DNA from: Tetramitus jugosus | Taxonomy: Eukaryota; Protista; Heterolobosea | Assembly (NCBI GenBank): GCA_937625935.1 | Contig: OW569356.1 | Coordinates: 248,001 to 312,000, forward strand | Direction: 5' to 3' | DNA length: 64,000 nucleotides | In this document: piece after piece, positions 1-64,000 of the stretch | Layout of the letters: each line of letters starts with the position of its first letter | Position numbering within the stretch: the stretch's first letter is position 1 | Made by a program: the position numbers and the translations under genes | The notes under the pieces: model-generated | What the model was told of the DNA's origin: nothing | What the model saw: only the letters and a program-made list of their open reading frames with translations | Database searches by the model: none

Positions 1-927
1 CTCGCTGCGGTAAAGCTTGAGTTTGAATCAGGAGAGTATGAGAAAGCAAGAGAATTGCTTGAGAAAGCTCGGACGAATGCCAATGCCGCTAGAGTATGGA
101 TGAAGTCTGCTGTGTTTGAACGTAATGCAGGGCATTATGATCAAGAATGGAACATATTAAAACAAGCCATTGTCGATTTTCCAACCTTTGACAAGCTATG
201 GATGATGGCAGGTCAGTGGCACGAGAGGAAAAATGATATACAATCTGGACGCGAGTACTATCTGAATGGCCTTCAACATAATCCAAAATCTATTGCACTA
301 TGGCTTTGTCTCGCAAAGTTAGAGTTTACCACAAGTGGCCCAACCAGAGCAAGAGCCATCTTAGAGAAAGCAAGGCTCAGAAATCCTGGAATTCCAGAGC
401 TATGGCTTGCGTCAACTAGAATTGAAAAAAGAGATCCAGATGTGGCCAAGTCAACACTATCAAGGGCGTTGCAAGAGTGTCCTAAATCTGGTCTACTATG
501 GGCCAAATCTATCGACTTAGAAATCCGTGCCAAGCAAAAGGCACAAGGTGCTCTTGCACTAAGAAATTGCGAGGATCCATTGGTCATGATAGCAATTGGT
601 AGAATTTTATGGAGAGAACGGAGGATTGAAAAGGCCAGAGAGTGGCTCACAAGAGCCTTAGCTGTTGACAAAGACTTGGGTGATGCATGGATTAATTTAT
701 ATGCCTTCGAATTGGAACACGGAACACAGGCGAGTCAAGAGGAAGTCTTGAAAAATTGTAGTTTGGCTGACCCCCATCATGGTGAGTTGTGGACAAAAAC
801 ATCGAAAGATCTCAAAAATCACTTGTCCCCAAAAGATATTCTGCAGCACGCTGCGCTCAACTTGGGATCAGAACTCGAAAGAGATTCCTTCTCAACCTAT
901 GTGGCTCCAAGTTCTCTACCAGAGTAA
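1..927 (+). CDS. PRPF6: Pre-mRNA splicing factor Prp6, C-terminal HAT/TPR repeats (5' truncated by window)
   Basis: Frame is open from base 1 (LAAVKLE...). Motifs KLWMMAGQ, RARAILEKARLRNP, ALQECPKSGLLW, DLGDAW and ADPHHGELW are typical of the Prp6 C-terminus. Confidence 0.93.
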   Translation, partial: LAAVKLEFESGEYEKARELLEKARTNANAARVWMKSAVFERNAGHYDQEWNILKQAIVDFPTFDKLWMMAGQWHERKNDIQSGREYYLNGLQHNPKSIALWLCLAKLEFTTSGPTRARAILEKARLRNPGIPELWLASTRIEKRDPDVAKSTLSRALQECPKSGLLWAKSIDLEIRAKQKAQGALALRNCEDPLVMIAIGRILWRERRIEKAREWLTRALAVDKDLGDAWINLYAFELEHGTQASQEEVLKNCSLADPHHGELWTKTSKDLKNHLSPKDILQHAALNLGSELERDSFSTYVAPSSLPE

Positions 928-929
928 AT

Positions 930-3900
930 TTATTCTAATTTCATTTGTGATTGAAGAATGTTGTTCAATTCAGCACGAGAAGCGAGCCAATCCTTGAAAG
1001 TCACAGAAAAAGGTTTTCTCTCACTTTGTGACAATTCCTCGTGTAACCATTCATTGAATATGATAAGCAAAGCATATCTCTCCAAATAATTAATACCTCT
1101 CTCATGAGCAAACTCGTGCTTGGCGGTCTTTGGCTGTTTTGCCTCAGGAATGGATTGAAGTTTGCAATCGTAGATAGTTGTCCGAAGATTTTGCATATGA
1201 CTGCAATTATCAATTACCTTGTCCACCTGACTCTTGTTTCTTGGTCCATATTTCAACACTCGCATTAGTTTTGTGATAATACGATAATTTCCATTTCTCA
1301 AATTCTGTGAAGGATCCGCAATGGGTGAAGGAGGAGAGTTCGATTCTACCAATTCTTTGGTGAGATCGTAAGCATTCAATCTCCAGGAGTTAATGAGCGC
1401 GAGAACAACTAGGCATGTCGTAGTACGACCTCTACCCATTTGACAGTTGGCCACGAAGTGTGTGGTGTGAGGATTTGCGCTGACAGCTGCACGAACTATC
1501 GCATCAAAATCATCAGGATCGGGTGCTCGCTCGTCAGTAATCGGTATTCTGTAAAAATCAACTAAATATCCCTCCTGTCTCTTTGAATGATAGATATCCC
1601 TTAGTGTTACAATAGATTCATTGTCGATCGGAATATAGTGTGTGTATGGTTGCATGTCATCAGTTTCATCATGACTCAAAATGCTATTGTTTGTGGTTTC
1701 TGACTCTTTCAAGATATCGTGCTTCAGCCTGTCCTCCATATTCTCAACACGATCTGAAGTGATGCCAGCCTGGATGATGTTCTCAAAAGGGCGGTCAATA
1801 TCTCGCAAACAATAAGGCTCATTATTGATGTAAACGAGTGGTTCCTCTCTCAAATTGATCCAAACCACTTGATTCTGTTTAGCTTTTAGTAGGTTGAGCA
1901 CATTCTCAATTCCTGTCTTTGTTGGTATTGCTACACCATAGATCTGACCATATTGTGATCCTATTTGTCTAAAATTCGGAGCTCCTTCAATATGAGGCAA
2001 CAGTTGTTTCCGCTGACATCCTAAACCAATAAAGTTAATGACCATTCGATATAGAAAACAATCAACAAAACGATTCAGATACTTACCTGGAAAATGATCA
2101 TGTTTCAGTAGGGTTCTTCTGGCCAGAACCTCCCCAAGACGGGTTTCAGAGTAAGGCTTTTCTTGACTAACTTCGAGCTTCATTTTCTTAAGAGCAGATG
2201 CAGGATTGCTATCGAGACTAGCCAATGCCTTAGCTATCTCTGGCCGACTCATCATCCAGTCTGAAAATGTTACCGCATGTTGTTCCTTGACTTGGTTGTG
2301 TAAATAAGCCGAATAAACTACCATCAATAAATACTTCTTCAACATCTGACCAGCTCTCTTCAAGTGAATGTCAGAAGTAGATGATGTTCTCGATGTTTGA
2401 GCTGTCAATATTTCCATTTCAACATCTTTTCTGAAGTCTAATGCTCCAGCACCCAGCTGACATAGCTGCATGGCATAGTTTACTTCTGAAACTCTTCGTA
2501 AACTGTCAGGAATGAGTCTCAATATTGTGGCTGATGCATTATAATCAAGTATAGAGGAGTTGTATGGGTCTACAGACTTGATGCACTCATCCCTCAACAT
2601 CCCTCCAAAGTAAAACTCGCGAGTGTGAATATACAGTGTAGAAATAACCAGAGCAAAGAAGCATCTTCCAAGACCAAAGTGATCATAAAATAGCACATTT
2701 TCTCCTTTCTCATACACGACACACAGTGCTGAATGTAAACCATCAACATCATCAAAAGTTGGACATGTTAATGCTGTGATAGGGATATGATGATAATTGA
2801 CCTGAGAAGCAAAATTAGCCAGTGAGTCCATCACCTCAACCGGCGTTTGAATACTGTCGGCAGAGCACTGCTCCCAAAATGAAACTAGTTCTGATTGTTT
2901 CGTTTCATCGTGTAACAACAACTTCGAATCTCTTGTTATTTCGGATAAGCAATCCTCCTTTAATGTACCTTCAATTGCCTGCAATTGAGATGCTTTGATT
3001 CCAATTAGATTTAGATTAATAAATGGATGATCAATGTCTCTCAGATTGTAAGGATTTCCGTTAATGTAACACAGACATTCTTCTCTCAGATTGATGATAT
3101 GTATAGGCTGACTCGTATTCTCATTCTTCAGGATGCTCACAAATCCTTCAATGCTCGGTGTGGCACTCGCATAAATTTGGAAATTGCAAAAATTCATTTT
3201 TCTAAAGTTAGGAGCTCCCCCAACATATGTCTCTTTAAAGTCGGATAGAGGTTCAAAGAAGTGATCTCTCTTCAATATAGTCATAGCAGAAAGCACTTTA
3301 CCTGTACGATTGTACACTAAATCAACATCATCAAGTGTGGATTCCAACTCATCCTTGGTCTTCAGCAGCGCGTCCTCGGGATTGTGTTTGTAAAACATCA
3401 ATATATTATTTTGTTCAGATCTTTGTTTCATGTATTCATCGAACGTCATCCAATTACTATTCGTCCTCAAGAGTTGAGCTCGTAAATAATCTGCGACAAT
3501 AATAATGTGATAGTAGCGCGACAAATATTTGAAAGCAATCTTAGCAAATAGATCTCTGCTTTCCTTGTTACGACTCTTCTCAGCCTTCGTTCGGAACTTG
3601 TTAATGGCTGATCTTAAATTTCGAACAGATCCACAATTGTCAATGGCCAAGTCTGAGATATCTTTCGATTGAGATCCAAACTGTAGCAATCGCAAGAGCT
3701 CCAAAACAGGCTTATACATGCCTGTTTGGTACAAATTTCGCAAATCCTTCTGACTCTTCAAAATATTCAAGTTTCGTTGCTGAGCCAATAGTTCTGCCCG
3801 ATTCAATCTCTGTTCATCTCTTAGTATATCCATCAACCATGCAACAACCATTGCATGTGTCGATCTTGTTTTTCCCAATTGACAATTGAACACAATGTGC

Positions 3901-5297
3901 GCATCCTCCTCAATATCCCTCAAACATGAAATCAATTGATCAACATCTTGATAAGAAAAGTCACTTTCAGCGGTGAGAGGTATGCGAATGTAGCGAACCT
4001 TGTATCCCTCATCAATCAACTTTGAGTAAACTTGTTTCGGAGTCATGAGCGAGTCATGTGAGATGGATTCCCAAGTACCAGCAACCAATCCAGTCGTTTT
4101 ACTATTCTGATGCTGTATACCTGCTGCAATCTCATCATGAATCAAAATATTGTCAGAGTAGAGCTGTGATTCGCGAATAATATCGAATTTCAACGCTTCT
4201 TCCATCTCTTCAATTCTCTCCACAGAGATTCCAGAGTAGTATGACATGTTCTGAAATGGATGATCACTCTCTCGTAGCACATGCGGCTTCGAATTTATAT
4301 AAATGATGGGTTCTTCACGCAAATTGATCCATACAACTGATTTTTTCTTTGCGCCCAACACGTTCAACACAGCTCTGATACCTGATACCGTAGGTTGAGC
4401 AACACCAAACACTCTGCTCATGATTGGATCGACACTTGACATTGTTGTGGTTGTCTCTTCTGCGGATGCAGATAATAAAGATGCAATTGGGGTGGGCAAT
4501 GTGGCAGCTCTAAAGTTCTCTGCACCACCCAGTCTCATGAATCGCAAATCATTGACTCTCATCATTGAATGATGTGATTTCTTGTGATTGATCAGTTCGG
4601 GATCTCCTACTCCACTGCTGCGACTACTACTGCTCTTGCCTCTGCCCTTGTTCGATGACAAAAGATTGCCCATCGTTTCAGTTGTTGCAGTAGTGGAGGT
4701 GGTAGAGGTAGTTGATGATGTAGTCATGGGATGAGTGGTAATGGCACTTGAAATTAAGCTCTTGAGCAATGTTTGATCAAAGTAGTGATCTACTTTGAGT
4801 AGAGTGTTCACGTTGAGTACTCTGCCATTTCTCTGTGCGAGAATGGTTCGTTCATTGACACTTAGAAAATGATCGTTCATTTTTTTCAAGTGATGGTGAT
4901 GATGAGCTGTGGTTCGTAGCTTTGAATGATGATGGTGGTGGTGGTGGTGGTGATGGTGGACACGTGGATGGTAATGATGACCGCTGTCGTGTTGTTTTTT
5001 TTTGTGGTGCGCAGTATTATTGTTGTTGTTGTTGTGAGCTGAACTCGTCTCAACGTGACTTGCAACAGTGGACGCGTGGTGCAAAATAAATGATGTTTCC
5101 TCCTCGAGTTGCGATTGTTGCTCCGGTACAAAAAAAGTGGTTGTTGTTGTACCCTGGAGTCGTCGGCTCACAACTACTAACAACAACAGTTGGGATGATG
5201 GACAACAGAGAGCTTTTGTTGGGTTTTGTCGTACAAGGGCACTTTTACATGTTGCGGCTTTCAGGCATGCATTTCTTTGCTGATACAAGCGCAGCAT
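930..5297 (-). CDS. Paladin-like / PTP-like inositol phosphatase with three tandem PTP-like repeats; one 66-nt in-frame intron
   Basis: Three repeats of LKxDH / GAxNFR / INLREE; active-site motifs FNCQLGKTR and ANCQMGRGRTTT. Removing intron 2021-2086 restores DHFPGCQ. Confidence 0.85.
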   Translation of the reverse strand: MLRLYQQRNACLKAATCKSALVRQNPTKALCCPSSQLLLLVVVSRRLQGTTTTTFFVPEQQSQLEEETSFILHHASTVASHVETSSAHNNNNNNTAHHKKKQHDSGHHYHPRVHHHHHHHHHHHSKLRTTAHHHHHLKKMNDHFLSVNERTILAQRNGRVLNVNTLLKVDHYFDQTLLKSLISSAITTHPMTTSSTTSTTSTTATTETMGNLLSSNKGRGKSSSSRSSGVGDPELINHKKSHHSMMRVNDLRFMRLGGAENFRAATLPTPIASLLSASAEETTTTMSSVDPIMSRVFGVAQPTVSGIRAVLNVLGAKKKSVVWINLREEPIIYINSKPHVLRESDHPFQNMSYYSGISVERIEEMEEALKFDIIRESQLYSDNILIHDEIAAGIQHQNSKTTGLVAGTWESISHDSLMTPKQVYSKLIDEGYKVRYIRIPLTAESDFSYQDVDQLISCLRDIEEDAHIVFNCQLGKTRSTHAMVVAWLMDILRDEQRLNRAELLAQQRNLNILKSQKDLRNLYQTGMYKPVLELLRLLQFGSQSKDISDLAIDNCGSVRNLRSAINKFRTKAEKSRNKESRDLFAKIAFKYLSRYYHIIIVADYLRAQLLRTNSNWMTFDEYMKQRSEQNNILMFYKHNPEDALLKTKDELESTLDDVDLVYNRTGKVLSAMTILKRDHFFEPLSDFKETYVGGAPNFRKMNFCNFQIYASATPSIEGFVSILKNENTSQPIHIINLREECLCYINGNPYNLRDIDHPFINLNLIGIKASQLQAIEGTLKEDCLSEITRDSKLLLHDETKQSELVSFWEQCSADSIQTPVEVMDSLANFASQVNYHHIPITALTCPTFDDVDGLHSALCVVYEKGENVLFYDHFGLGRCFFALVISTLYIHTREFYFGGMLRDECIKSVDPYNSSILDYNASATILRLIPDSLRRVSEVNYAMQLCQLGAGALDFRKDVEMEILTAQTSRTSSTSDIHLKRAGQMLKKYLLMVVYSAYLHNQVKEQHAVTFSDWMMSRPEIAKALASLDSNPASALKKMKLEVSQEKPYSETRLGEVLARRTLLKHDHFPGKYLNRFVDCFLYRMVINFIGLGCQRKQLLPHIEGAPNFRQIGSQYGQIYGVAIPTKTGIENVLNLLKAKQNQVVWINLREEPLVYINNEPYCLRDIDRPFENIIQAGITSDRVENMEDRLKHDILKESETTNNSILSHDETDDMQPYTHYIPIDNESIVTLRDIYHSKRQEGYLVDFYRIPITDERAPDPDDFDAIVRAAVSANPHTTHFVANCQMGRGRTTTCLVVLALINSWRLNAYDLTKELVESNSPPSPIADPSQNLRNGNYRIITKLMRVLKYGPRNKSQVDKVIDNCSHMQNLRTTIYDCKLQSIPEAKQPKTAKHEFAHERGINYLERYALLIIFNEWLHEELSQSERKPFSVTFKDWLASRAELNNILQSQMKLE
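2021..2086 (-). other. Spliceosomal intron (66 nt, in-frame, stop-free) in paladin-like gene
   Basis: GTAAGT...CATTAAC...TTTAG. Splicing removes 22 aa and restores the conserved DHFPGCQ. Confidence 0.85.
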
Positions 5298-5445
5298 TCG
5301 ACTCTTCTGTCAGTGAACGAATTGTTTGTTGCTGAAGACAAGTGAAACAAAAATTGTTTGTTGTGTGAAGAAGAGCGGACAGATGGTGTCATAGTTTCTA
5401 TTCTATTGGAGTTTGTATTTACATGAGAACTTGAGAGAAACAGTT

Positions 5446-5877
5446 CTAGAGTTCAAAGCACTGGTGAGTATCTCTCTCACTGTCCCAATACTCCAGACCA
5501 TCAATGTTGAACTTCAAGAGACAGAGATGAGGTTCATCAAGTTCCTTGGGGAACCAGGACTTCAAACTTGAATCCCACAACTCCTTCATCTTATTCTTGT
5601 CTCTGCAAATTTCACTGTTTCCCACAAAGGAAACATAGGTATTGCTCTTGGTGTCCATGAACGAAACATTGACATGAGGTTCTTTCTTAATTTCGGAACA
5701 CTTGGTGGATGAATCGCTGGTAAAGAACCACAAACTCTTTTCATCGAAGTCAATCTTTTGTGTTGCCATCGGACGGGAATGTAGGTTGTCTTGACCTCTT
5801 GTGGTCATCATTGCAAAGTGGATGGGATCGATTAACTTTGAAATCTTGTCCAAGTCTTGTCTTGTCGCCTCAACCAT
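5446..5877 (-). CDS. General stress protein 26-like / pyridoxamine 5'-phosphate oxidase-like FMN-binding split barrel
   Basis: AMMTT, LHSRPM, LWFFT, VNVSF, ELWDSSLKSWFP and EYWD match the bacterial YdaG/GSP26 family pattern. Confidence 0.85.
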   Translation of the reverse strand: MVEATRQDLDKISKLIDPIHFAMMTTRGQDNLHSRPMATQKIDFDEKSLWFFTSDSSTKCSEIKKEPHVNVSFMDTKSNTYVSFVGNSEICRDKNKMKELWDSSLKSWFPKELDEPHLCLLKFNIDGLEYWDSERDTHQCFEL

Positions 5878-6225
5878 TTCCTCTATTCGTTAATAATTCA
5901 ATTAGTGCTTCGCTTTTGTTTCTTACTCTCGAGGGCAACTTGGGAGCTTCTGAGTGAGAGAACCTCTTCCGAAATCGATCAACAACATAGACGTGAGAGA
6001 TCAGGAACGAGTTCGAGCTGTTTCAATTTTATCATTAATTCGATGAAAGTGAAGAAATAGATTGGAGATCTAGAGTAAACATCCGTCGGCAGTGTTAACG
6101 AACTGAGTGTCTTGATTTGGTAAAAAAGGGAATTTCGCGTGGAGAAACTCGACAGAACATTCCCTGCCATGGAATCTCAACAACAAACAACACGAAAAAA
6201 AACAATTGATAACACATAACATAAA

Positions 6226-8364
6226 ATGAATAATGAGAACAATAACTTGTCTCCACAACAACGAGAACAACAACAACAACTAGGCACCTACCCTGATGTA
6301 CCACAATCAACGACACCCACAACATTATCCTCCACCACATCACTCTCACCCACCACAACACCAACAACAAGCATGATAGACACAAACACAACCACCGACA
6401 CCAACATTCCAACATCAAACGACGCACAAACAGAGAGCAACAACATTGCAAAGAACAGTCAAAATGCCTTTGATGCCATCTCTTCCATGATTGGTCAATC
6501 GTTAGGATCACTTCCTACCACTCAGCATCCACATCAGCATCAGAATCACCACGACGACAATTTTGATCCATATGATCTACACAGTAATAGCAGTCATAGC
6601 GGTAGCAATAGTCATAAGATTTGGAACTTTATTGATAATCATATGGGTGGTTTGAGAAAGAGAGGAAACGCGCAACCATCATCTACGCTATTAAACTCCA
6701 ATGTAGTGTCCTATGGAACATCGACGCCATCATCTCCATCTGATGGTGGTTCACAACGAAAACGACATGACAACAACAACAACAACGAATTAGATGAAGA
6801 TGACGAGCTGGAAGAAGAAGAAGAAGAAGTTGATCTTGTGATTGAACCGAAACAAAACACAAAATTGACTCGATTGCCAAACATTGGAACCAATATTGAC
6901 GATATTAGAAAAAAGGTTGATTTTCATCAGTATGGAAAACGGTTCCTCATGGTTGGACTGCACTATGAATGTCACAGCTTTCAAACATTGAAACAAATGG
7001 TGCAACATGTGAGCAATGAAGTGAATCCGAATCGTGAATATGATCCACAATTAACACTAACATTCAATGGTGCATTGAATCTGTTGCCACAACATGATCC
7101 AATATGGATCGATGTTCAGAATCCTTCGATTGCAGACATGAAAATGATGGAGCGTTATTTTGGTTTGCATCCTTTGACAACAGAGGACATTATCAATTCT
7201 GATACGGGAGAGAAATGGGAATTGTTTACAGAGTACATGTTCGTAGTGTTTATCGGCCAAGTGGATGATGAGTACCTGCCGCCCTCAACAACGAACAAAT
7301 ATTTGTCGCATCACGATGGATCGGAAACACAGTTGAATATCATTGTTTTCCCTAATTTTGTCATCACGATACACGATCGACCCATTAAGGGCCTGGACAT
7401 GCTCATGTCTCGTATCGAATCTGAATTTGAGTTGCAAATCGAACACGGTAGTTTAGGAACCACTATTCCACTGCAGTACAAATACAGTAGAGAACGTTTG
7501 AGATATAGGCACAATATGGAAAGTACTGCTGCTCTTCGCCAGAGTAGCAGCGATCCAAATATCCATTTTCCTCAACATGGAGAGACGGAACAGCAAATAG
7601 AAATGGGATCTCTACCACGTCACTCTCTGTCCTACTCTCAATTGCAAACCGAATCAACAGCATCCACAGTCACTAACGAAGAACATCCGTCATCAACAGC
7701 TACAACAGCCACGATAGAAGACAACATATCAGTGGTGACAGATCGAAAACAAACACAAGTACCGAGTAGCGATTGGGTATTATATGCTTTCTTGGATGCC
7801 ATGGTCGATATCTATATTCCATTTGTGGACTCATTGTCGTTAGAGGTGGAAGATCTCGATGATCTAGTCTTCGAACTACATGACAGCGAAAAAGACGAGT
7901 TGTTGAAACGGTTGGGCATGGCAAAACGAAATGTTGTCACTTTGCGCCGTCTTCTTCTTCCAAAACAAAAAATGACAACGTACTTGTCAGGTCAGACCAT
8001 TCGGTTCATCTCAAAACCGGTGCAAGTCTATCTGAGAGATGTCTTGGATCATTTGAAAATTTGTTTAGACAAGTTAGAGGTGGCACGTGAAAATCTGAAT
8101 CAGACGCACAATAACTACTTGACACGAGTTCAAATTGAAATTGCTGCAGCAAGCGGTCGAACAGATGCCTTCATGAACAGAATTACAGTCATTGCTAGTT
8201 TGCTTGGTCCCTTAACTTTGATATCAGCCATTTGGGGTATGAACGTGAAGGTTCCTGGCCAAGATGTGGATAATTTGTACTGGTTCTATGGCTTGAATGG
8301 ATTCATGATCATTTTCGCACTCGTTCTTATTATTTTGCTCCGAAAGAAATTGATTGGAAAGTAA
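6226..8364 (+). CDS. CorA-family Mg2+ transporter (ALR1/MNR2-like)
   Basis: WIDVQNP, FGLHPLTTEDI, YLRDVLDH, the GMN signature (WGMNVKVPG) and two C-terminal TM helices. Confidence 0.92.
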   Translation: MNNENNNLSPQQREQQQQLGTYPDVPQSTTPTTLSSTTSLSPTTTPTTSMIDTNTTTDTNIPTSNDAQTESNNIAKNSQNAFDAISSMIGQSLGSLPTTQHPHQHQNHHDDNFDPYDLHSNSSHSGSNSHKIWNFIDNHMGGLRKRGNAQPSSTLLNSNVVSYGTSTPSSPSDGGSQRKRHDNNNNNELDEDDELEEEEEEVDLVIEPKQNTKLTRLPNIGTNIDDIRKKVDFHQYGKRFLMVGLHYECHSFQTLKQMVQHVSNEVNPNREYDPQLTLTFNGALNLLPQHDPIWIDVQNPSIADMKMMERYFGLHPLTTEDIINSDTGEKWELFTEYMFVVFIGQVDDEYLPPSTTNKYLSHHDGSETQLNIIVFPNFVITIHDRPIKGLDMLMSRIESEFELQIEHGSLGTTIPLQYKYSRERLRYRHNMESTAALRQSSSDPNIHFPQHGETEQQIEMGSLPRHSLSYSQLQTESTASTVTNEEHPSSTATTATIEDNISVVTDRKQTQVPSSDWVLYAFLDAMVDIYIPFVDSLSLEVEDLDDLVFELHDSEKDELLKRLGMAKRNVVTLRRLLLPKQKMTTYLSGQTIRFISKPVQVYLRDVLDHLKICLDKLEVARENLNQTHNNYLTRVQIEIAAASGRTDAFMNRITVIASLLGPLTLISAIWGMNVKVPGQDVDNLYWFYGLNGFMIIFALVLIILLRKKLIGK

Positions 8365-8395
8365 GAGCCTCCCGGTTTAGATATATCGACTTTAT

Positions 8396-8887
8396 TTACA
8401 GGTATTGATAAATCTCATTGACGAGAGAGCAAGTGAGACCTCCATTGTCAGGTTCAACGTTCAAAGCAACAATCTTGCCGTCCTTGACAACCATTGACCA
8501 TCTCTTGGATCTGACTCCTCCGAGTGCAGGTGCTTCAAAGCTCAAGCCAAGTGCCTTCACAAATTCAGCACTAGGATCAGCCAACATGTGAATCGTGTCA
8601 GGTTGCACGTTTTGGGCTTGTCCCCAAGCATTCATCACGAACACATCGTTGACAGAGATGCAGCCAATATAGTCAACTCCCTTTTCCTTTGTGAGCTTTT
8701 CAAAGTCCTTGACATAACCTGGGAGATGAGTTCTGGAGCAACCTGGAGTGAATGCACCAGGAACTGCAAACAACACTGCCTTCTTCTTGTCCTTTAGCAA
8801 TTCAGCCAAGTTAACAGAGACATTTGGTGCGCCTTCGTACAGTGGAACGCTTGGTAAAGTATCTCCAATTTGAATTTGTTGAGACAT
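8396..8887 (-). CDS. PRDX5: Peroxiredoxin-5 (atypical 2-Cys Prx)
   Basis: VPGAFTPGCSRTHLPGY, SVNDVFVMNAWG, RSKR, NVEPD..GLTCS. Confidence 0.95.
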   Translation of the reverse strand: MSQQIQIGDTLPSVPLYEGAPNVSVNLAELLKDKKKAVLFAVPGAFTPGCSRTHLPGYVKDFEKLTKEKGVDYIGCISVNDVFVMNAWGQAQNVQPDTIHMLADPSAEFVKALGLSFEAPALGGVRSKRWSMVVKDGKIVALNVEPDNGGLTCSLVNEIYQYL

Positions 8888-9206
8888 GGCTACTATTTAC
8901 TATTGTTGATTTGTCGATTGGTTACGAATGTGTTTTGTTTTGTGATTGGTGTTCTGAAAGCAACAGATCTGAATGGAACCCGCTCTAAAGGCAGCGTCAT
9001 GCCTGCGCACAAAAAATTGATCCTATTCCCCAATTTGCGTTTCAATCGTAGAAATTTTACAACCAGCCATTTTGTAACTTTCATTCCGCAACTATTTTTA
9101 AAAATAACTTTGGAACCAAAGTTTCGTGATCATTGAAGCTTGTTCAGCGAAAACAAACACTAATTCGCAACACGAACAACGAATAAGAGAGGAATAAACA
9201 ACAACA

Positions 9207-10599
9207 ATGGCAGAAGTGGATGATCGCAGAAATAAAGCATTGAACAATTTGATGTCGAAACTTGTTCAACACCGAGAGTTTGAGAGTCAGGTGAAGAATA
9301 TGAGAGAGAATCAAAGAGACCTCAAAAAGCAATATAACAAAACGGAAGATGACTTGAAGGCATTGCAGTCAGTTGGACAAATTATTGGTGAGGTTTTGAA
9401 ACAGTTGGACGAAGAACGATGTATGTGTTGACGATTATTTTGTTTGTGGTTGTGGTGGATCAGATCTTTTATGTTGAAAATCATTTTATTGACATTCGTG
9501 TGTTCTTTCATTTCAACAACAGTTATCCTCAAGGCATCGAGTGGACCTCGTTATGTTGTCGGATGTCGTAAAAAGATTGACAAGACAAAGTTGACACCTA
9601 GCACGAGAGTGGCACTTGATATGACAACATTGACCATTATGAGAATATTGCCAAGAGAAATTGACCCTGTTGTGTTCAACATGGTTGAGCCAGAGGAGAA
9701 TGCAAAGAACAAGACATCATTCAACGCCATTGGTGGACTCAATGAACAGATTCGTGAGTTGAGAGAAGTCATTGAACTTCCATTGATCAATCCTGAGCTC
9801 TTTAAGCGTGTGGGTATCAAGGCACCAAAGGGTGTTCTTCTCTATGGTCCACCGGGCACTGGAAAGGTTTGTATCGTGAATGACTGTTCACTTTTTTTTT
9901 CGTACTTGTTCCCATCCACGTCCTTGTACTAACTCTCACATTTAAACTCCTAAATGATCACGATAGACCCTGATTGCAAGAGCAGTAGCCAGTAATATCG
10001 AAGCCAACTTCTTGAAGTGTGTCGCCAGTGCAATTGTAGATAAATATATTGGTGAGAGCGCTCGTGTGATTCGTGAAATGTTTGGATATGCTCGTGATCA
10101 TCAACCATGTATCATTTTTATGGATGAGATTGATGCCATCGGAGGAAGAAGATTCTCTGAAGGTACTTCTGCTGATCGTGAAATTCAGAGAACATTGATG
10201 GAGTTGTTGAACCAGATGGATGGTTTTGATGCAATGGGTCAAGTCAAGGTGATTATGGCCACGAATAGACCTGATGTTCTTGATACCGCTCTGTTGAGAC
10301 CTGGTCGATTGGACAGAAAGGTTGAAATTCCGTTGCCAAACGAACAAGGCAGACTCCAAGTTTTACAAATTCATGCAAGACACATAACCAAATACGGCGA
10401 AATCGACTATGATGCAATTGTAAAATTATCTGATGGTTTCAACGGTGCTGATTTGAGAAATGTTTGTACAGAAGCTGGTATGTTCGCCATTCGAGGAAAC
10501 AGAGATTATGTGATTCAGGAAGATTTCATGAAGGCTGTGAGAAAGGTTGCAGAAATGAAGAAGTTGGAAGCTCCTGCCCACACATACTCAAAATCATAA
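9207..10599 (+). CDS. PSMC6: 26S proteasome AAA-ATPase Rpt4; exons 9207-9420, 9523-9866, 9967-10599
   Basis: [27 protein letters not shown], Walker A GPPGTGK|T, Walker [34 protein letters not shown]. Splicing joins three ORF-track pieces in frame. Confidence 0.96.
9421..9522 (+). other. Spliceosomal intron (102 nt) in Rpt4
   Basis: GTATGT...CAG; the join gives EERFILK. Confidence 0.9.
9867..9966 (+). other. Spliceosomal intron (100 nt) in Rpt4
   Basis: GTTTGT...TACTAAC (9927-9933)...TAG; the join gives GPPGTGKTLIARA. Confidence 0.92.
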
Positions 10600-10655
10600 A
10601 CCAATAAGTATTTATGTAAAATTATTTTTTGTAAAATTCAATGTATTCACATCTT

Positions 10656-11498
10656 TTATGCCAAGCTGGATTGAGTGATTTGCTTGATGCCCTCCATTTG
10701 AAGGTTATCATTCTTGTCATTTGAGTTTTGGTGGCTTATCCGATGATCATTCTCCAACAGTTCCTGACAAGCCCTTCTTCCCTCCCAGGTGGCCCATTGA
10801 ACAACATGTTGACTATCTTGTTTCCATAGATCAGTTCGTTCGTCTTTGAGTAGGGTGTGTACAATTTCCGAGTGACCATTCCTTGCTGCTAATCGAATAG
10901 GGAGATTGTCATCAAAAGAGGGATCGACTCTTCGATCCATCAACAACAACTTTACAATCTCTAAGTGACCATTGAAACAAGCATCTCTCAGTGCACTATT
11001 GTGTCCTGCGGATGGGTCAACTCTTGAATCGTACAATAATCTTCTCACTACCTCTGTTCTTCCAAAAGCAACCGCTGTTCTGAGTGCAAAGTTGCTGAGC
11101 GCAGATGGATCCACACGATTATCACCCAAAAGATGATCCACGGCGCCAATACTTCCATAGAGCGCAGCATATCGTATTGTACAATTACTCTTTACACTGG
11201 GATCCACCAATCTGTCATCTTCCAACATTCGAAGCACCAGGTGAAAGTAACCTCTCTCGGATGCCCACTTGATTGCGAAATTATCGTTGTCGGATTTGTT
11301 CAGACATGCCCATCCAATCGAGGAAAGATGTTTGTTGAGAAGAAGGGGTCCTCGGTATATATCTCTGTTGGACAAGAATGAAAAGGAATAGAACCAAATA
11401 TCCCAAGGCAACACACTGTAGAGACTGTAGTTGTTTTCCCAGGAACAGGTTAGATCGACGTCGCGATCGACGATGCAGGAGTCATGGTCTGCAATCAT
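10656..11498 (-). CDS. Ankyrin-repeat protein (RVDPS-type repeats) with possible degenerate N-terminal F-box
   Basis: About five repeats of D.RVDPS...N.A(I/L)R.A...G..E(I/V)V..LL. LPWDIWFYSFSFL resembles an F-box start. Confidence 0.8.
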   Translation of the reverse strand: MIADHDSCIVDRDVDLTCSWENNYSLYSVLPWDIWFYSFSFLSNRDIYRGPLLLNKHLSSIGWACLNKSDNDNFAIKWASERGYFHLVLRMLEDDRLVDPSVKSNCTIRYAALYGSIGAVDHLLGDNRVDPSALSNFALRTAVAFGRTEVVRRLLYDSRVDPSAGHNSALRDACFNGHLEIVKLLLMDRRVDPSFDDNLPIRLAARNGHSEIVHTLLKDERTDLWKQDSQHVVQWATWEGRRACQELLENDHRISHQNSNDKNDNLQMEGIKQITQSSLA

Positions 11499-11625
11499 TG
11501 TAGTAATCAATAGAATTTCGTTTTGTGTTGATCAACTGTTGATTTATTTATTTCAATGAAGCAGATCTCTTGAGCCACTCATCGCGATTACAACCAGTGA
11601 TTTTGTATTCACCCAGTTTGTGCAA

Positions 11626-11639
11626 TTTTCGCGCCAAAA
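11626..11639. promoter_or_regulatory. E2F-like site TTTTCGCGCCAAAA in a divergent promoter
   Basis: Contains TTTCGCGCCAAA, the classic overlapping double E2F element. Confidence 0.45.
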
Positions 11640-11994
11640 CCCAAAAAAGAAGTTCAAAAATGGTCGGTGAAACGTTCCCAAATCGCTTCAAAGTTGCTGT
11701 TTGCTTGTCGTGTGTGCCAAATCGAAAAAACAAACAGTGTGGAATTTGCTGTCCATAACATACATGAGTCACCAGCATCATTGTGCACCCTCAATTATAC
11801 AACACCACATCTCACAGACCCCCACCAAGTGATTCCTCCCACCCATTTTCTCATTTTTTTTTCAACTTGGAACCCAAAAGCCAAAACAAAAATATTTTTC
11901 ACAACAACAACAACAAACACGAGGGACAAAGAGACAAAACAACAAAACACGTCTTTTGCTCATTCACTAATATCATCATTCATTTTCAACAAAC

Positions 11995-13428
11995 ATGTCA
12001 TTCAACAACAACAACAACAACAACAATACGATCATTAAACCGGGTACCATCATACGAAATCATTACAGGATACAAGAATCACTGGGTTCTGGTTCCTTTG
12101 GTGAAATTTATTCGGCTGTTGACCTGCTGAACAACAATAGAGAAGTTGCACTCAAGATTGAACGAGTCAACACCAAAAAAACCATTTTAAAATTGGAGAT
12201 TTTAGCTCTCAAGCACCTCCAATCGTGTCCCAAGGTTGTTCGCTATGTTCACTGTGGACAGTGTCGCATCAGAGACAATCATGAAATTAAATTTTTGGCA
12301 ATGGAGAAATTGGGTCATAATTTGGCTCAGTTGCGCAAGGATTATGGTCAAGGTGACACCAACAAACTACGCTTATCACTCAGTACGACAGTGAGACTCG
12401 GAATTCAAATGATTGATTGCTTGGAGGGTGTTCATCGATTGGGATACGTTCACAGAGATATTAAACCATCGAATTTTGTCATTGATCAACTCCCTGCTAC
12501 TACTAATGCTGCTACTATTGCTAATGATACTGCTAATAATACACGGTTGAACACACAGGACACGTCTTCAGAAGACAATCATTCAGAGAAGAATAAGAAT
12601 AATAGTAGTAGTGGTGGTAGTAGTGGTAGTAGTGGTAGCAAAAATGTTTACATTATTGATTTTGGATTGGCAAGGCGTTACATTACGGCATCTGGTGTGA
12701 TTCGACCAGCGAGGAGTGTCGCAGGATTCAGAGGAACAGTTCGTTATGCATCGATTGGATCTCATGAACAAAAAGAGTTGGGTCCACATGATGACATGTG
12801 GAGTGTCTTTTATAGCATGGTAGAGTTTGCAACAGGCAGTCTTCCATGGATGCGAATGAAGGACAAGAGTCAAGTACTTGCACTCAAAAAACAGTACAAC
12901 AATGACAGCCTCGTCTCGACGCTACCCAACGAATTTAGCTTATTTATGAAGCATCTGCAGTCGCTCGCATATGCACAATTGCCGGATTATCAGTACTTGA
13001 GGGACTTGATGAGGGCTATTTGTCAAGAAAATAACTATCAACTGGACGATCCATATGACTGGGAGATGTCTGATCTCAGGAGAAATGACACGGGGCAACA
13101 ACAGCAACACAAGCCAAATCAAGCCATCTCATCCAAGAAGCAACCAAAGCCAGCTCTTCGGTCTCAACCACAACTCTCACCAGCTACGACACGTTCGACA
13201 GCAACATCCAAACAAGTCACAAGTTTACCCAGTCGAAGTACGTTGTACTCTTCGACAACGGACAAGAACACGTCACAGTATCCAACACCAGTTTGGAACA
13301 ACAACAGTCACAACAGTAACCAATATCACCAACAAAAAGTGGGCTACAATCGACTGGGTGATGGATATGTGGAAGATACAGACGGAGAGCTCATCCAAAA
13401 CAAAAAGTGCTGCTGTTGTGTCATGTGA
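11995..13428 (+). CDS. Tau-tubulin kinase-like (CK1 group) Ser/Thr kinase with C-terminal CaaX
   Basis: GSGSFGEIY, HRDIKPSNF, IDFGLAR, VAGFRGTVRYAS, HDDMWS and LPW..KDK are TTBK-like. Ends KKCCCCVM. Confidence 0.88.
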   Translation: MSFNNNNNNNNTIIKPGTIIRNHYRIQESLGSGSFGEIYSAVDLLNNNREVALKIERVNTKKTILKLEILALKHLQSCPKVVRYVHCGQCRIRDNHEIKFLAMEKLGHNLAQLRKDYGQGDTNKLRLSLSTTVRLGIQMIDCLEGVHRLGYVHRDIKPSNFVIDQLPATTNAATIANDTANNTRLNTQDTSSEDNHSEKNKNNSSSGGSSGSSGSKNVYIIDFGLARRYITASGVIRPARSVAGFRGTVRYASIGSHEQKELGPHDDMWSVFYSMVEFATGSLPWMRMKDKSQVLALKKQYNNDSLVSTLPNEFSLFMKHLQSLAYAQLPDYQYLRDLMRAICQENNYQLDDPYDWEMSDLRRNDTGQQQQHKPNQAISSKKQPKPALRSQPQLSPATTRSTATSKQVTSLPSRSTLYSSTTDKNTSQYPTPVWNNNSHNSNQYHQQKVGYNRLGDGYVEDTDGELIQNKKCCCCVM

Positions 13429-13542
13429 TCTCCGACCACAACGGCAGTTGGACAAATTTAATTTGCCGCCCAAACCCGACCCGACAGCAACATCGATCGG
13501 ATCCGAAAACACAGAAAACAAATCACAACATTGTCGTCACGG

Positions 13543-14580
13543 ATGAGCAAAGCGGCGAATGAAACTGTTGTCTCTGGTAGTAGCAGTAGCAACAACGACA
13601 ACAACAACAACAATCGCATCATGATCTATTTTGCGATTGGATTGATCATGGTTGGTTGTTGCTCCAATGTTGTCATTCTGGAACTCATGCTCAACATTGA
13701 TTCACACTGCGGATCACTTGTCACGATTGCTCAATTCTTGTTCATTACTGCAACCAGTATGGGCGGTCAATTTGAACCCAAAAGCTATTGGAAATTGAAA
13801 CAGAGGACAATACCACTCTATTTTCACTTGATTCTTGTTGCTCTCTTCTTTGGACAGAGCATCATCAATAATTTGGCATTTGGTTTCCACATATCTATGC
13901 CCCTACACAGCATATTCCGCTCTGGTTCATTGATTATGAATTTGTTGATTGGTGTCTTGTTTTTCAAGTTGAGAGTGCCGTGGTCCAAGATCTCGTGTGT
14001 CATTGCCATCGTACTGGGCATCATGTGTGCCACGTTTGCCTCCTCTCAAAATGTGAGAGAAAACAAGGAGAATGTCTACAATCAAAAGGTAGAGTTCAGT
14101 ACGTGGGCCCTGGGCATCTGCTTGTTGACATTGTCTCAGATTATGAGTGGCCTGTTGGGCAACTTGCAAGAGTACGCCTATCAGAAATGGGGCAACAATT
14201 GGCGTGAAAACGTGTTTTACTCTCATTTGTTGTCACTTCCATTGTTTATCCTGTTTAGCTCTGGACTCAAATCATCCATCATCAAATTCAATGAACAACC
14301 CATTGCATGGCTGTACATGATACTCAACATCTTGACGCAGTTTATGTGCATTCGAGGAGTCTATCTGATGACTTCAATCTCAGGAACACTGGCCACCACT
14401 CTGACGATTACGATCAGAAAGTTTGTCAGTCTAATCATCAGTGTCCTCTGGTTTGGCAGTCATGTCCGATTTGGGCATTATCTTGCATCCGCCCTAGTGT
14501 TTGGTGGAGGTTGCGCATTTGCGTTGGTCAAGGATGAACAAGAAGAACCCAAGGAAGTCTCAAAGAAAAAGAATGAATAA
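13543..14580 (+). CDS. UDP-xylose/UDP-GlcNAc transporter (SLC35B4/YEA4-like)
   Basis: GCCSNV, NNLAFGFHISMPLHSIFRSGSL, WRENVFYSHLLSLP, TQFMCIRGV, RKFVSL; about 10 TM segments; ends KKNE (ER dilysine motif). Confidence 0.9.
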   Translation: MSKAANETVVSGSSSSNNDNNNNNRIMIYFAIGLIMVGCCSNVVILELMLNIDSHCGSLVTIAQFLFITATSMGGQFEPKSYWKLKQRTIPLYFHLILVALFFGQSIINNLAFGFHISMPLHSIFRSGSLIMNLLIGVLFFKLRVPWSKISCVIAIVLGIMCATFASSQNVRENKENVYNQKVEFSTWALGICLLTLSQIMSGLLGNLQEYAYQKWGNNWRENVFYSHLLSLPLFILFSSGLKSSIIKFNEQPIAWLYMILNILTQFMCIRGVYLMTSISGTLATTLTITIRKFVSLIISVLWFGSHVRFGHYLASALVFGGGCAFALVKDEQEEPKEVSKKKNE

Positions 14581-15023
14581 GATCACATCCATTCACTCGC
14601 TTACGTGCCTATTAATTATCTGTGCACAATCATTTTTATTTCTGTTGGTCGCACCTCTGAGCTACCAGTTTTTGACAAACAATCTTTCCCATACATGGCT
14701 AATCTATTTCAGAAGTGTCGATTGATTTTGATTCCGATTCATAATTAGGAAAAGCTTGACCTGTCTGTAAGCTCGTGTAAATTTAAAGTCCTATTCTTTT
14801 CCTTTTGCAGGGAATGCAAGCACGCCGGAGACAACGGCTGAAAACTTGTCTCACGCATTATTTTCGATTCTTCACCCAACAGAGAGAAGTGATATTGAAA
14901 TAGAGACTTTAGTATTAACTTCCATTCATATATATCCTTCCAAAAAGCACTATTCGAGTTATGAGACTTAGTCTGTGAGGAAGAGCAAAAACGCTGAAAA
15001 ACAAAGTCGTCTTCAAGCCACTC

Positions 15024-16859
15024 ATGTATCGTGCGATGAAGCGGAAGTATTCTGAAGTGTTCCCCAATGCGGGAGCATACAACCCTTGTTTCGTTACAAA
15101 CAACAAGAAACGATTGTTGGGAAGTGTTGATGATCCAGTTAAGCTATGTCGTCCTGGACTCTTCTCTCGATCTCATCCTCAATCTCTCATTGAACTCTGT
15201 AGAACAATACCTTCTGATATAGTAGTTCATGTTCTTCTTCCGTTCGTTGAGAGTCACCTCGTTATCACCCAACAGGACGATCAAAACCACCGCGATCACT
15301 CGTTCTTGTTGAAGAGAATGTTCGGGTACTTTGCAACTGATTGCAACAGGTCAATTTATCCTTTGTTTCCTCGTGTAGAATATCGATTCACCGTGAAAGA
15401 AGTAGGTTTCCATTGTATTTCCGGTGAGTTTGATCCAACATTCTGGGGTCAAGTGAAGGTACTTTCCTTTTCATTGAAAGAGAACCATTTGAAAGTATTG
15501 ATGGAAAGGATTGTATCTAGTGTGAGAATGTTGTTTGAGATTGGAAAACCCTTTCGATTGCAAAGGATTTCTCTTCCTTCATTCTTCACGAGTGAATGTC
15601 ATGATTGTATCACCCAGTCTATTCAATCGCATCCCACAACTCTTCAACGAAACTTAACAACGATTGAAAGTGTAGAGTTGTCACATGACAATGTAGTGAA
15701 GTACCTCAGTTGTTGTCCAAATCTAAAGACTCTATCATTTCCATTGGATCATCGTCTGTGGTACTCTAGTCCACAAAACGAACTCATTAATGAATGTGAT
15801 CAGAAAGCAGTATCCAAGATGGTCGAGGTTGTGAATTCGCACAAACACGTTGAGCATCTATCTCTTGGGAATGGTTGGCAAAGGTGTGCTGTTCAACTAC
15901 TTAATGTCCCCTCTCTCGTTTCCCTCTCACTGTACAACTTCTCATGGAACAACCTGCACATGACTAATGTAAACAAGGGAATGAAAAAAGTTGTTCTGGA
16001 TGCCAATGACACTCTTATTTCCAACATGTTGATTCAGTGCCCTTGCATAGAGGAGTTATGGGTGATCCGCTCAGCTTTTCAACCATCTTCAATTACAGGA
16101 GTGGGTTTGATGCAGATTTCCAATTGTCTTTCCCTAAAGAAACTTCTCTTACAATCTATAGAGAAATTTCAAGACGGAAAGTTAGCCAAACTCGCTCAGA
16201 TGCCGAACCTTGAAGAATTGGTCTTGAGAGACTGTAGTGTAACAAAGAATGGATTGAAACGACTCTTTTCTCCTCGGGGTGCACTTCAAAGAGTAGTTAT
16301 ACACAAATCCCGAGCAAAGGGGGATATGTTCCACTCATTACCAAGAATTATCTCCTTGGATGAACTGGAAGTATCAGAGACAATCTTGACTCAGAGGGAC
16401 TTAGTATATCTCCTTCGAAGTGCACAGATTAAGAAATTGAAGATATCTCTATCCAAAAACAGCAGTACTGGCATGAACGAGTTGACGGAGGTTCTATCTT
16501 CATGGAAGGCTCCCAATTACTCATTGTCTGAACTTCATGTGATCAATTACGCTTTCTCGATCGAACAAGTCGTCCAACTCTGCCGAATGCTCCCAAACTT
16601 GAAGTATCTCTACGTATCTCTGAGTCAAAATTTCCTTGATTACCTCTCAGCACTCACCCATTCTCTTTGTCGAACAAGACTATTGGAGTTGGGATTCTAT
16701 TACTGTGACACCCGACACGAACAACACTCACTACTTATCCGAAGTCAGAACCTCTCCATCTGCCCTCGCCTGGCATCTATTTTGCAATGGTCTTACGAAC
16801 GACCCACAAACCAACCAGACCTCCACCTCATTGTATCCCCACTGAACCTCCTTCATTAA
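15024..16859 (+). CDS. Leucine-rich-repeat protein with possible degenerate F-box
   Basis: Repeated CPNLKTLSF, PNLEELVLRDC and PNLKYLYV units; IPSDIVVHVLLPFV near the N-terminus; intronless. Confidence 0.65.
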   Translation: MYRAMKRKYSEVFPNAGAYNPCFVTNNKKRLLGSVDDPVKLCRPGLFSRSHPQSLIELCRTIPSDIVVHVLLPFVESHLVITQQDDQNHRDHSFLLKRMFGYFATDCNRSIYPLFPRVEYRFTVKEVGFHCISGEFDPTFWGQVKVLSFSLKENHLKVLMERIVSSVRMLFEIGKPFRLQRISLPSFFTSECHDCITQSIQSHPTTLQRNLTTIESVELSHDNVVKYLSCCPNLKTLSFPLDHRLWYSSPQNELINECDQKAVSKMVEVVNSHKHVEHLSLGNGWQRCAVQLLNVPSLVSLSLYNFSWNNLHMTNVNKGMKKVVLDANDTLISNMLIQCPCIEELWVIRSAFQPSSITGVGLMQISNCLSLKKLLLQSIEKFQDGKLAKLAQMPNLEELVLRDCSVTKNGLKRLFSPRGALQRVVIHKSRAKGDMFHSLPRIISLDELEVSETILTQRDLVYLLRSAQIKKLKISLSKNSSTGMNELTEVLSSWKAPNYSLSELHVINYAFSIEQVVQLCRMLPNLKYLYVSLSQNFLDYLSALTHSLCRTRLLELGFYYCDTRHEQHSLLIRSQNLSICPRLASILQWSYERPTNQPDLHLIVSPLNLLH

Positions 16860-16988
16860 TCTCATTGAATCATCAAACAAAAATTTGATGAAAATGGCGG
16901 CAAAAATTTGCCACATGTGAAAAAACACAACAAACACTTCTCAACAACAGCAAGTAATATAATAAACACATCAAAAAACATCATCATC

Positions 16989-18947
16989 ATGGCAACAAAC
17001 AGTGATGCAAAATCCTTATTTCTCTCATTGACTGGTGGTCTCAAATTCAACAACAAAAAATACAAGACGGACATTGAAAAATTCAAGAGTGGAACCGTGT
17101 CGAGAGTAGGTGATGTTGTGATTACGGACTCTAGCAAACAAAACAATCAACTTTCACACATGAACAATACCAAATTATCATCATTTATTCCAGTGAACAA
17201 TTTGGATTTCTTTGGAAATTCTAATCATACATCAACAACAACAACAACATCAACAACAGCAACTACTACGACTACTACGAACGAGAGTAGTGATCATGAT
17301 GAGAATGAATCAAGTGATGATGAGAGTGAAGCAGATGACAACACTACCACAAACAATAACAATAGTAGCAACAGTGATGATGATGATGACGATGAGCAAG
17401 AGAGTGTCAACAACAACAACAACAACAATACTCATCATCAACGCAACACATTGACCCATGATGAAATTCAACAATTGAGAAAAAAGAACAAAATCTATGT
17501 GAGGGGCACAGATCCAATCCCATGTCCAATCGAACACTTTTCACAACTAAAGTCCATTGTTCGACCCTATCTATTGAAGAATATACAACAAGAGTACATG
17601 AACCCTACGCCTGTTCAAATGCAAACACTTGGTATTCTCATTCCACCACCAGTATCATCATCATCACAATCATCACAATCATCATCATCACTGAAAAACA
17701 AGCAGAGAGAATTGTTGGTGAGTGCACCTACAGGTTCAGGAAAGACTGCATCGTTTGTCATTCCGATTCTACACGATTTGAAAGCACCTGAAAAAACAAT
17801 TGGTTTCAGAGCAGTGGTCATTGCTCCTACACGTGTTCTCGCCGAACAAATCTATCAAGTGTTTCTGACGTTTGCACGAGGAAAGAGTTGGTCCATCAAA
17901 TGCGTCACTGATGAGAGCTTGAACAAACTGAGAGAACAATTGACTTCACTCAAGAATGATATCCTAGTGGCTACACCACTCAAATTGATTACTTTGATTC
18001 GTGAGGGTATTGTCTCTATGGCTCACGTGCAGCGATTGGTGTTTGATGAGGCTGATCGCTTGTTCGATATGGGATTTGCAGAGCAGATTGATGAAGTCTT
18101 GTCCGCCTGTACCCATCCTCAATTGAGAAAGTTGTTGTTTAGTGCGACGATACCGTTGGGAGTTGAACAATTGGCAAGCACCATTCTCAACGATCCCATT
18201 CGCATCTCCATTGGTGTCAAGAACTCTGGAGCAGAGACGATTGAACAAAAGTTGGAGTTTTGTGGAACAGATGCAGGAAAGTTGTTGGCTCTGCGATCTC
18301 GCATACGTCAGGGACTGAGACCACCTGTTCTCATCTTTGTTCAGAGCATTGATCGAGCAAGGCAGCTATACAATGAGCTGCTGTATGATCAGTACAGTGT
18401 GGACTATATTCACGGTGGAAGAAGTGAGAACCAGACGAGACAAGTTGTGAACAACTTCCGTCTCGGTAAGATTTGGGCATTGATCTCAACAGATGTCATG
18501 GCTCGTGGTCTCGATTTCAAAGGTGTCAGCTGTGTTATCAATTATGATTTCCCTGTGAGTATTGTGTCGTACATTCATCGTATTGGTCGTACGGGTCGTG
18601 CGGGACAACAAGGTGAGGCCATCACCTACTTTACGTATGATGACATTCCACTGCTCAAGAATATTGCGAATGTGATGAGAAAGTCTGGCTGCGAAGTGCC
18701 AGAGTGGATGCTGCACATGAAGAAGGTGAGCAGCAAGGAATTGGCTAATACTGTCATCAAACAAGCCACAGAGAGCAAGAGAGGTCGCTTTGCTCACAGC
18801 AAGTTCAAGAAGGACAACAAGAAACCAACACAACCACGTGACACAACAAGCAAGCAACAACAACAGAAGAAGCAGAAGAGACAAGAACGGCCAGCGTCAT
18901 CAACCGAAGAATCAAAGAGGAAGAACAAGAAGCCTCGCACGAAATAA
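16989..18947 (+). CDS. DDX52: DEAD-box RNA helicase DDX52/Rok1
   Basis: PTPVQMQ, APTGSGKT, DEADRLF, FSAT, PPVLIFVQS, ARGLDFKGV, YIHRIGRTGRAG, SGCEVPEWM. Confidence 0.92.
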   Translation: MATNSDAKSLFLSLTGGLKFNNKKYKTDIEKFKSGTVSRVGDVVITDSSKQNNQLSHMNNTKLSSFIPVNNLDFFGNSNHTSTTTTTSTTATTTTTTNESSDHDENESSDDESEADDNTTTNNNNSSNSDDDDDDEQESVNNNNNNNTHHQRNTLTHDEIQQLRKKNKIYVRGTDPIPCPIEHFSQLKSIVRPYLLKNIQQEYMNPTPVQMQTLGILIPPPVSSSSQSSQSSSSLKNKQRELLVSAPTGSGKTASFVIPILHDLKAPEKTIGFRAVVIAPTRVLAEQIYQVFLTFARGKSWSIKCVTDESLNKLREQLTSLKNDILVATPLKLITLIREGIVSMAHVQRLVFDEADRLFDMGFAEQIDEVLSACTHPQLRKLLFSATIPLGVEQLASTILNDPIRISIGVKNSGAETIEQKLEFCGTDAGKLLALRSRIRQGLRPPVLIFVQSIDRARQLYNELLYDQYSVDYIHGGRSENQTRQVVNNFRLGKIWALISTDVMARGLDFKGVSCVINYDFPVSIVSYIHRIGRTGRAGQQGEAITYFTYDDIPLLKNIANVMRKSGCEVPEWMLHMKKVSSKELANTVIKQATESKRGRFAHSKFKKDNKKPTQPRDTTSKQQQQKKQKRQERPASSTEESKRKNKKPRTK

Positions 18948-19814
18948 AACAATTCTAAGACGATAATGTTTTTGAGTTTGTACGATCGCAACGCGTTGTT
19001 CACACCCGAAGGTGTGTCACTAAGTTGCAACCTTGAATCTCATAACTGTGCGATATGATAAGACCTACAAGAATGGACACACGTTATGGAACTGTGCTGA
19101 ACTTTCTTAATAATCTTTTCTAAGTCATAGATGCGCCCACAAACAGAATAATGACCTTGCAGGATAAAAAACTGCGAGAAATTATGGGTTGTCGAGTTGT
19201 TTTCTTTGTTTTTTGTGGTGAGGGCTGCCAATAGAATGGTCAACCGAAGATGGATTGAAGGACCTCCCTAGAAGTGTGGCCTTGTTGGAGAAAACTGAGC
19301 ATAAATGAAGGGTTGCTGCAGGAGTTGTCGAATCCGCGCACCACTCACTTGTCTGAGGAACAAAAAAAGACTCTAATTTCGGAAGACAACAAATAAGCAA
19401 CATACAACAACAACAATATCATCGTGTACACACAACAAAAAGCAGCTCTCAACCAACAATCAGAGTCCTACTACTACGACAACTACTACTCCTCCTCCTG
19501 TGAATATTGAATCAATCATTAGAACTTGACTTAAAAAAAAGTCACGACACATCACGCAAGCAACAGTAACATTGCACAGTTCAAAAAAAAAGCAAGACTC
19601 CTTTGTTTCAACAAACAACAAGATCACTACTGTGTCGACTTGATATAGATATTGAACCTCACCCATTATTATTACTAATTATTGAAATTGTTACAAATTG
19701 GATCATTCAACTACCAACTACCAACCACCAACAACAACAACAACAACAACACACATTAGCAACACGTGCGAATCAACAACACAACACACAACAAGAAGAC
19801 ATATATCATCGCAC

Positions 19815-22664
19815 ATGAACAATTCCAACAACAACAGCAACAACAATAGTAGCAGCAATAGCAGCAACATGAATCAAGCGTCATTGGTACTTGATGACAA
19901 TGATATTCCTCATCATCATCATCATCCCTTTCATCATCAGGACTTTTTCATAGATGATGATGATAGTGACCTTGATTTTTTGCATGATGATTTCGAAGGC
20001 ACTAATAATAACAATGATGATGATGATGAAGAACACAATGCTCACACTGATACTGACATTGATTTTGATGAAGAAGATGATGTTGAAGATTTTTTTACTA
20101 GAAGAAGAAGAGGAAGAAGCAACAGTGGAATTATCAACAACAACAACAACAACATCCATAATCATCGAAGAACGAGTCACATTTCCATTCATGATGATGA
20201 TGATGATGATGAGAGTGAAAATTTAAATGTTCCATCCTACAGCAGTGACAGTGATGATGATGATGTCATTCCTACAGCATCGTACAATAATCCATTTTCT
20301 CGACTCAACAATCATCATGTCATTGTATTGGATGATACACCATCTACAGATGAAAGACCATCTCATAACAGCAGCAACAGCACTACTACTACCACTATGA
20401 ATAGACTTGGAGGAACACATCGCTTCTTTGGTAGACATAATCATCATCATCATAATAATAATACGAACAACAATGATGATCGTTATTCTGTGGTTGAAAT
20501 ATTGGACGATGATGATGATGATGGCTCAGCAAGAACTACTACAACAAGACACGTGCCAACTACCGCTTCCACTTCCACTACTTCCACTACTTCCACTACC
20601 AGTAGCAATAGCAATAGCAGTAACAATAGTAATAGAGCAGTGACATCAAATGATGATTTGAGAAGTATATTCTCTAGGTTGCGCCGTGAAGAAGAACTAG
20701 AGGAAAGTCGAATGAACAATGCCACTCGAAGACGCCCTAGCAGTACTAACAATAATCAATGGCCAACAACAACAACAACAGCTCACAACAACCATTACCA
20801 CAATATTCACATGTTGCCTCATCAACAGAGAAGCACAAGAAATCACATTTACTTTGATCATCATTTGAATCATAGAAATCACATGACTCCCTCAGCTACT
20901 ACCACCACCACCACTGCCACCACTGCCACACCTTCTACTCACAATCATGCAACAACAACAACAACAGCACCAACAAATGCTCCTATTCGCACTCAACATC
21001 ACTACATTAATCCTCATGTCAATCGACAGAGAAATAGCATGTTGGATGCTCTTCTAATGGGCTACACTGTTGCTACTCCTACTGCTACCACTACCCCTGC
21101 TGCTGCCACTGATGCTGCTGCTGCTACTGCTACTGCTGCATCATCAACTACAAGCACCAACAATGATGATACTGATGCTGAGAATGCACTGTTGAGAAGT
21201 TTGATGATTGAAGACATGTTGGCCAGAAGACAACTACTCTCTCGACGATTGAGACAATATGATACAACTGCCTCTGCTACTACTCCGGCCACTCCTCCCA
21301 CTCCCACCACTGTCACCACTACTGCCACTACTACCAACAACAACAACAACAATACTCATAATAGCGCTATTGACCCAATGACAGCCACTCCTGCTGCCAC
21401 TGCCGCAACATCACCTCCATTCTCTCTACTCTTTCCATTTGCTCACCATACTCATCCTCATCACATCCACCACACTGATCCACAACACAATAATACAATG
21501 AACACTCATCATCGTCATCGTCATCACCCACATCATCATCATCATCATCATCCAGCAAATGCATTCACTACGACGACCACGACCACGACTAGACTTCAAC
21601 CATACAATCGTCATCATGCATTCTTGCACAGATTTGGAGCACTGGACAATCATTTTGGTATGATGAATGACAATCATCATGGTATGGCACATCATCATCA
21701 TCACCATCGCCGTCCCAACAACCTTCACGCACTGCACTTTGTTGATCGAGATTTCGACGAAAGAGATTATGAAATGTTGTTGATGCTCGATGAAGGATTG
21801 CCCAATCGCAAGATTACACCCGAATCAGATTTGAAAACATTCTTGAAGCAAAAAGTGATTGAACAGGGCGATTTGGATGATCAAGTGAGGTGTTCCATTT
21901 GTCTCGTCGATTGGGAATTGAATGAGACGGTCAAGGAACTGCCATGTCATCACTTGTTTCACTCAGAGTGCATTGAACAGTGGCTCAAAAAGTACAATAA
22001 CACGTGTCCAATCTGTAAGCAGACTCTGGCTGAGGCGCATGAAAAGAGTGTGAGTAAACAAGCAATAGTCGATGAGAAGGGCAAGAGTCATCATGACGAT
22101 GGCGATCAACTACAGAGTGAAAACAATAATGACAATCACAGGGAGAAGAAGAGAACGTATATTCGATTCAAGAGACCTCATCACTCCTCCACTGCTACCA
22201 CTACCACCGCCAACAGTAGCAGCGGAAGTAATAGCTCATCCAGTGCACCATCACGTGCTGAGAGACCAAAGATGATGGTCAGACCTCGAATACGTCCAAT
22301 CACTGCTGACTCTAACCATGGTAGCAGTTCTACTAGTAGCACCAGCAGTGGTGCAAGTAGTAGCTCGACTGCTGCTGAACATGTCTCAGGATCGCACCGT
22401 TTGCTCAGACAACCTCGAAGAAGAACTGCCGATCGTGCAACAATTGATGAACAGCAACAAGGTAATCATGCTGCAACTTCCATCAGTGATTCCAACCACC
22501 AGGACACTCATCACCGTCAACACCACCACCATTCCCTCTCCTCCTCATCCAATAGAAGAAGACCCAGAAGTGAACAACAAGCTGTAAATAACAATGAAGA
22601 TGCAGACGACCAAGAATACCGCCAGCGTTCAACAACAAGAGATAAGAGAAGAAGACATCACTAG
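19815..22664 (+). CDS. RING-H2 E3 ubiquitin ligase with long His/Asn/Thr/Asp low-complexity regions
   Basis: DFDERDYEMLLMLDE followed by CSIC..LPCHHLFHSECIEQWL..CPIC. First ATG is at 19815 (ORF open from 19698). Confidence 0.85.
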   Translation: MNNSNNNSNNNSSSNSSNMNQASLVLDDNDIPHHHHHPFHHQDFFIDDDDSDLDFLHDDFEGTNNNNDDDDEEHNAHTDTDIDFDEEDDVEDFFTRRRRGRSNSGIINNNNNNIHNHRRTSHISIHDDDDDDESENLNVPSYSSDSDDDDVIPTASYNNPFSRLNNHHVIVLDDTPSTDERPSHNSSNSTTTTTMNRLGGTHRFFGRHNHHHHNNNTNNNDDRYSVVEILDDDDDDGSARTTTTRHVPTTASTSTTSTTSTTSSNSNSSNNSNRAVTSNDDLRSIFSRLRREEELEESRMNNATRRRPSSTNNNQWPTTTTTAHNNHYHNIHMLPHQQRSTRNHIYFDHHLNHRNHMTPSATTTTTTATTATPSTHNHATTTTTAPTNAPIRTQHHYINPHVNRQRNSMLDALLMGYTVATPTATTTPAAATDAAAATATAASSTTSTNNDDTDAENALLRSLMIEDMLARRQLLSRRLRQYDTTASATTPATPPTPTTVTTTATTTNNNNNNTHNSAIDPMTATPAATAATSPPFSLLFPFAHHTHPHHIHHTDPQHNNTMNTHHRHRHHPHHHHHHHPANAFTTTTTTTTRLQPYNRHHAFLHRFGALDNHFGMMNDNHHGMAHHHHHHRRPNNLHALHFVDRDFDERDYEMLLMLDEGLPNRKITPESDLKTFLKQKVIEQGDLDDQVRCSICLVDWELNETVKELPCHHLFHSECIEQWLKKYNNTCPICKQTLAEAHEKSVSKQAIVDEKGKSHHDDGDQLQSENNNDNHREKKRTYIRFKRPHHSSTATTTTANSSSGSNSSSSAPSRAERPKMMVRPRIRPITADSNHGSSSTSSTSSGASSSSTAAEHVSGSHRLLRQPRRRTADRATIDEQQQGNHAATSISDSNHQDTHHRQHHHHSLSSSSNRRRPRSEQQAVNNNEDADDQEYRQRSTTRDKRRRHH

Positions 22665-22851
22665 ACATGATTGAAACAAGTTGACTCTGGACCGTCAATA
22701 ACATTCTAGGCGAAGTTATTACGGATAAAAGGTATCAATTCTCCGCGTAAATCTCTCTTCATTCCCAAAAGTGTTGGAAACTGCGCAATAAATCTTCTTG
22801 CACCGCAAACAACAACAAAAATTGATAAAATAAACACAGTGAGAATTGAAA

Positions 22852-23826
22852 ATGTATCGTCATATCCAGCGGCACTTGACAAGGAGTGTTACACATTCAA
22901 TGAAGATCAATCACTATCCAATTCACCAATCATCATCATCATCATATGATTATGCGGCAATGATGATGGTCACCACTTCCCAGTATCATCATTTATCATC
23001 ATCATCATCACGTCCATCAGCAACCACGTTCATCATCAAATGTAAAAGACCATTTTGCACAAGTTTGACTCGTTCACAACAGCAACAGCAACACACGAAT
23101 GAACAACAGCAGCAACCACCACATCAGCAACAGCAGCAGTCAGACTCCTCCACCATTTCGATCATGAACCATGACATGACGCCAACTCAATCTCATCATC
23201 ATTCCAACAGCATGACACCATCCACACAAGACAATCATGTCACGCAATCATCATCTGCACCATCAGACACACCATCAGACACAACAACAGAATCATCATC
23301 ATCATCATTAGACACGAATGATCAACAACAAGATCTTGACAAGAAGAAGAAAAAGAGACGTCGATTGGTTCCACTGAGAGAACCATTCAAATTGACACAA
23401 GCGGCAGCCAATCGCGTACTTGACCTACTCTCTCATCAAGACAACGCAGTCGGTCTCAAAGTATCAGTCAATCGACGTGGTTGCAACGGTCTGACCACTG
23501 TTCTCGACTATGTGTACAGCGATAACATTCCAAAGTTTCATGAAGAAGTGACGGACAAGAGTGGAGTCAAGATTTATGTGGAACCGTCGGCTCTCATGTA
23601 CGTCATTGGAACAGTCATGGACTATGTGGATGATGAAGTGAGAAGTGAATTTGTGTTTCACAATCCGAATGCACAGAGTCAGTGCGGTTGTGGTGAATCG
23701 GTCAGCGTACCAGACAAGGTGGCCAAGACGAACCAGAAGGCAATTGATTTGTTCAAACAAGTATCATCACACACATTGTCTGATGCGGCGGATCAACCAA
23801 CAATAAAGGAGGAGCGACACGTTTAA
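22852..23826 (+). CDS. ISCA1: Mitochondrial A-type Fe-S cluster carrier IscA/ISCA1
   Basis: RRGCNGL, GTVMDYVDD, SEFVFHNPNA..CGCGES; long N-terminal presequence-like/low-complexity region. Confidence 0.9.
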   Translation: MYRHIQRHLTRSVTHSMKINHYPIHQSSSSSYDYAAMMMVTTSQYHHLSSSSSRPSATTFIIKCKRPFCTSLTRSQQQQQHTNEQQQQPPHQQQQQSDSSTISIMNHDMTPTQSHHHSNSMTPSTQDNHVTQSSSAPSDTPSDTTTESSSSSLDTNDQQQDLDKKKKKRRRLVPLREPFKLTQAAANRVLDLLSHQDNAVGLKVSVNRRGCNGLTTVLDYVYSDNIPKFHEEVTDKSGVKIYVEPSALMYVIGTVMDYVDDEVRSEFVFHNPNAQSQCGCGESVSVPDKVAKTNQKAIDLFKQVSSHTLSDAADQPTIKEERHV

Positions 23827-23892
23827 ATGAACTCTTTTTTAAGAAAAATTGAATTTTGTAATGGGTGTGGATCATCGCAGAAGAACTCCTTA

Positions 23893-25482
23893 TCATATGA
23901 ATTGTTTCTTGCCAGCAGAAAAGGAACACTCTCCAATCACAAATCCACCAGTGCCATTGCCTGCTTCATCGTCGTCATCTTGATCAACGGTTGATGAAAC
24001 ATGTCTTCGGCTCTTGGAAATGGACACTTTTGTGCTTGTTGTTGTTGATGAATTAGAATCCGTGTGAAACACTGAGCTGTTGACACGTGACTTGATCTTC
24101 TTGAATCGATCCATGGGCACTTCTGCTCCCATGACAAACAACACTTCCTTTCCACTGAGTGCACCCATTCGAGCACATTGTTGCAATGAATAACCCTGGA
24201 GGTAGGCATAGATGAAACCAGAGGCAAACAAGTCACCTGCACCAGTGGTATCCACTGGATTCTGAACCACATCGGCTGGACACTGATACTTTTCATTGCC
24301 TGATTTGACCCAACAACCATCCTTGCCCATCATGACCACAGCCACCTTGCAAAACTTTGCCAAATAATCAACACATTGCTCTGCAATGGCAATATGGTTA
24401 CTATTGCTATTGTTGTTGCTGCTGTTTTGATTGCTATTGTTGTTGTTGTTTTGATTGTTGCCATTGGCTTCATGATAACCATCCTGATAGGACACACCCA
24501 TGAGTTCTCTGGCTTCTTCACTATTGGAAAACACAATGTCCACATAGTTTCTCAACATGTCCAACAAGAGTGGTTTGAATTGACGAACAAGTTCAAAACT
24601 ACCCAAATCAAACGATACCATGGACTGATTCTGTTTGGCCAATTGCATGGCTCTCAATGTCAATGGCTGATTGTAAATGCTGTATCCTTCCACGTGCAAC
24701 AATGACAAGTGAGCAAAATCCTGTGGCAACAAATCATCCAGTGTCATTTCGAGTGATGCACCAAGGAATGCCTTCATGGTTCTCTCTCCATTGGGTGTAA
24801 TGAGACAAATGACTTCACCCGTCTTTTCACTCATGGATTCAGTCATGAGAGGAATGATGCCCCTCTGTTGCATACTGTCCTTGTACAGTTGACCTACTTG
24901 ATCCTTGCCAATCTTGCCAATGAATCCACACTTTTCACCAAATGAGGCCAATCCCTTGATCGTGTTGGCACAACTGCCACCAGGAACAATAATGGCTTGC
25001 TTGACATGGGATTGCACTGGCAGTTCATGAGGAGTCAATTGATAATAGTATGGACTGGTGGGAGAGAGTGGTTTCATGATGGTGGATCCATCGGTATTGT
25101 TGTTATTGTTATTGTTGTGAGTAGTAGTAGAAATGGAGAGACTGGTGGTGAGTGAGGAACGAAGGGCATGCTTGTTCAGAGTCGTCAATGATTGTTGATT
25201 GGACGCAGCAGCACTTGTCAACAATTTATCATCCTCATCATCATCATCATTGCATGAAGAGTCACTGTCATCAGACGATGAAGAAGAATCAGCGACAACA
25301 CCGGACAACTCGGACAATACTTGCTCCAATTTGGATTTGAACGCATCTAGTTCCTGAGCAGTGTTGAACAGTGAAGAACCACCTCTCTCGGTCATACCCA
25401 TCCGGACCATCACTTCCTCATCCACTTGCAATATTCTGTCCAATAGTGGTTGACCTAATCCTAATACTCTGTATGATGACAT
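23893..25482 (-). CDS. pfkB-family carbohydrate/nucleoside kinase (adenosine kinase-like)
   Basis: GGSCANT, GKIGKD..G, GERTM, VDIVFSNSEEA, VDTTGAGDLFASGF. Confidence 0.9.
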   Translation of the reverse strand: MSSYRVLGLGQPLLDRILQVDEEVMVRMGMTERGGSSLFNTAQELDAFKSKLEQVLSELSGVVADSSSSSDDSDSSCNDDDDEDDKLLTSAAASNQQSLTTLNKHALRSSLTTSLSISTTTHNNNNNNNTDGSTIMKPLSPTSPYYYQLTPHELPVQSHVKQAIIVPGGSCANTIKGLASFGEKCGFIGKIGKDQVGQLYKDSMQQRGIIPLMTESMSEKTGEVICLITPNGERTMKAFLGASLEMTLDDLLPQDFAHLSLLHVEGYSIYNQPLTLRAMQLAKQNQSMVSFDLGSFELVRQFKPLLLDMLRNYVDIVFSNSEEARELMGVSYQDGYHEANGNNQNNNNNSNQNSSNNNSNSNHIAIAEQCVDYLAKFCKVAVVMMGKDGCWVKSGNEKYQCPADVVQNPVDTTGAGDLFASGFIYAYLQGYSLQQCARMGALSGKEVLFVMGAEVPMDRFKKIKSRVNSSVFHTDSNSSTTTSTKVSISKSRRHVSSTVDQDDDDEAGNGTGGFVIGECSFSAGKKQFI

Positions 25483-26040
25483 GATGTGTTTCGATGTGTG
25501 TGTTGAATCTTTTTGGCAAAGAATGAGACCTGAGAGTGTAGTACTTTAGGGAGGGAGGGAGGCAGAACGTTCAGTCCAACAGTTTGAATGTTGTTGTTGT
25601 TTGTTTGTTTTGCGGCCTCCTAACAAGTGTCTCTCAGGTTGTGTGAAAAGCCGATATTTCTTTCAGATGCAGCAGAGACGCTGCGTGTGGTGGTGCTTCA
25701 ATGTTGAAGTCACCCGGAGAAATAGAAAAAATTACAACAGGAGATGGGTTCGGGATTCCATGGTCCACGCAAATTCAAAGGCCATTCCAATTGATCCTTT
25801 TGGGCCAAAGATCCGACTTCGAAACGTCATCTGCAATTTACAGCTGTACCGAACCAACAAAATGTCAAGACAACAATATGGAAAAAAGAAAACCGGGCAT
25901 GTATTGCACTTCAAAAATGTCTCACGTTAAAAAATAGATCACAACAATCACACATCGAAGTAATCAGCTAGCAAAAATGGCCACACATCACCATCGCGGT
26001 GTGCGTGGATACAACCATCATTTCCATGATGGATATCAAT

Positions 26041-27756
26041 CTATAGAACACGCTTCTTCTTCTTCTTTGATGGTTGTTTCTTCTGCTCTTGTTGTTGTTG
26101 TTGTTGTTCCTGTTGTTGTTGGTTCATGATCATTTGATTCAGTGAATGATTGGTTCTCGGAGGGATGGAGAGTCCCAACTGTTGAACTTGTTCTCTGCCT
26201 GCGAATGAATAGTGATGATTTGTCATCGTAATTGCATTACATAGACTGGTGCTTCTGTTCTTGTTGCGCTGAGTGTCTGTTGATAGATGGTCCATTTCTA
26301 GCTCATCACCCCGATATTCATCTACAGCATAGTCAATCTTCTTCTCTTTCTTGTTCTTCTTATTCTTCTTGTCATGACTGTTGCTCGAGAACGGAGAAGG
26401 AATGGCATCATCATCAGTAGTAGTTGATGATGATGTCGGTGATGAAGATAGAATTCTGGACAAGTACGATAAATCCTCCTTGTCCTTCTCACTCATGCTA
26501 ATTGCGATACCAAATTGAGGATCGACACGAGGTGCTGTTGTTGTAGTACTGCTGCTACTATTGTCTGGAGGTACTACTTGATCATCAGCAGCGGCAGACG
26601 AAACAACAATTGTAATGGGCTGCAATGGCATTGTTGCATTGGACTCTGATGCGGCTGGAGGAGGAGAGCGCGCAGAGTCAGGTCCAGATGGCATGACAAT
26701 GGAAGGTATCACAATCACTTCAGTTGTGTTTTTGACCATGATGGCATCGTTGTTTGGATTGATGATACTGCATGATGATGATGATGATGGCGATGACTCG
26801 TCTTGCTGTTCCATGACTTCCATTGTTCTGGGAGATACGGCAGGTGAGATGCAATCAACAGTGGCAGAGGAACAAGTGGAGGATGATGCAGTGTCTTCAG
26901 CAGCAGTGGTTGTTGCCGTAGTCAATTCAGTCAGTGTATGAGTCAGAGTGTTCATGGTAATCTTGCCCAGTGATGTCGTGCCTCTTCTAATTCTCTTGAA
27001 CGACGTCGAGATGGATGACGACATGGATGAAGACGAGGACGAAGACGATGTCAAATCAGCATCAGGCACTGCCAGTGGTTCACACGGCTCCAATGTCAAC
27101 TTTCTACCAGAATTAACAGAGTCAATCATCTTTCTGAGCACGGTGACCCATTTGTATGCTTCTTCACATGTCTCACACTGCAACAGAATCATCTTTCCGG
27201 ATCCGGATATGAACTGGAATTGATTGTTCACATTGATGCGTGGAGATGAATCACCACCACTATTGCCACCACCACTGTCACCACCACCACTACCCGTGCC
27301 AGTCGTCTTACTACTATTATTGGTCGTATTGTCATGATGGTTCACTGCCACCACCATTTCTGCAATGGAATTCTTGTAGACAAAACTGCCTCTGGGCTTC
27401 TTGTTCTTCATGTACGACTTTTCACTCTTGTACCAACACAGTTTGTACTTTTTGGCAACAAAGTACTCTGATTTCCACTTGTTGAAGAAGATTGCCTTTC
27501 TGAGTGCATAACCTCTCATGTAATCATTCTTCTTTTCGGATGCGGGTGACTGAGGTCGAATGTCTTGCGCAAAGGAGGGAGCAGAGGACGGAGGTGCAGA
27601 TTTTGATCTTCTCATCTTGTTGTTGTAGGTGAGGTTGCTCTTCTTTGATGTTGGTTGTTGACTACTGTTGTTGTTATTCAGGCTACCAATGGAAACTGTA
27701 GGTGTGCAGTCAACCGCTGCTGTTGCATTCCTCTTTCTGGGACTTAGGAGTAACAT
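26041..27756 (-). CDS. PH-domain protein with disordered C-terminus
   Basis: GYALRK..FFNKWKSEYF..LCWYK..KPRG..EEAYKWVTVL fits a PH fold; Ser-rich tail. Confidence 0.8.
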   Translation of the reverse strand: MLLLSPRKRNATAAVDCTPTVSIGSLNNNNSSQQPTSKKSNLTYNNKMRRSKSAPPSSAPSFAQDIRPQSPASEKKNDYMRGYALRKAIFFNKWKSEYFVAKKYKLCWYKSEKSYMKNKKPRGSFVYKNSIAEMVVAVNHHDNTTNNSSKTTGTGSGGGDSGGGNSGGDSSPRINVNNQFQFISGSGKMILLQCETCEEAYKWVTVLRKMIDSVNSGRKLTLEPCEPLAVPDADLTSSSSSSSSMSSSISTSFKRIRRGTTSLGKITMNTLTHTLTELTTATTTAAEDTASSSTCSSATVDCISPAVSPRTMEVMEQQDESSPSSSSSCSIINPNNDAIMVKNTTEVIVIPSIVMPSGPDSARSPPPAASESNATMPLQPITIVVSSAAADDQVVPPDNSSSSTTTTAPRVDPQFGIAISMSEKDKEDLSYLSRILSSSPTSSSTTTDDDAIPSPFSSNSHDKKNKKNKKEKKIDYAVDEYRGDELEMDHLSTDTQRNKNRSTSLCNAITMTNHHYSFAGREQVQQLGLSIPPRTNHSLNQMIMNQQQQEQQQQQQEQKKQPSKKKKKRVL

Positions 27757-28815
27757 GTCTCTTGCTGTTTCAGTCAGATATCTTGTATCGAGTCAATAGA
27801 TATATGTATTGTATGTGTGCTCCTTCGTTGAAACAAATGGTGGTGTTGGTGTTTGTTGTGCGTCCCAATTGTTGTTGTTGTCTGCTTGAACTTGAAGATG
27901 CTGCGACAGTGACAAAAAAAAGATTCGGTCCTCCCGGGTCAAAAATGCTCCTCCATGGTTCTTTTGCCATTCGTGGGAAATCTGATGTGTCACCACAAGG
28001 ATTCTCTGATAATATGAGTCGATCCAAGTTGTATAACCTGATTATCTATTCCAATACCTTCCCTCAAGGCATCAATCAATTCACGACTATAGGTATTATT
28101 GGGATCTGAAAAGTTCAGCATTTTTGTCCAACGACCAACGTTCTTGAAGAGAATGCAAGCTAGGCAAAACAGTCCGGATTTGCTTTAATTGTGAAGAAGA
28201 TGAATACAGAGGAGTTATCGTGACGCGTCAGGGCAGGGCAAGCGCGAAGAAACAGCCGAATGCTGGGCATCACCGTAAAATGGAACATAAGCTCGGACTA
28301 GTACAAAAAACCGAACAATAATCGAACTTAAATAAGACTCAATTAACGAACACCAATAGGTATGGATAATTGAGCACTTAACACATATGATACTCAAATT
28401 CATTTATGTTAAGAACTCAATTATGCTTTTAATTTTTAAAGTTATCTTATTGTTTAGAAAGTGACTTTATTGATGAAATTAATCTGTACTCTTGTTTTAA
28501 ATTCCATTTAACATTAATAAATTAAAATAGCCTTCTCTTTTTTGCAGCAAGTCTCTCTTTGGTTTTCTTTGTCCTTAGTAGTGGCTCTGTGTTCCGTTGT
28601 CTGTTATTGTGTTAGCGAAAGAAGGAATGACTATCTGGTTCTTGATTTCCGGCTTTGCACAACAATCAAGAATGAGCAAGCCTGTTTCGTTATCATGGAA
28701 GATTATTCGTTGATTCTTTGCATCTTCCAGTTGTTTCCCTATTTATAGACAGACTCTGGCAGAAGCCAGCAAGAAAACAAAATCAACAACATCGCACCAA
28801 AAGCTGAGAGAGAGA

Positions 28816-31341
28816 ATGACAAGGGAAGAGACTTCAAAGCGCAGAATTCAAACTCTGCTCAATCACATGATTCAACAACCACCATCCACTTCTCCTTTAT
28901 CTCTCGTTCAACATGATCATCATCATCATGATGCTTCTTCCTCATCACCACTTCTCTCATCATCCAACACTTGTGGTATCATTGCATTTGTGAGTGATAG
29001 TGAACCATCGTTTGACTATTTGATGGATGGATTGACCATCTTACAGAATAGAGGATATGACAGTGCTGGTATCTGTACCATTGATGAATCAACAACAACA
29101 ACAACAACCAACAACACATCTTCCAATTGTGATGATGATATTGGTAGTAATAGTAATAGTAATAGTAGTAATAGTAGTAGTGGCAGTGTTCTAGTGAGTA
29201 GCAAGTATGCAAGCAAGAGAACCACATCAGATGCACTAGACTTGTTGAAGAATATGAATCAAGTGCACAGGAATCATAGGATTGGTATAGGGCATACGAG
29301 ATGGGCGACCCATGGTGCCAAAACAGACAAGAATGCTCATCCTCACATGGACTACAAGCAACGAATTGCACTCGTTCACAATGGAGTGATTGAGAATAGT
29401 CAGGAATTGAAACGAATGATTCATCAAAAGTATCCTCATGTGCGATTCGAATCAGAGACTGACACTGAAGTCATTGTTCAACTCTTGTCCATCAACTATG
29501 ATCTAATCAGTCGTAGTCATACTAGTACTAGTAACAACAATAGTAGTAGTCATAGTAGTAGTCGTAGTAACCATGTAAAACAGAGAAATCAATGGTTTAT
29601 TGATGCATTGATTCAAACATTGAATCAATTGGAAGGAACATGGGGACTCGTCATTCTCACTACTCTCTATCAATCACCATCATTATCATCCAATCACAGT
29701 AGTAGTAGTGGTGGTAGTGGTGGTGGTAGTACTAGTAGTAGTAGTAGTCATCACAACAACAACAGCAATCCCAATTGCTTGATTGCAGTGAGAAATGGTA
29801 GTCCAATGCTCATTGGATTGTGCAACAATGAGAATCGCATGTTCATCTCATCAGAGAGCTCAGCATTCATCACTCATACAAGAGAGATGATATCGTTGAA
29901 CAATGGAGAGTTGGCCATTGTCTCCAGTCATGGCATTCAAGAATTGATTCAATACAATAATGACAAGGATATCATGAACATGAATAACAATGTCAATGAT
30001 CGAATTGTTCAATTGAAGAGTGGTAGTGGTGGCGGTGGTGGTGGTAGCAGTAGCAGTATGCTATCACCTGATCCCTATCCTCATTGGACATTGAAGGAGA
30101 TTATGGAACAACCAGAGGCAGTGAGTCGCTCATTGAACTTTGGAGGTAGAATACTCAATGAAACAAATGTCAAACTGGGAGGATTGGATGACAATGCACA
30201 CTTCTTGACCAATATTCAACACTTGGTCATTGCTGCATGTGGTACGAGTTACTATGCAGCACTGTATGGTGCAAAGCTCATGAGACAATTCAAATGTTTC
30301 CATACCATACGAGTTGTCGATGCTGCCGAGTTGGGTATGGATGACTTGGCTGGTTGGAATGTTGTAGGTGGTGGTGGTGATAGTGTTGTGACTGGTGCTT
30401 CTTCTGCTGCATCTGGTGCTAGTGTTGGTATTGGTGGTGGTATTGGTGGTGGTGCTAGTAGTGATGCATCCAATGAAGCAATGAATAGCACCACTGCTAC
30501 GACTGGACTGCTCGTCATTTCTCAGAGTGGTGAAACAAGTGATGTCATGAGATGTTTGAATTTGGCACAACAAATGCAGATTCCAACATTTAGCATTGTC
30601 AACAAGGTGGACTCTCTGATTGCCAAGACAACGAGCTGTGGTGTCTATATCAACGCCGGTAGAGAACATGCTGTCGCTAGCACAAAGGCATTCACATGTC
30701 AAATCACAGTGCTATCTCTCGTAACACTGTGGTTCGCAGAGAAGAGAACCAGAACAGCACAAACATTGACACAAATGAGACAACAAATGGTCAGCAGTCT
30801 ACACAGACTACCAACAAGCATTGGTATGCTGTGTTCAGAGCACAACAAGATGAGAAACTTGTGCGCTCGCATTGCACGAAATGACCTATTGAACACACGT
30901 GACATGTTCTTACTCGGCAAGGGATTCGGTGAATCGATTGCTCTGGAAGGTGCACTCAAGATTAAGGAAATTACCTATACGCACGCAGAGGCATACAGCA
31001 GTGGAGCACTCAAGCACGGACCATTTGCACTCATTGAAGAAGGCACTCCCATATTTGTCATTGCATTGAACGATATGCACTTGAATTTGAATTTGACTGC
31101 CATTCATGAAGTGAAGGCCAGAGGTGCCAAAGTGTTTGCCATTACAGATCTCGATGGATCCACCAGAGAAGACAAACTCGGTCACATTTGTCATCAAATC
31201 ATTCCCATTCCAAACAATGGTCTATTGACTGCACTATTGGCAGTGGTGCCATTGCAATTGATTGCATATGAACTGGCCGTTGCAAGAGGCATCGATGTCG
31301 ATAGACCTAGAAACTTGGCCAAGAGTGTGACTGTACTCTAA
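28816..31341 (+). CDS. GFAT: Glutamine-fructose-6-phosphate aminotransferase (GFAT/GlmS) with N-terminal extension
   Basis: CGII, QNRGYDSAG, GHTRWATHG, HNGVIEN, SETDTEV, SQSGETSD, VASTKAFT, EGALKIKE, LKHGPFAL, PRNLAKSVTV. Confidence 0.96.
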   Translation: MTREETSKRRIQTLLNHMIQQPPSTSPLSLVQHDHHHHDASSSSPLLSSSNTCGIIAFVSDSEPSFDYLMDGLTILQNRGYDSAGICTIDESTTTTTTNNTSSNCDDDIGSNSNSNSSNSSSGSVLVSSKYASKRTTSDALDLLKNMNQVHRNHRIGIGHTRWATHGAKTDKNAHPHMDYKQRIALVHNGVIENSQELKRMIHQKYPHVRFESETDTEVIVQLLSINYDLISRSHTSTSNNNSSSHSSSRSNHVKQRNQWFIDALIQTLNQLEGTWGLVILTTLYQSPSLSSNHSSSSGGSGGGSTSSSSSHHNNNSNPNCLIAVRNGSPMLIGLCNNENRMFISSESSAFITHTREMISLNNGELAIVSSHGIQELIQYNNDKDIMNMNNNVNDRIVQLKSGSGGGGGGSSSSMLSPDPYPHWTLKEIMEQPEAVSRSLNFGGRILNETNVKLGGLDDNAHFLTNIQHLVIAACGTSYYAALYGAKLMRQFKCFHTIRVVDAAELGMDDLAGWNVVGGGGDSVVTGASSAASGASVGIGGGIGGGASSDASNEAMNSTTATTGLLVISQSGETSDVMRCLNLAQQMQIPTFSIVNKVDSLIAKTTSCGVYINAGREHAVASTKAFTCQITVLSLVTLWFAEKRTRTAQTLTQMRQQMVSSLHRLPTSIGMLCSEHNKMRNLCARIARNDLLNTRDMFLLGKGFGESIALEGALKIKEITYTHAEAYSSGALKHGPFALIEEGTPIFVIALNDMHLNLNLTAIHEVKARGAKVFAITDLDGSTREDKLGHICHQIIPIPNNGLLTALLAVVPLQLIAYELAVARGIDVDRPRNLAKSVTVL

Positions 31342-31570
31342 ATAGGCGAGGAGATGATGTGTAAATAAATGTATTATTCCTAGAAGACAACAACAATATG
31401 ATAAAAAACACAATTCATAAGAGTACTTTATTCACACGTGGTCTGTACTTGTTGTTGTTGTTGGTGGTAGTTATACACCATACTAACACGGCTAAAGGTC
31501 TTTTTGGTCATCCATCTATCCATCAGCATGTTTCGTCAGATCTATCTATTGTCATCATCATTCATCATCT

Positions 31571-32434
31571 TCATGTTTCATACTTGTTGATTGTCATGCC
31601 CTTTGGTGCATCGCCTTCCACCTTTCTAGATCCCACATCACTCCAATTCGTTGACAATACTGTGCCACCACTCTCTGTAAATGATTTGATCATGGCTCTT
31701 CTTGTCTCTTCATTGCCCTGTGAATAAATTTGTTGAAATAGTTTGTTGAGAGCAGCATCACCCTCTGGCTTCTCCTCTTCTTCTTCCTTTTTCAATTGTT
31801 GAGCCAATGATTCCCAATGATCACTCTTGCTCTTGTTCTGAGGAGTCGTATTGCTAGTAGTAGTAGTAGTATTATTATTATTATTGTCATCATCACACAC
31901 ATCTTCTTGTTGACTCTTACCAATCTTCTTGTTTCTCATGGATGAAGAAGGATATTGTCTAGGATCAAAATTCTTTCTCTCTTCGAAAATGCTGCCTGGT
32001 TTCAACAGTGAATGATCAATGGACTGCACTGATTCATCAATCTCCAATGATGGCCAATGGATATCAGTGTTTGATTTGCGCAATGTCATTTCAATCTTTG
32101 TTTGATAGGTGCATGTGATTTTGGATTCACTCTCCACGACACGATCAAACAATTGAAATGTTTTTTCCCAGAGCATGATGGGGGATTCACATGATGATGA
32201 TGATGATGATGATGGTGGTAGAGAGAGTGAGACATGGATGGTGCGATCATCTAGGAATGAGACCTTTCGATGTTCAATAGGAATCTTCTGAAGACCAATG
32301 ACAGATACAACAACATCGTTGCCCATTTGATAAAAATTGTATTTGATCTTGTTTCTGATCAAATCAAGTTCTGTCTGTGGTGGTGCTGTTGTTGTTGTTT
32401 CCTGTTGTTGTTGTTGTTCGGTGGATGTGCTCAT
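31571..32434 (-). CDS. SGT1: SGT1 co-chaperone (CS + SGS domains, no TPR)
   Basis: YNFYQ...[13 protein letters not shown] (CS domain); YPSS and [34 protein letters not shown] (SGS domain). Confidence 0.93.
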
Positions 32435-32970
32435 TTGTTCGTCGTCAGTGTATGTGAAAGTAGTATGAAATCAATCTGTTGTTTTTTTGTTTCTGGCTGA
32501 GTTCTTTTCGCTTGAGAACCGTGTCGTGTCCTCGTTCGGAATGACAAAAGGATTCCGAAGACGAAAAATTCCGAGTACGGTAACAGTGAGTTATGGTCTA
32601 CCTCATCATCCAATTCTCTGTCTCTTTGCAACATATCATACTCATGTCTAGGATATCATTTCACATCAAGAACACTTTCTCCCTTGTTTCTCAATTGTTC
32701 CTCTCATAACCTTCCATCGGGGAATCGGATTAATTATTTTTGTAAAGATGAAATTGAGAGTTCAAGAAAAATGTGGACCACATCAAGACATGAAGGACAA
32801 ATAAAGACGGCATTTTCGGAGCGTTAATGAAGTGCACACGCAACCACAAATTGAACCAAACATTGAAAAAAAAAGGCGCAACTCACAGTGCACGAACCCA
32901 CGGACCATCGTACTCCACCTCCAGACTACAGAGAAAAAAAAAAGCAAACACACCATACCTTCAGTAGAAA

Positions 32971-35900
32971 ATGAACATGAGTAGCACTGCATTGCGACCC
33001 AACAATAACAACAATAACAGTCATCACCCCAGTCGGAATCAATTCTCCCATTCACTGCCCCGAATCATTACTCCCAACAACACCAATAGCTCTCCACCAT
33101 CATCCAGCACAGTGACTAGTGCTGCTTCTTCCTCCTCTGTTCCCACACCTCCCACCACTCCCACCACCTCTCATCAAATGATCAACACCACTCCCACCAA
33201 CACTCAACAACAAACACAACAACAACAACACATTATCAACATGTGCAACAGTGGTAAATACAAACCTAACCCTGCCCTCATTCCACACATTGTCTCTCTC
33301 CTCACCAACTTTCAAGAGGCACTCAAGAAAAAGGCTCAGGGTCAATCAGAGCTCTATGACAAGATGAATCAAAATTTTAACAAACTACCACCCAGTCAAT
33401 TAATCTTGGCATTCAAGGCATTGAGTCTTTGTGCTGGATTGTTGACTCCTGAACATCATCAATCCTTTATTGCCATTTTGTTGCGTCAGAGTGAAGAAGC
33501 CATTTATTTTCAACGTGATGCAGACATTGTTCACTCGTATATTGACTTTTTGTCTGCCATGTTCACTTATTGCCCCACTTATTTTTCATCCTTTTTGGGC
33601 TTTTGCGTCAATATGCTGAAACCAATGGATTTGTTGCGATTTCAACAATTCAAGGCCATGGTCATGAGTTCACAAATTGCAACCACTGGTAGTGTAGCAA
33701 GTATGACCTATGGTGGTGGTGGTGCATCTTCTTCTTCTACTCAACAACAACAACAACAACAGCAGCAGATTCAAGCACTGAGACCAGAAGTACTCCAACA
33801 ATTGGAAGAACTCAAGTTTCACAATGTACAACTCGTACTGCAACACTTGTCTGTTGGAAGACATGCCACTCTATTCCAAAAATCAATTATTGCACTGTTG
33901 GGTGATCATTATCCACATCATTATAATCCCCTGCGGTTTCACAAGTACTATGTGTTGAATCTGTTGCAACTGTCTCAGTATTTGCCCGATCGATTCTTTT
34001 CTCAAATCTTTCGATTGATTATTGATCGAATGATTGCCATGGATGCTGAGATTAAACCAGGATTAGAAGATGCCACAACCACAGCAACAGCTACCACACA
34101 AAATAACAACAATACAGCCATGATGATGATGATTAACAATGAAGAGTCATCACAACAACAACAACAGAACTCAACAGCAAACATGACGAGTGCTCAATTG
34201 TTGTTTGATATGGAGTTAGATGCCAGTCTCATGGATCCTTCAGCTGATGAACACTTGTTGCAAGTGTACATGGCTGAAAAATTGGACACTGTCATGCTCA
34301 TTTTGTTTGAGTACATTCATGCCTGCTCTACCAACCCAACCAAGATTCAACGAGTGTTTGACACTATGATGCAAATGTTTTCATCCTTTGTGGCCAACAC
34401 GTATCAGTTGCACTCGTTGCAATTCCTCATGTTTTACATTTGTAGCTTCAATGTCAAGTTTGTTCATCGATTTATTCAATATTTGTTGACCAAGGTGTTG
34501 GACAAATCACAGAATGTCGATGTGAGAAAGTGCTGTGCTGCCTACATTTCTGGTTTTGTATCACGTGCCAATTACATGACTGCTGAATCAGTGGTGGAAG
34601 CATTGGAGAGACAAGTCATTTGGCTCGAGCAGTACATTCAAATGTTTGAAAAGACGGTGACATCAACGTTTCTCGATATTCACACCCATGCCATCTTCTA
34701 CTCTGTATGTCAAGGAGTGTTCTATGTCTTGTGCTACAAGATTTATCCATTGATGCAGAGTGAACAGGGACGTCAGTTCTTGCACAATTCAGTGTTTGAG
34801 AAGATTGTGTATTCGCGGTTCAATCCATTCAAGGTACGTTTATTTTTTGTATTCCTTTTTTTTTAATGGAATCAATCATGTGATTGATTTGTTGTTGTTG
34901 TTCGATTGGTGACTAAACATTCTTTCCTTGTATTTGTGTCCGCTCGTTGCTCGCTCATATGCTTCAATTGAACAATCATGATAATGATTGTCATTGATGA
35001 ATTCATTTGATCAAATTTATGATGTTGCATTCAATAATTAATTTATTGATTGTACTTCGATTGTGTTCAATGTGTATTGGATAATCACTTGTTCATAATC
35101 ACTAACATGACAACAACAACATTGATCATCATTGGTGTGTGATGATGATTCTATGATTCTGTTGTACATGTGTGCATGTCCAATAAATTGTTTGATCATC
35201 ATTTCCATGCATGATGTTGACAAACAAAAACCATACAATCTAATGATTGTTGATGCTATTTGGGTTTCATTCATTCGACTCGTGTGCCTTGTGTGTGTCT
35301 GTGAATACTTTGATCTATTGTCATTGTATCAAAATAATATTATGACTTGTTGCCATGATGATGATGACGTGTGCATGTGGTATTATGAAAATAATATACA
35401 ATGAACATATACACAACAACATCCGTACGATAGATTATTGCCATGGATGTTGTGCAAGAGGTTGTCAGTGCATTTAGACACTATTCGCTCCATGACTTTA
35501 CTCAGCTCCTTATCAACAATAGAGACTTGGTCGTTGTCAAGTCCAAATCCACAGTCAACTACCTGGAGAACAACTTTTTCCCATTTGATCCTTATCTGTT
35601 GAGACAATCTCAATCATTTATCAACCCATTGTATCAAAAGTGGGAAGGTGGTTATGATTTGAGTTACAATAATCTTTACAATAATCCACCGTCAAGGAGT
35701 CGATCGCGGTCCATTCGCTCTACAACAAGTCTCAGCAGCAGTGATGATGGCATGTATGATGAAGATGGAGCAGAGGCCTTCTCCTATGAGGACAACCTCG
35801 TTGGATCCAATCACTACAACTCGTCCATGGACCGCGCAGGTCTCTTTTTCCAAGCATCGGAATCTACGTCGACCTCTACCACCAAGCAACAACCGAACAA

Positions 35901-36285
35901 GAAGACGACGTCGTCATTACGGAAACGTCAGATGCTAGATGACGATGATGACGATGACGAAGAAGAGGAAGAGAGCGTAGAAGATGAAAAGATTGATGAC
36001 GATGATGACGATGTGAACTTTGATGACGATGATGACGATGAAGATGAAAACTTGGAGGAAGATGACAATGATGTGTTCTCAAGTGACGAAGGAGAGAATG
36101 ATTTGCATTATCATGAAGACGATGATGTTGAGATTGGAAGCTACAATGACTCCAATCGATTCATTATGATACCTGGAGTGAACAAGTCTCGAAAGAATTC
36201 AAGTGTCATGCGAAGAAGTAGCTTTATGGGCAGTCCTGCTTCATTTGATGAGATGCAACATCCTTATGGATGGCCAAACATGTAA
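32971..36285 (+). CDS. RRN3: RNA polymerase I initiation factor RRN3/TIF-IA; exons 32971-34833 and 35434-36285
   Basis: IIDRMIAMDAEI, AEKLD, QFLMFYICS, AAYISGFVSRA, FYSVCQGVFYVLCY, NPFK|IIAMDVV, FFPFDPYLL, acidic tail. Confidence 0.9.
34834..35433 (+). other. Spliceosomal intron (600 nt) in RRN3, no internal AG
   Basis: AAG|GTACGT donor. The first downstream AG is at 35432-35433 and gives an in-frame phase-0 join. Confidence 0.88.
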
Positions 36286-36642
36286 ACATGTTATCCGGAA
36301 CAAAAGCATGCTTTTTGTTTATTTCTCTTCATGCAGCCATGAAGATGGTGCAGCACACATCTGTTTCCGTCTAGTGGCCAATCTGCGTGTATGTGTGTGT
36401 GGTACCAACCAATGCAACAGATATTGTGTAGATGTCTGTCTCATTCCCTTTGCATGTCAGGACATTGCATCAGGTTCCACCAATGCTCCGCTTTCTCTCG
36501 AAATAAAATTCTTTTCAAACGTAATTCAGCGACCGAACGAACCTTCATGCTGCGTTATTTTGTGAGGAAAAGATCGACAGTCGTCGGAGAGATCAACAAC
36601 AACAACACATTGAGATCAAAATCATTTACTGCTACGACGAAT

Positions 36643-37335
36643 ATGCCTGCTATTAAAGCCATCATCTGTCCCAGTCTCCTCTCAAGTGACTTTGCACAAT
36701 TAGCTTCCGAGTGCAACAAGATTTTGGAGCAAGGAGCCGATTGGTTGCACATGGATGTCATGGACGGCCATTTCGTTCCTAATTTGACCATGGGACCACC
36801 TGTGATCAAGAGTGTGCGATCTCACACGAGTGGATTCATGGACTGTCATCTCATGATCACCGATCCCATCAAATACGCACCAGAGTTTGTCAAGGCAGGT
36901 GCCGACAACATTACTGTTCATTGGGAAGTGTTCTCCAGTGCAGATCAAGTCGCATCATTTGTCAAGTCATTTGATGACTCCAAGTGCAAAGTATCGATTG
37001 CACTGAAGCCAAAGACAATGGCCGATGAATTGGTTCACTTGATTCAAAATGACCCACAATTTGCTCAAAAGTTGTTCATGGTTCTCGTCATGACTGTTGA
37101 ACCAGGTTTCGGTGGACAATCCTTTATGCCAGAGCCATTGGTCAAGGTGGAACAGTTGAGAAGTGTGAAGCCCGATCTCAACATTCAAGTCGACGGTGGA
37201 ATTTCAATGAACACTGTAGAGCAAGCAGCACAGAAGGGAGCCAACGTAATTGTGGCCGGAAGTGCAATCTTCAACGCCCAGGACAGAGCAGCTTACATGG
37301 AAGGCCTGAGAACAAAGGTGAATCAATTCTTCTAA
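36643..37335 (+). CDS. RPE: Ribulose-phosphate 3-epimerase
   Basis: ICPSLLSSDF, LHMDVMDGHFVPNLT, DCHLM, VMTVEPGFGGQSF, IQVDGG, GANVIVAGSA. True start is MPAIKA. Confidence 0.96.
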   Translation: MPAIKAIICPSLLSSDFAQLASECNKILEQGADWLHMDVMDGHFVPNLTMGPPVIKSVRSHTSGFMDCHLMITDPIKYAPEFVKAGADNITVHWEVFSSADQVASFVKSFDDSKCKVSIALKPKTMADELVHLIQNDPQFAQKLFMVLVMTVEPGFGGQSFMPEPLVKVEQLRSVKPDLNIQVDGGISMNTVEQAAQKGANVIVAGSAIFNAQDRAAYMEGLRTKVNQFF

Positions 37336-37420
37336 CTTGATAAAACACTCATTTTGGATGAATTTTTTATATACATTGATTTATTATGTTATTGTCAATA
37401 GGGGAAAATTGGAAAGGTTG

Positions 37421-39460
37421 TTACTCTTGGTTGTCGTTGTTGATATCTCCCAGCTCGACAACATCGATTGTTGGGTCAACGTCATGATCGTTTTCAGAGT
37501 CAGATTCGTGATCCGAGTCGGATTGGTCAGTTGTGTTACCATCTTGTTGTTCACCAGCGCCACCAAACATCATCTGCTTCTTGGCCAATCTGGAATAGTA
37601 ACCATCATCAATTTGCAACAATTCGTGATGAGTACCCTTCTCCTTCATCTCTCCCTTGTGCATGACAACAATGACATCAGAGTCAACAACAGTGGACAAT
37701 CTGTGAGCAATCACAATGGATGTTCTGCCTTGCATCAACTTTGTCAGAGCGTCTTGGACAATGGATTCTGATTGAGTATCGAGAGCAGAGGTGGCTTCAT
37801 CCAAGAGCAGCAATGATGGATTTTGAATCATGGCTCTTGCAATAGCAATTCTTTGTTTTTGACCACCAGACAAGGACACACCTCTCTCACCGAGTTGAGT
37901 GTTGTATCCATTAGCGAATCCGAGAATAAAGTCATGGGCGTTGGCAGCAATGGCAGCTCTCTCAATCTCTTCATCTGTCACTGTTCTCAAACCAGCAACT
38001 GCGTAGCAAATGTTTTCCTTGATGGTACCGGCGAATAGTGTTGGTTCCTGTGTCACAATACCAATGTTTCTGTGCATCCATCTTGGATCAATCTCCTTAA
38101 TCTCTGTGCCGTCCAAGAAAATTTCACCAGAGTTTGCCTCATAGAATCTCTCCAACAGGCCAACAATGGTCGACTTTCCAGAACCGGAAGCACCAACCAA
38201 TGCAACAGCTTGACCAGGCTTAATCTCCAGATTAAAGTCCTTCAACACTTGAACGTTTGGTCTCGTAGGATAACAAAAGTTGACACCCTTGAACACAATG
38301 TTACCTTCAATCTTGGATGGAGTAATGGTACCAATGGTGCAATCAGGCTTTCTCAACACAACCTTGAGCATGCCCTTGATGGCAGCATCAGCCTTACCAA
38401 AATCAGGCAACACTTGAAGACCAGCAGACAGACCAATGACAGCCATGAGAACGAGACCAAACACCTGGAACAAGTCACCAACAGTAATTTCACCGTCAAT
38501 CACAAGTGTACCACCGTACCAGAAGGCAAGAGCCACTGTTCCCCAGATGAAGAAGGCTGCAAATGCAATCGTAGTACCCAGAGTCGTACTCTTGAAGAAG
38601 AAGAGCAGTTGAGCCTGTTGGAGCTTTCGTGCAAATCGAACCTTTTCCTTTGCTTCACCGTCCATGGATCTCACTGTTCTCATGGATGAGATGACTTCAT
38701 TGGCAACTGCACTGGCAGCACCCGTCTTTTCATTAACCTTGGATGTGAACACCTTGGTCAAGATGCCGGCACCACCCAGTGTACCAGCCAACAGTGGGGC
38801 GACAGACAGCATGACAAGCGCCATCTTCCAACCGGCATTGATGGCCAGTGCGACACCGAGAATGGCCTGAACGAGATCCTTGACAATTTCAGCCAGTTTG
38901 AGCGTGTAGGCATCTTGAATCGTTTCCATGTCGGCCAACTCACTCACCAGGTGACCCGTCTTTTTTCGATCAAAAAAGGCAATCTCTTGACTGAGCAGTG
39001 AACTAAAGTAGGCGTCTTTGAGTCTGGTTCCGAAACGATCATGAGCCAGATTCATAAAGAATTGTGTGAGGAAGCCACCGACAAAGGAAACAGCAGCCAG
39101 AATGGCCATCCAACGAGCCATGTTGTTAATATTTCTCTCAAATTCTGCATTTTGCTTGACTGCGAGAGCTGCATTGACAATGACACTGGTGGATGCTTCT
39201 ACACCGGTACGTGGAGTCATTCCATCAATCAACGTACCCAGAACGAGATACAATAGGACAGGCATGGCACCAGTGATGGCAGATCCTAGCATTCCAAACA
39301 ACAACCAAACCACTTCCCAACTAAAGATACGAAGAACGTAAAAGGAGGATCTGACGTTTGGTTCATGTGGATCAGGCATCTCCTCATGGTCATCACTGTG
39401 TTTTTGACTGAGTGCCTTTACACTCTTGCCTCTTGATTTTTTACTTGATGCTTTTGGCAT
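37421..39460 (-). CDS. ABCB-subfamily half transporter (TMD-NBD)
   Basis: TM domain with QEIAFFD and MRTVRS; Walker A GASGSGKST, signature [14 protein letters not shown], Walker [13 protein letters not shown]-loop IAHRLST. Confidence 0.95.
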   Translation of the reverse strand: MPKASSKKSRGKSVKALSQKHSDDHEEMPDPHEPNVRSSFYVLRIFSWEVVWLLFGMLGSAITGAMPVLLYLVLGTLIDGMTPRTGVEASTSVIVNAALAVKQNAEFERNINNMARWMAILAAVSFVGGFLTQFFMNLAHDRFGTRLKDAYFSSLLSQEIAFFDRKKTGHLVSELADMETIQDAYTLKLAEIVKDLVQAILGVALAINAGWKMALVMLSVAPLLAGTLGGAGILTKVFTSKVNEKTGAASAVANEVISSMRTVRSMDGEAKEKVRFARKLQQAQLLFFFKSTTLGTTIAFAAFFIWGTVALAFWYGGTLVIDGEITVGDLFQVFGLVLMAVIGLSAGLQVLPDFGKADAAIKGMLKVVLRKPDCTIGTITPSKIEGNIVFKGVNFCYPTRPNVQVLKDFNLEIKPGQAVALVGASGSGKSTIVGLLERFYEANSGEIFLDGTEIKEIDPRWMHRNIGIVTQEPTLFAGTIKENICYAVAGLRTVTDEEIERAAIAANAHDFILGFANGYNTQLGERGVSLSGGQKQRIAIARAMIQNPSLLLLDEATSALDTQSESIVQDALTKLMQGRTSIVIAHRLSTVVDSDVIVVMHKGEMKEKGTHHELLQIDDGYYSRLAKKQMMFGGAGEQQDGNTTDQSDSDHESDSENDHDVDPTIDVVELGDINNDNQE

Positions 39461-40089
39461 GTTGTTATTATTTTTTGTATGTGCGTGTGAGCTGAGTCAG
39501 AGTGTGTTTTTGTATTTGTTGCTTTTTTTTGGGGGGGATGGGGGTGATGATTCGGATAAAAAGTTTGTGTGATATCTCTGTGTGTGCTGTGTGTATGTGT
39601 GGGGTGACACTATCAGTACTGATATCGGAGTGCTAGAGGGTGTTGTTGTTGTTGAGTTGGTTTGGAGAAATATGGGGAAGCAGGTTCTCAATTTTAAAGG
39701 CGCAAGAAAAAAACCATGGCAGAACAATGGAGATTTGTGAAAAGCCCGTGGCAACTCGGGCGAGTTTTGTGTCGTCGCACTCTCCGTTGGTCCACAAACG
39801 TCTCGTGGGAGATTTCGACCAAACGGCGATATCGGGTAAATGTTCAAAGACGTTAACAATTTTGCTGTAAAGCAATGGGGAATTTCTTTCCTTCTTCCAC
39901 TTTGCCATCCAAGGATCTTCCAAGCCAAAAGATCAATATTAACGTTTACGCAAAATAGGCCGCCATTGAGATTGGCCGCCAAGCAGAAAAAAACCGGGAC
40001 CCAAGGCTTGGGAACTTTCTGTGCGAATAAACAACCCAACGACCTACCAACATCATCATCACCACTTGCATTAATTATTCACCTCTTTG

Positions 40090-41937
40090 ATGTTGAATTT
40101 TTTGAAGGAACACAATCGTTATCTCTCACTGAATGAAGGTGATGATCACCCATACGACGATGATGAAGAGAATAGCAACCATCGTCATAGCAATAATGAA
40201 GAATTGAATCTGTTGGGTTCTCATCATAATCACAACAACAGGGGCGTCACCACGCGAGCCAACAAGGCATCCCTATCACTGATTGTTCAACTACCAGATG
40301 ACACACTGGTCAACATTTTTTCATTCTTGTCTGTCGATACCATTCTCAATGTTTCTCTCGTTTGTCGCAATTGGTTCGAGCTAACCGAGTTGAACGTGTT
40401 TTGGAAACCGATATTTGAAAAGGCCATTTTCAACAGTTCTATTCCACGTTATGTCCTCTATCAACACAGAGCATCATCATGGTGGAAGACGATTCAAGAG
40501 AGATTTGATTTTAGTGAGAGAATGATACAGGCACCTCATGCCGCACCTCCCATCTTGCCTGTCACTGTACCTACTACTACAACTGCTGCTGCCAATAATA
40601 ATAATAACAATAACAATAGCAATGGTGATGACATTGATGATGATGATGACAGTGGTGATGAAAATGGTGGTGATTACAATAGCAACACTAGTCTTCAGAT
40701 ATCAAAGCGCGGAAGACGACAATTGTATGATATGATCAATCGACTCGTCTATGAAAAGTACTACAAGGGACAATCGACTCAATACCTTCATCACTTGTCA
40801 ACACCACTGTATTACAAGACTTGTTACTACTATCTGCATGGTTATCAAGTCGTTGGAACGAGAAGGTACGTGCGTCAACAAGAGATTCAAAGAAAGGCTG
40901 CACGTTACAATGAGACGTGCACCACATGTGGAATGAATTATTTGCTGTATGCAGTTGTGCCATTGTCCACGCTGTTGTTCACACTGTTCATGATTGCATT
41001 GTTGTTGAAGGAAACAATAGGAGTACCAGAGTTTGTGAAGCAGATGATTAAGGAGAAAGAGCACAAGGATGGTCCAAAGATCAATGTGAATCAACATTCT
41101 GATCTTTGGTGGTTCCCAGTGTTCTTGCCCTTTTTTGCTGGATTGGCGCTATGGTACATTTTGCTCCTACAGGTCAATGTGAAGCACTTTGTCCGGTATT
41201 TGAGTCACATTCGACAGAATTATAAGATTGTTTCCTATGCCATCATTGTATTTGCCTATTTCACAAGTGTCATCATGTTTAGTGTACTAGGCATGCTTGC
41301 ACTCATGTTTCCATATGACAAGAAGGCAAGCATAGAGAATTGCAAGTGGATCTGGTTGCGGAAGATATCACACAACGATTTGTTGCTCTTATCGCCGATT
41401 GTTGCAGGTATTATACTCGTGAATTTCATTTGGCCTCTATTGCAGTTTATTGTGTTCTCTATCCGACGCAGAGGCAATTGCATTTCAGTCAACTGTTTAC
41501 GCAAGAGTGTTTTCCAATTGTTTGTCTACGGTGGAGGCATTATCTGTCTGATCATGTTCATTGCTGTGATGATATCGAATTATACGGAGACCGAGCAACA
41601 AAAGGAGAAGGGAGGAAGCAAACTCACCTACTTGTTCCAAAACTTGGCCTTTGTTCCTCTGTATCTCATCCAGATTGCCATTGTGGGGCTGTTCATGTTC
41701 CTATTTTATCGGTTGTGGTACTCTGTACCTCTGGCTGTTCGGTTCAAAGTTCGGGTGTCCTGTAGCGTTCTGGCCGTATTGATCGTGCTCTCCACAGCAA
41801 TGCTTATTTCATTTGAGCTCCTGCTTGCGATTCGAGGATTGTCTGTTTACCTCTTAATCCCTCTCATCCCTCTTCCAACAGCTCTTTGCTCCATATTCTA
41901 TACTATCCTTTATTTGAAGAGAGTGTTGTTCGGGTGA
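40090..41937 (+). CDS. F-box protein with multi-pass transmembrane C-terminal half
   Basis: F-box LPDDTLVNIFSFLSVDTILNVSLVCRNW..FW, then about 8 hydrophobic helices including WWFPVFLPFF and AFVPLYL. Confidence 0.82.
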   Translation: MLNFLKEHNRYLSLNEGDDHPYDDDEENSNHRHSNNEELNLLGSHHNHNNRGVTTRANKASLSLIVQLPDDTLVNIFSFLSVDTILNVSLVCRNWFELTELNVFWKPIFEKAIFNSSIPRYVLYQHRASSWWKTIQERFDFSERMIQAPHAAPPILPVTVPTTTTAAANNNNNNNNSNGDDIDDDDDSGDENGGDYNSNTSLQISKRGRRQLYDMINRLVYEKYYKGQSTQYLHHLSTPLYYKTCYYYLHGYQVVGTRRYVRQQEIQRKAARYNETCTTCGMNYLLYAVVPLSTLLFTLFMIALLLKETIGVPEFVKQMIKEKEHKDGPKINVNQHSDLWWFPVFLPFFAGLALWYILLLQVNVKHFVRYLSHIRQNYKIVSYAIIVFAYFTSVIMFSVLGMLALMFPYDKKASIENCKWIWLRKISHNDLLLLSPIVAGIILVNFIWPLLQFIVFSIRRRGNCISVNCLRKSVFQLFVYGGGIICLIMFIAVMISNYTETEQQKEKGGSKLTYLFQNLAFVPLYLIQIAIVGLFMFLFYRLWYSVPLAVRFKVRVSCSVLAVLIVLSTAMLISFELLLAIRGLSVYLLIPLIPLPTALCSIFYTILYLKRVLFG

Positions 41938-42798
41938 ACGTGTTTTGTCAACCATTTTGCAGCCCTAAAATTGAGCCATCCATTTTTGCTTAGGACTAAT
42001 TCTCAACTGACTTACCCAGAATATGGATTTGAATAAAAGTAAAAGAATTTGACTTCAGTTTTAACAGAACAAGGTTAAAGAATGGGTTTCGAGAGTAGCT
42101 AACTGGAGATGAATATCCATGTATCAGAAGATGCAGGAAGACATGGTAATGGAGATCACCTTGGACAAACAAATCCAATTTTAATCAACGATATTGCTCA
42201 GAGTGAGAAGATGTACCAGAAGAACAGGCTGATATGCAAGAGAGAAGCGTATCCAGCAAATGTGAATACAACGGGCAATCTATACAAGTCAACACAACTG
42301 AAAAGGAAAGAAGATCAGCACAGTTACAACCAGTAAACATTACTGTCCTGACTTCTGATTCTGATGAATTTGCGCAATTACTGAACCGTTTCAACTTCAG
42401 GACAACGTGTTTCGAGGATTCTCCTTTCATCCACACTATCCTTTATTTGAAGAAAATGATGTTCGTGTGTAAGTGTTGCCAGCGGAATAGCGCAGTTAAA
42501 ATTGAGCCGTCCTTCCCTTTTCGTTCAACTGCTCTGACAGCTGAATGACCGCCAAAAGTCCCCTTCAAAAAGAACGATGTTTGTCCCTTGGAGTAGTCCA
42601 CCACCAGAACAACAAAAAGAACAGATTCAAATTATCACACGCCCAATATCCATACTCTTTTTATCACGCACATTCACATTACCTCAAACAAGCGTGACTG
42701 ACACAAAATAATAAAGTAACCAACGAACGAGACAAAATCAAACAAACAAACAGGATAGATTTGTTGTGTATCGTGTAAGAGACAGAGAGAAAGATAAA

Positions 42799-43673
42799 AT
42801 GGGCGCCAAACAATCAAAAACCACTTATTATTACTTTGGTGATTGTCAGCAACAACAACAGCAGCAGCAACACTCATCATCATCGACACTTGCTCTCGCC
42901 AATGTCAACATGGATGAAAGGGTGAAGATTTTGTTGTTGGGAACAGGTGAGGGAGGAAAGGCAACGATATTCAAGGTTTGTTCTTACTTGTTGTTGTTGT
43001 TGTTTTTTTAATTTTCCAATATGGAACATTTCACTGACACCAACCAACCAACCGAACCAACAAATGAAATACAAAAAACCAAATGATCATTTTTTTTCCC
43101 TCATACACACATACACACACAGCAAATGATTCATCAATATGGCACAAAGAGAAAGAGAGACAGGACAAGTGACCAAGAAGAAGACAACTTTCTCAATTCA
43201 TATCAGAGTCTAGAAGTGCGTCGATCCTTCATACCCATCATCCATCGAAACTGCATACTCGCCATGTACAATCTCCTCCAAGGTGCTCTCCATGTCTTTC
43301 ACCTGCCCCTAGACATGACACCCAATTCTCCGACTAGGAATGCAGTGGACAGCATTGCTCTGGAGAGGGATCATGCCATTAGTTTTGAAGATTGGGCACT
43401 GTCTCAAACCATTGGTCGCATGATACAATTCCTATGGAATCACTGTCCAGAGATTCAAGAGGCATACAATAGGAGAAATGAACTGGAATTGGAGTACATG
43501 GACAGTGCGAGGTATTGGTTCACTGAGATTGATCGATTGATTGAGCCGTCCTATGTGCCAAAGATTGATGACATTATGCGCATGAGGGTCAAGACGACCG
43601 GTATCGTCGAAACAGAGTTGTTCTTGCCTATTCGAGTCAGAAGAAAACATCATCAACAACATCAATTGCAATT

Positions 43674-43709
<36 letters not shown>

Positions 43710-45321
43710 GTATTACAATAGCAACAATAGTACACAAGTGCTCTCTTCATCACCATCATTGCCATCCTCTCTGTCTCCGCCATTGTCATTACAGCATCAT
43801 CATCATCATCATCACAATAGTCATGGTAGTCACAATCAGCCATCGTCTCTCATGACCACGTTGGCCATGTCAGAAGAATGTGAAGCAGCAGTACATCAAG
43901 TTTCTCCTTCTTCTTCATTGGATGATCATCCAGTGGTGCGCAATCAACAACAACAACAACAACCACAACAACAACATCAGAACAACAATAATAACAACAA
44001 TCATCACCAACACCAACAACACCAACAACATCAAAATCATCAAATGGATGAAATGCTGTACAAGAAATCAACTCTTGTTCTTGTCGGATCACAGAGAAAT
44101 GAGCGAAAAAAGTGGATTCATGCGTTCGATGACGTGACAGCCATTGTGTTTGTGGTGGCCCTGTCAGAGTACAATCAACTCTTGTATGAGGATGGGAGAA
44201 CCAATCGAATGCACGAGAGTTTACTGCTGTTCCCAGAGATTGTCAATTCGAGAAGATTTGAAAACGTGCCCATCATTCTCCTGTTCAACAAGATTGACGT
44301 CTTCATGGAGAAGATTCAAAAGTTTGACTTGACGTGTGCCTTCCCTGACATACCAGACAACCTCAAGTTGGACAATCAACCGTGGAGAGATTTTGTGCCT
44401 CAGATTATTCAGGAGAAGATTGACATTGCATTTGAGAATATTTCACAGCAGTCGAGATGTCACAGAAAGTTGGCAGATGAGTTGAGAGATTATGAGGAAC
44501 AGAGAGGACCAGTCATGTCTGATGATGAGCTGGAGGAGGGAGATGAGAATCATCCGTCCAATAAGCGAAGCAAAGTGAGGCGATCTCTCGTCCCAAAGTT
44601 CATGAAGGGTCGAAAGAGCAAGAGAGTCGACACATCTCACACTGCACTTGTCCAAATGATCGAAGAGGCCAGTAAAGCAAGCAAAAGCAATGTGTGCACG
44701 CCGTTGGAGATAGGAATACAAAATCCGTTCGAGTTGTTTGATGAGGATTGTGACAGTTCTGCCGACACAGCAAGCGAAGCCAATAATTTATTTAAGGGGG
44801 TGGCATATGATGTGGTTCTGTATATATTCATGTTCTTAGAGCCGAAAGACCTTGTAGAGATCAATCTGGTGTGCCTTGATTGGTACAAAATATCCGAGTC
44901 AGATATCTTGTGGAGAACCTTCTGCCTGAGGTATCAAGCTGACTTGCAGGAGAGTGTCGTCATGAAGGTCTATCAACGATACAAGTCTGAATCTAGGGTA
45001 ACAGAGAGAGAAATCATCTCGGATAGCAATCAGAGAGAGTCTCAGATTCTTCGTTCTAATTCTCTCTCGATAATGCTTCCTAGTCAACGTGCATCGGAGG
45101 ATGAATACCGTTTATTAGAGAAAGGAGCATACAAGTATTATTATCAATTCGGAGAATTGTTTGTGAGCCGAAGTATAGCATTCATTGCAGACCAGTTTCT
45201 GAGACAAACGAATCGAAAGGAGGTAAGGACAGAAGTAACATGTGCCATTGATACAGTGGGATTCAAACCCATTATGGAGCGTGTGATCGCCGGCATACTG
45301 CGAACAAATAAACAAAAGTAA
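42799..45321 (+). CDS. Divergent heterotrimeric G-protein alpha subunit with internal F-box; exons 42799-42975 and 43123-45321
   Basis: [23 protein letters not shown]|[58 protein letters not shown]-box at 44788-44925, TCAID. Confidence 0.9.
42976..43122 (+). other. Spliceosomal intron (147 nt) in G-alpha gene
   Basis: AAG|GTTTGT...CACTGAC...CAG|CAA ATG restores TIFKQM. Confidence 0.9.
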
Positions 45322-45323
45322 TC

Positions 45324-46337
45324 TCATCTAATTTTTCGTAACTGTTGCTGCAGCAGTCGATTCTTCTCGCTCAAGTCACGCAAGGCTTCTTCCCGTTTGA
45401 GAAGCTTTTCTTCCACTTCGGCTTGAGCTTGAAGCGCTTGTGCTAATCTTTCTTCTATGATTTGGTGATTAAGTGAATGCCTATGAGGTTGAGAAGTTAA
45501 AATCGTTGTTGTGATGGTTGATCTCCTATTCTCTTCGATTAAGTCGTTAGGCTTATCTTCTCGGCTTAGATATAGATCGACGGATGTTGTGGGAATTGTT
45601 CGAGATTTTAGTCTCTCGCTTATTGAACTTTTGGTCCGTCCCGTAAACTTCGTGTTAGCCGAGAGATCAACTATCTCTGGCTTGGATTCATTTTTACGCA
45701 AGGGAGTAGAAAGACTGGATGATTTGTCCAATGTAAGTTTGCTTTTTGTTCCCTTCCGAAGTTGTTCTACTTCCAATATGTGAATTTCTTCTTGTTGTTT
45801 CACTAGCTCTTCTAAATCGGATACAGTTTGTTCCAGCCTTTTACACTCCAATCTCGATTTTAATAAAGCGTCCCTTACCTCGCTTAATTCCTGACCCATT
45901 ACATCTTTTGCCATCTTAAGTTTTTCATTCTCAACAGCCAACTCATCCTTCTCTCTTTGCAGTGCTTCATTCTTCGTTTTGAGATCTAATATCGTTATCG
46001 AGTGATTACTGTGCGTTTCAGCTGCAACCAACCGCAGTGAATTTTCATGTTTTCTCATCAGAACCTCCATAAAAGCATTGCTGTCATGTTCGGGTTCCTC
46101 CAAAATCGAAAGAAGAGCGTTATCTATTCTTTGCTTAGTTGTGGGGGGTGGATTTTGTTGCTCTTGAATAGGTTCAGGATGTCCTTGTTCCATCCTTACC
46201 TTCTGAGGCTGGACACGATCTGAGCTCGTGGATCTGGGGGATGATGTCGCTGTGAGGTGAGCTCTATTCAGACTCGGATCGTTTGGATTGATAAAAGTCC
46301 TCAAATTTAACTTTACAGTCTTCACATTGGACATCAT
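45324..46337 (-). CDS. Hypothetical coiled-coil protein
   Basis: 337-aa ORF with E/K/L heptad-rich segments; family not recognised. Confidence 0.7.
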   Translation of the reverse strand: MMSNVKTVKLNLRTFINPNDPSLNRAHLTATSSPRSTSSDRVQPQKVRMEQGHPEPIQEQQNPPPTTKQRIDNALLSILEEPEHDSNAFMEVLMRKHENSLRLVAAETHSNHSITILDLKTKNEALQREKDELAVENEKLKMAKDVMGQELSEVRDALLKSRLECKRLEQTVSDLEELVKQQEEIHILEVEQLRKGTKSKLTLDKSSSLSTPLRKNESKPEIVDLSANTKFTGRTKSSISERLKSRTIPTTSVDLYLSREDKPNDLIEENRRSTITTTILTSQPHRHSLNHQIIEERLAQALQAQAEVEEKLLKREEALRDLSEKNRLLQQQLRKIR

Positions 46338-46401
46338 TCCTCTCTTTTGGTTTTGTTACGCAACATAAAATATTTACTGACTGTGAATTTTTGGAGGGAA
46401 T

Positions 46402-48087
46402 TTATTGACCTAACTCTTGATCAATTTGCGCAAGCTCTTGCTTCATCTCGTCAATATTACTTCTGATATCATTGATTCTTGTCAGGAATCTATTTTTCAT
46501 AGTTGGATTGGGCGTGTTGGCGTGCTGACGCTCATTCTCCTCCAACTCTCTCTGTCTTTCCTCGAGACTAATAGCCACAGCGTTTCTTCGCTCGACCAAT
46601 CGATGCTTATCGATCATTTGGACTAATTCGGGAGATGCTACCTCTTCTTCTTCCTCATCATCGTCGTCAGCCATGGTGTGGTGATCATCGACATTCATCA
46701 TGGACTCGAACATTTCTTCATCGTCGTCTTCTTCTTCTTCAGATGCAGCATCACTTCTGGAGTCTTCGTCAAACGTACTGGACGTAGGACTCTTCTCTGA
46801 TACTGGTCCACCAAGCATTGAGGACATGAGCCCGCCTGATTGAGCGAACGCCGCAGCAAAATTGGTTGGTCCAGTGGTAGAGCTGGCCACTGAGACAGCA
46901 TCATCATCTGAATGACCAGAGAAACTATCGTCATTCATTTGAGACAGAGACGCGAACGAAGCCATATCCGATGTGCTATTGTTATCGTACATGGAAGGAG
47001 AGGACGTCGATGTGGTGACACGATTGCCCAGCAAGTAGGGCGTGAGAACAGATTGTCGTTGACCGCGTCCCTTGTTGGTCATTGCCGACGAAGAAGTGGA
47101 TGGACTTGCCAGAGCTACATTACTTGCCAGTGTGGATGGTATGGATGGTCGGTCCTCATCTGAGGAATCCTCGTCGTCCGATGATCCAGACGAAGAGTCA
47201 GTGTCACTGGAGAAGTCATCAAACTCGTCTTCCTTGTCCGTCAGCACCTCTATAATCACATCTTGCTCATCCTCCTTTGTCATCTCATTGAACTGATCAA
47301 CCATGTGCTTAATGTCACTCTTTGAAGCATCCAGTGTCCTTGCTTCATAGTGATGATAAATGTTGTGAGTGCTGGGCGTGATACCAGACATGGAAGACAA
47401 CAACAATCGCTTCCTCTTCTTCTTCTTCAGTTTGTTCATGTGAGCGTGAATGTGATGATCAGTGTTGTGCGTACCACTAGTACCAGTAGTAGTTGCACTG
47501 TGATGATCCATGGAAGACGCAGCTTCTCTCTGTCTTTTCATACTATTCAATTCCTTGTCCAACTGTTCTCTAGTCTTGACTAGAATCATTTGAGAGACGT
47601 CTCCTGCTTTAAAATACGTTTGATAATCAATGGACTTGTATGCTTCGATAATGCATGGCATATCCAACAACTCACAAGGATAGTATTCGTCTCGGAAGCG
47701 CAATCGGCCTCTTCTGTGTTTTTTGATTGTGTATTCCACATCGGATATATAACCATCATCATCATTATTATTATTATCAATCATACTATTGTTGGTGCTA
47801 TTGTTGGTACTATTGTGATGAAGGTGGTGGCCACTGCCATTCATTTGACTGTTGCTATCCTTGTTGTTATTTTTTTCAGTGTCCTTCTTGGGTTTGGAAA
47901 TGATGGCACTCTTCAAGAATTGAAGTATACTCGGATCATCACCAAACGCAATATCAAGATCCAACTCAATCAATTTACTAGAGTCTTTGGATGTATCGTG
48001 ATTCTGAAGTAGTGTATGAATTTTGGAGGCGAGTTCAGGTGGTACTCTCAGGATGCATTGTTGTTCTTCAATCTTGTTCGCTGACAT
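46402..48087 (-). CDS. TAF7: TFIID subunit TAF7
   Basis: EEQQCILRVP, LLDMPCIIEAYKSID..YFKAGDVSQMILV and SGITP (TAFII55_N); acidic region; C-terminal NPTMKNRF coiled coil. Confidence 0.88.
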   Translation of the reverse strand: MSANKIEEQQCILRVPPELASKIHTLLQNHDTSKDSSKLIELDLDIAFGDDPSILQFLKSAIISKPKKDTEKNNNKDSNSQMNGSGHHLHHNSTNNSTNNSMIDNNNNDDDGYISDVEYTIKKHRRGRLRFRDEYYPCELLDMPCIIEAYKSIDYQTYFKAGDVSQMILVKTREQLDKELNSMKRQREAASSMDHHSATTTGTSGTHNTDHHIHAHMNKLKKKKRKRLLLSSMSGITPSTHNIYHHYEARTLDASKSDIKHMVDQFNEMTKEDEQDVIIEVLTDKEDEFDDFSSDTDSSSGSSDDEDSSDEDRPSIPSTLASNVALASPSTSSSAMTNKGRGQRQSVLTPYLLGNRVTTSTSSPSMYDNNSTSDMASFASLSQMNDDSFSGHSDDDAVSVASSTTGPTNFAAAFAQSGGLMSSMLGGPVSEKSPTSSTFDEDSRSDAASEEEEDDDEEMFESMMNVDDHHTMADDDDEEEEEVASPELVQMIDKHRLVERRNAVAISLEERQRELEENERQHANTPNPTMKNRFLTRINDIRSNIDEMKQELAQIDQELGQ

Positions 48088-48318
48088 ATGGCGTGTGTTG
48101 TGTTGATTTGATTGATTTGATTGATCACTGCTTATTTGCCTTTTTGTTGTTTGATTTTTTTTTCACTCCGGCAATTTTCGTTTGCATGAATTGGCGGTTT
48201 GGATCGGCGGAATACACTCGTTGGATATAAATGAATACAGTAAAAAAGATGGGACACTTTATTTACGATAATTTCACATGTGGCGTGTCCATATATTGAA
48301 TCTACATGAACTTCATAT

Positions 48319-49689
48319 TTAGTTGGGAGTTGCTGGAGAAGTTGCGACCACTCCATACTCATCTCCATCCTCATCCACACCCAGAGTATAGCTCGTGCTT
48401 GGCTCGTTATTTTCATTGCTTACATTCTCAGAAACGTCAAGTAGGTCATTGTTGTTCTCAGATGAAGCTGGAGTAAATTGGAAGTAGTTGTCAACTGGTT
48501 GTTCTTCTTCTTCTTGTTCACCAGATGTAGCGGCTGAAGGTGGTGCGTCTGTGGACGAGGATCCTTGTTGCGCATTCTCCAGAGTCTCTTCTCCCTTCAA
48601 TTGAGTGCTCTCAGTCTTGACGTCGCTTGCAAATGAGAACCATGAGGTCTTGATTGCGGTCCATGCACCTTGTCCTGCAGTGTACAGTCCTTCCTTGGCT
48701 GCATTAGTCGCTGCAATTCCCTGCTTCACAGTCTCGTTCTCCCACACTTGAGAATTGTTAATCCTTTCCTTCATTTCACCCACTTTTTCCTTTGTAGTGT
48801 GAAGCACAGGTGCAGTGACTTGTGCAGTCTTCTCTCTGGCTGCACCCAACATTGGTTGTAGCTTTTGAGTAGTGGACTCCCATGTCATCTTTGTAGTGCT
48901 GACAATGGGTTGTGTGGACTCTGCAATCTGTTGACGCAAGTCCTTTGTCTGTTCGTCCAACTCTTTTGACTTTTCCCTCATTTCGTCCAGTGCTTGCTGA
49001 CTCTTGACATATCCCATGGCAATCAGTGAAATGGCCTTGTCATATGCACTTTGCTTCTCCTGTAAATGTTCCAAATATGACTGTTTGCTACTGTTGCTAC
49101 TGTTGCGATTGGTGTGTTGACTGCTGCTGCTGGAACCATGTCCAATAAATTCACGATAGGATACAACACTGATTGTCTGATCATTCAAAATGGCTTGATC
49201 TATCATGAGGTCAGATCAAATGGAAATCAAATGAAAATCAAACAGAATGGTGGGTTATCGTGGTGATCACGTCGTGTCAGTCAATATACATCATCATCAT
49301 CATTTGATAATAATAATAGTGTGTGAAGAAGACAAAAAAAAATGAGACGCCACACATAGCACACACATACTCAACAATACAGCAGTAGAAAAGGCTGCTT
49401 CATCTTCCAACACGACAACAGCAAACAACTGTTCTCTCTGATTCTGATTCAAAATAATTTTCTCGACACCGCCGCAAAAGGTGAAGAATTCGTTGAGTTG
49501 CTTAATGGATACATCGTCACTCAAGTCATACACAATGACAGCACAGTTCAATTGATGTGGTGTCAAGATGTGAAGACCAGCGTTTCTAATTGCTTCTTGA
49601 GTTAATACAAATGGTTGTCTCATGGTTGGTGGTTCATGACTGTTGCTGGCAGAGGATGTAGCAGCTGATGACGATGATGATGGCATCAT
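48319..49689 (-). CDS. RRM-domain protein (Vip1/BPA1-like); exons 49371-49689 and 48319-49199
   Basis: LNEFFTFCGGVEKI..AVV..EDEAAFSTAVLL|NQAILNDQTISV, then AMGYVKSQQAL. Confidence 0.75.
49200..49370 (-). other. Spliceosomal intron (171 nt) in RRM gene
   Basis: GTATGT donor; the first AG gives in-frame AVLLNQAIL. Confidence 0.85.
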
Positions 49690-49844
49690 ATTGTTGTGGT
49701 TGTGATTGAGTCTGATCGGTAAGATTGTTGTGTGCGAGTGATTTTTGTGTTTATTGAAGTTCTTCTCTTTAGAAGGAATCTCGATGGAAGAATCACATTC
49801 CAAAAATAAGATGGAAGGAGAAAAGCCCGTTTTGGTATTCTCTG

Positions 49845-52800
49845 TCAGAGCAGGAGAGCCGAACTCTGGACCGTAGTGGCATTTCTCACATTTTGGTTCT
49901 GAATAATTTTCACTCGAGAGCTAAAGTTGAGGGTGCTCACTGTTTCAGATATGCTAGTAGAGCTTGGAGAAATGTTGGCAAACATGATCGTCTTGGAATT
50001 GCCTCCAATAGAATCCTGCAATAAGAGAGTCAGCTTGGAATTCCTATAGGGAACAAAGGTCTTCTTTTCAGCTGATAGAGCAGCGATCACATCACCAAGT
50101 GAACTTAAACTCTTGTTAATGTGAGTAGCCTCCTTGAGTCTGTCTCCCTCAGAGTGGGATTTTGATATTCTCTCCGAACCGGCTAAGTCAACAAACAATA
50201 TCTTACTGCTCGTTGTAACAATTTCGTCTCCTTTGTTAAAGGATGTAGTTAGATAAATAGTAAATATAGTGTGTGATCTAGAAGATCGATCGTTCATCTC
50301 TGTTCGATGAACCTGTCGCTTCTTGTTTCCATCACTAAGCGTTTCGAGCAACGCTTCTGGAGATACAACATTGTATTCTGATACACCAGGTACATACATG
50401 AAACCACTTTGATGTTGCTTCATGTCAAACTTTTTACCTGATCCCTCGTCCAATAGATCAAATATGCTATCCAGATAGAGTTCGATCATAGAACACTTGA
50501 CGGAGAAAGTGTTTGTTCGATGTCCATTTGCTGCGTAAATATCCTGTCCCGGATTAAAGCTGTACTTTCGTAATAAATCAAACAAATAGTTTGCAGCTCG
50601 CGGTAGGACTCCTCGATGGACTCCCGCTTCATCTCCATAGATTGTAAAAGTTTTGCCGCTTCCTGTTTGACCATAAGCCATAATACAAACATTGTAACCA
50701 TCAATTGCACTCTGAATCAATGGTTTAATCTCTTCGAAAACTTCATCTTGTGATGCTGTTTCATTGAGGGTTCGGAAGAATTCAAATGACTTTGTTCCCT
50801 GGGTGTTTGTATAAACAGTTACTGTCTGCTCATCCTTGAGCTCAACTCGTCCAACTTGTGTATCTCCTCGCCTTTCCCCTTTTAGGATGGGTCTCATTCT
50901 GATAATTACTCTAATATTTCCTTTCATATCCTCCAGTATGTTATGAAGATGTTTTCGTTTTCTCATCTCTTCGTGGAATCGTTCTCTCAATACTGCATTC
51001 TCTAGAGCTATTTTTTCTGACTTCTTCTCCTCCATAACTCTTTGTTGTATAGCATTCGATAATAACTCTGAGGAATCAGATCCATTCATCAAATCTCTGA
51101 TTTGATATTTCAGCTCTCGGATCGCAACATCAGCAGATTGAGCCATCAACTTGTTGTGCTCGTACTCAGATGTAATATTTTTGATGTGAGTATTCAAATC
51201 GCCATTCTCTTGTCTCAGAACATCAATCTCATTATATGCATCATCAAGATTATCGTTTAAGGAAACTATTTGAGATTCTCTCTCTCGAATACTAACAACC
51301 TTCTCACTCTCCATTTGTTTTACTAACTGTGACTTTTCTGAGTACCACGAATCTCGCTCATTCTTAGCAACGGCTGTTAGTATTTCTACCTCCTCTTTCC
51401 AGTTTTTAAAAATGATCTGTTTCTCTTCCTCCCATTGCATTCTCTCCTTGTGTAGTTGATCCCTAATATGTTGGTTTTGTTTCATATCGTTCACTCTATC
51501 CTGTTCCGAACGTATTTGAAGGGATAGTCGCTTTATATCCTCTTGCGATGTCTGGCTCTCCCTCACCCATTGTTCTTGATCTCTACTATGTTCATCCTTC
51601 ATCATCTCGACCTGTTGTTGTGAGTGAAACAACTTTGATTGGAGTTCTATATTGTGCTTCTCCATCATTTGACATCTTCTTCTCATTTGATTCAAGTCAC
51701 TCTCTATGTCATCAATATTGTAAGATGAATAAGAAGAAGTTATCTCCTTCCTAAGACGAGAATTCTCTATCATTAATTGTTCTCTGTCCTCGTTTGCCTT
51801 TCTGAGAATATCTTTCTTTTCATTCGCCCACATTCTCATCAACATAGTTTTTTCCTCTGTCATCTGTCTCAGTAACTCATTCAAATCTATATTACTCTTA
51901 TCCCTCTTAAACCCATTCATTGGGTATTTCATTTCTCTTCCATTGTTCGGTGACGTCAAAGAGTTCCCCTTTGGAGATTCGACTCGAGTACTCTCTGAGA
52001 GAAGGGTGCTGCTCCTAGTACTTGGCGAGAGTGGGAGCGAAGACTGAGAATTCGACAGTTTGAGCTCGTTACTGTAGAGAACCTTAGGGCTAGGAACATT
52101 GGAAGCATACTCTTGAGCACTCATTTTCACAGGAGATTCCGGTCTATCAACACTTCCCCCGCTCGATGCGTTCAATTCAGGATCACTTGATTCAGAAGAA
52201 TTTTTCCCTCTATCATCGTCACTCTTTACCTCGTCTTCTTGCAGTATTAGGGTACTGCTAACCTCTTCAAACGATTGTTGTTCCTGTCCCTCATTTTGTA
52301 AATTAGAATTTTCCACTGTTGAGATGTTAGCCCCAGGGACTATCTTTAAGCTTGGAGTTAATGTAATAACACGTGCCTTGTTTGCCGTTGGAGGATTTGA
52401 CAACAAGTCACTGGAAGAATAATTTGATGTTTTTGAAGGATTGAAGGATGAATGAGAGCCGATATATGTTTCCTCCGGAAGCGCAGGATGCTCATATTCT
52501 GGAGCTGGTTGCTCTCTATCTTCTAAGAACTCATCCTCTTCAACCTCCTCCACCATGTCTTCGGTTGTGGGACTGTTCGTGGATGATATTGTAGCTAATT
52601 GAAGAACCGTATCTTCATTCAGATCAAAATCAGCCCCAACAGTATCATCCATTAACTCTGTATTGTTCCAGAATATCAGTTGTTCTAATGATTAAGATAA
52701 AGTAAGTCGTGTTAGGCATGATCCACCCAAGTATCAATGTTAGAAAGCATACACACCATCAACGGGTATATTTGTGACTTTACACAGATTCTTCTTTATT

Positions 52801-53031
52801 TTAAGTACCCTACATCAATGAATGAGTGGATTGAACAGAAAAACACATAGCAAGAGAAATGGAACTTACGAGAGCTTATGGGCATCAGTTCTCTTCACTG
52901 ACACCTTGTATCTCTTCTTATTTGATAAAGAGAAGACTGCAAAAGAGAACTTGCCCTTGTTGAAAACTGGTTAGTCCAGAAGTCTAAAAAGACAAGAAGC
53001 GAAGTATTTGGTGACATACTTGTGGATCCAT
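49845..53031 (-). CDS. C-terminal-motor kinesin (kinesin-14) with spliced N-terminal ubiquitin-like domain; exons 53020-53031, 52870-52955, 52757-52809, 49845-52684
   Basis: Neck RKHLHNILEDMKGNIRV, GQTGSGKT, NDRSSRSH, VDLAGSER, HINKSLS, PYRNSKLT. Upstream exons splice in frame via GTATGT, GTAAGT and GTGTGT donors. Confidence 0.88.
52685..53019 (-). other. Three short introns in the kinesin 5' region (52956-53019, 52810-52869, 52685-52756)
   Basis: 64, 60 and 72 nt GT-AG introns; GACTAAC in the first and CCTAAC in the third. The joins give a continuous Ubl-like peptide. The first acceptor is AAG and is less certain. Confidence 0.72.
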
Positions 53032-53091
53032 TCGAATAATTGAGAGATTGTTGTGTCAGTCGTAAAAATTTCAGATCAAAAAGTGAAAAGA

Positions 53092-53100
53092 GGCGCCAAA
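53092..53100 (-). promoter_or_regulatory. E2F-like site TTTGGCGCC upstream of kinesin-14
   Basis: Matches TTTSSCGC, about 60 nt upstream of the reconstructed ATG. Confidence 0.45.
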
Positions 53101-53194
53101 GAGATGAATCCAAAAATTACAACGATTGTGTTTAATATCGATTCAGCCCATACTAATAAAACGACCAATAAAATGCTGTACACGCCGAGAGAAC

Positions 53195-54410
53195 TTAATT
53201 TTGAACTCTCTTAATTGTCTTAAAGTCAGCCAATGCTTCATCAGCATAACCGCTTGGCTTAGCGTGTTTCTCATTGATACTGGTGTCTTTTGTGTAACCC
53301 TTGGTCTTCATGTCGACCCAGTTGGTTTGACCGAAGACAGATGAGCCAATGTCCTCAAGGATAGTGACATCCTCAGAGTCTTCTTCTCCAGAGGCGGAAG
53401 CGGAGCTCTTTGCAGCCAGTCTAACAACTTCGTTAACCAAGGCACCAACAGCGTCATAAATTTCGTGTGGTTGTGGTGCTCTTGCCATATAAGCAGGAGT
53501 AGATACGATTAGGTTAGTTTCGTCAACATGAATGGCGTCAACATCCAATTGAACAGCAGTAGATCCACAAGCAGTAACACAATCGATTGCTTGCTTATCT
53601 TCCTTTCCAACGGTGACTTGGCAACCTTCACGATTTGCGTTGCTCAAAACTTTGGCGACAAGAACTGGAGCAATGCAGATAGCACCAATTGGCTTCTTAG
53701 CATCAATGAAATCCTTAATGACACGTTCAGTTTCGGCTTCAATCTTAAAGTTCTATAAATTGGTATTTCCATTCATAACGAGACATCGTGTGAGTAAAGT
53801 GTAATGAATTTTTGTGTGAACAAGTGTGGATGGATGCACACAAAATGGGCAGCAAAATAAAAGAAACATACGGTTGAGTCCTCAGCGTAGTTGCTCAAGT
53901 TCTTTGCAACACCAAATCCACCAGGGATGATCAAAGCATGATAAGCATCAGCCTTCAAAGTGTTCAACTTTCTGACTGGTACTCTAGAAATACGGGATGA
54001 CTCAGCTGCCAAATCTCTCACTTCATTCTTCTCAACAGTTTTGGTGGCGTGATCGTATGTTTCTTCTTGGTTTCCATCAGGAGCAAAACACATAGTTTTG
54101 TATCCGCTTCTAGACAAATGGATCAAAGTGGAAACAGCTTCAGTGATTTCAGTTCCGTCCAAATAACCACATCCGTGCAAGAGAACAGCAACTGTTGGTT
54201 TGTTATCACCAGAGGTGGATGCAGCAGCCTACAAACACACAGACAATCAGTTTTTTATTCAAACATAAAAATATTTCAAAAAACTCAACAATGAGTGTAA
54301 TAACGTACATAGTATCTATTTTGGAAGGTAGTTGGTGCAGCGTATTGGCCTTGCTTCAAGGCAAAAGATTTTGGAGCACGAACAACGGAGGATGCAAATG
54401 AGCGGAACAT
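53195..54410 (-). CDS. ElbB/ES1/GATD3-like DJ-1-family glyoxalase, mitochondrial; exons 54309-54410, 53872-54228, 53195-53752
   Basis: Presequence-like MFRSFASSVVRAPK; VAVLLHGCGYLDGTEITEAV, IPGGFGVAKNLS, KPIGAICIAP, VSTPAYM. Confidence 0.9.
53753..54308 (-). other. Two introns in ElbB-like gene (54229-54308, 53753-53871)
   Basis: GTACGT...TAG (80 nt) and GTATGT...TAG (119 nt); both are phase-0 in-frame joins. Confidence 0.88.
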
Positions 54411-54567
54411 GTTTGTGAGTGGTGATGCTTTTTTTTTGTTGTGATTGTAACAATTGGTTGACTTTGAAGTTTCAATAAAAACTTGAAGACTTCACCGAAA
54501 AATATTATTCCGAAGGTGTTTTGTATTCACATGCAGTGGTGAAAACGATTTTATGATGAAATTCAAG

Positions 54568-55233
54568 TCATTTTGAGTGTTCCATATATCCCTGCATCAT
54601 ATTTTTCAAGGTTGCAAGCTCCTTTTGAACTTGCTCTCTTCCTTTTCGTTCCTCCTCTAACACTTTTTCCAAGTCTTCAATTCGTCTCGTGTTCTCTTCG
54701 TCTATCTGCATCATGTTGACACTACCTACACTTTTTTGCCCCAATGAATAAGAGCTTCTATTGCTTCTAGAACTTTGCAGGTGAGATCTCTGAGATCGAG
54801 CTGAAGATCTTGAACTACTCAAAGACCTGTTCATGGTGGGAGAGGTTGGCTGCATCGTGTTAAAACTTTTTGACGGATAGTTGTTCATTTGATCGTAATA
54901 AGAATTTCTTTGAGACATCATTTCTCTGGCATCATCAGGAGCCAATAGATGTGGCAGAATATGAGATGTATATCCGTGTGGTTTGCTTGAATAGCCATGT
55001 CCTTGCCTCTTTGTTACAAATGGTTGAGAGCTGGCTTGTTTTCTGAGTAAATCAATCCCACTAGTGAACAAATGATATTCTCGATTAGTGAATATTCCAC
55101 ACGACAGTCAAAAAGATGTGATCACGTACCGGTAGTCCCGAATAAAATTGAGCATTGCCTTGTCTTCGGATGATACTCGTTGCTTCCAAGCTTCAGCATT
55201 CCTAACAAATCGATAGTCGTTCACATCAGACAT
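54568..55233 (-). CDS. Small hypothetical protein with C-terminal coiled coil; intron 55061-55129
   Basis: Exon 1 MSDVNDYRFVRNAEAWKQRV..DYR joins GIDLLRK via GTACGT...CACTAAT...TAG. Confidence 0.7.
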
Positions 55234-55459
55234 GTTTGAAGCTCTAATTGCAGTGCTGCAGACAATGGGATCTTTGGTAGAGATGTTTAGTTACGGATGT
55301 CGCAGAAATGTGGTGTTGAATATCACTCAGAGAAGATTTGTTTGTTACAGTTTTTGGACTACTGAAAAACCGAAAAAGGGCAGCGGCGGTTGTAACTCAG
55401 CAAGGGTGCAAAAATTGGACTGTTTGCTGTTTATTCAAATACATTTGTCACTAGGTTAC

Positions 55460-56044
55460 TCACTTAGTAAACAAGAAAGAATATTGATTGGAGTGCACTT
55501 GGAGTAATGCCTTTTCATAGGTTTCAAAGTCTGCATAATGTAAACATGTCGTAGGAAAATAAATTAGTTAGTAAAATGATACCAAACGAGAGAGAACACA
55601 ACAAAATACATCACATCAATAGATACGAACCGAAATCAACTTGGCTTGGAGGCAGAGTAAAGTTCGTGTTGTAACTTTCTCTGATCGTTTTTTCGTCTTG
55701 AACAATTCCAACCAATTCAATGACCGAACCTTCTTGTGCATCTCTCACCTCATTCACAAAAGCCTGGAGATCAATTTTCACAAACACGAAAAAAGAAAAT
55801 ATTGTTAGTTTCGTATTCATATTTGTCACCAACAGAATAAAGCACAAAATTTTGAAATACAAACAATGATTTGAGGAGCATCTTTAGATTGTGCCAAAAT
55901 CAGTTGAGGTCCTGAGATCTCCAAAATGGTACCAACAAGGGTTACTTCATGATTAATAAAATTAGGCAGCATTGATGTTGTGATTCTTGGTTTAACGACG
56001 TCTTGTTGAGTTATTTCATGTCTGGCTGGTTTGTTGTCTTCCAT
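55460..56044 (-). CDS. RPA3: Replication protein A 14-kDa subunit; introns 55764-55864 and 55531-55630
   Basis: PRITTSMLPNFINHEVTLVG, VIELVGIV and FDFETYEKAL fit the RPA3 OB fold. GTTTGT/GTTCGT donors with AACTAAC/TACTAAC. Confidence 0.82.
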
Positions 56045-56127
56045 TTTTTTGATGTATGGGCAATTGGTTCTTTTGTTTCTTCTTCTTGGTTGTTTCTTTT
56101 GTTCAGAACCAAAAGTAACGTCCAGAA

Positions 56128-56136
56128 TTTTGGCGC
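56128..56136. promoter_or_regulatory. E2F-like site TTTTGGCGC upstream of RPA3
   Basis: Matches TTTSSCGC, about 85 nt from the RPA3 ATG. Confidence 0.45.
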
Positions 56137-56376
56137 AATTCTTCATTTTTCTGGAACTCCGAATGCTTTTTTGTTTGAATTGGAGTTACTCTTGCGAACG
56201 TTCGATTGAGCTGCCATTGAACTCGGTAGTTCTCGTTTCCTAACCAATGACCAATGGTCATGTTCGATATGTTGGGGAATTGCAGAATTCAGACTCCAAT
56301 TTCTGAGCCGAACAAAAGGCGCAAATTCACACAGTCGAAGAAAAAACAAATCCAATACTTTTGAACACACTTGATC

Positions 56377-56742
56377 ATGAGCGCACCATCAATCAATACA
56401 TCTCGAACTCACATCATTTCGCTCTACAGAGAGATTTTAAAATCTGCGAATAAGCTACCAAAAGACTTCCAACGAAATTTTGTTGTTGAAAAAGCAAGAT
56501 TCATGTTTCGACAGCCAAAACAGGAGAGTGAGCTTGTCGATAGCATACGGTTAGCCATGACTCATTTAGATGATATACAGGCTCAGGTACACGCACTATC
56601 TGTCATGAGATACACTGATGACAGAAAGACTGATCAACAATTGGCTGAAGAAGGATTGCAACAACAACGATTGGTGTTTGAGCAAGAGAATCAACCAGAT
56701 TGGGCACAAGACGAAGAACAAGAGCAGTATTATCACAAGTAA
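56377..56742 (+). CDS. LYR-motif (Complex1_LYR) protein
   Basis: ISLYREILKSANKLP...R..FR pattern. Confidence 0.8.
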   Translation: MSAPSINTSRTHIISLYREILKSANKLPKDFQRNFVVEKARFMFRQPKQESELVDSIRLAMTHLDDIQAQVHALSVMRYTDDRKTDQQLAEEGLQQQRLVFEQENQPDWAQDEEQEQYYHK

Positions 56743-57180
56743 ACGTGAACGATTCAAAGGAGATGCACATGTAACAACATTATGTCTACGATCAGCACAC
56801 CACCACACGAGAGAATGAGAATGATGCATATATGGTTGCCGTTACCAAAGCTGCTTTATTTACAAATATATGACTCCATGAGAGTGTTGTTTGCTACTGT
56901 TTTGTTCAATTGATGGACATGTGTGTGTTGAAGCTATAGCGATGTTGATGACTCATCACTTTGCTTTTTGAGGAATGAATCCATGCATGAGGTGCATGTT
57001 TCAGTACTATTATTTGCGGACGTGCTATCTCCTGCGGCTGTTTCAACTTCAGCAGGAGTGCTTTGATTTCTTTAGTGCGCACGCACATGAAACACATTCC
57101 AATTCAGCAGTGTGAGTGAGAAGAGAAAATCAATAAAGTTATTGTTCACAAGTATAGACCGTGCACACATTGAAATTCAT

Positions 57181-57357
57181 TCACACATACTGTGTTGTTG
57201 CTTGAAAAGCTGCTCGTTTTGAAGCACATGAAGCTTCGAAAGCTTCAATCTCTTTCTTACAATGAATTTTTCGATCAGATGGATGTCTCTTGAAGCATTG
57301 CTCAAGTGCACTTGCATCACAAGCAAGGGTGGACATTGGTGACTTCTCTGAACCCAT
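57181..57357 (-). CDS. Small twin-cysteine (Cx7C/Cx10C) CHCH-like protein
   Basis: CDASALEQC..CKKEIEAFEASC in a 58-aa ORF divergent from HAUS1. Confidence 0.55.
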   Translation of the reverse strand: MGSEKSPMSTLACDASALEQCFKRHPSDRKIHCKKEIEAFEASCASKRAAFQATTQYV

Positions 57358-57404
57358 TTTCACTCAGCTTGTTTTGTTTTCCCTCTCCGAAAAAGTTTTT
57401 CCTC

Positions 57405-57416
57405 TTCGCGCCAAAA
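57405..57416. promoter_or_regulatory. E2F-like site TTCGCGCCAAAA upstream of HAUS1
   Basis: Minus strand reads TTTTGGCGCG; followed by GGCGGG; about 45 nt before the ATG. Confidence 0.5.
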
Positions 57417-57460
57417 AACTGGCGGGCTATCGATTTCTTGATGAGCGAGAAAATTGAACA

Positions 57461-58702
57461 ATGGAAGTCGATGAACAAGCGTATGACTCAGCTCCAACTG
57501 TGCAACACACGAATAAGACTGTGCCACTGTCTGAAAAGTTGGCTATTGTCCAAGCATGGCTGAAACAGACATTTGACCAAGAGCAAGCTCCCACAGCTTC
57601 ATTGTTGTTGCAACCTACTTATCATAGCAACAGTGGTGGCAATGGGGATGTGAGATTTGATTTTGAACAAAATGAAAGAACCATTTCAGTGCTCTATGAG
57701 CTCTATCTGTTCAATACGAAGCAAAAGAGAGCTTGTCAGCTGAAAAACAAGCTCATGAACAGTCAAATTGAAATTCTAAAGCAGAAATCAGAGCAAATGC
57801 AACAAGTGCTCACCAAGTGCAAGCTGTACATTGTGACTCTGTCTCAACAGCAGCAACAGCAACAGACAAATTTCTCCAGTGTTGCGAATCGATTGGGCAC
57901 AGGTACGGCATTTAGTGCTCCAAGTACGATGAGTCCACAATGGTCGTCTCATGGTATGCATTCTGTTTGCGCCACTCCATTGTCCACAACGACTACGTCC
58001 ATGTCCTCTCTTTCGTCTTCTCCTCTGGGTAGTTCCACCTTTTTGAGTGCATCTTCTGTCATGTCATCTCATGCACTGGACACCTCGTCCTACACATCAG
58101 CTGTTCGTGCACTATCAGAGCTCGCCTGTATGTTAGACTTGAAGGACACCAAATTATCGAGCTACATGATGGCAATTAGTGAACTATTGGACAATTTAGA
58201 TGCGATTAAGCAGGAGAGAGCTGAAGTGAGTCAATCGAATGTTGTACTTCAGACAAGGATACTGACCACAATCGAGCGGATTCAAAAATTGAAAGTGATC
58301 AACGACAAACTAGAGCATCAGGTAATGCAACACAAGAAGCAAAAATTGATTGAATCGAAACAAACGAATATAGAGTATCTCAACCGGAAAATGGGAGAGT
58401 ATGAAGGTGAGATCACTCGACTGAAGCAAAAGTTGGAAGATGCATTTAAATCAAATAACTCTGTTGAAGTACCAGTGCATCATGAGCTTTCAAGAGTTAG
58501 TCAATCGGCACTTATTAAATTGGCAGAGGAAATATATGCTTTGAAAGCAAGAATCGGACCGAAATTTGAAAAGTTACAAACTTATCATAACTTACCGCCT
58601 GATATGCAAGCAGTGAAGTTGAAGATAACTGAGGCCCGAAATGAAATATTTAAGCTCGATTCCCAATTCCAACGAAATGCTCAGCATATGTGGATTGAAT
58701 AA
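57461..58702 (+). CDS. HAUS1: Augmin/HAUS complex subunit 1-like
   Basis: VQAWLKQTF, FEQNERTISVLYEL, LDLKDTKLSSY, YHNLPPD..VKLKITEARNE. Confidence 0.75.
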   Translation: MEVDEQAYDSAPTVQHTNKTVPLSEKLAIVQAWLKQTFDQEQAPTASLLLQPTYHSNSGGNGDVRFDFEQNERTISVLYELYLFNTKQKRACQLKNKLMNSQIEILKQKSEQMQQVLTKCKLYIVTLSQQQQQQQTNFSSVANRLGTGTAFSAPSTMSPQWSSHGMHSVCATPLSTTTTSMSSLSSSPLGSSTFLSASSVMSSHALDTSSYTSAVRALSELACMLDLKDTKLSSYMMAISELLDNLDAIKQERAEVSQSNVVLQTRILTTIERIQKLKVINDKLEHQVMQHKKQKLIESKQTNIEYLNRKMGEYEGEITRLKQKLEDAFKSNNSVEVPVHHELSRVSQSALIKLAEEIYALKARIGPKFEKLQTYHNLPPDMQAVKLKITEARNEIFKLDSQFQRNAQHMWIE

Positions 58703-58712
58703 TGTGTGATCG

Positions 58713-58945
58713 CTTTACAACTCGTGCAGTTATTAGACTGAAACTGAGGAGCCCTAGTCGATCACCCAACGATAAATCTCACAGGTTCGTTGTTCGATGG
58801 TTATTGTCTCGCACGTCAACTGTGGTTCTGCGAACAGAACTTTGTTTGAGACCATCCAAAATGAAGGAGCTTTTGGATTGAATACAACCTAGGCTGTTGT
58901 GAGACGAAGGGAGTGAAATCCTGTGCGTGGCACATACTTTTTAAT
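58713..58945. ncRNA. Candidate structured non-coding RNA (unassigned)
   Basis: Several complementary segments, including perfect GTTCTG-CGAA-CAGAAC and ATCCAAAA/TTTTGGAT, followed by T-runs. Confidence 0.3.
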
Positions 58946-59029
58946 TTTTACAACGAAAAAATAATGTGGTAATATGAAAGAAGAATATTGTATCAAAATT
59001 ATTTGAGAATATAAAGAATGTAGCTTTAG

Positions 59030-60919
59030 TTAGTAGCTACTACTTTCGTCTGTATTTAATTCGTACAAGTGACCTGACTTCAAAAACCATCCAAATATCG
59101 AATACCTAGGTTTGTTAGTCATACATGGTAGAACTTCGTGCCATCGAGGAATCGTGAAGCTGACAACACTATTATACTCTGGAACGTAGGTTCTATCACC
59201 ATCAATGTCAACTAAAGCACCTCCATCTTCCTTTTTCCAATCAGGTGTCAAGTAGTAAATCACAGCAACATATCTGGAGTACTCCTGCCCGTCAATATCT
59301 TTGTACTGACGATCATCATGTGGATCAATAAAGTGCGCGTTCGTGTACCGACCAGCGCTAAATGTACTCTCGCAATCTGGCATCAATCGTCTGAAAATAT
59401 TGAAAATAGCATCGTTGTATGGGAAGCTTTTTGTTGAGTGGAATGCATGATCGATATTGTTCCGTTTGATATTTTCATTGGCTTGTGTAAGGATCCATTC
59501 ATCTTCGCTGATCGAATCAACAACATTATACAATCGATCGGCAATTTCAGCTGGTAAAAAGTTTGAAATCTTGACCAATCCGTTATTCTTACTCAATAAA
59601 TCCATCAGATTGTACTGTTTAACAAAGTTATTCATGTTAAATGATGCACGTGTATACATGCTTCTCGACATTAATTGATTCATAACCTTGTTCTCAAATT
59701 GAAGAGCCTCTTGCAATACAGACGTAGCTTGCTTTCTCAAAACGGATCCAAATCCATTAGTATCATCATGTGGAAGCACACGATTCGAAATTTTGAGCTT
59801 CAATGAAGCTTCAGATACCATGGATTGAACAACATCTTGAACAGATGTCTGTTTGGACAATCCAATAGAAAGAGCAAGCGAGTTGACTTCTGATTCACAA
59901 TATGCAATATAACCTTCTGGAATGAAACAAATATCACCGGATTGCATCTCAATTTGTTCTGCCAAAATACCATTGTTGTCCACGTCGTTCACATCATACA
60001 CTGTAATCGGATACTGTCCTCCATAGTGAAAATACGGATAGGATTCACTTTCACTCTCATTCTCCATTGGCTTATACAGCAAAATTGTCTGAGATCCTTC
60101 AATTTGAAAAACGAATCGGTCATTAGGCTCTGAAAACGTCGGAAATGCAACCATTCCACTAGGCGTATAAGTCACTGTAGCAAAACATCCACCTTGCCCT
60201 CTCCAATACTTGTCCATCATTTGTAAACAATCTGAAATAGCAACTGAGAACTCATCCATGTTCTTAAAATGAACGGACCATCCATCCTTGACATACTGTT
60301 GAACCAATTTCATGCTAACCTTTTCTGGTTCAGGTGTATAGTCCGATAGAGCACTCTCTTCATCGTCCAATCTCACCAATCTCACATCATTGCGCAAATA
60401 GAGATCATGACTCGCTAAAATTCGTGCCACATCCATCACAGAATACAAGGATAGCATCTGCTTGAACACATGTGTTGATTTTTGTTCCTTTTCCATAATG
60501 ATGGATGGCAGAGTGCGCATGTGAAGATGCGTCCTTGTTTCATAGTACTCTGTGATGAATTTTTGCAAGTTGATTGATTCCTCATTCTCATTCTCATCAT
60601 CATTAGAGTGCTTCTCTTGATTGCCATCATCGTCATCATCAATTTCATTGTTGTTTCTGACAATGGTCGCATCAGAGAACAACAACTTTTCAACAAAGTG
60701 TTTGGCTTCTTGAATGGTAGAGTCTTTTTGGCGCCAAGCATCTTTAAACATGGATGGTGTCGATTCATTATTGTTCTCTTCATTGACTTGTTGCTGTGGT
60801 GATAATTGTCGTGTCATTTGTGGCTTATCAATCTTTTGCTTCTTTAGTGGTTGTTGATTGTTGTGTTTGTTGTTATTGTTCTTCTTATTGTTTTGTTGTT
60901 GTTGTTGTTTCCTCTTCAT
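59030..60919 (-). CDS. Fusion of a degenerate NO66/MINA-like JmjC (cupin_4) domain and a 2OG-Fe(II) oxygenase (OGFOD1/Tpa1-like)
   Basis: TYTPSG..FVFQIEG..GDICFIPEGY (JmjC-like); HFIDPHDD..YYLTPDW..GGAL..WHEV..RYSIFGWF (2OG oxygenase). Confidence 0.8.
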   Translation of the reverse strand: MKRKQQQQQNNKKNNNNKHNNQQPLKKQKIDKPQMTRQLSPQQQVNEENNNESTPSMFKDAWRQKDSTIQEAKHFVEKLLFSDATIVRNNNEIDDDDDGNQEKHSNDDENENEESINLQKFITEYYETRTHLHMRTLPSIIMEKEQKSTHVFKQMLSLYSVMDVARILASHDLYLRNDVRLVRLDDEESALSDYTPEPEKVSMKLVQQYVKDGWSVHFKNMDEFSVAISDCLQMMDKYWRGQGGCFATVTYTPSGMVAFPTFSEPNDRFVFQIEGSQTILLYKPMENESESESYPYFHYGGQYPITVYDVNDVDNNGILAEQIEMQSGDICFIPEGYIAYCESEVNSLALSIGLSKQTSVQDVVQSMVSEASLKLKISNRVLPHDDTNGFGSVLRKQATSVLQEALQFENKVMNQLMSRSMYTRASFNMNNFVKQYNLMDLLSKNNGLVKISNFLPAEIADRLYNVVDSISEDEWILTQANENIKRNNIDHAFHSTKSFPYNDAIFNIFRRLMPDCESTFSAGRYTNAHFIDPHDDRQYKDIDGQEYSRYVAVIYYLTPDWKKEDGGALVDIDGDRTYVPEYNSVVSFTIPRWHEVLPCMTNKPRYSIFGWFLKSGHLYELNTDESSSY

Positions 60920-61079
60920 CTCGTTGTGTGATTCCTGTGTTGTTTCACACAATATTTTATCCGATCACGAGAAGTTGAAAGGTCAAGGATTCGCAGGAAC
61001 TCTCTATTGCTCCGACACCCACAAAAAAAAACAAAGCTCTTGACCCAAAACAGATATCTGTTTCATCCTATCGCTACAC

Positions 61080-63521
61080 ATGATGAGCAACAACGTCGTC
61101 AATCATCAGAACATGTTAGGGAGGGATTTGGAACAAGTTGATAGTGGTGACATGAACAATCATAATAGTCATCATCCTATGCATGAACTTGACCCATCTG
61201 ACCTCGTCACTCCACCATTGAACCTCTACCACAGTGTTCTTTCTCTTCAGTCTCAATTCTCCTCCAACGCTGCCTCTACCAAAAAAAATAAGAAGAATAC
61301 ACGGTCGAGTCAGAGACATGAGATTTCTAGTCCTAGTATCACTGGTCGACTCACTCATTCTGCTGACAGCAGTCAATCTCAACTAAACAAGAAACAACAT
61401 CAATTGTTGTTGAGTGTGAACAGTGAATCAACAACTTTATCAACCAATAGTATTAACAGTATGAGTAGTAGTAGTAGTGGTGGTAGTCGTGTGTTTGATG
61501 AGATTGAGTTGTATCATCATTCAAACAGTGGTCAATGGCACGTGTGTGATGCGATTGAAGAAGTGTTTGATTCGTTTGAAGTGCACATGATTGAAAAGGC
61601 ACATGTTTCGCTCAATCAAGCTCTCATTAAGCATCAATTCTCTACTCTGTTGTTTTCTGGTGAAACAGCAACAGAAACAATGACGGACAGAGAGAGAAAA
61701 CAGGCGGACTTTGTAGAGATTTTGTTGGACGAGTTGGATCGAACAGATGTCTCCTCTCAGTTGCATGCCATTTATGCTCTGTTATCCATTAGTCTCGGTG
61801 GTTGTTCAAGTGATGAAAACAGAGGAGAGAGCAACAATAATTGGGTGATTATGGGAAATGATGGTTCATTTCATGTGCATCAGAGAAAGCGAATGATTCA
61901 ATTCAATCAATTATTGCTGTCTCGTTGCAATGTCTTTTCACAGCTGATTCACTTGTTCAAGTATCATGCTTCACAGTTTGTAAAGTCACATTCGACAATA
62001 GATGATGAACCATTGTTAGTGTTGTGCAATCTCTTGTATGTGATGATGACCATCATGCTCACTGTCAAGAATAGGGATCACACAGATAAAGAACATCAGC
62101 TAATCATGAAAGAGATGCAATCGGACCTGTCGAATGGCTCTGATGGTACTTCTTGTGATGTTGCACAGGACAAGAGTCATTTCGTGTATTTTTGCTTCGA
62201 AATGTTACGGGATACAGTTCTATCGAATCACGTTTCGAATTCGCGTTTTCCATTTAAGAAGGTTGTATTATTGATGCAACAGGCTATACTCATTCTATTG
62301 AACGAGCCAGTGTCACCCTACGAGCAAGCAAATATGGCGCAATTGAAAACAAAGATCAAAGAAAAGGACATGAACTATTACAAGTATCGTCACTTTAACA
62401 GTGAAGAGTCCTTGTTTTCTCAATCTGTTCCCGTTTCAGAGGCAGTTTCAGTGATGAATAGTCAGGAACCAAAGCTCTACCCTTCAGCAAGTGATCCAAA
62501 GGTCAATGGCAGGGATCAACAGGAAAGAGAAATGTCTCGAATTTTATTGAGTAATCCAACAAATGCCGAGCTGTTGTATCGAACCATGTATAGTGAATTG
62601 CCACCACTTGTGTTATCCTTTTGTAGGTTGATGGTGGCATCATCTTCCCTCGACTACAGAGGATTCATCAACTTTTCTTCGATTCAACAGCAGATTTCGA
62701 GTCAAGGAAAAAATGCGGGCTTGGAACTGGAGAGACACAAGAAAATTGTGTTAAAGTCTGTATTAACCATCATTTTCTGCTTGATAAAGCAATGGAAGAA
62801 AGATGGACATGCAATGCAAAGTATGAACCTATGTCAGCTGCTTTTAGATGCAAATGCACTGCCCTCACTCGTAAATTTAATCATGGACCAAAACATGACA
62901 AAACAATTAGGAGAAGCACCGTATCGCTTAAATATAATAGATGCTGAGTATATTCCAGAGTCGACTGGTATTAACTGGAACAACATGTACATTAATGTTA
63001 CTTGCCTCAGGGTGATTCAGAAGATAACGAAATCTGTATTTTATGGAATTATGTACCTTATTAACAACAGCCTCCATGAAAAGCTGTACGAAATACTCTG
63101 TAGATTAGATCATAAGGCATGTCCACTGTTAGTCACATATGCAAGTAAGATTTTAAAGAACTTGATACCCTTTACCTCAACAGAGTGGCGGACAAGACAC
63201 AACGAATCCCTTGGGTGGGTATATCTACATGTAAATTTAACAATGTGCGACACTTGGCTGCTCTCTTCCAAACGAGGCGTCAACTCCTTAGCAGGCGAAG
63301 CGAAAAAGCAAATTGCTGACAGAAGAGTACGAATCGAGAAGTTCAACTCTCTCCACTACGACAGGTGGTGGGAGAATATGAATGAGTATCTGAAACAACA
63401 ACGAAAAACTGAAGATGACATTTATGATGAACAAGGAAACTTAATGGATGACACTGTGGTCAGAATGTACAACTCCATACAGATTACTGCTGAAGATTGC
63501 CTAAGGGAGCGATTGTTGTAA
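61080..63521 (+). CDS. STRIPAK component STRIP/FAM40/Far11
   Basis: FPFKKVVLL, ELLYRTM, RHKKIVLKSV..LIKQWK, QLLLDANALP, WNNMY..LRVIQKITK, EWR. Confidence 0.78.
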   Translation: MMSNNVVNHQNMLGRDLEQVDSGDMNNHNSHHPMHELDPSDLVTPPLNLYHSVLSLQSQFSSNAASTKKNKKNTRSSQRHEISSPSITGRLTHSADSSQSQLNKKQHQLLLSVNSESTTLSTNSINSMSSSSSGGSRVFDEIELYHHSNSGQWHVCDAIEEVFDSFEVHMIEKAHVSLNQALIKHQFSTLLFSGETATETMTDRERKQADFVEILLDELDRTDVSSQLHAIYALLSISLGGCSSDENRGESNNNWVIMGNDGSFHVHQRKRMIQFNQLLLSRCNVFSQLIHLFKYHASQFVKSHSTIDDEPLLVLCNLLYVMMTIMLTVKNRDHTDKEHQLIMKEMQSDLSNGSDGTSCDVAQDKSHFVYFCFEMLRDTVLSNHVSNSRFPFKKVVLLMQQAILILLNEPVSPYEQANMAQLKTKIKEKDMNYYKYRHFNSEESLFSQSVPVSEAVSVMNSQEPKLYPSASDPKVNGRDQQEREMSRILLSNPTNAELLYRTMYSELPPLVLSFCRLMVASSSLDYRGFINFSSIQQQISSQGKNAGLELERHKKIVLKSVLTIIFCLIKQWKKDGHAMQSMNLCQLLLDANALPSLVNLIMDQNMTKQLGEAPYRLNIIDAEYIPESTGINWNNMYINVTCLRVIQKITKSVFYGIMYLINNSLHEKLYEILCRLDHKACPLLVTYASKILKNLIPFTSTEWRTRHNESLGWVYLHVNLTMCDTWLLSSKRGVNSLAGEAKKQIADRRVRIEKFNSLHYDRWWENMNEYLKQQRKTEDDIYDEQGNLMDDTVVRMYNSIQITAEDCLRERLL

Positions 63522-63560
63522 TTCCAAAAGTAAATAAGTTACACTTCAATTTATCATAAA

Positions 63561-64000
63561 TTACTTTTGTTCTGAGACTTGAGGGGCAGCAGGGGCTGAC
63601 ATTTTGGCAGCTGCAGCAGCACCGAAATCCATTTGCTTCTTTGCCAAACGAGCATAGTAGCCATCAGGGATCTGCAATAGTTCTTGGTGAGTACCCTTCT
63701 CCTTCATTTCTCCCTTGTGCATGACAACAATCATATCAGAGCCAACAATTGTGGCCAATCTGTGGGCAATCACAATCGACGTTCTGCCCTTCATCAATGT
63801 GTTCAAAGCATCTTGGACAATACCTTCTGATTGAGTATCGAGAGCAGAGGTGGCTTCATCCAATAGCAGCAATGATGGATTTTGAATCATGGCTCTTGCA
63901 ATAGCAATTCTTTGTTTTTGACCACCAGACAAGGACACACCTCTCTCACCCATCATTGTATTGTAACCATCAGGCAATTGCGTAATGAAATCGTGGGCAT
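63561..64000 (-). CDS. ABCB transporter NBD C-terminus (5' part outside window); paralog of 37421-39460
   Basis: [36 protein letters not shown]. Confidence 0.93.
63825..63950. repeat. 126-nt near-identical direct repeat of 37766-37891
   Basis: Manual alignment shows one mismatch in 126 nt. Confidence 0.9.

Follow-up and report, generated by a model that had tools for sequence, protein, structure and literature searches.

The window analysed here, a 64,000-nt stretch of contig OW569356.1 of the heterolobosean Tetramitus jugosus, holds 14 introns, the longest of which runs for 600 nt with an AG at its end and none inside; the question it raises is where the branch lies in such an intron and how the correct AG is reached from it. 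A sequence-only reading of the window had proposed one rule for all 14, consisting of a GTnnGT donor, a branch motif at a similar distance from that donor, and use of the first AG after about +55. The reading that in our view best explains the results, at a probability of roughly 0.5, keeps part of that rule: branch sites would be usable early in the intron, and the first AG beyond them would be chosen over a long range.

Introns of the window and of the surrounding contig

The window introns belong to the ordinary U2-type GT-AG class, and the eukaryotic genome that carries them is very compact (26 Mb; ~83% of the 264 kb sampled scores as coding, with about one intron per 6 kb). With + positions counted from the donor, the 14 introns are:

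2021..2086, minus strand: intron of 66 nt, GTAAGT...TTTAG, sole internal AG at +4; in frame inside the ORF 930..5297 and called from sequence signals only
9421..9522, plus strand: intron 1 of an Rpt4-like gene, 102 nt, GTATGT...AACAG, internal AG at +42
9867..9966, plus strand: intron 2 of the Rpt4-like gene, 100 nt, GTTTGT, TACTAAC at +61, no internal AG; contains a conserved 20-mer at 9902-9921
34834..35433, plus strand: intron of 600 nt, GTACGT...GATAG, no internal AG, spliced in RNA contigs
42976..43122, plus strand: intron of a G-alpha gene, 147 nt, GTTTGT, CACTGAC at +57 (85 nt before the AG), no internal AG, almost no G in its 3' part
49200..49370, minus strand: intron of 171 nt, GTATGT...GATAG, GACTGAC at +89, TCTGAC 11 nt before the AG, no internal AG
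52956..53019, minus strand: intron 1 of a kinesin-14 gene, 64 nt, GTATGT, GACTAAC at +44, AGs at +35 and +52 unused
52810..52869, minus strand: intron 2 of the kinesin-14 gene, 60 nt, GTAAGT...TGTAG
52685..52756, minus strand: intron 3 of the kinesin-14 gene, 72 nt, GTGTGT...ATTAG, CCTAAC at +41, no internal AG
53753..53871, minus strand: intron 2 of an ElbB-like gene, 119 nt, GTATGT...TATAG, CTCAC at +78, neither internal AG nor CTRAY
54229..54308, minus strand: intron 1 of the ElbB-like gene, 80 nt, GTACGT, AACTGAT at +57, AG at +24
55061..55129, minus strand: intron of 69 nt, GTACGT, CACTAAT at +40, skipped AG at +49, 4 nt past the presumptive branch A
55531..55630, minus strand: intron 2 of an RPA3-like gene, 100 nt, GTTCGT, TACTAAC at +58, no internal AG
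55764..55864, minus strand: intron 1 of the RPA3-like gene, 101 nt, GTTTGT, AACTAAC at +55, no internal AG

We re-derived all 14 from the sequence, and their coordinates and six GTnnGT donor types agreed exactly with the sequence-only reading, as did its five branch-like motifs (TACTAAC at +61 and +58, CACTGAC and AACTGAT at +57, AACTAAC at +55). Its account of the internal AGs was likewise accurate: they occur at +4 (twice), +24, +35, +42, +49 and +52 and nowhere else, and the introns of 100, 100, 101, 119, 147, 171 and 600 nt have none; the 72-nt intron also lacks them.

The comparison with RNA covered 34834-35433, which it supports; the other 13 are backed by frame continuity, coding potential and the continuity of the G-alpha box. 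The donor of Rpt4-like intron 1 was placed where coding potential ends, a solution that restores the frame, and the acceptor of kinesin-14 intron 1, at 52956, is dictated by the reading frame (frames checked by hand); the unused AG at +52 of this intron lies 4 nt past the presumptive branch A. Removal of the G-alpha intron restores the G1 box at the junction (...GKATIFK|QM...), in continuity with the conserved GxGxxGKST..KQM box of G-alpha proteins. The 66-nt intron at 2021..2086 is both in frame and free of stops, so that the reading frame is open with or without it.

The test set comprises 42 curated introns, the 14 of the window and 28 further ones, from 264 kb of the same contig; by ORF arithmetic, all of them start with GT, end with AG and restore the frame on removal. 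In the searches, exons were handled separately. Bridging of ORFs with any acceptor, or with a long maximum length, was rejected, as it produced false bridges between neighbouring genes and scored decoy donors and acceptors equally; it was made usable by a coding-potential filter and by having both frames close within the intron. Two candidates were set aside: big 58128..57933, which at 196 nt, with AGs as far in as +142 and TCTAAC at +148, looked like a conventional long intron but holds a dispersed repeat and is followed by an ORF with its own ATG, and a 348-nt AG-poor stretch (big 50894..50547), which is at best a 5'-UTR intron. A Pfam search with ten exon candidates did not tell introns apart from intergenic spacers. 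For relatives in which introns could be compared, a metagenome scan and an exact-product look-up gave no match, and neither did a word-based protein search at E <=1e-20, in which low-complexity words are suspected of having filled the candidate list. Elsewhere in the genome, some 23 split Ras-family genes (C16:75905-76236, C16:185399-185752 and C24:254698-254990 among them) have gaps of 69-352 nt, which shows introns of 130-350 nt to be common.

Distribution of AG along introns

Divided into the first 50 nt, a middle zone and the last 40 nt, the 14 window introns have observed-to-expected AG ratios of 0.21, 0.00 and 0.09, and the 42 curated introns ratios of 0.50, 0.12 and 0.29. Depletion of AG clearly extends upstream of the last ~40 nt, whereas confinement to that end would have told against the sequence-only reading. 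No internal AG lies past +91 in any of the 42 introns, or past +68 in the 11 that measure 119-600 nt, six of which are firmly modelled (four in the window, two of high confidence) and five of medium confidence, the choice of the latter perhaps leaning towards AG-poor candidates. AG-free tails of 61-600 nt, well over 40 nt, are present in each of these 11, and since none has an AG past +68, the AG-free zone lengthens as the intron does. In the ten introns of 119-171 nt, there are no AGs past +68 where 29 are expected (P ~2e-13, or 4.5e-7 with the expectation halved), and the last 62 nt are without an internal AG. One of the long introns, the 160-nt intron L006:7497-7656, has no A from +104 to the terminal AG, and so none in its last 55 nt.

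Use of the first AG after about +55 describes the 14 window introns but breaks down outside the window, where about 10 of the 28 further introns carry unused AGs past +55 (at +57, +59, +60, +62, +63, +65, +67, +68, +74, +79, +82, +84 and +91). The unused AGs in introns of 81-113 nt, which extend to +91, are found just upstream of the presumptive branch (CTRAC or TTGAC) or at most 3 nt downstream of it, the latter probably being skipped because they are too close for use. In the last 40 nt of introns of this size the observed-to-expected ratio is 0.44, versus 0 AGs against 15.6 expected in the long introns.

The 600-nt intron

The intron at 34834..35433 is spliced: RNA contigs from four runs belonging to four studies join 34831 to 35432, skipping 600 nt with GT..AG ends. 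It is also the longest AG-free gap in the 264 kb, the next being 389 and 315 nt. From its 167 A and 104 G, ~29 AGs are expected and no internal one is seen; 37 GA and 21 CT are present, yet no AG, which amounts to a strand-specific loss, and the sequence is not a simple repeat. Its predicted structure is moderately above that of shuffled sequences (z -2.5), and an Rfam scan of the intron returned sub-threshold snoRNA-like matches only. Two positions in it may be relevant to the branch, the only perfect CACTAAC not being early:

34910, plus strand: TGACTAAA at +77; positions 34910-34918 read TGACTAAAC
35100-35106, plus strand: CACTAAC at +267

Branch motifs and their position

Branch-like motifs are enriched in the curated introns (ACTAA, 14 against 3.0 expected, z 6.3; CTAAC, 11 against 2.2), and CTRAY is absent from about half of them. 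The enriched ACTAAC-type motifs fall at about +38 to +90, at positions that track length in the short introns, with 9-51 nt from the putative branch to the 3' splice site in introns of up to 113 nt. The sequence-only reading had suggested that branch position may be measured from the donor, and this spread contradicts a constant distance; the cluster at +55-61 from which the proposal arose is uninformative on anchoring, because introns of 80-101 nt supply four of its five values. A related proposal, that introns grow downstream of an early branch, fares better in one respect, the lengthening of the AG-free zone with the intron, and loses the constant distance from the donor.

Genome-wide, the pattern GTWHGT-N-TACTAAC occurs 153 times with N of 30-60, 87 times with 61-91 and 68 times with 92-122, against 83 times with 300-330. 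This far-spacing window served as background, a reversed-pattern control being unusable (540-660 matches from common words). The excess is confined to TACTAAC at +37 to +67, with none at +99 to +129; since ACTAAC-bearing introns are mostly short, the comparison says little about the long ones.

Donor sites and snRNAs

The donor is strongly biased. Matches in ORF bridging were obtained at 24 of 1811 GTNNGT sites (1.3%), and at 0.29-0.38% of other GT donors, which is the decoy rate. G at +5 and T at +6, described as invariant in the sequence-only reading, are so in 14 of 14 window introns; over the whole set GTnnGT is found in 39 of 42, the other donors being GTATGA, GTAAGG and GTAATA.

Two full-length U1 genes, with scores of 62 and 52 bits under the Rfam cut-off of 69.5, have different 5' ends: that of L001 is AUACAUACCU, a perfect match to GUAUGU, and that of L002 is the canonical AUACUUACCU, so that the base facing donor +4 is not the same in the two. 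Both of the two U6 genes (80 bits) carry a normal ACAGAGA box. The GTnnGT form of the donor can be attributed to pairing of +1, +2, +5 and +6 with bases common to both U1 genes, and positions +3 and +4 would then be free.

A proposed model with early branch sites and alternatives to it

In the reading that we favour, the branch would be an ACTAAC-like motif or one of the weaker variants CTGAC, TTGAC and perhaps CTCAC, and, in introns of any length, usable branch sites would be found within ~40-90 nt of the donor. The 3' splice site would be the first AG at a distance of ~9 nt or more past the branch, as in a classical linear search, which here appears to span from 60 to ~500 nt. With an early branch and the first AG taken, any added length would have to sit downstream of the branch and stay free of AG, and selection against cryptic 3' splice sites may be what keeps it so. 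We put forward more tentatively, short of even odds, the stronger version in which the intron layout is inverted throughout the genome: the branch could be reached only within ~90 nt of the 5' splice site and the first AG at any distance (to at least ~500 nt), so that growth of an intron would be restricted to the part between branch and acceptor and to sequence without AG.

The long introns may, on the other hand, have conventional branches, placed 10-45 nt ahead of the 3' splice site, with AG purged past about +50 because, under degenerate branch recognition and intron definition, an AG after any branch-like sequence is a competing cryptic 3' splice site. We consider this unlikely, though well worth weighing: there are weak YTRAY motifs near the 3' ends of the 171-, 169-, 122- and 121-nt introns (TCTGAC in the first, 11 nt from the AG; TTGAT at -21, -18 and -12 in three others), so that a late branch is possible in these, and the branch consensus must be loose, since CTRAY is missing from so many introns. 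The roughly two-fold depletion of AG in the first 50 nt also fits it and is left unexplained by a pure scan from branch to AG. Against it stand the 160-nt intron, which has no A over its final 55 nt, and the introns of 81-113 nt, which tolerate AGs just upstream of the branch at a position where the long introns have none. This explanation, too, requires early sites with at least the potential for use, and to that extent it overlaps with the early-branch reading.

That the pattern is an artefact of a small sample appears improbable. On this account, the +55-61 positions simply follow from introns of ~100 nt with a normal distance from branch to AG, as the lengths of four of the five introns concerned would suggest, and the AG-free stretches are neutral expansions of AG-free microsatellites. 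AG-free gaps of 130-390 nt do occur in coding and intergenic DNA as well (103 gaps of at least 120 nt in 264 kb), and the 3' parts of the long introns are of low complexity (AC-rich, GT-rich, GAT and TTG repeats), which lowers AG by composition. The non-repetitive 600-nt intron, with its GA and CT but no AG, and the AG-free sequence past +68 in 11 of 11 long introns argue against it, as does the separation of candidate bridges into two groups, one with normal AG counts (9-21) and one with 0-3 AGs, all early, with none between. Descent is a still more distant prospect, and we regard as very improbable that the ~100-nt introns with GTTTGT and TACTAAC near +60 belong to a mobile, introner-like family and share their architecture by inheritance. 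Some nine introns in the genome, Rpt4-like intron 2 among them, share GTTTGTA...TTTTGTACTTGTTCCCATTCACAT..GTACTAAC; but a search of the 26 Mb for the 20-mer core, allowing 3 mismatches, gave 9 matches against 3 for the reversed control, too few for a family. The core is absent from the RPA3 and G-alpha introns, and one of its copies precedes a start codon, outside any coding intron.

Comparison with known systems

Ordinary short introns of fungi and protists have a GTAWGT donor, a CTRAY branch and a YAG acceptor. The introns of 60-113 nt described here fit this type fully, with the branch 9-51 nt from the AG and skipping of an AG that is too close, but differ in a donor that is unusually free at +3 and +4 (GTTTGT, GTACGT and GTTCGT are common) and in the accompanying pair of U1 genes.

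According to Gooding et al. 2006 (PMC1431707), human introns usually have the three 3' elements in their last 40 nt, distant branch points being the exception. The AG dinucleotide exclusion zones described there resemble the present case in that, where a 3' splice site is preceded by a long stretch without AG, the branch is taken to lie at or before the start of that stretch, with the first AG after the branch used; in T. jugosus, unlike in the human introns described there, such a zone is found in every sampled intron of at least 119 nt, up to 600 nt, and starts within 70-90 nt of the donor. In the mutually exclusive exons of OGDH, a distant branch point near the 5' splice site restricts intron size (PMC7969005). 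A branch near the 5' splice site would here similarly constrain the rest of the intron; OGDH, however, is one regulated vertebrate intron with a mapped branch, whereas in this compact microbial genome the arrangement would be, judging from the sequence, the default layout of constitutive long introns. Yeast introns share the ACTAAC-type branch, the choice of the first AG and, in some cases, a long distance from branch to AG, for which structure between the branch point and the 3' splice site is required (PMC3239191); the presumed distances here reach 100-500 nt, and the 600-nt intron exceeds shuffled sequences in structure only moderately.

Implications

For gene finding in T. jugosus, these results suggest the use of GTnnGT followed by the first AG that lies at least ~9 nt past an early branch, and the counting of a long AG-free stretch past a donor as an intron signal. 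Two U1 genes that differ opposite donor +4 would be a simple explanation of the relaxed donor, and this pair offers a way to ask whether variant U1s serve different classes of donor. If the branches of the long introns do lie near the donor, these introns would offer a natural system in which to study how the 3' splice site is found after the first step of splicing, as the first AG would be chosen over hundreds of bases without branch, pyrimidine tract and AG being closely spaced as they usually are.

Introns and their donors

The Tetramitus jugosus assembly comprises 26.35 Mb in 56 contigs (~41% G+C), of which we sampled 264 kb of one contig, C13, made up of the window at positions 248001-312000 plus the 200 kb upstream of it (loci L005-L024); ~83% of this sample is coding by codon-usage score. 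The genome contains at least 160 Ras-family matches, and near-identical RNA is present in soil metatranscriptomes of many studies. Intergenic spacers between same-strand genes are very short, with 67 nt from a stop codon to the next ATG at window 46338-46404 (-) and others of 70-130 nt (e.g., L023:8634-8726 and L022:7363-7436). The organism appears to be a soil protist with a compact genome and few introns. The metatranscriptomic RNA contigs differ from the assembly by indels of 18, 7, 6, 3, and 2 nt in a 3' UTR (window 36326-36477) and in CAA/ACA repeat length in exon 1 (window 34084-34152), indicating that public data include several strains of the organism.

Plain ORF-bridging was too noisy for intron finding, and filters were added for codon-usage score and for closure of both frames inside the candidate. 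With these filters, GTNNGT sites bridge coding ORFs at 1.3% (24/1811), compared to 0.29-0.38% for all other GT donors, which is the decoy-motif rate, so the preference for this donor is real. Donor and acceptor candidates were paired with the places where coding potential ends, which contributed 28 introns to the 14 of the window, 15 with high and 13 with medium confidence. In the resulting set of 42, more than one in-frame AG could be the acceptor of some introns (e.g., for a length of either 66 or 87 nt, or of either 92 or 116 nt), and RNA support is confined to the 600-nt intron. Exons were examined separately.

The sequence-only reading had proposed a single rule for the 14 window introns: a GTnnGT donor, an early branch motif, and use of the first AG after ~+55 (the G of the donor GT being +1). 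Every feature it listed for them was reproduced, including the donors (GTAAGT 2, GTATGT 4, GTTTGT 3, GTACGT 3, GTTCGT 1, GTGTGT 1), internal AGs at exactly +4 (twice), +24, +35 and +52, +42, and +49, the lack of internal AGs in the introns of 100, 100, 101, 119, 147, 171, and 600 nt, and five branch-like motifs at +61, +57, +55, +58, and +57. The invariance of G+5 and T+6 holds for all 14 window introns but not for the full set, in which 39 of 42 donors are GTNNGT, most commonly GTATGT (17/42) and GTAAGT (7/42). Three likely introns break the pattern:

L013:7478-7542: likely intron, donor GTATGA
L018:488-608: likely intron, donor GTAAGG
L021:1064-1129: likely intron, donor GTAATA; a perfect CACTAAC, then TAG (skipped), then TATAG

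The ACAGAGA box of U6 is normal, and two full-length U1 genes with different 5' ends were found (G000 being the whole assembly):

L001:1501-1648 (G000:C37:178816-178963): U1 gene 1, starts AUACAUACCU, perfect to GUAUGU
L002:1501-1648 (G000:C52:156912-157059): U1 gene 2, starts AUACUUACCU, the canonical form

Both have GCATAAATTT at ~-40 and CTCTGGC at ~-10, shared upstream motifs which argue that both genes are real, as well as the Sm-like site AAUUUCUGG; the gene at C52:156912 has a 5S rRNA gene (L002:2757-2876) ~1.1 kb away. The two mismatch each other opposite donor position +4 and are identical opposite +1, +2, +5, and +6. This fits a GTnnGT donor with GTATGT and GTAAGT as its commonest forms.

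AG depletion and intron length

AG is low throughout the introns and not only in their last ~40 nt: across the 42, the observed/expected ratio is 0.50 over the first 50 nt, 0.12 over the middle part, and 0.29 over the last 40 nt. The depletion differs with length: the 15 introns of 81-113 nt contain ten AGs in their last 40 nt (observed/expected 0.44), and the 10 introns of 119-171 nt contain 0 where 15.6 are expected, their internal AGs all lying at or before +68 and none within 62 nt of the acceptor. Beyond +68, these 10 introns have 0 AGs versus 29 expected (P ~2e-13, or 4.5e-7 with the expectation halved for general depletion), and the five firmly modelled long introns, excluding the 600-nt one, have 0 versus 14. 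Candidate long bridges split into two groups with nothing between, one with 9-21 AGs (near expectation) and one with 0-3, confined to the early part, in which most donors are GTATGT. The most intron-like candidate with normal AG content was rejected as intergenic, having a dispersed repeat inside and a downstream ORF with its own ATG. Two further AG-poor stretches follow donor-like sites:

L009:1046-1488 (+; 41046-41488 in the joined 264-kb coordinates): 443 nt, AGs only at +47 and +53
L010:547-894 (-): 348 nt, AGs at +19, +52, and +60; a possible 5'-UTR intron, ending 9 nt upstream of a start codon

The 600-nt intron at window 34834-35433 (+) is the longest AG-free gap on either strand of the 264 kb (runners-up, 389 and 315 nt). 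Its 167 A and 104 G lead to an expectation of ~29 AGs; there are 0 internal AGs and 37 GAs. The splice joint 34831->35432 ("skips 600, GT..AG") is found in RNA contigs of four runs, each from a different study, and the same contigs have no further splicing up to the stop at 36283, with a 3' end near 36500. The sole perfect CACTAAC of this intron is at +267. The predicted fold (MFE -154.5 kcal/mol, z -2.5 vs shuffles) pairs GUACG (34834-34838) with CGUAC (35423-35427) just before the acceptor, and there is a weak match to a C/D-box snoRNA model (snoR28) at 35357-35423 (28 bits, cut-off 45, E 0.006).

Acceptor choice and branch position

Use of the first AG after ~+55 does not extend beyond the window: outside it, unused AGs occur at +57 to +91, adjoining the presumptive branch. 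Some lie a few bases 5' of it (AG +79 then CTAAC +85 in a 113-nt intron; AG +63 and +65 before TTGAC +68; AG +82 and +84 before TTGAC +89), and others are skipped at most 3 nt downstream of the motif (CTGAC-AG at +62 to +68 in a 105-nt intron, CTAAC-aAG, CACTAAC-TAG). Within the window, the frame of kinesin intron 1 forces acceptor 52956 (64 nt), which leaves unused the AG at +52, 4 nt past the A of GACTAAC. The short-intron pattern is classical: AGs 5' of the branch are invisible, one at too short a distance from it is passed over, and the following AG serves as the acceptor. A branch position measured from the donor, as had been suggested, is not supported by introns of up to 113 nt, in which the motif starts at ~+38 to +85, tracks length, and lies 9-51 nt from the acceptor. 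Four of the five motif positions in the window belong to introns of 80-101 nt and are uninformative about anchoring, in line with the original caveat on short introns.

Long introns are not rare: in ~23 split Ras genes, consecutive HMM segments are 69-352 nt apart (median near 145). The 160-nt intron L006:7497-7656 (high confidence) has no adenosine from +105 to the terminal AG, and its branch must therefore be at least 56 nt upstream of the 3' end. ACTAA (14 vs 3.0 expected) and CTAAC (11 vs 2.2 expected) are the most enriched 5-mers in introns, about half of which have no CTRAY. Nine of 11 long introns contain CTAAC, CTGAC, CTAAT, CTCAC, TTGAC, or CTAAA, a broad set picked post hoc, at +54 to +91 and always past the last AG; CTCAC is at +78 to +91 in four. 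In several, a further weak motif stands 11-21 nt before the acceptor, where a conventional late branch may lie.

Genome-wide counts of GTWHGT-N{x}-TACTAAC, both strands
Spacer N 30-60: 153
Spacer N 61-91: 87
Spacer N 92-122: 68
Spacer N 300-330 (background): 83

The excess, ~75 pairs, has its motifs at +37 to +67, mostly +37 to +50 among the matches listed. At +68 to +98 it is slight at most, and it is absent at +99 to +129; the test is weakened by the mostly short length of the ACTAAC-bearing introns in the sample. A dispersed ~52-nt element, AAAAGCCTACATTACTGAGGGTTCTCGAGTAGTCTCCTATCTCAATACTAAC, found in the intergenic spacer L010:8054-8105 (-) and recurring at 12 or more other sites in the genome, inflates the background of these counts.

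A possible mechanism and its alternatives

The best reading, to which we assign a probability of about 0.5, is that short introns are spliced conventionally, that usable branch sites lie ~40-90 nt from the donor whatever the intron length, and that after the first step the acceptor would be the first AG ~9 nt or more past the branch, even hundreds of bases off. Added length would accumulate 3' of the branch, where selection against premature acceptors would hold it free of AG. This would explain the AC-rich, GT-rich, or GAT/TTG-type 3' parts of long introns. The main rival, possible but doubtful, is that branches are late and that all AGs past the minimal lariat distance are purged because the branch consensus is loose; this reading, too, requires usable early sites and differs from the best reading mainly in which site is most used.

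A neutral, compositional origin of the AG-free stretches is unlikely, being contradicted by strand-specific loss of AG beside abundant GA. We give very little credence to an introner-like intron family: several GTTTGTA... introns share a 20-mer, GTACTTGTTCCCATTCACAT, between donor and TACTAAC, but it has only nine genomic matches at up to 3 mismatches (3 for the reversed control), including:

Window 9902-9921: Rpt4 intron 2
G000:C2:26005
G000:C13:499731
G000:C2:386928
G000:C13:98799 (L010:799-818)
G000:C18:393552
G000:C20:49579

One copy is in the 5' region of another gene, and the 20-mer may be a shared regulatory element and not a mobile intron.

In a class of human exons, AG exclusion zones are described together with distant branch points (PMC1431707). 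For one vertebrate intron, distant branch points close to the 5' splice site are described as restricting intron size (PMC7969005), and for a yeast intron, recognition of the 3' splice site is described as dependent on structure (PMC3239191). A literature search returned no paper on such an arrangement as a genome-wide default, which does not prove its absence. What would be new here, if true, is an early branch followed by an AG-free stretch as the default layout of every long intron in a genome.

Follow-up and report, generated by a model that had tools for sequence, protein, structure and literature searches.

In the soil amoeba Tetramitus jugosus, the gene for RRN3 (TIF-IA), a transcription factor of central importance for rRNA synthesis, has an intron to consider: this intron of 600 nt carries no AG dinucleotide before that of its own acceptor, which raises the question of how such a gap is maintained and what it reveals about the way the acceptor is found. 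The window analysed here is a 64,000-nt stretch (G000:C13:248001-312000) of an assembly of 56 contigs and 26,350,207 bases. Features of the locus are listed in Table 1.

The RRN3 gene and its intron

A genome search found one copy of RRN3 in T. jugosus. Homology was searched one exon at a time for the RRN3 and CapZ-beta gene models, and RRN3 of Naegleria gruberi aligns with Tetramitus exon 2 from the first residue of that exon. The junction proposed in the earlier note, 34833/35434, is confirmed by an exact 600-nt GT..AG skip in three RNA runs, X3, X7 and X9, whereas the DNA run X5 shows no 600-nt skip at this intron. Run X3 belongs to the genome's own study and was taken as RNA because poly(A) is present and intergenic depth is absent; X7 is an oligo-dT run and X9 a soil metatranscriptome. 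A wrong gene model is ruled out by these RNA junctions together with the homology of each exon.

Table 1. Features of the T. jugosus RRN3 locus (window coordinates) and the hairpin found in related introns
Feature	Position	Strand	Remarks
RRN3 exon 1	32971..34833	+	621 codons, ends ...FNPFK; Pfam PF05327 positions 12-476, E 1e-63
RRN3 exon 2	35434..36285	+	Starts IIAMDV..., contains FFPFDPY and acidic tail; Pfam RRN3 positions 522-554
RRN3 intron	34834..35433	+	Phase 0, spliceosomal, 600 nt, AG-free inside; RNA junction; position common to six relatives
Donor GTACGT	34834..34839	+	Ordinary for the genome (consensus GTAYGT; donor matrix); HMM donor score 7.2
Acceptor TAG	35431..35433	+	First AG past the donor; no pyrimidine tract (45% Y in last 20 nt)
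In-frame stop on retention	34864..34866	+	ORF 32971-34866; 631-aa product without the conserved FFPFDPY segment
Alternative early branch candidate GATTGAT	34882..34888	+	+54; predicted paired
Preferred branch candidate GACTAAA	34911..34917	+	A at 34916 = +83; 517 nt from acceptor; weak consensus
CACTAAC, best consensus heptamer	35100..35106	+	+272; candidate of the earlier note; predicted mostly paired
5' arm of predicted long-range stem	35062..35099	+	Pairs with 35382-35409, encloses most of the tail; pair probability >0.6
3' arm of predicted long-range stem	35382..35409	+	Partner of 35062-35099
Strongest local tail hairpin	35141..35203	+	Window z -4.6; contains AATAAA 35182-35187
Unspliced exon 1-intron contig, run X3	34804..35238	+	Depth 178 vs 359 on exon 1
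57-nt RRN3-intron hairpin	L024:4768-4840 (Acrasis kona), L023:2118-2189, L031:67-138		Undescribed

The description of a 600-nt intron without internal AG holds exactly: the sole AG is that of the acceptor at 35432-35433, against 28.9 expected from base composition. The dinucleotide GA is present at a normal count (37 against 28.9), in agreement with the earlier claims that GA is abundant and that a few dozen AGs would be expected. On both strands of the 264 kb examined (the window and a further 200 kb, taken from chromosomes 1 and 5) this intron is the longest AG-free run, the runner-up measuring 264 nt. Markov models of order 1-4 built on the organism's own intergenic DNA give a probability of 2e-15 to 2e-14 for zero AG in 590 nt. 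The most conservative background, the 0.020 AG/nt that introns of this genome show upstream of their branch motifs, predicts 11.8 AG (P = 7e-6). Chance and composition are ruled out by all of these backgrounds. A repeat or mobile insertion, the type of false positive noted by Gooding et al., is also ruled out, since only short two-copy repeats are present, the intron is single-copy in the genome and orthologues with which it cannot be aligned are AG-free too. The absence of AG is real and selected.

The intron is of the U2 type: GTACGT..TAG fits the donor consensus of the genome and is removed exactly in X3, X7 and X9. Four U2 snRNA loci in Tetramitus carry the canonical branch-pairing sequence; the conserved 21-mer used as query, which we take to be that sequence, fell within all four of the U2 loci located with Rfam. 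These loci are dispersed (G000:C29, C48, C11 and C30; 79-105 bits), and one is altered beside the branch-pairing region. U12-type introns have the donor RTATCCTT; that of the RRN3 intron is GTACGTTT, which does not fit a minor intron. A group I or II self-splicing intron does not fit either, there being no Rfam catalytic-core match in the window.

Some features of the surrounding genes may be recorded. For one enzyme encoded nearby, the top-scoring named matches come from Naegleria and Willaertia. In a relative with an 86% identical RPE (L002:2578-4492), the order GFAT, SGT1, RPE and the next gene is kept, and no RRN3 lies in the 394-nt gap between SGT1 and RPE; RRN3 has thus moved in one of the two lineages. 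The RPE ORF of the window (36391-37335, 314 aa) is probably too long, its homologues being about 230 aa, and RRN3 transcripts extend to at least 36472-36512, across the 5' part of this ORF. For A. kona, the RRN3 model at NCBI (548 aa) seems to lack part of its N terminus (L024:3100-3683); by eye, the DNA upstream of it encodes sequence resembling the N-terminal part of P0122, with an apparent frame break.

Conservation across Heterolobosea

An intron at the FNPFK codon was first revealed by two environmental homologues that end two and six residues beyond FNPFK. The orthologous intron, at the identical codon, measures 272 nt in A. kona, 308 nt in Willaertia magna and 394 nt in N. gruberi, lengths that agree with the NCBI gene models. 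In environmental heteroloboseans it measures 372 nt (L023), 231 nt (L025 and the overlapping L031) and 356 nt (L029). In all six relatives the reading frame continues into the following exon, and the residues expected there are present. Introns nearby in Naegleria and Willaertia are mostly 43-108 nt, and those of A. kona are reported to measure 9-95 bp (PMC11589745), so that the length of the RRN3 intron is exceptional in each lineage.

The tails of the seven introns together contain no AG in 2,211 nt, against 98 expected, with GA at normal frequency. AG exclusion zones before the acceptor (AGEZs, taken as at least 100 nt) span 598 nt in Tetramitus and 229-370 nt in the six orthologues, and the relatives' introns are AG-free from about +27 to +45 onward. 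Only 25-80 nt remain upstream of the zone, and the sole internal AGs in the seven introns, those of N. gruberi at +4 and +26, lie there and place the boundary of exclusion near the 5' end. Since the introns cannot be aligned with one another except for one element, each lineage has maintained the absence of AG independently. The k-mers TGTGAA and AAACATT occur in six of the seven but are too short and too scattered to be trusted.

A protein tree, midpoint-rooted for drawing only, groups Tetramitus, the Acrasis-like trio (A. kona, L023 and L025) and Naegleria/Willaertia in one clade (98/98); L029 falls outside it, within a group (100/98) that includes Percolomonas. The intron position itself seems older than Heterolobosea, because RRN3 genes outside this group are also interrupted there, by short, uninformative introns. 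Two outgroup introns at the same position (L033, 187 nt; L035, 121 nt) are AG-free, but no more than 4-5 AGs are expected in them and their sister introns are AG-poor too.

Ordinary introns of the genome

Control introns were predicted with an HMM that uses an AG-neutral intron model, trained on the window and the 200 kb from chromosomes 1 and 5. The 32 confident predictions, drawn from 1% of the genome, are enriched in CTAAC and reach a median length of 84 nt. The median distance of the branch motif is 59 nt (27-163) to the donor and 34 nt (14-77) to the acceptor. Upstream of the motif 30 AGs occur; more than 10 nt downstream there are 5, against 21 expected. In a predicted intron of 197 nt, AGs are skipped at +50, +80, +122 and +158 before a branch motif AGCTAAC at +163, and a predicted 128-nt intron of a thiolase-like gene skips AGs at +87 and +94. 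As these two introns pass over AGs far from the donor, AG exclusion in the predicted introns tracks the branch motif rather than the donor.

This result bears on the mechanism suggested in the earlier note, in which the spliceosome takes whichever AG comes first once a minimal distance from the donor is passed. The skipped AGs rule this out as a genome-wide rule. The idea survives in a weaker form, in that intron AG falls with distance from the donor; freedom from AG is no rule for the whole genome, since the predicted introns usually contain AGs upstream of their branch motifs. Nor was a loss of splicing factors found among those searched for: SF1, U2AF65, Slu7 and Prp18 are all encoded, as are Cactin and Sde2, and loss of any of these or of U2 is ruled out at the level of presence.

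The early-branch, long-tail layout is not confined to RRN3. The CapZ-beta intron (L016:856-1109 = G000:C5:330856-331109), between exons matching Pfam positions 2-51 and 54-236, is 254 nt long and AG-free, with GACTAAC and a pyrimidine tract at +68. The first intron of a G-alpha/F-box gene (window 42976-43122, + strand; exon 1 matches Pfam G-alpha positions 3-39) is 147 nt long and AG-free; its CACTGAC lies at +62 and leaves a tail of 85 nt. At default length settings the HMM missed the RRN3 and CapZ-beta introns alike. Two further AG-free introns are predicted on the - strand, at 49200-49370 (171 nt) and 53753-53871 (119 nt), with branch motifs at +94 and +81.

The RRN3 intron could be the extreme case of a lineage-wide geometry without special regulation, in which the spliceosomes of Heterolobosea prefer a short donor-to-branch span and long introns grow in the tail, which has to remain AG-free. 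The frequency of AG declines away from the donor, from 0.028 per nt (+6 to +60) through 0.011 and 0.006 to 0 beyond +170, which indicates that extra length tends to fall after the branch point; both sampled introns longer than 200 nt are AG-free, and branch-to-acceptor distances are long (the median and upper limit given above). Against this stand the 197-nt intron, with its four AGs before a late motif, and the failure of geometry to account for one intron being long in seven lineages or for the conserved hairpin described below. As a complete explanation it is unlikely; it is compatible, as mechanistic background, with a specifically maintained early branch and scanned tail in RRN3.

Branch-point candidates

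Five relatives carry early motifs: TACTAAC at +29 (W. magna) and +43 (L029), CACTAAC at +34 (L025), CATTAAC at +37 (A. kona) and CATTAAT at +38 (L023). Pyrimidine-rich sequence follows the early motif in five of the six relatives. The last 70 nt of the seven introns hold no branch candidate scoring above 4 of 6. These motifs, with the AG-free tails behind them, favour an early branch point and long scanning, which was one of the options raised in the earlier note, and it is from them that we infer the branch positions.

Early candidates are weak in Tetramitus (4 of 6 pairs with U2) and in N. gruberi (3.5 of 6). GACTAAA, which overlaps TGGTGAC (+79), is mostly unpaired in the predicted structure and has a pyrimidine tract behind it (about 34919-34935), an arrangement similar to that of GACTAAC in CapZ-beta. 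The heptamer CACTAAC does lie where the earlier note placed it, about 330 nt upstream of the acceptor, but it is probably not the main branch point. Branching there would leave about 5 AGs expected in the preceding 260 nt (probability of none, 0.006); CAA repeats rather than a pyrimidine tract follow it, it is predicted to be paired, and the motifs of the orthologues lie at +29 to +43. From these features the Tetramitus branch would be at or before about +83, and more likely near +83 (34916) than at CACTAAC, although both +83 and +272 could serve. Positions 34890-34915 and 35096-35121 form an inverted repeat of 26 nt, 77% complementary and made up in part of GTT/CAA repeats; the early candidate and CACTAAC sit in opposite arms and could thus mask each other.

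Structure of the tail

In Tetramitus the predicted long-range stem connects +229 with +576, and the whole intron has a folding z of -2.5. The tails fold somewhat more stably than shuffled sequences in Tetramitus (z -2.3), N. gruberi (-3.5) and L029 (-2.3); the value is -1.5 in W. magna, and in the Acrasis-like trio the values are 0.1, -0.1 and +1.7. This trio has a 57-nt hairpin with a nearly invariant core, 30-70 nt upstream of the acceptor. Four-fold sites among the three are saturated (7/23, 3/26 and 8/27), and the hairpin is regarded as conserved because it has been kept despite this. Its pairing is maintained in 95% of cells, and two pairs change on both sides; with three sequences only, the covariation is not significant (65/500 shuffles). 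The hairpin has no Rfam match, and its covariance model gave no hit in the window, in the rest of the Tetramitus genome, or in Naegleria, Willaertia and L029.

Genes of ribosome biogenesis are frequent hosts of snoRNAs, and a hairpin of this kind could mean that a stable non-coding RNA (like a snoRNA or of another kind) resides in the tail and is set free once splicing is complete, with AG exclusion following from the early branch. The near-invariance of the core amid saturated synonymous sites is what such a product would predict. Yet the RRN3 intron has no Rfam match at gathering score to any known non-coding RNA; CTGA (box D) is absent from five of the seven introns, that of Tetramitus included, which argues against a snoRNA host; no element is common to all seven; and no free intron contig appears in the oligo-dT run, a library that would miss small RNA. 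We regard a hosted RNA as improbable.

RNA evidence on retention

The unspliced contig of run X3 halts at 35238 behind an A-rich tract, with zero depth beyond; this may reflect retention, internal priming, intronic polyadenylation or a filtering gap. In X9, unspliced contigs reach 35411 at about a third of the spliced depth, whereas the oligo-dT run X7 contains no unspliced or intronic RRN3 contig. The unspliced contigs hint at variable splicing, contig depth being a poor measure and the stretch offering no control intron.

The abrupt end in X3 would fit an intronic poly(A) site that competes with slow splicing and yields a truncated RRN3 transcript, and AATAAA, the commonest hexamer of the genome's 3' flanks, occurs in five of the seven introns. 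The contig nevertheless has no poly(A) tail, AATAAA lies some 50 nt upstream of its end, and the A-rich tract could prime internally; moreover, the X9 contigs continue well past this point, X7 has no intronic contig, and holes between contigs prove nothing. This explanation is very improbable. A divergent spliceosome that takes the first AG past a fixed donor distance irrespective of a branch point is scarcely credible: most internal AGs of Tetramitus introns do lie within 62 nt of the donor, but AGs at +80 to +158 are skipped in the 197-nt and 128-nt introns (provided that the junctions predicted for these two hold), the position of the enriched CTAAC motif predicts the onset of AG exclusion, the branch-pairing sequence of U2 is canonical and the tested splicing factors are all present.

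Proposed mechanism

We consider it likely that the RRN3 intron is a U2-type intron with a branch point near the donor and a long, scanned, AG-free tail, which may be regulatory. Step 1 of splicing would produce a small lariat, with a loop of about 30-45 nt in most relatives and about 80 nt in Tetramitus. In step 2 the first downstream AG would be taken, across a tail of 200-500 nt. A new AG in the tail would then act as a false acceptor, in a gene that is present once and is needed for rRNA synthesis, and would be purged. The layout would be older than the split of Tetramitus, Acrasis and Naegleria, with the tail held at 3-8 times ordinary intron length, most likely for RNA structure that governs the efficiency of removal. 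A retained intron places a stop codon 10 codons in, so splicing would set the level of RRN3 and the activity of RNA polymerase I.

That splicing of this intron is regulatory is speculative, and about as likely as not. A more far-reaching proposal, which we put forward only tentatively and think rather less probable, is an ancient splicing switch on RNA polymerase I, in which the folded tail, with its conserved hairpin in the Acrasis clade, gates RRN3 splicing according to growth state or a ribosome-biogenesis factor. Long-range AG scanning would then be the default of the lineage, as Heterolobosea would routinely lengthen introns in the branch-to-acceptor tail.

Comparison with known systems

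Most of what is known of distant branch points comes from vertebrate exons under regulation. Mammalian examples include PTB exon 11, alpha-tropomyosin, alpha-actinin and GABBR1 exon 23, and AG exclusion zones measure 381 nt in human PTB, 590 nt in Fugu PTB and 1126 of 1132 nt in human PTPRS (Gooding et al., 2006; PMC1431707). With zones of 381-1126 nt on record, the size of the RRN3 zone is not in itself new. The RRN3 introns resemble these in that a long stretch ahead of the acceptor is free of AG, in the use of the first AG downstream of the predicted branch point and in an exclusion conserved without alignable sequence, and the sizes overlap. A candidate branch motif with a pyrimidine tract, as found where the vertebrate zones begin, is clear in five relatives and weak in Tetramitus and N. 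gruberi. The RRN3 introns differ in that the host is an intron-poor protist with introns of 60-100 nt, RRN3 is a single-intron gene without a cassette or mutually exclusive exon, the zone spans nearly the whole intron in every lineage, and no link with PTB is known. Conservation extends over several heterolobosean families, compared with human, mouse and fish for the vertebrate introns.

In Schizosaccharomyces pombe, branchpoint-distant 3' splice sites require Sde2, Cay1/Cactin and Tls1, and about 40 of 5,250 introns have a spacing of at least 30 nt (Anil et al., 2022; PMC9508853). By its candidate branch points, the RRN3 intron resembles this set in a long branch-to-acceptor spacing, with predicted structure between in part of the lineages, and Tetramitus has Sde2 and Cactin genes. 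The spacing is 195-515 nt in RRN3, by the candidate branch points, as opposed to tens of nucleotides in S. pombe and a median of 34 nt in ordinary Tetramitus introns, and structure in the RRN3 tail is not universal, z being near 0 or positive in the Acrasis-like trio. In Saccharomyces cerevisiae, the VMA10 and COF1 introns have structured branch-to-acceptor segments, and in RRN3, as there, folding may in effect bring the acceptor closer. Whereas AGs are hidden in stems in VMA10 and COF1, in RRN3 not even the predicted stems contain any, a point in favour of linear scanning.

Our literature search returned no paper on a whole-intron layout of this kind in Discoba, at one RRN3 position in several heterolobosean families, and none on splicing-level control of rRNA synthesis. 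Discoba lie far from animals and fungi, and the intron is shared by Tetramitus, Acrasis, Naegleria, Willaertia and a more distant heterolobosean. A distant branch point at one RRN3 codon in Heterolobosea would mean that long-range scanning in search of a 3' splice site works in Discoba too. Gene predictors and branch-point tools that search near the acceptor will misread introns of this type. The RRN3 tail, of 200-500 nt, offers a natural substrate for distinguishing scanning from structure-assisted docking in step 2, and Naegleria can be grown. For the biology of these organisms, the intron points to possible control of rRNA synthesis at the level of splicing.

Follow-up and report, generated by a model that had tools for sequence, protein, structure and literature searches.

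At positions 42799-45321 of the window, the 64,000-nt stretch of the Tetramitus jugosus genome that was analysed (contig OW569356.1), we identified a single gene encoding a G-alpha protein, consisting of exon 1, a 147-nt intron and exon 2, the latter extending from 43123 to 45321 (Table 1). The host is a soil amoeba, and RNA contigs revealed that the gene is expressed. In the RNA contigs of X1, X2 and X3, position 42973 was joined directly to 43121, with a 2-nt AG ambiguity, and the orthologous contig L001 carried an intron at the same codon. The frame from 42799 had been described as stop-free, a statement corrected by this spliced GT-AG intron with its two in-frame stops.

Table 1. Coordinates of the G-alpha gene and its parts, in nucleotides of the window.
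Feature	Position	Strand	Evidence or remark
5' untranslated region	42602-42798	+	Minimum extent; covered by RNA contigs X1, X2 and X3 from 42602/42675 on, which continue into exon 1
Exon 1, 59 codons: MGAKQSK start, poly-Q/Ser tract in the place of alphaN, beta1, P-loop	42799-42975	+	Pfam G-alpha 23.4 bits alone; joined to exon 2 in RNA contigs
P-loop GTGEGGKAT, in exon 1	42940-42966	+	
Intron, 147 nt, GT..AG, two in-frame stops	42976-43122	+	Absent from RNA contigs
First part of exon 2: rest of alpha1, helical domain, switch I RVKTTG (43585-43602)	43123-43620	+	PDB alignment, AF2, Foldseek
Insert 1, poly-Q/H/N low complexity, beta2-beta3 hairpin	43621-44055	+	Ortholog identity, AF2, RNA contigs
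beta3, altered switch II LVGSQ (44080-44094), alpha3, NKID (44287-44298), alphaG	44056-44361	+	Strongest Pfam/PDB stretch, 105 bits to Go-alpha
Insert 2, 271 aa, alphaG-alpha4 loop	44362-45174	+	PDB alignment, AF2, ortholog comparison
F-box domain, inside insert 2	44788-44934	+	Pfam F-box-like, AF2, orthologs, predicted Skp1 contacts
alpha4, beta6 with TCAID (45238-45252), alpha5, TAA stop (45319-45321)	45175-45321	+	Third collinear piece of the PDB alignment; AF2

The two exons were scanned separately against Pfam, and exon 2 matched the G-alpha model PF00503 with 222.7 bits (cut-off 48.8). The preliminary description had called the protein a complete G-alpha, and all the motifs it named were present in the translation of 42799-45321. 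The best PDB matches were Go, Gt and Gi (approximately 1e-41), and PDB G-alphas aligned as three collinear pieces: exon-2 residues 83-166 aligned to Go and Gt, and the last piece, comprising alpha4, beta6 and alpha5 with TCAID, lay after insert 2. Because these last three G-alpha elements come after the F-box, a complete G-alpha fold requires translation of the entire frame. The AF2 model, made of exon 2 alone (the P-loop lies in exon 1), reached a pLDDT of 71.6 overall and more than 90 in the G-alpha parts, with the C-terminal end predicted to form a strand (residues 702-705) and a helix (residues 711-731; pLDDT approximately 90). The top Foldseek matches of this model were G-alpha structures (target TM-scores approximately 0.66-0.69; 1tnd_A matched with E 1.4e-11 and a TM-score of 0.66). 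AF2 and Foldseek thus revealed a Ras-like fold with an all-helical domain between G1 and G2.

The nucleotide-binding motifs were partly retained and partly altered. Switch I (RVKTTGI), aligned to Go and Gt, kept the catalytic Arg and the Mg2+-binding Thr, and both guanine-recognition motifs, NKID (G4) and TCAID (G5), were present and aligned. The P-loop named in the preliminary description is present but reads GTGEGGKAT, with Ala at the expected Ser/Thr, so that GKA replaces the end of the G1 consensus GxxxxGK[S/T]; the same GKA was found in L001, L009, P0009, P0171 and P0172. The G3 motif, DxxGQ in consensus, reads LVGSQ, with Asp replaced by Leu, Gly by Ser and the Gln kept, and this switch II change is common to an 11-member subclade. 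Both Mg2+-holding positions (the P-loop Ser and the switch II Asp) and the switch II Gly are also replaced in the ortholog from Acrasis kona, and the ortholog group has Leu or Met in place of the switch II Asp. In G-alpha proteins, the P-loop Ser and the switch II Asp and Gly serve Mg2+ binding and gamma-phosphate sensing. At the N-terminus, MGAKQSK matched the N-myristoylation pattern, in agreement with the myristoylation-type start (MGAKQS) described earlier. The 42 residues ahead of beta1 were poly-Q/Ser low complexity and not an alphaN helix, and in the AF2 model of the full-length Acrasis ortholog (pTM 0.74) no helix was predicted at residues 1-25 (pLDDT <50). The extreme C-terminus diverged between orthologs.

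Two insertions interrupt the G-alpha fold. Insert 1, approximately 145 residues of poly-Q/H in the beta2-beta3 hairpin, was not part of the preliminary description; it was disordered in the AF2 model and 30% identical to the ortholog, compared with 82-89% in the flanks. It is lineage-specific and variable in length, being much shorter in the Acrasis kona ortholog, and the RNA contigs over it differed by just ±9 nt. The spacing of roughly 300 aa claimed between NKID and TCAID was found to be 313 residues (exon-2 residues 389-392 to 706-710); the corresponding gap in Gi-alpha-1 is approximately 51 residues. Insert 2 consists, in order, of a conserved helical segment (44362-44532), a basic/acidic linker, the F-box and a long helical linker (44950-45117), and is present in orthologs P0002, P0003, P0171 and P0172. 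An oligo-dT RNA contig of 2148 nt was continuous from 43148 to 45313 across both inserts, the other runs were concordant, and RNA contigs from several studies showed the intron spliced and the F-box insert uninterrupted. Because these contigs cross it unbroken, the F-box insert is exonic and expressed, which answers the question that the preliminary description had put to RNA-seq.

The F-box-like motif described at 44788-44925 was confirmed by the Pfam model F-box-like PF12937, which matched at 44809-44931 with 37.5 bits (cut-off 24.3; 42.3 bits in the genome scan), and by a confident helical bundle in AF2. The classical F-box model PF00646 stayed under its cut-off (17.6 vs 20.5). The match ranked 12th among at least 136 F-box-like matches of the genome and is conserved in orthologs, and we therefore do not regard it as a chance match. 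In the AF2 model, helices were predicted at residues 562-569, 574-580, 585-591 and 594-604 (pLDDT approximately 90 over region 556-604), and the model of the Acrasis ortholog showed the same helix pattern. In two orthologs, identity was 81% and 66% in the F-box, 89% and 76% in the GTPase core, and 52-55% and 31-32% in the flanking linkers; the F-box is thus conserved nearly as strongly as the GTPase core. Across the family, the positions of its hydrophobic core and one Trp are retained, and Ala-Tyr replaces the canonical Leu-Pro at its start. The usual layout, with the F-box N-terminal to a separate substrate-binding domain, was not found; here it sits within the GTPase domain, flanked by alphaG and alpha4. 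A neighbouring F-box/membrane gene (40087-41937) was considered as a recent donor of the F-box and rejected, its similarity being generic only (31% over 36 residues).

F-boxes bind Skp1 to form SCF ligases, and the genome was found to contain one canonical Skp1, at least eight cullin loci and at least 136 F-box-like loci. Complex prediction with Skp1, which the preliminary description had suggested as a check, was performed with the organism's own Skp1 and yielded docking at the canonical interface with a score of 0.87, compared with 0.01 for the best control. The predicted contacts joined the F-box helices (residues 553-588) to the C-terminal helices of Skp1; contact agreement among the three Skp1 runs was at least 78%, with a partner pLDDT of 64-65. 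The mark set for Skp1 docking was attained by 51 of 78 solved complexes and by 2 of 108 mismatched pairs. The prediction demonstrates likeness rather than binding, and the model's memory of many solved Skp1-F-box complexes may be its source.

The domain-architecture search likewise proposed at the outset revealed the same layout in several species and a family across Heterolobosea. A related species has an ortholog with this layout (P0002/L001, 58-66% identity), as does Acrasis kona (P0172), and in at least five further paralogs of the genome (L006, L007, L008, L009 and L010) the F-box occupies the corresponding position. At E ≤ 1e-10 the profile search returned 46 clusters, among them proteins from Naegleria fowleri, Willaertia magna and Acrasis kona. 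A fungal origin, suspected at first because of branch-point-like motifs in introns, was discarded, the named relatives being Willaertia, Acrasis and Naegleria. Among the 46 sequences scanned (the gene and 45 matches), G-alpha was detected in 36 and F-box-like in 41. In a tree built on 89 columns without the insert, the F-box-bearing G-alphas fell on one side of a branch with support of 96/92. We define here a heterolobosean G-alpha-F-box family by an F-box between NKxD/alphaG and alpha4, with FPxLPxxL before it and (Y/W)K(Y/F)(Y/F) after it, and by a GTPase core that clusters with those of the other F-box-bearing G-alphas; alignment, profile search and tree place this gene in the family. These results show that the G-alpha-F-box architecture is real, expressed, conserved and of single origin. 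The preliminary description had presented the architecture as unfamiliar, which holds in part: searches of the accessible literature, a scope that did not take in the 2011 survey by Anantharaman et al., the likeliest prior mention, turned up no account of it, and the Acrasis genome paper does not mention the architecture, but public databases already contain proteins of this Heterolobosea-wide family, all bearing automatic names only. A feature search of the ESM Atlas gave no usable match. The genome also encodes a G-alpha-BTB fusion (L013); a terminal F-box in this paralog was considered and dismissed as a short motif without a Pfam match.

We consider it reasonably likely that the protein is a membrane-tethered SCF substrate receptor, or an SCF-coupled scaffold, with the G-alpha-like domain as its recognition module. 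Most likely, the F-box in the alphaG-alpha4 loop would recruit Skp1-Cul1-Rbx1, as the in silico docking of Skp1 suggests, and the N-terminal myristoylation motif would place the protein at the membrane. The G-alpha fold would then take the role of the WD40, LRR or Kelch domains of ordinary F-box proteins, and the docked partner would be a normal G-alpha binder, namely a receptor, G-beta-gamma, an RGS protein or an effector. Since NKxD, TCA, the catalytic Arg and the Gln are kept while the Mg2+ residues and the switch II Gly are replaced and alphaN is apparently lost, the protein would be expected to bind nucleotide yet not to perform canonical Mg2+/GTP switching or heterotrimer partnering, and might be likened to a natural "dominant-negative-like" docking module. 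Across the family, recognition by a G-protein-like domain is probably coupled directly to the ubiquitination of proteins.

Several other readings were weighed against this one. It seems unlikely that the protein is a gated SCF adaptor in which the G-alpha, controlled by a receptor, alternates between GDP- and GTP-bound forms and thereby sets the availability of the F-box or of a substrate site. Such gating is consistent with the retained switch I Arg and Thr, switch II Gln, NKID and TCAID, with the G-gamma genes and many canonical G-alphas of the genome, and with the N. fowleri member P0170, which carries fully canonical GKS, DTGGQ and NKKD beside its F-box. Because that member keeps all canonical G motifs, nucleotide gating may be the ancestral logic of the family, and the retained catalytic Arg, Gln, NKID and TCAID suggest that some nucleotide cycle may persist here. 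However, the ortholog group has P-loop Ser replaced by Ala, switch II Asp by Leu or Met and Gly by Ser, and it appears to have neither alphaN nor a constant C-terminal tail; canonical receptor or GTP gating is doubtful because this paralog and its orthologs lack both Mg2+-holding residues and, apparently, the N-terminal helix. For this paralog, the nucleotide- or receptor-gated function originally put forward is not supported. A two-gene or retained-intron artefact, read as one frame, has practically no likelihood: the span first described does include one real intron with stops, but the oligo-dT contig spanning both inserts, the agreement of other runs and the same layout in several species speak against it, and the RNA contigs together with orthologs of equal layout rule out gene fusion or a retained intron as an artefact.

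It also seems unlikely that the F-box directs SCF onto the G-alpha itself, setting its half-life instead of presenting other proteins. Auto-ubiquitination is common for F-box proteins within SCF, Lys-rich linkers adjoin the F-box in the insert, and in yeast an inserted subdomain makes Gpa1 a substrate of SCF-Cdc4. A short degron suffices for an SCF substrate, however, which would make an F-box unnecessary; moreover, the rigid helical linker from the F-box to alpha4 resembles the linker between F-box and substrate domain in true receptors, and the family is split into dozens of lineages, as substrate receptors are. We regard as improbable a role of the F-box independent of cullin ligases, in which it would bind Skp1 alone, mediate some other protein-protein contact or serve simply as a structural bundle of helices. 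Non-SCF Skp1-F-box complexes exist, and both the degenerate Leu-Pro start and the sub-threshold PF00646 match would fit such a role, whereas the predicted Skp1 interface is canonical and passes controls, and the core positions are conserved family-wide. Beyond the single SCF substrate receptor favoured here, we raise tentatively the possibility that in heterolobosean amoebae the G-alpha fold underlies an entire class of substrate receptors for cullin-RING ligases, comprising F-box-in-G-alpha proteins (some with fully intact GTPase motifs) and at least one G-alpha-BTB protein, in which the bound partner would be ubiquitinated directly in response to sensor state or receptor docking.

G-protein signalling and SCF ubiquitination are among the best-studied eukaryotic systems and, to our knowledge, meet only in trans. 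Here the two are fused in an unusual manner, one domain nested inside the other. The fusion is maintained throughout a deep lineage of protists, to which the pathogen genus Naegleria belongs, and has expanded into many paralogs. If the F-box is active, the family would represent a natural GTPase fold used as a ligase substrate receptor, and would offer both a direct handle on how receptor and effector turnover is wired in these amoebae and a natural design for induced-proximity tools. The subclade that has lost its Mg2+ ligands provides a natural test of which functions remain to a G-alpha once the switch is gone, and a class of G-alpha-fold receptors, if true, would be a signalling logic not known from any model organism.

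With canonical G-alphas (Gi/Go/Gt, PF00503) the protein shares the Ras-like and helical domains, switch I RVKTTG, NKxD, TCAxD, the myristoylation-type N-terminal Gly and an intron after the P-loop, and it differs from them in its two large insertions, GKA, LVGSQ, the apparent lack of alphaN and a C-terminal tail that is not conserved. With SCF F-box receptors such as Skp2 and Fbxw7 it has in common an F-box-like match above cut-off, a bundle of helices that leads into a helical linker, and a predicted canonical Skp1 interface; their F-box, however, is N-terminal to WD40, LRR or Kelch domains, whereas here it is nested in a GTPase loop and the GTPase domain itself is the putative recognition module. 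RhoBTB, an atypical GTPase with non-canonical nucleotide behaviour, likewise combines a GTPase domain and a cullin-adaptor module in one polypeptide, but it joins a small Rho-type domain to C-terminal BTB domains that bind Cul3, in contrast to a G-alpha with an internal F-box as putative Skp1-Cul1 binder. Plant XLG proteins are G-alpha-like, with degenerate nucleotide and Mg2+ motifs, an added domain and a functional link to PUB E3 ubiquitin ligases; their addition is an N-terminal Cys-rich extension rather than an internal F-box, with no sign of common descent of the additions. An amoeba F-box kinase also unites a signalling enzyme and an F-box in one polypeptide, although it combines a kinase, not a GTPase, with WD40 repeats, and its F-box is not nested within the catalytic fold. 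In yeast, the inserted subdomain linking Gpa1 to SCF-Cdc4 lies within the helical domain, and the link is made in trans with Gpa1 as the substrate, whereas in the present protein the ligase-docking module lies within the G-alpha itself.

Every motif listed in the preliminary description was present in the translation of 42799-45321. The frame from 42799, taken there to be free of stops, contained two in-frame stops and an intron. Exon 1 and exon 2 were each used separately in all searches. Exon 1 by itself gave a weak Gα match, and the usual Gα sequence after the P-loop was regained at the start of exon 2 (Pfam PF00503 score for exon 2: 222.7 bits; cut-off 48.8). The proposed F-box inside Gα was recognized in exon 2 by the F-box-like model PF12937 (37.5 bits; cut-off 24.3), while the F-box model PF00646 stayed below its threshold there (17.6 bits; cut-off 20.5). 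The best solved-structure matches of exon 2 (Go, Gt and Gi, ~1e-41) fell into three collinear pieces, indicating two insertions. The protein belongs to the Gα family by profile and fold, but lacks two defining G-box features, and to the F-box-like family by profile, in a layout other than that usual for F-box proteins.

Coordinates of the gene, its parts and its neighbours in the window
Feature	Position	Strand	Observation
Upstream gene	40087-41937	+	F-box protein: F-box-like 44.9 bits, F-box 33.3 bits; long C-terminal part
Exon 1	42799-42975	+	Ends ...[12 protein letters not shown]
Intron	42976-43122	+	147 nt, GT..AG, read from DNA
Exon 2	43123-45321	+	Begins QMIHQYG...
Structure-matched piece 1	exon-2 residues 83-166		Helical domain and switch I
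Structure-matched piece 2	exon-2 residues 318-413		Switch II to NKID and αG
Structure-matched piece 3	exon-2 residues 685-729		α4-β6(TCAID)-α5
Insert 1	43621-44055	+	~145 residues, poly-Q/H low complexity, within β2-β3 hairpin
Poly-Q/H tracts	43637-43824; 43937-44043	+
Insert 2	44362-45174	+	271 residues, αG-α4 loop; contains F-box
F-box	44788-44934	+
Convergent gene	45324-46337	-	No Pfam match; its stop 2 nt from that of the Gα gene
TAFII55 (TAF7) homologue	46405-48087	-	Ordinary, 79.9 bits

The F-box of the upstream gene showed only generic similarity to that of the Gα gene (31% over 36 aa).

In RNA contigs of three runs, 42973 was joined directly to 43121, indicating that the intron is spliced. 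A 2148-nt oligo-dT metatranscriptome contig spanned 43148-45313, passed both low-complexity tracts with in-frame length differences of only 9 nt, and was gapless over the whole F-box insert (44044-45313; 6 substitutions), establishing the insert as exonic. The contigs themselves cannot prove one single molecule; a two-gene or retained-intron reading was nevertheless untenable because the frame is continuous, the last Gα elements lie 3′ of the F-box and the layout is common to other species. It is hardly conceivable that the joint Gα and F-box frame is an artefact.

Compared with the window, RNA contigs from different runs had poly-Q/H tracts lengthened or shortened by exactly 9 nt (3 codons), an in-frame repeat-length polymorphism among strains. 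The RNA contigs stopped at 45305-45313, at an AATAAA (45308-45313) within the last codons and a few nucleotides short of the TAA stop (45319-45321); with the convergent stop so close, the 3′ ends of the two genes must overlap or be extremely short. In every RNA run, a further contig matched only 44091-44132 (42 nt) and diverged on both sides (upstream side ...DVGG); these are transcripts of canonical Gα paralogues sharing conserved switch II/α2 coding words.

Searching the genome (26.35 Mb, 56 contigs; at least 25 Gα loci) with the insert revealed more Gα genes with an F-box immediately after the NKxD/αG region. Pfam and alignment identified five paralogues of the same nested layout: L006, L007, L008 and L009 (F-box-like 19.8, 26.1, 17.7 and 32.5 bits, respectively), and L010, which had no Pfam F-box-like match and whose F-box was placed by alignment. 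A family profile covering NKxD to the C-terminus, searched against 1.84 billion representatives, matched 46 clusters at E≤1e-10, 15 of them at E≤1e-30. Among the 46 sequences scanned (the subject gene and 45 matches), Gα was found in 36 and F-box-like in 41. Automatically named members occurred in Willaertia magna (KAL9656181.1, KAL9652580.1), Acrasis kona (KAL0489080.1 and a 704-aa 'G(q) subunit alpha') and Naegleria fowleri (FDP41_002612). In a maximum-likelihood tree of 89 columns (switch II to αG, insert excluded), all 34 F-box-bearing sequences were separated from the others by one branch (ultrafast bootstrap 96, SH-aLRT 92). This fits one ancient F-box insertion followed by radiation, as judged from a short alignment and 14 non-F-box Gα sequences, all from this genome.

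Two other unusual Gα loci were observed. L013 (G000:C14:383000-388500; minus-strand ORF 3-2291) encodes a paralogue complete through β6/α5 with a C-terminal extension carrying a BTB domain (Pfam, 22.0 bits; cut-off 20.5), a second kind of Gα-to-cullin-adaptor fusion in this genome; the short LPVELxxxIFxYL motif close to its end was not recognized as an F-box by Pfam. L012 (G000:C35:409500-414500; ORF 2-2647) joins an N-terminal Kelch propeller and TPR repeats to a very divergent Gα domain (52.6 bits).

A word-indexed search limited to the insert and C-terminus matched three proteins, all annotated as Gα plus F-box-like. One, P0002, is encoded on the genomic contig L001 from a related species, where the first intron falls at the same codon and the P-loop GKA and LVGSQ are identical. 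Identities to the two orthologues, P0002 and P0003, were 89% and 76% in the GTPase core, 81% and 66% in the F-box, and 52-55% and 31-32% in the flanking linkers; insert 1 reached 30% in P0002 and was not covered in P0003. Judged from these identities, the F-box appears to be under constraint comparable to that of the GTPase core. L001 carries an additional intron (2672-2781, following ...KGAYK; branch site TACTAAC-like) directly before α4 and the TCAID tail; the window gene lacks it, which implies a gain or loss since these close relatives diverged.

The genome encoded one canonical Skp1 (L014, 168 aa) and at least 8 cullin loci; of the F-box-like matches, which numbered at least 136, the subject F-box ranked 12th. 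In a control-calibrated complex prediction, Skp1 and residues 540-640 of the window protein scored 0.87 in all three runs against 0.01 for the best of three controls; for families with solved complexes, such a pass indicates likeness rather than binding. The mark passes 51 of 78 solved complexes and 2 of 108 mismatched pairs. Contact agreement was ≥78% and partner pLDDT 64-65, and the predicted contacts (F-box residues 553-588, Skp1 residues 102-165) correspond to the canonical interface. This supports, in silico, the Skp1 docking foreseen in the preliminary description, and use of the F-box outside cullin ligases is very unlikely. The hydrophobic core positions of the F-box and one Trp were conserved or invariant family-wide. 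When exon 2 was modelled with AF2 (pLDDT 71.6, pTM 0.65), the F-box helices reached pLDDT ~90, and the long confident helix after them (610-642), leading back into α4, resembles the linker that joins F-box and substrate domain in ordinary F-box proteins. Another Skp1-type domain, partial and scoring 58 bits (L015, G000:C34:118146-118244), is embedded in an open frame of 877 aa, which may encode a Skp1 fusion protein.

In Gα proteins, the P-loop Ser and switch II Asp hold Mg2+ and the switch II Gly senses the γ-phosphate; mutations at these positions yield dominant-negative, non-switching forms. In the subject protein, NKID and TCAID are intact, as are Arg and Thr of switch I and Gln of switch II, and the N. 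fowleri family protein retains GKS, DTGGQ and NKKD, which speak for nucleotide or receptor gating. Against it, all three critical residues were replaced (Ser to Ala in GKA; Asp to Leu and Gly to Ser in LVGSQ), poly-Q/Ser stood before β1 where the amphipathic αN is expected, and the C-terminal tails differed among orthologues. Gating as originally proposed is thus not sustained for this paralogue, and true gating is unlikely. Changes of this type define an 11-member subclade, and they are old and maintained, since the Acrasis kona orthologue is also altered (GAGEGGKAT, LMGSQ); its full-length model (pLDDT 76.1, pTM 0.74) had no helix in residues 1-25. In three paralogues of this genome, NKxD is lost and THxD stands in its place. 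That the F-box directs its own Gα to turnover is quite unlikely. Most likely, the protein serves SCF as a membrane-tethered substrate receptor or scaffold, in which the MGAKQSK start, fitting the myristoylation pattern, would provide a putative tether, and the Gα-like domain would act as a recognition module that binds nucleotide without canonical switching.

The architecture had been presented as unfamiliar; this stands for the literature searched, where no paper on a Gα with a nested F-box was found (one possibly relevant 2011 comparative survey lay outside coverage), but not for public databases, which already hold the family as hypothetical or automatically named entries. Functional analogues are RhoBTB, which joins a GTPase to a cullin adaptor, the plant XLGs and, in trans, the link between Gpa1 and SCF in yeast. 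Dictyostelium MEKKα, which carries an F-box, is a further functional analogue (PMC5666861).
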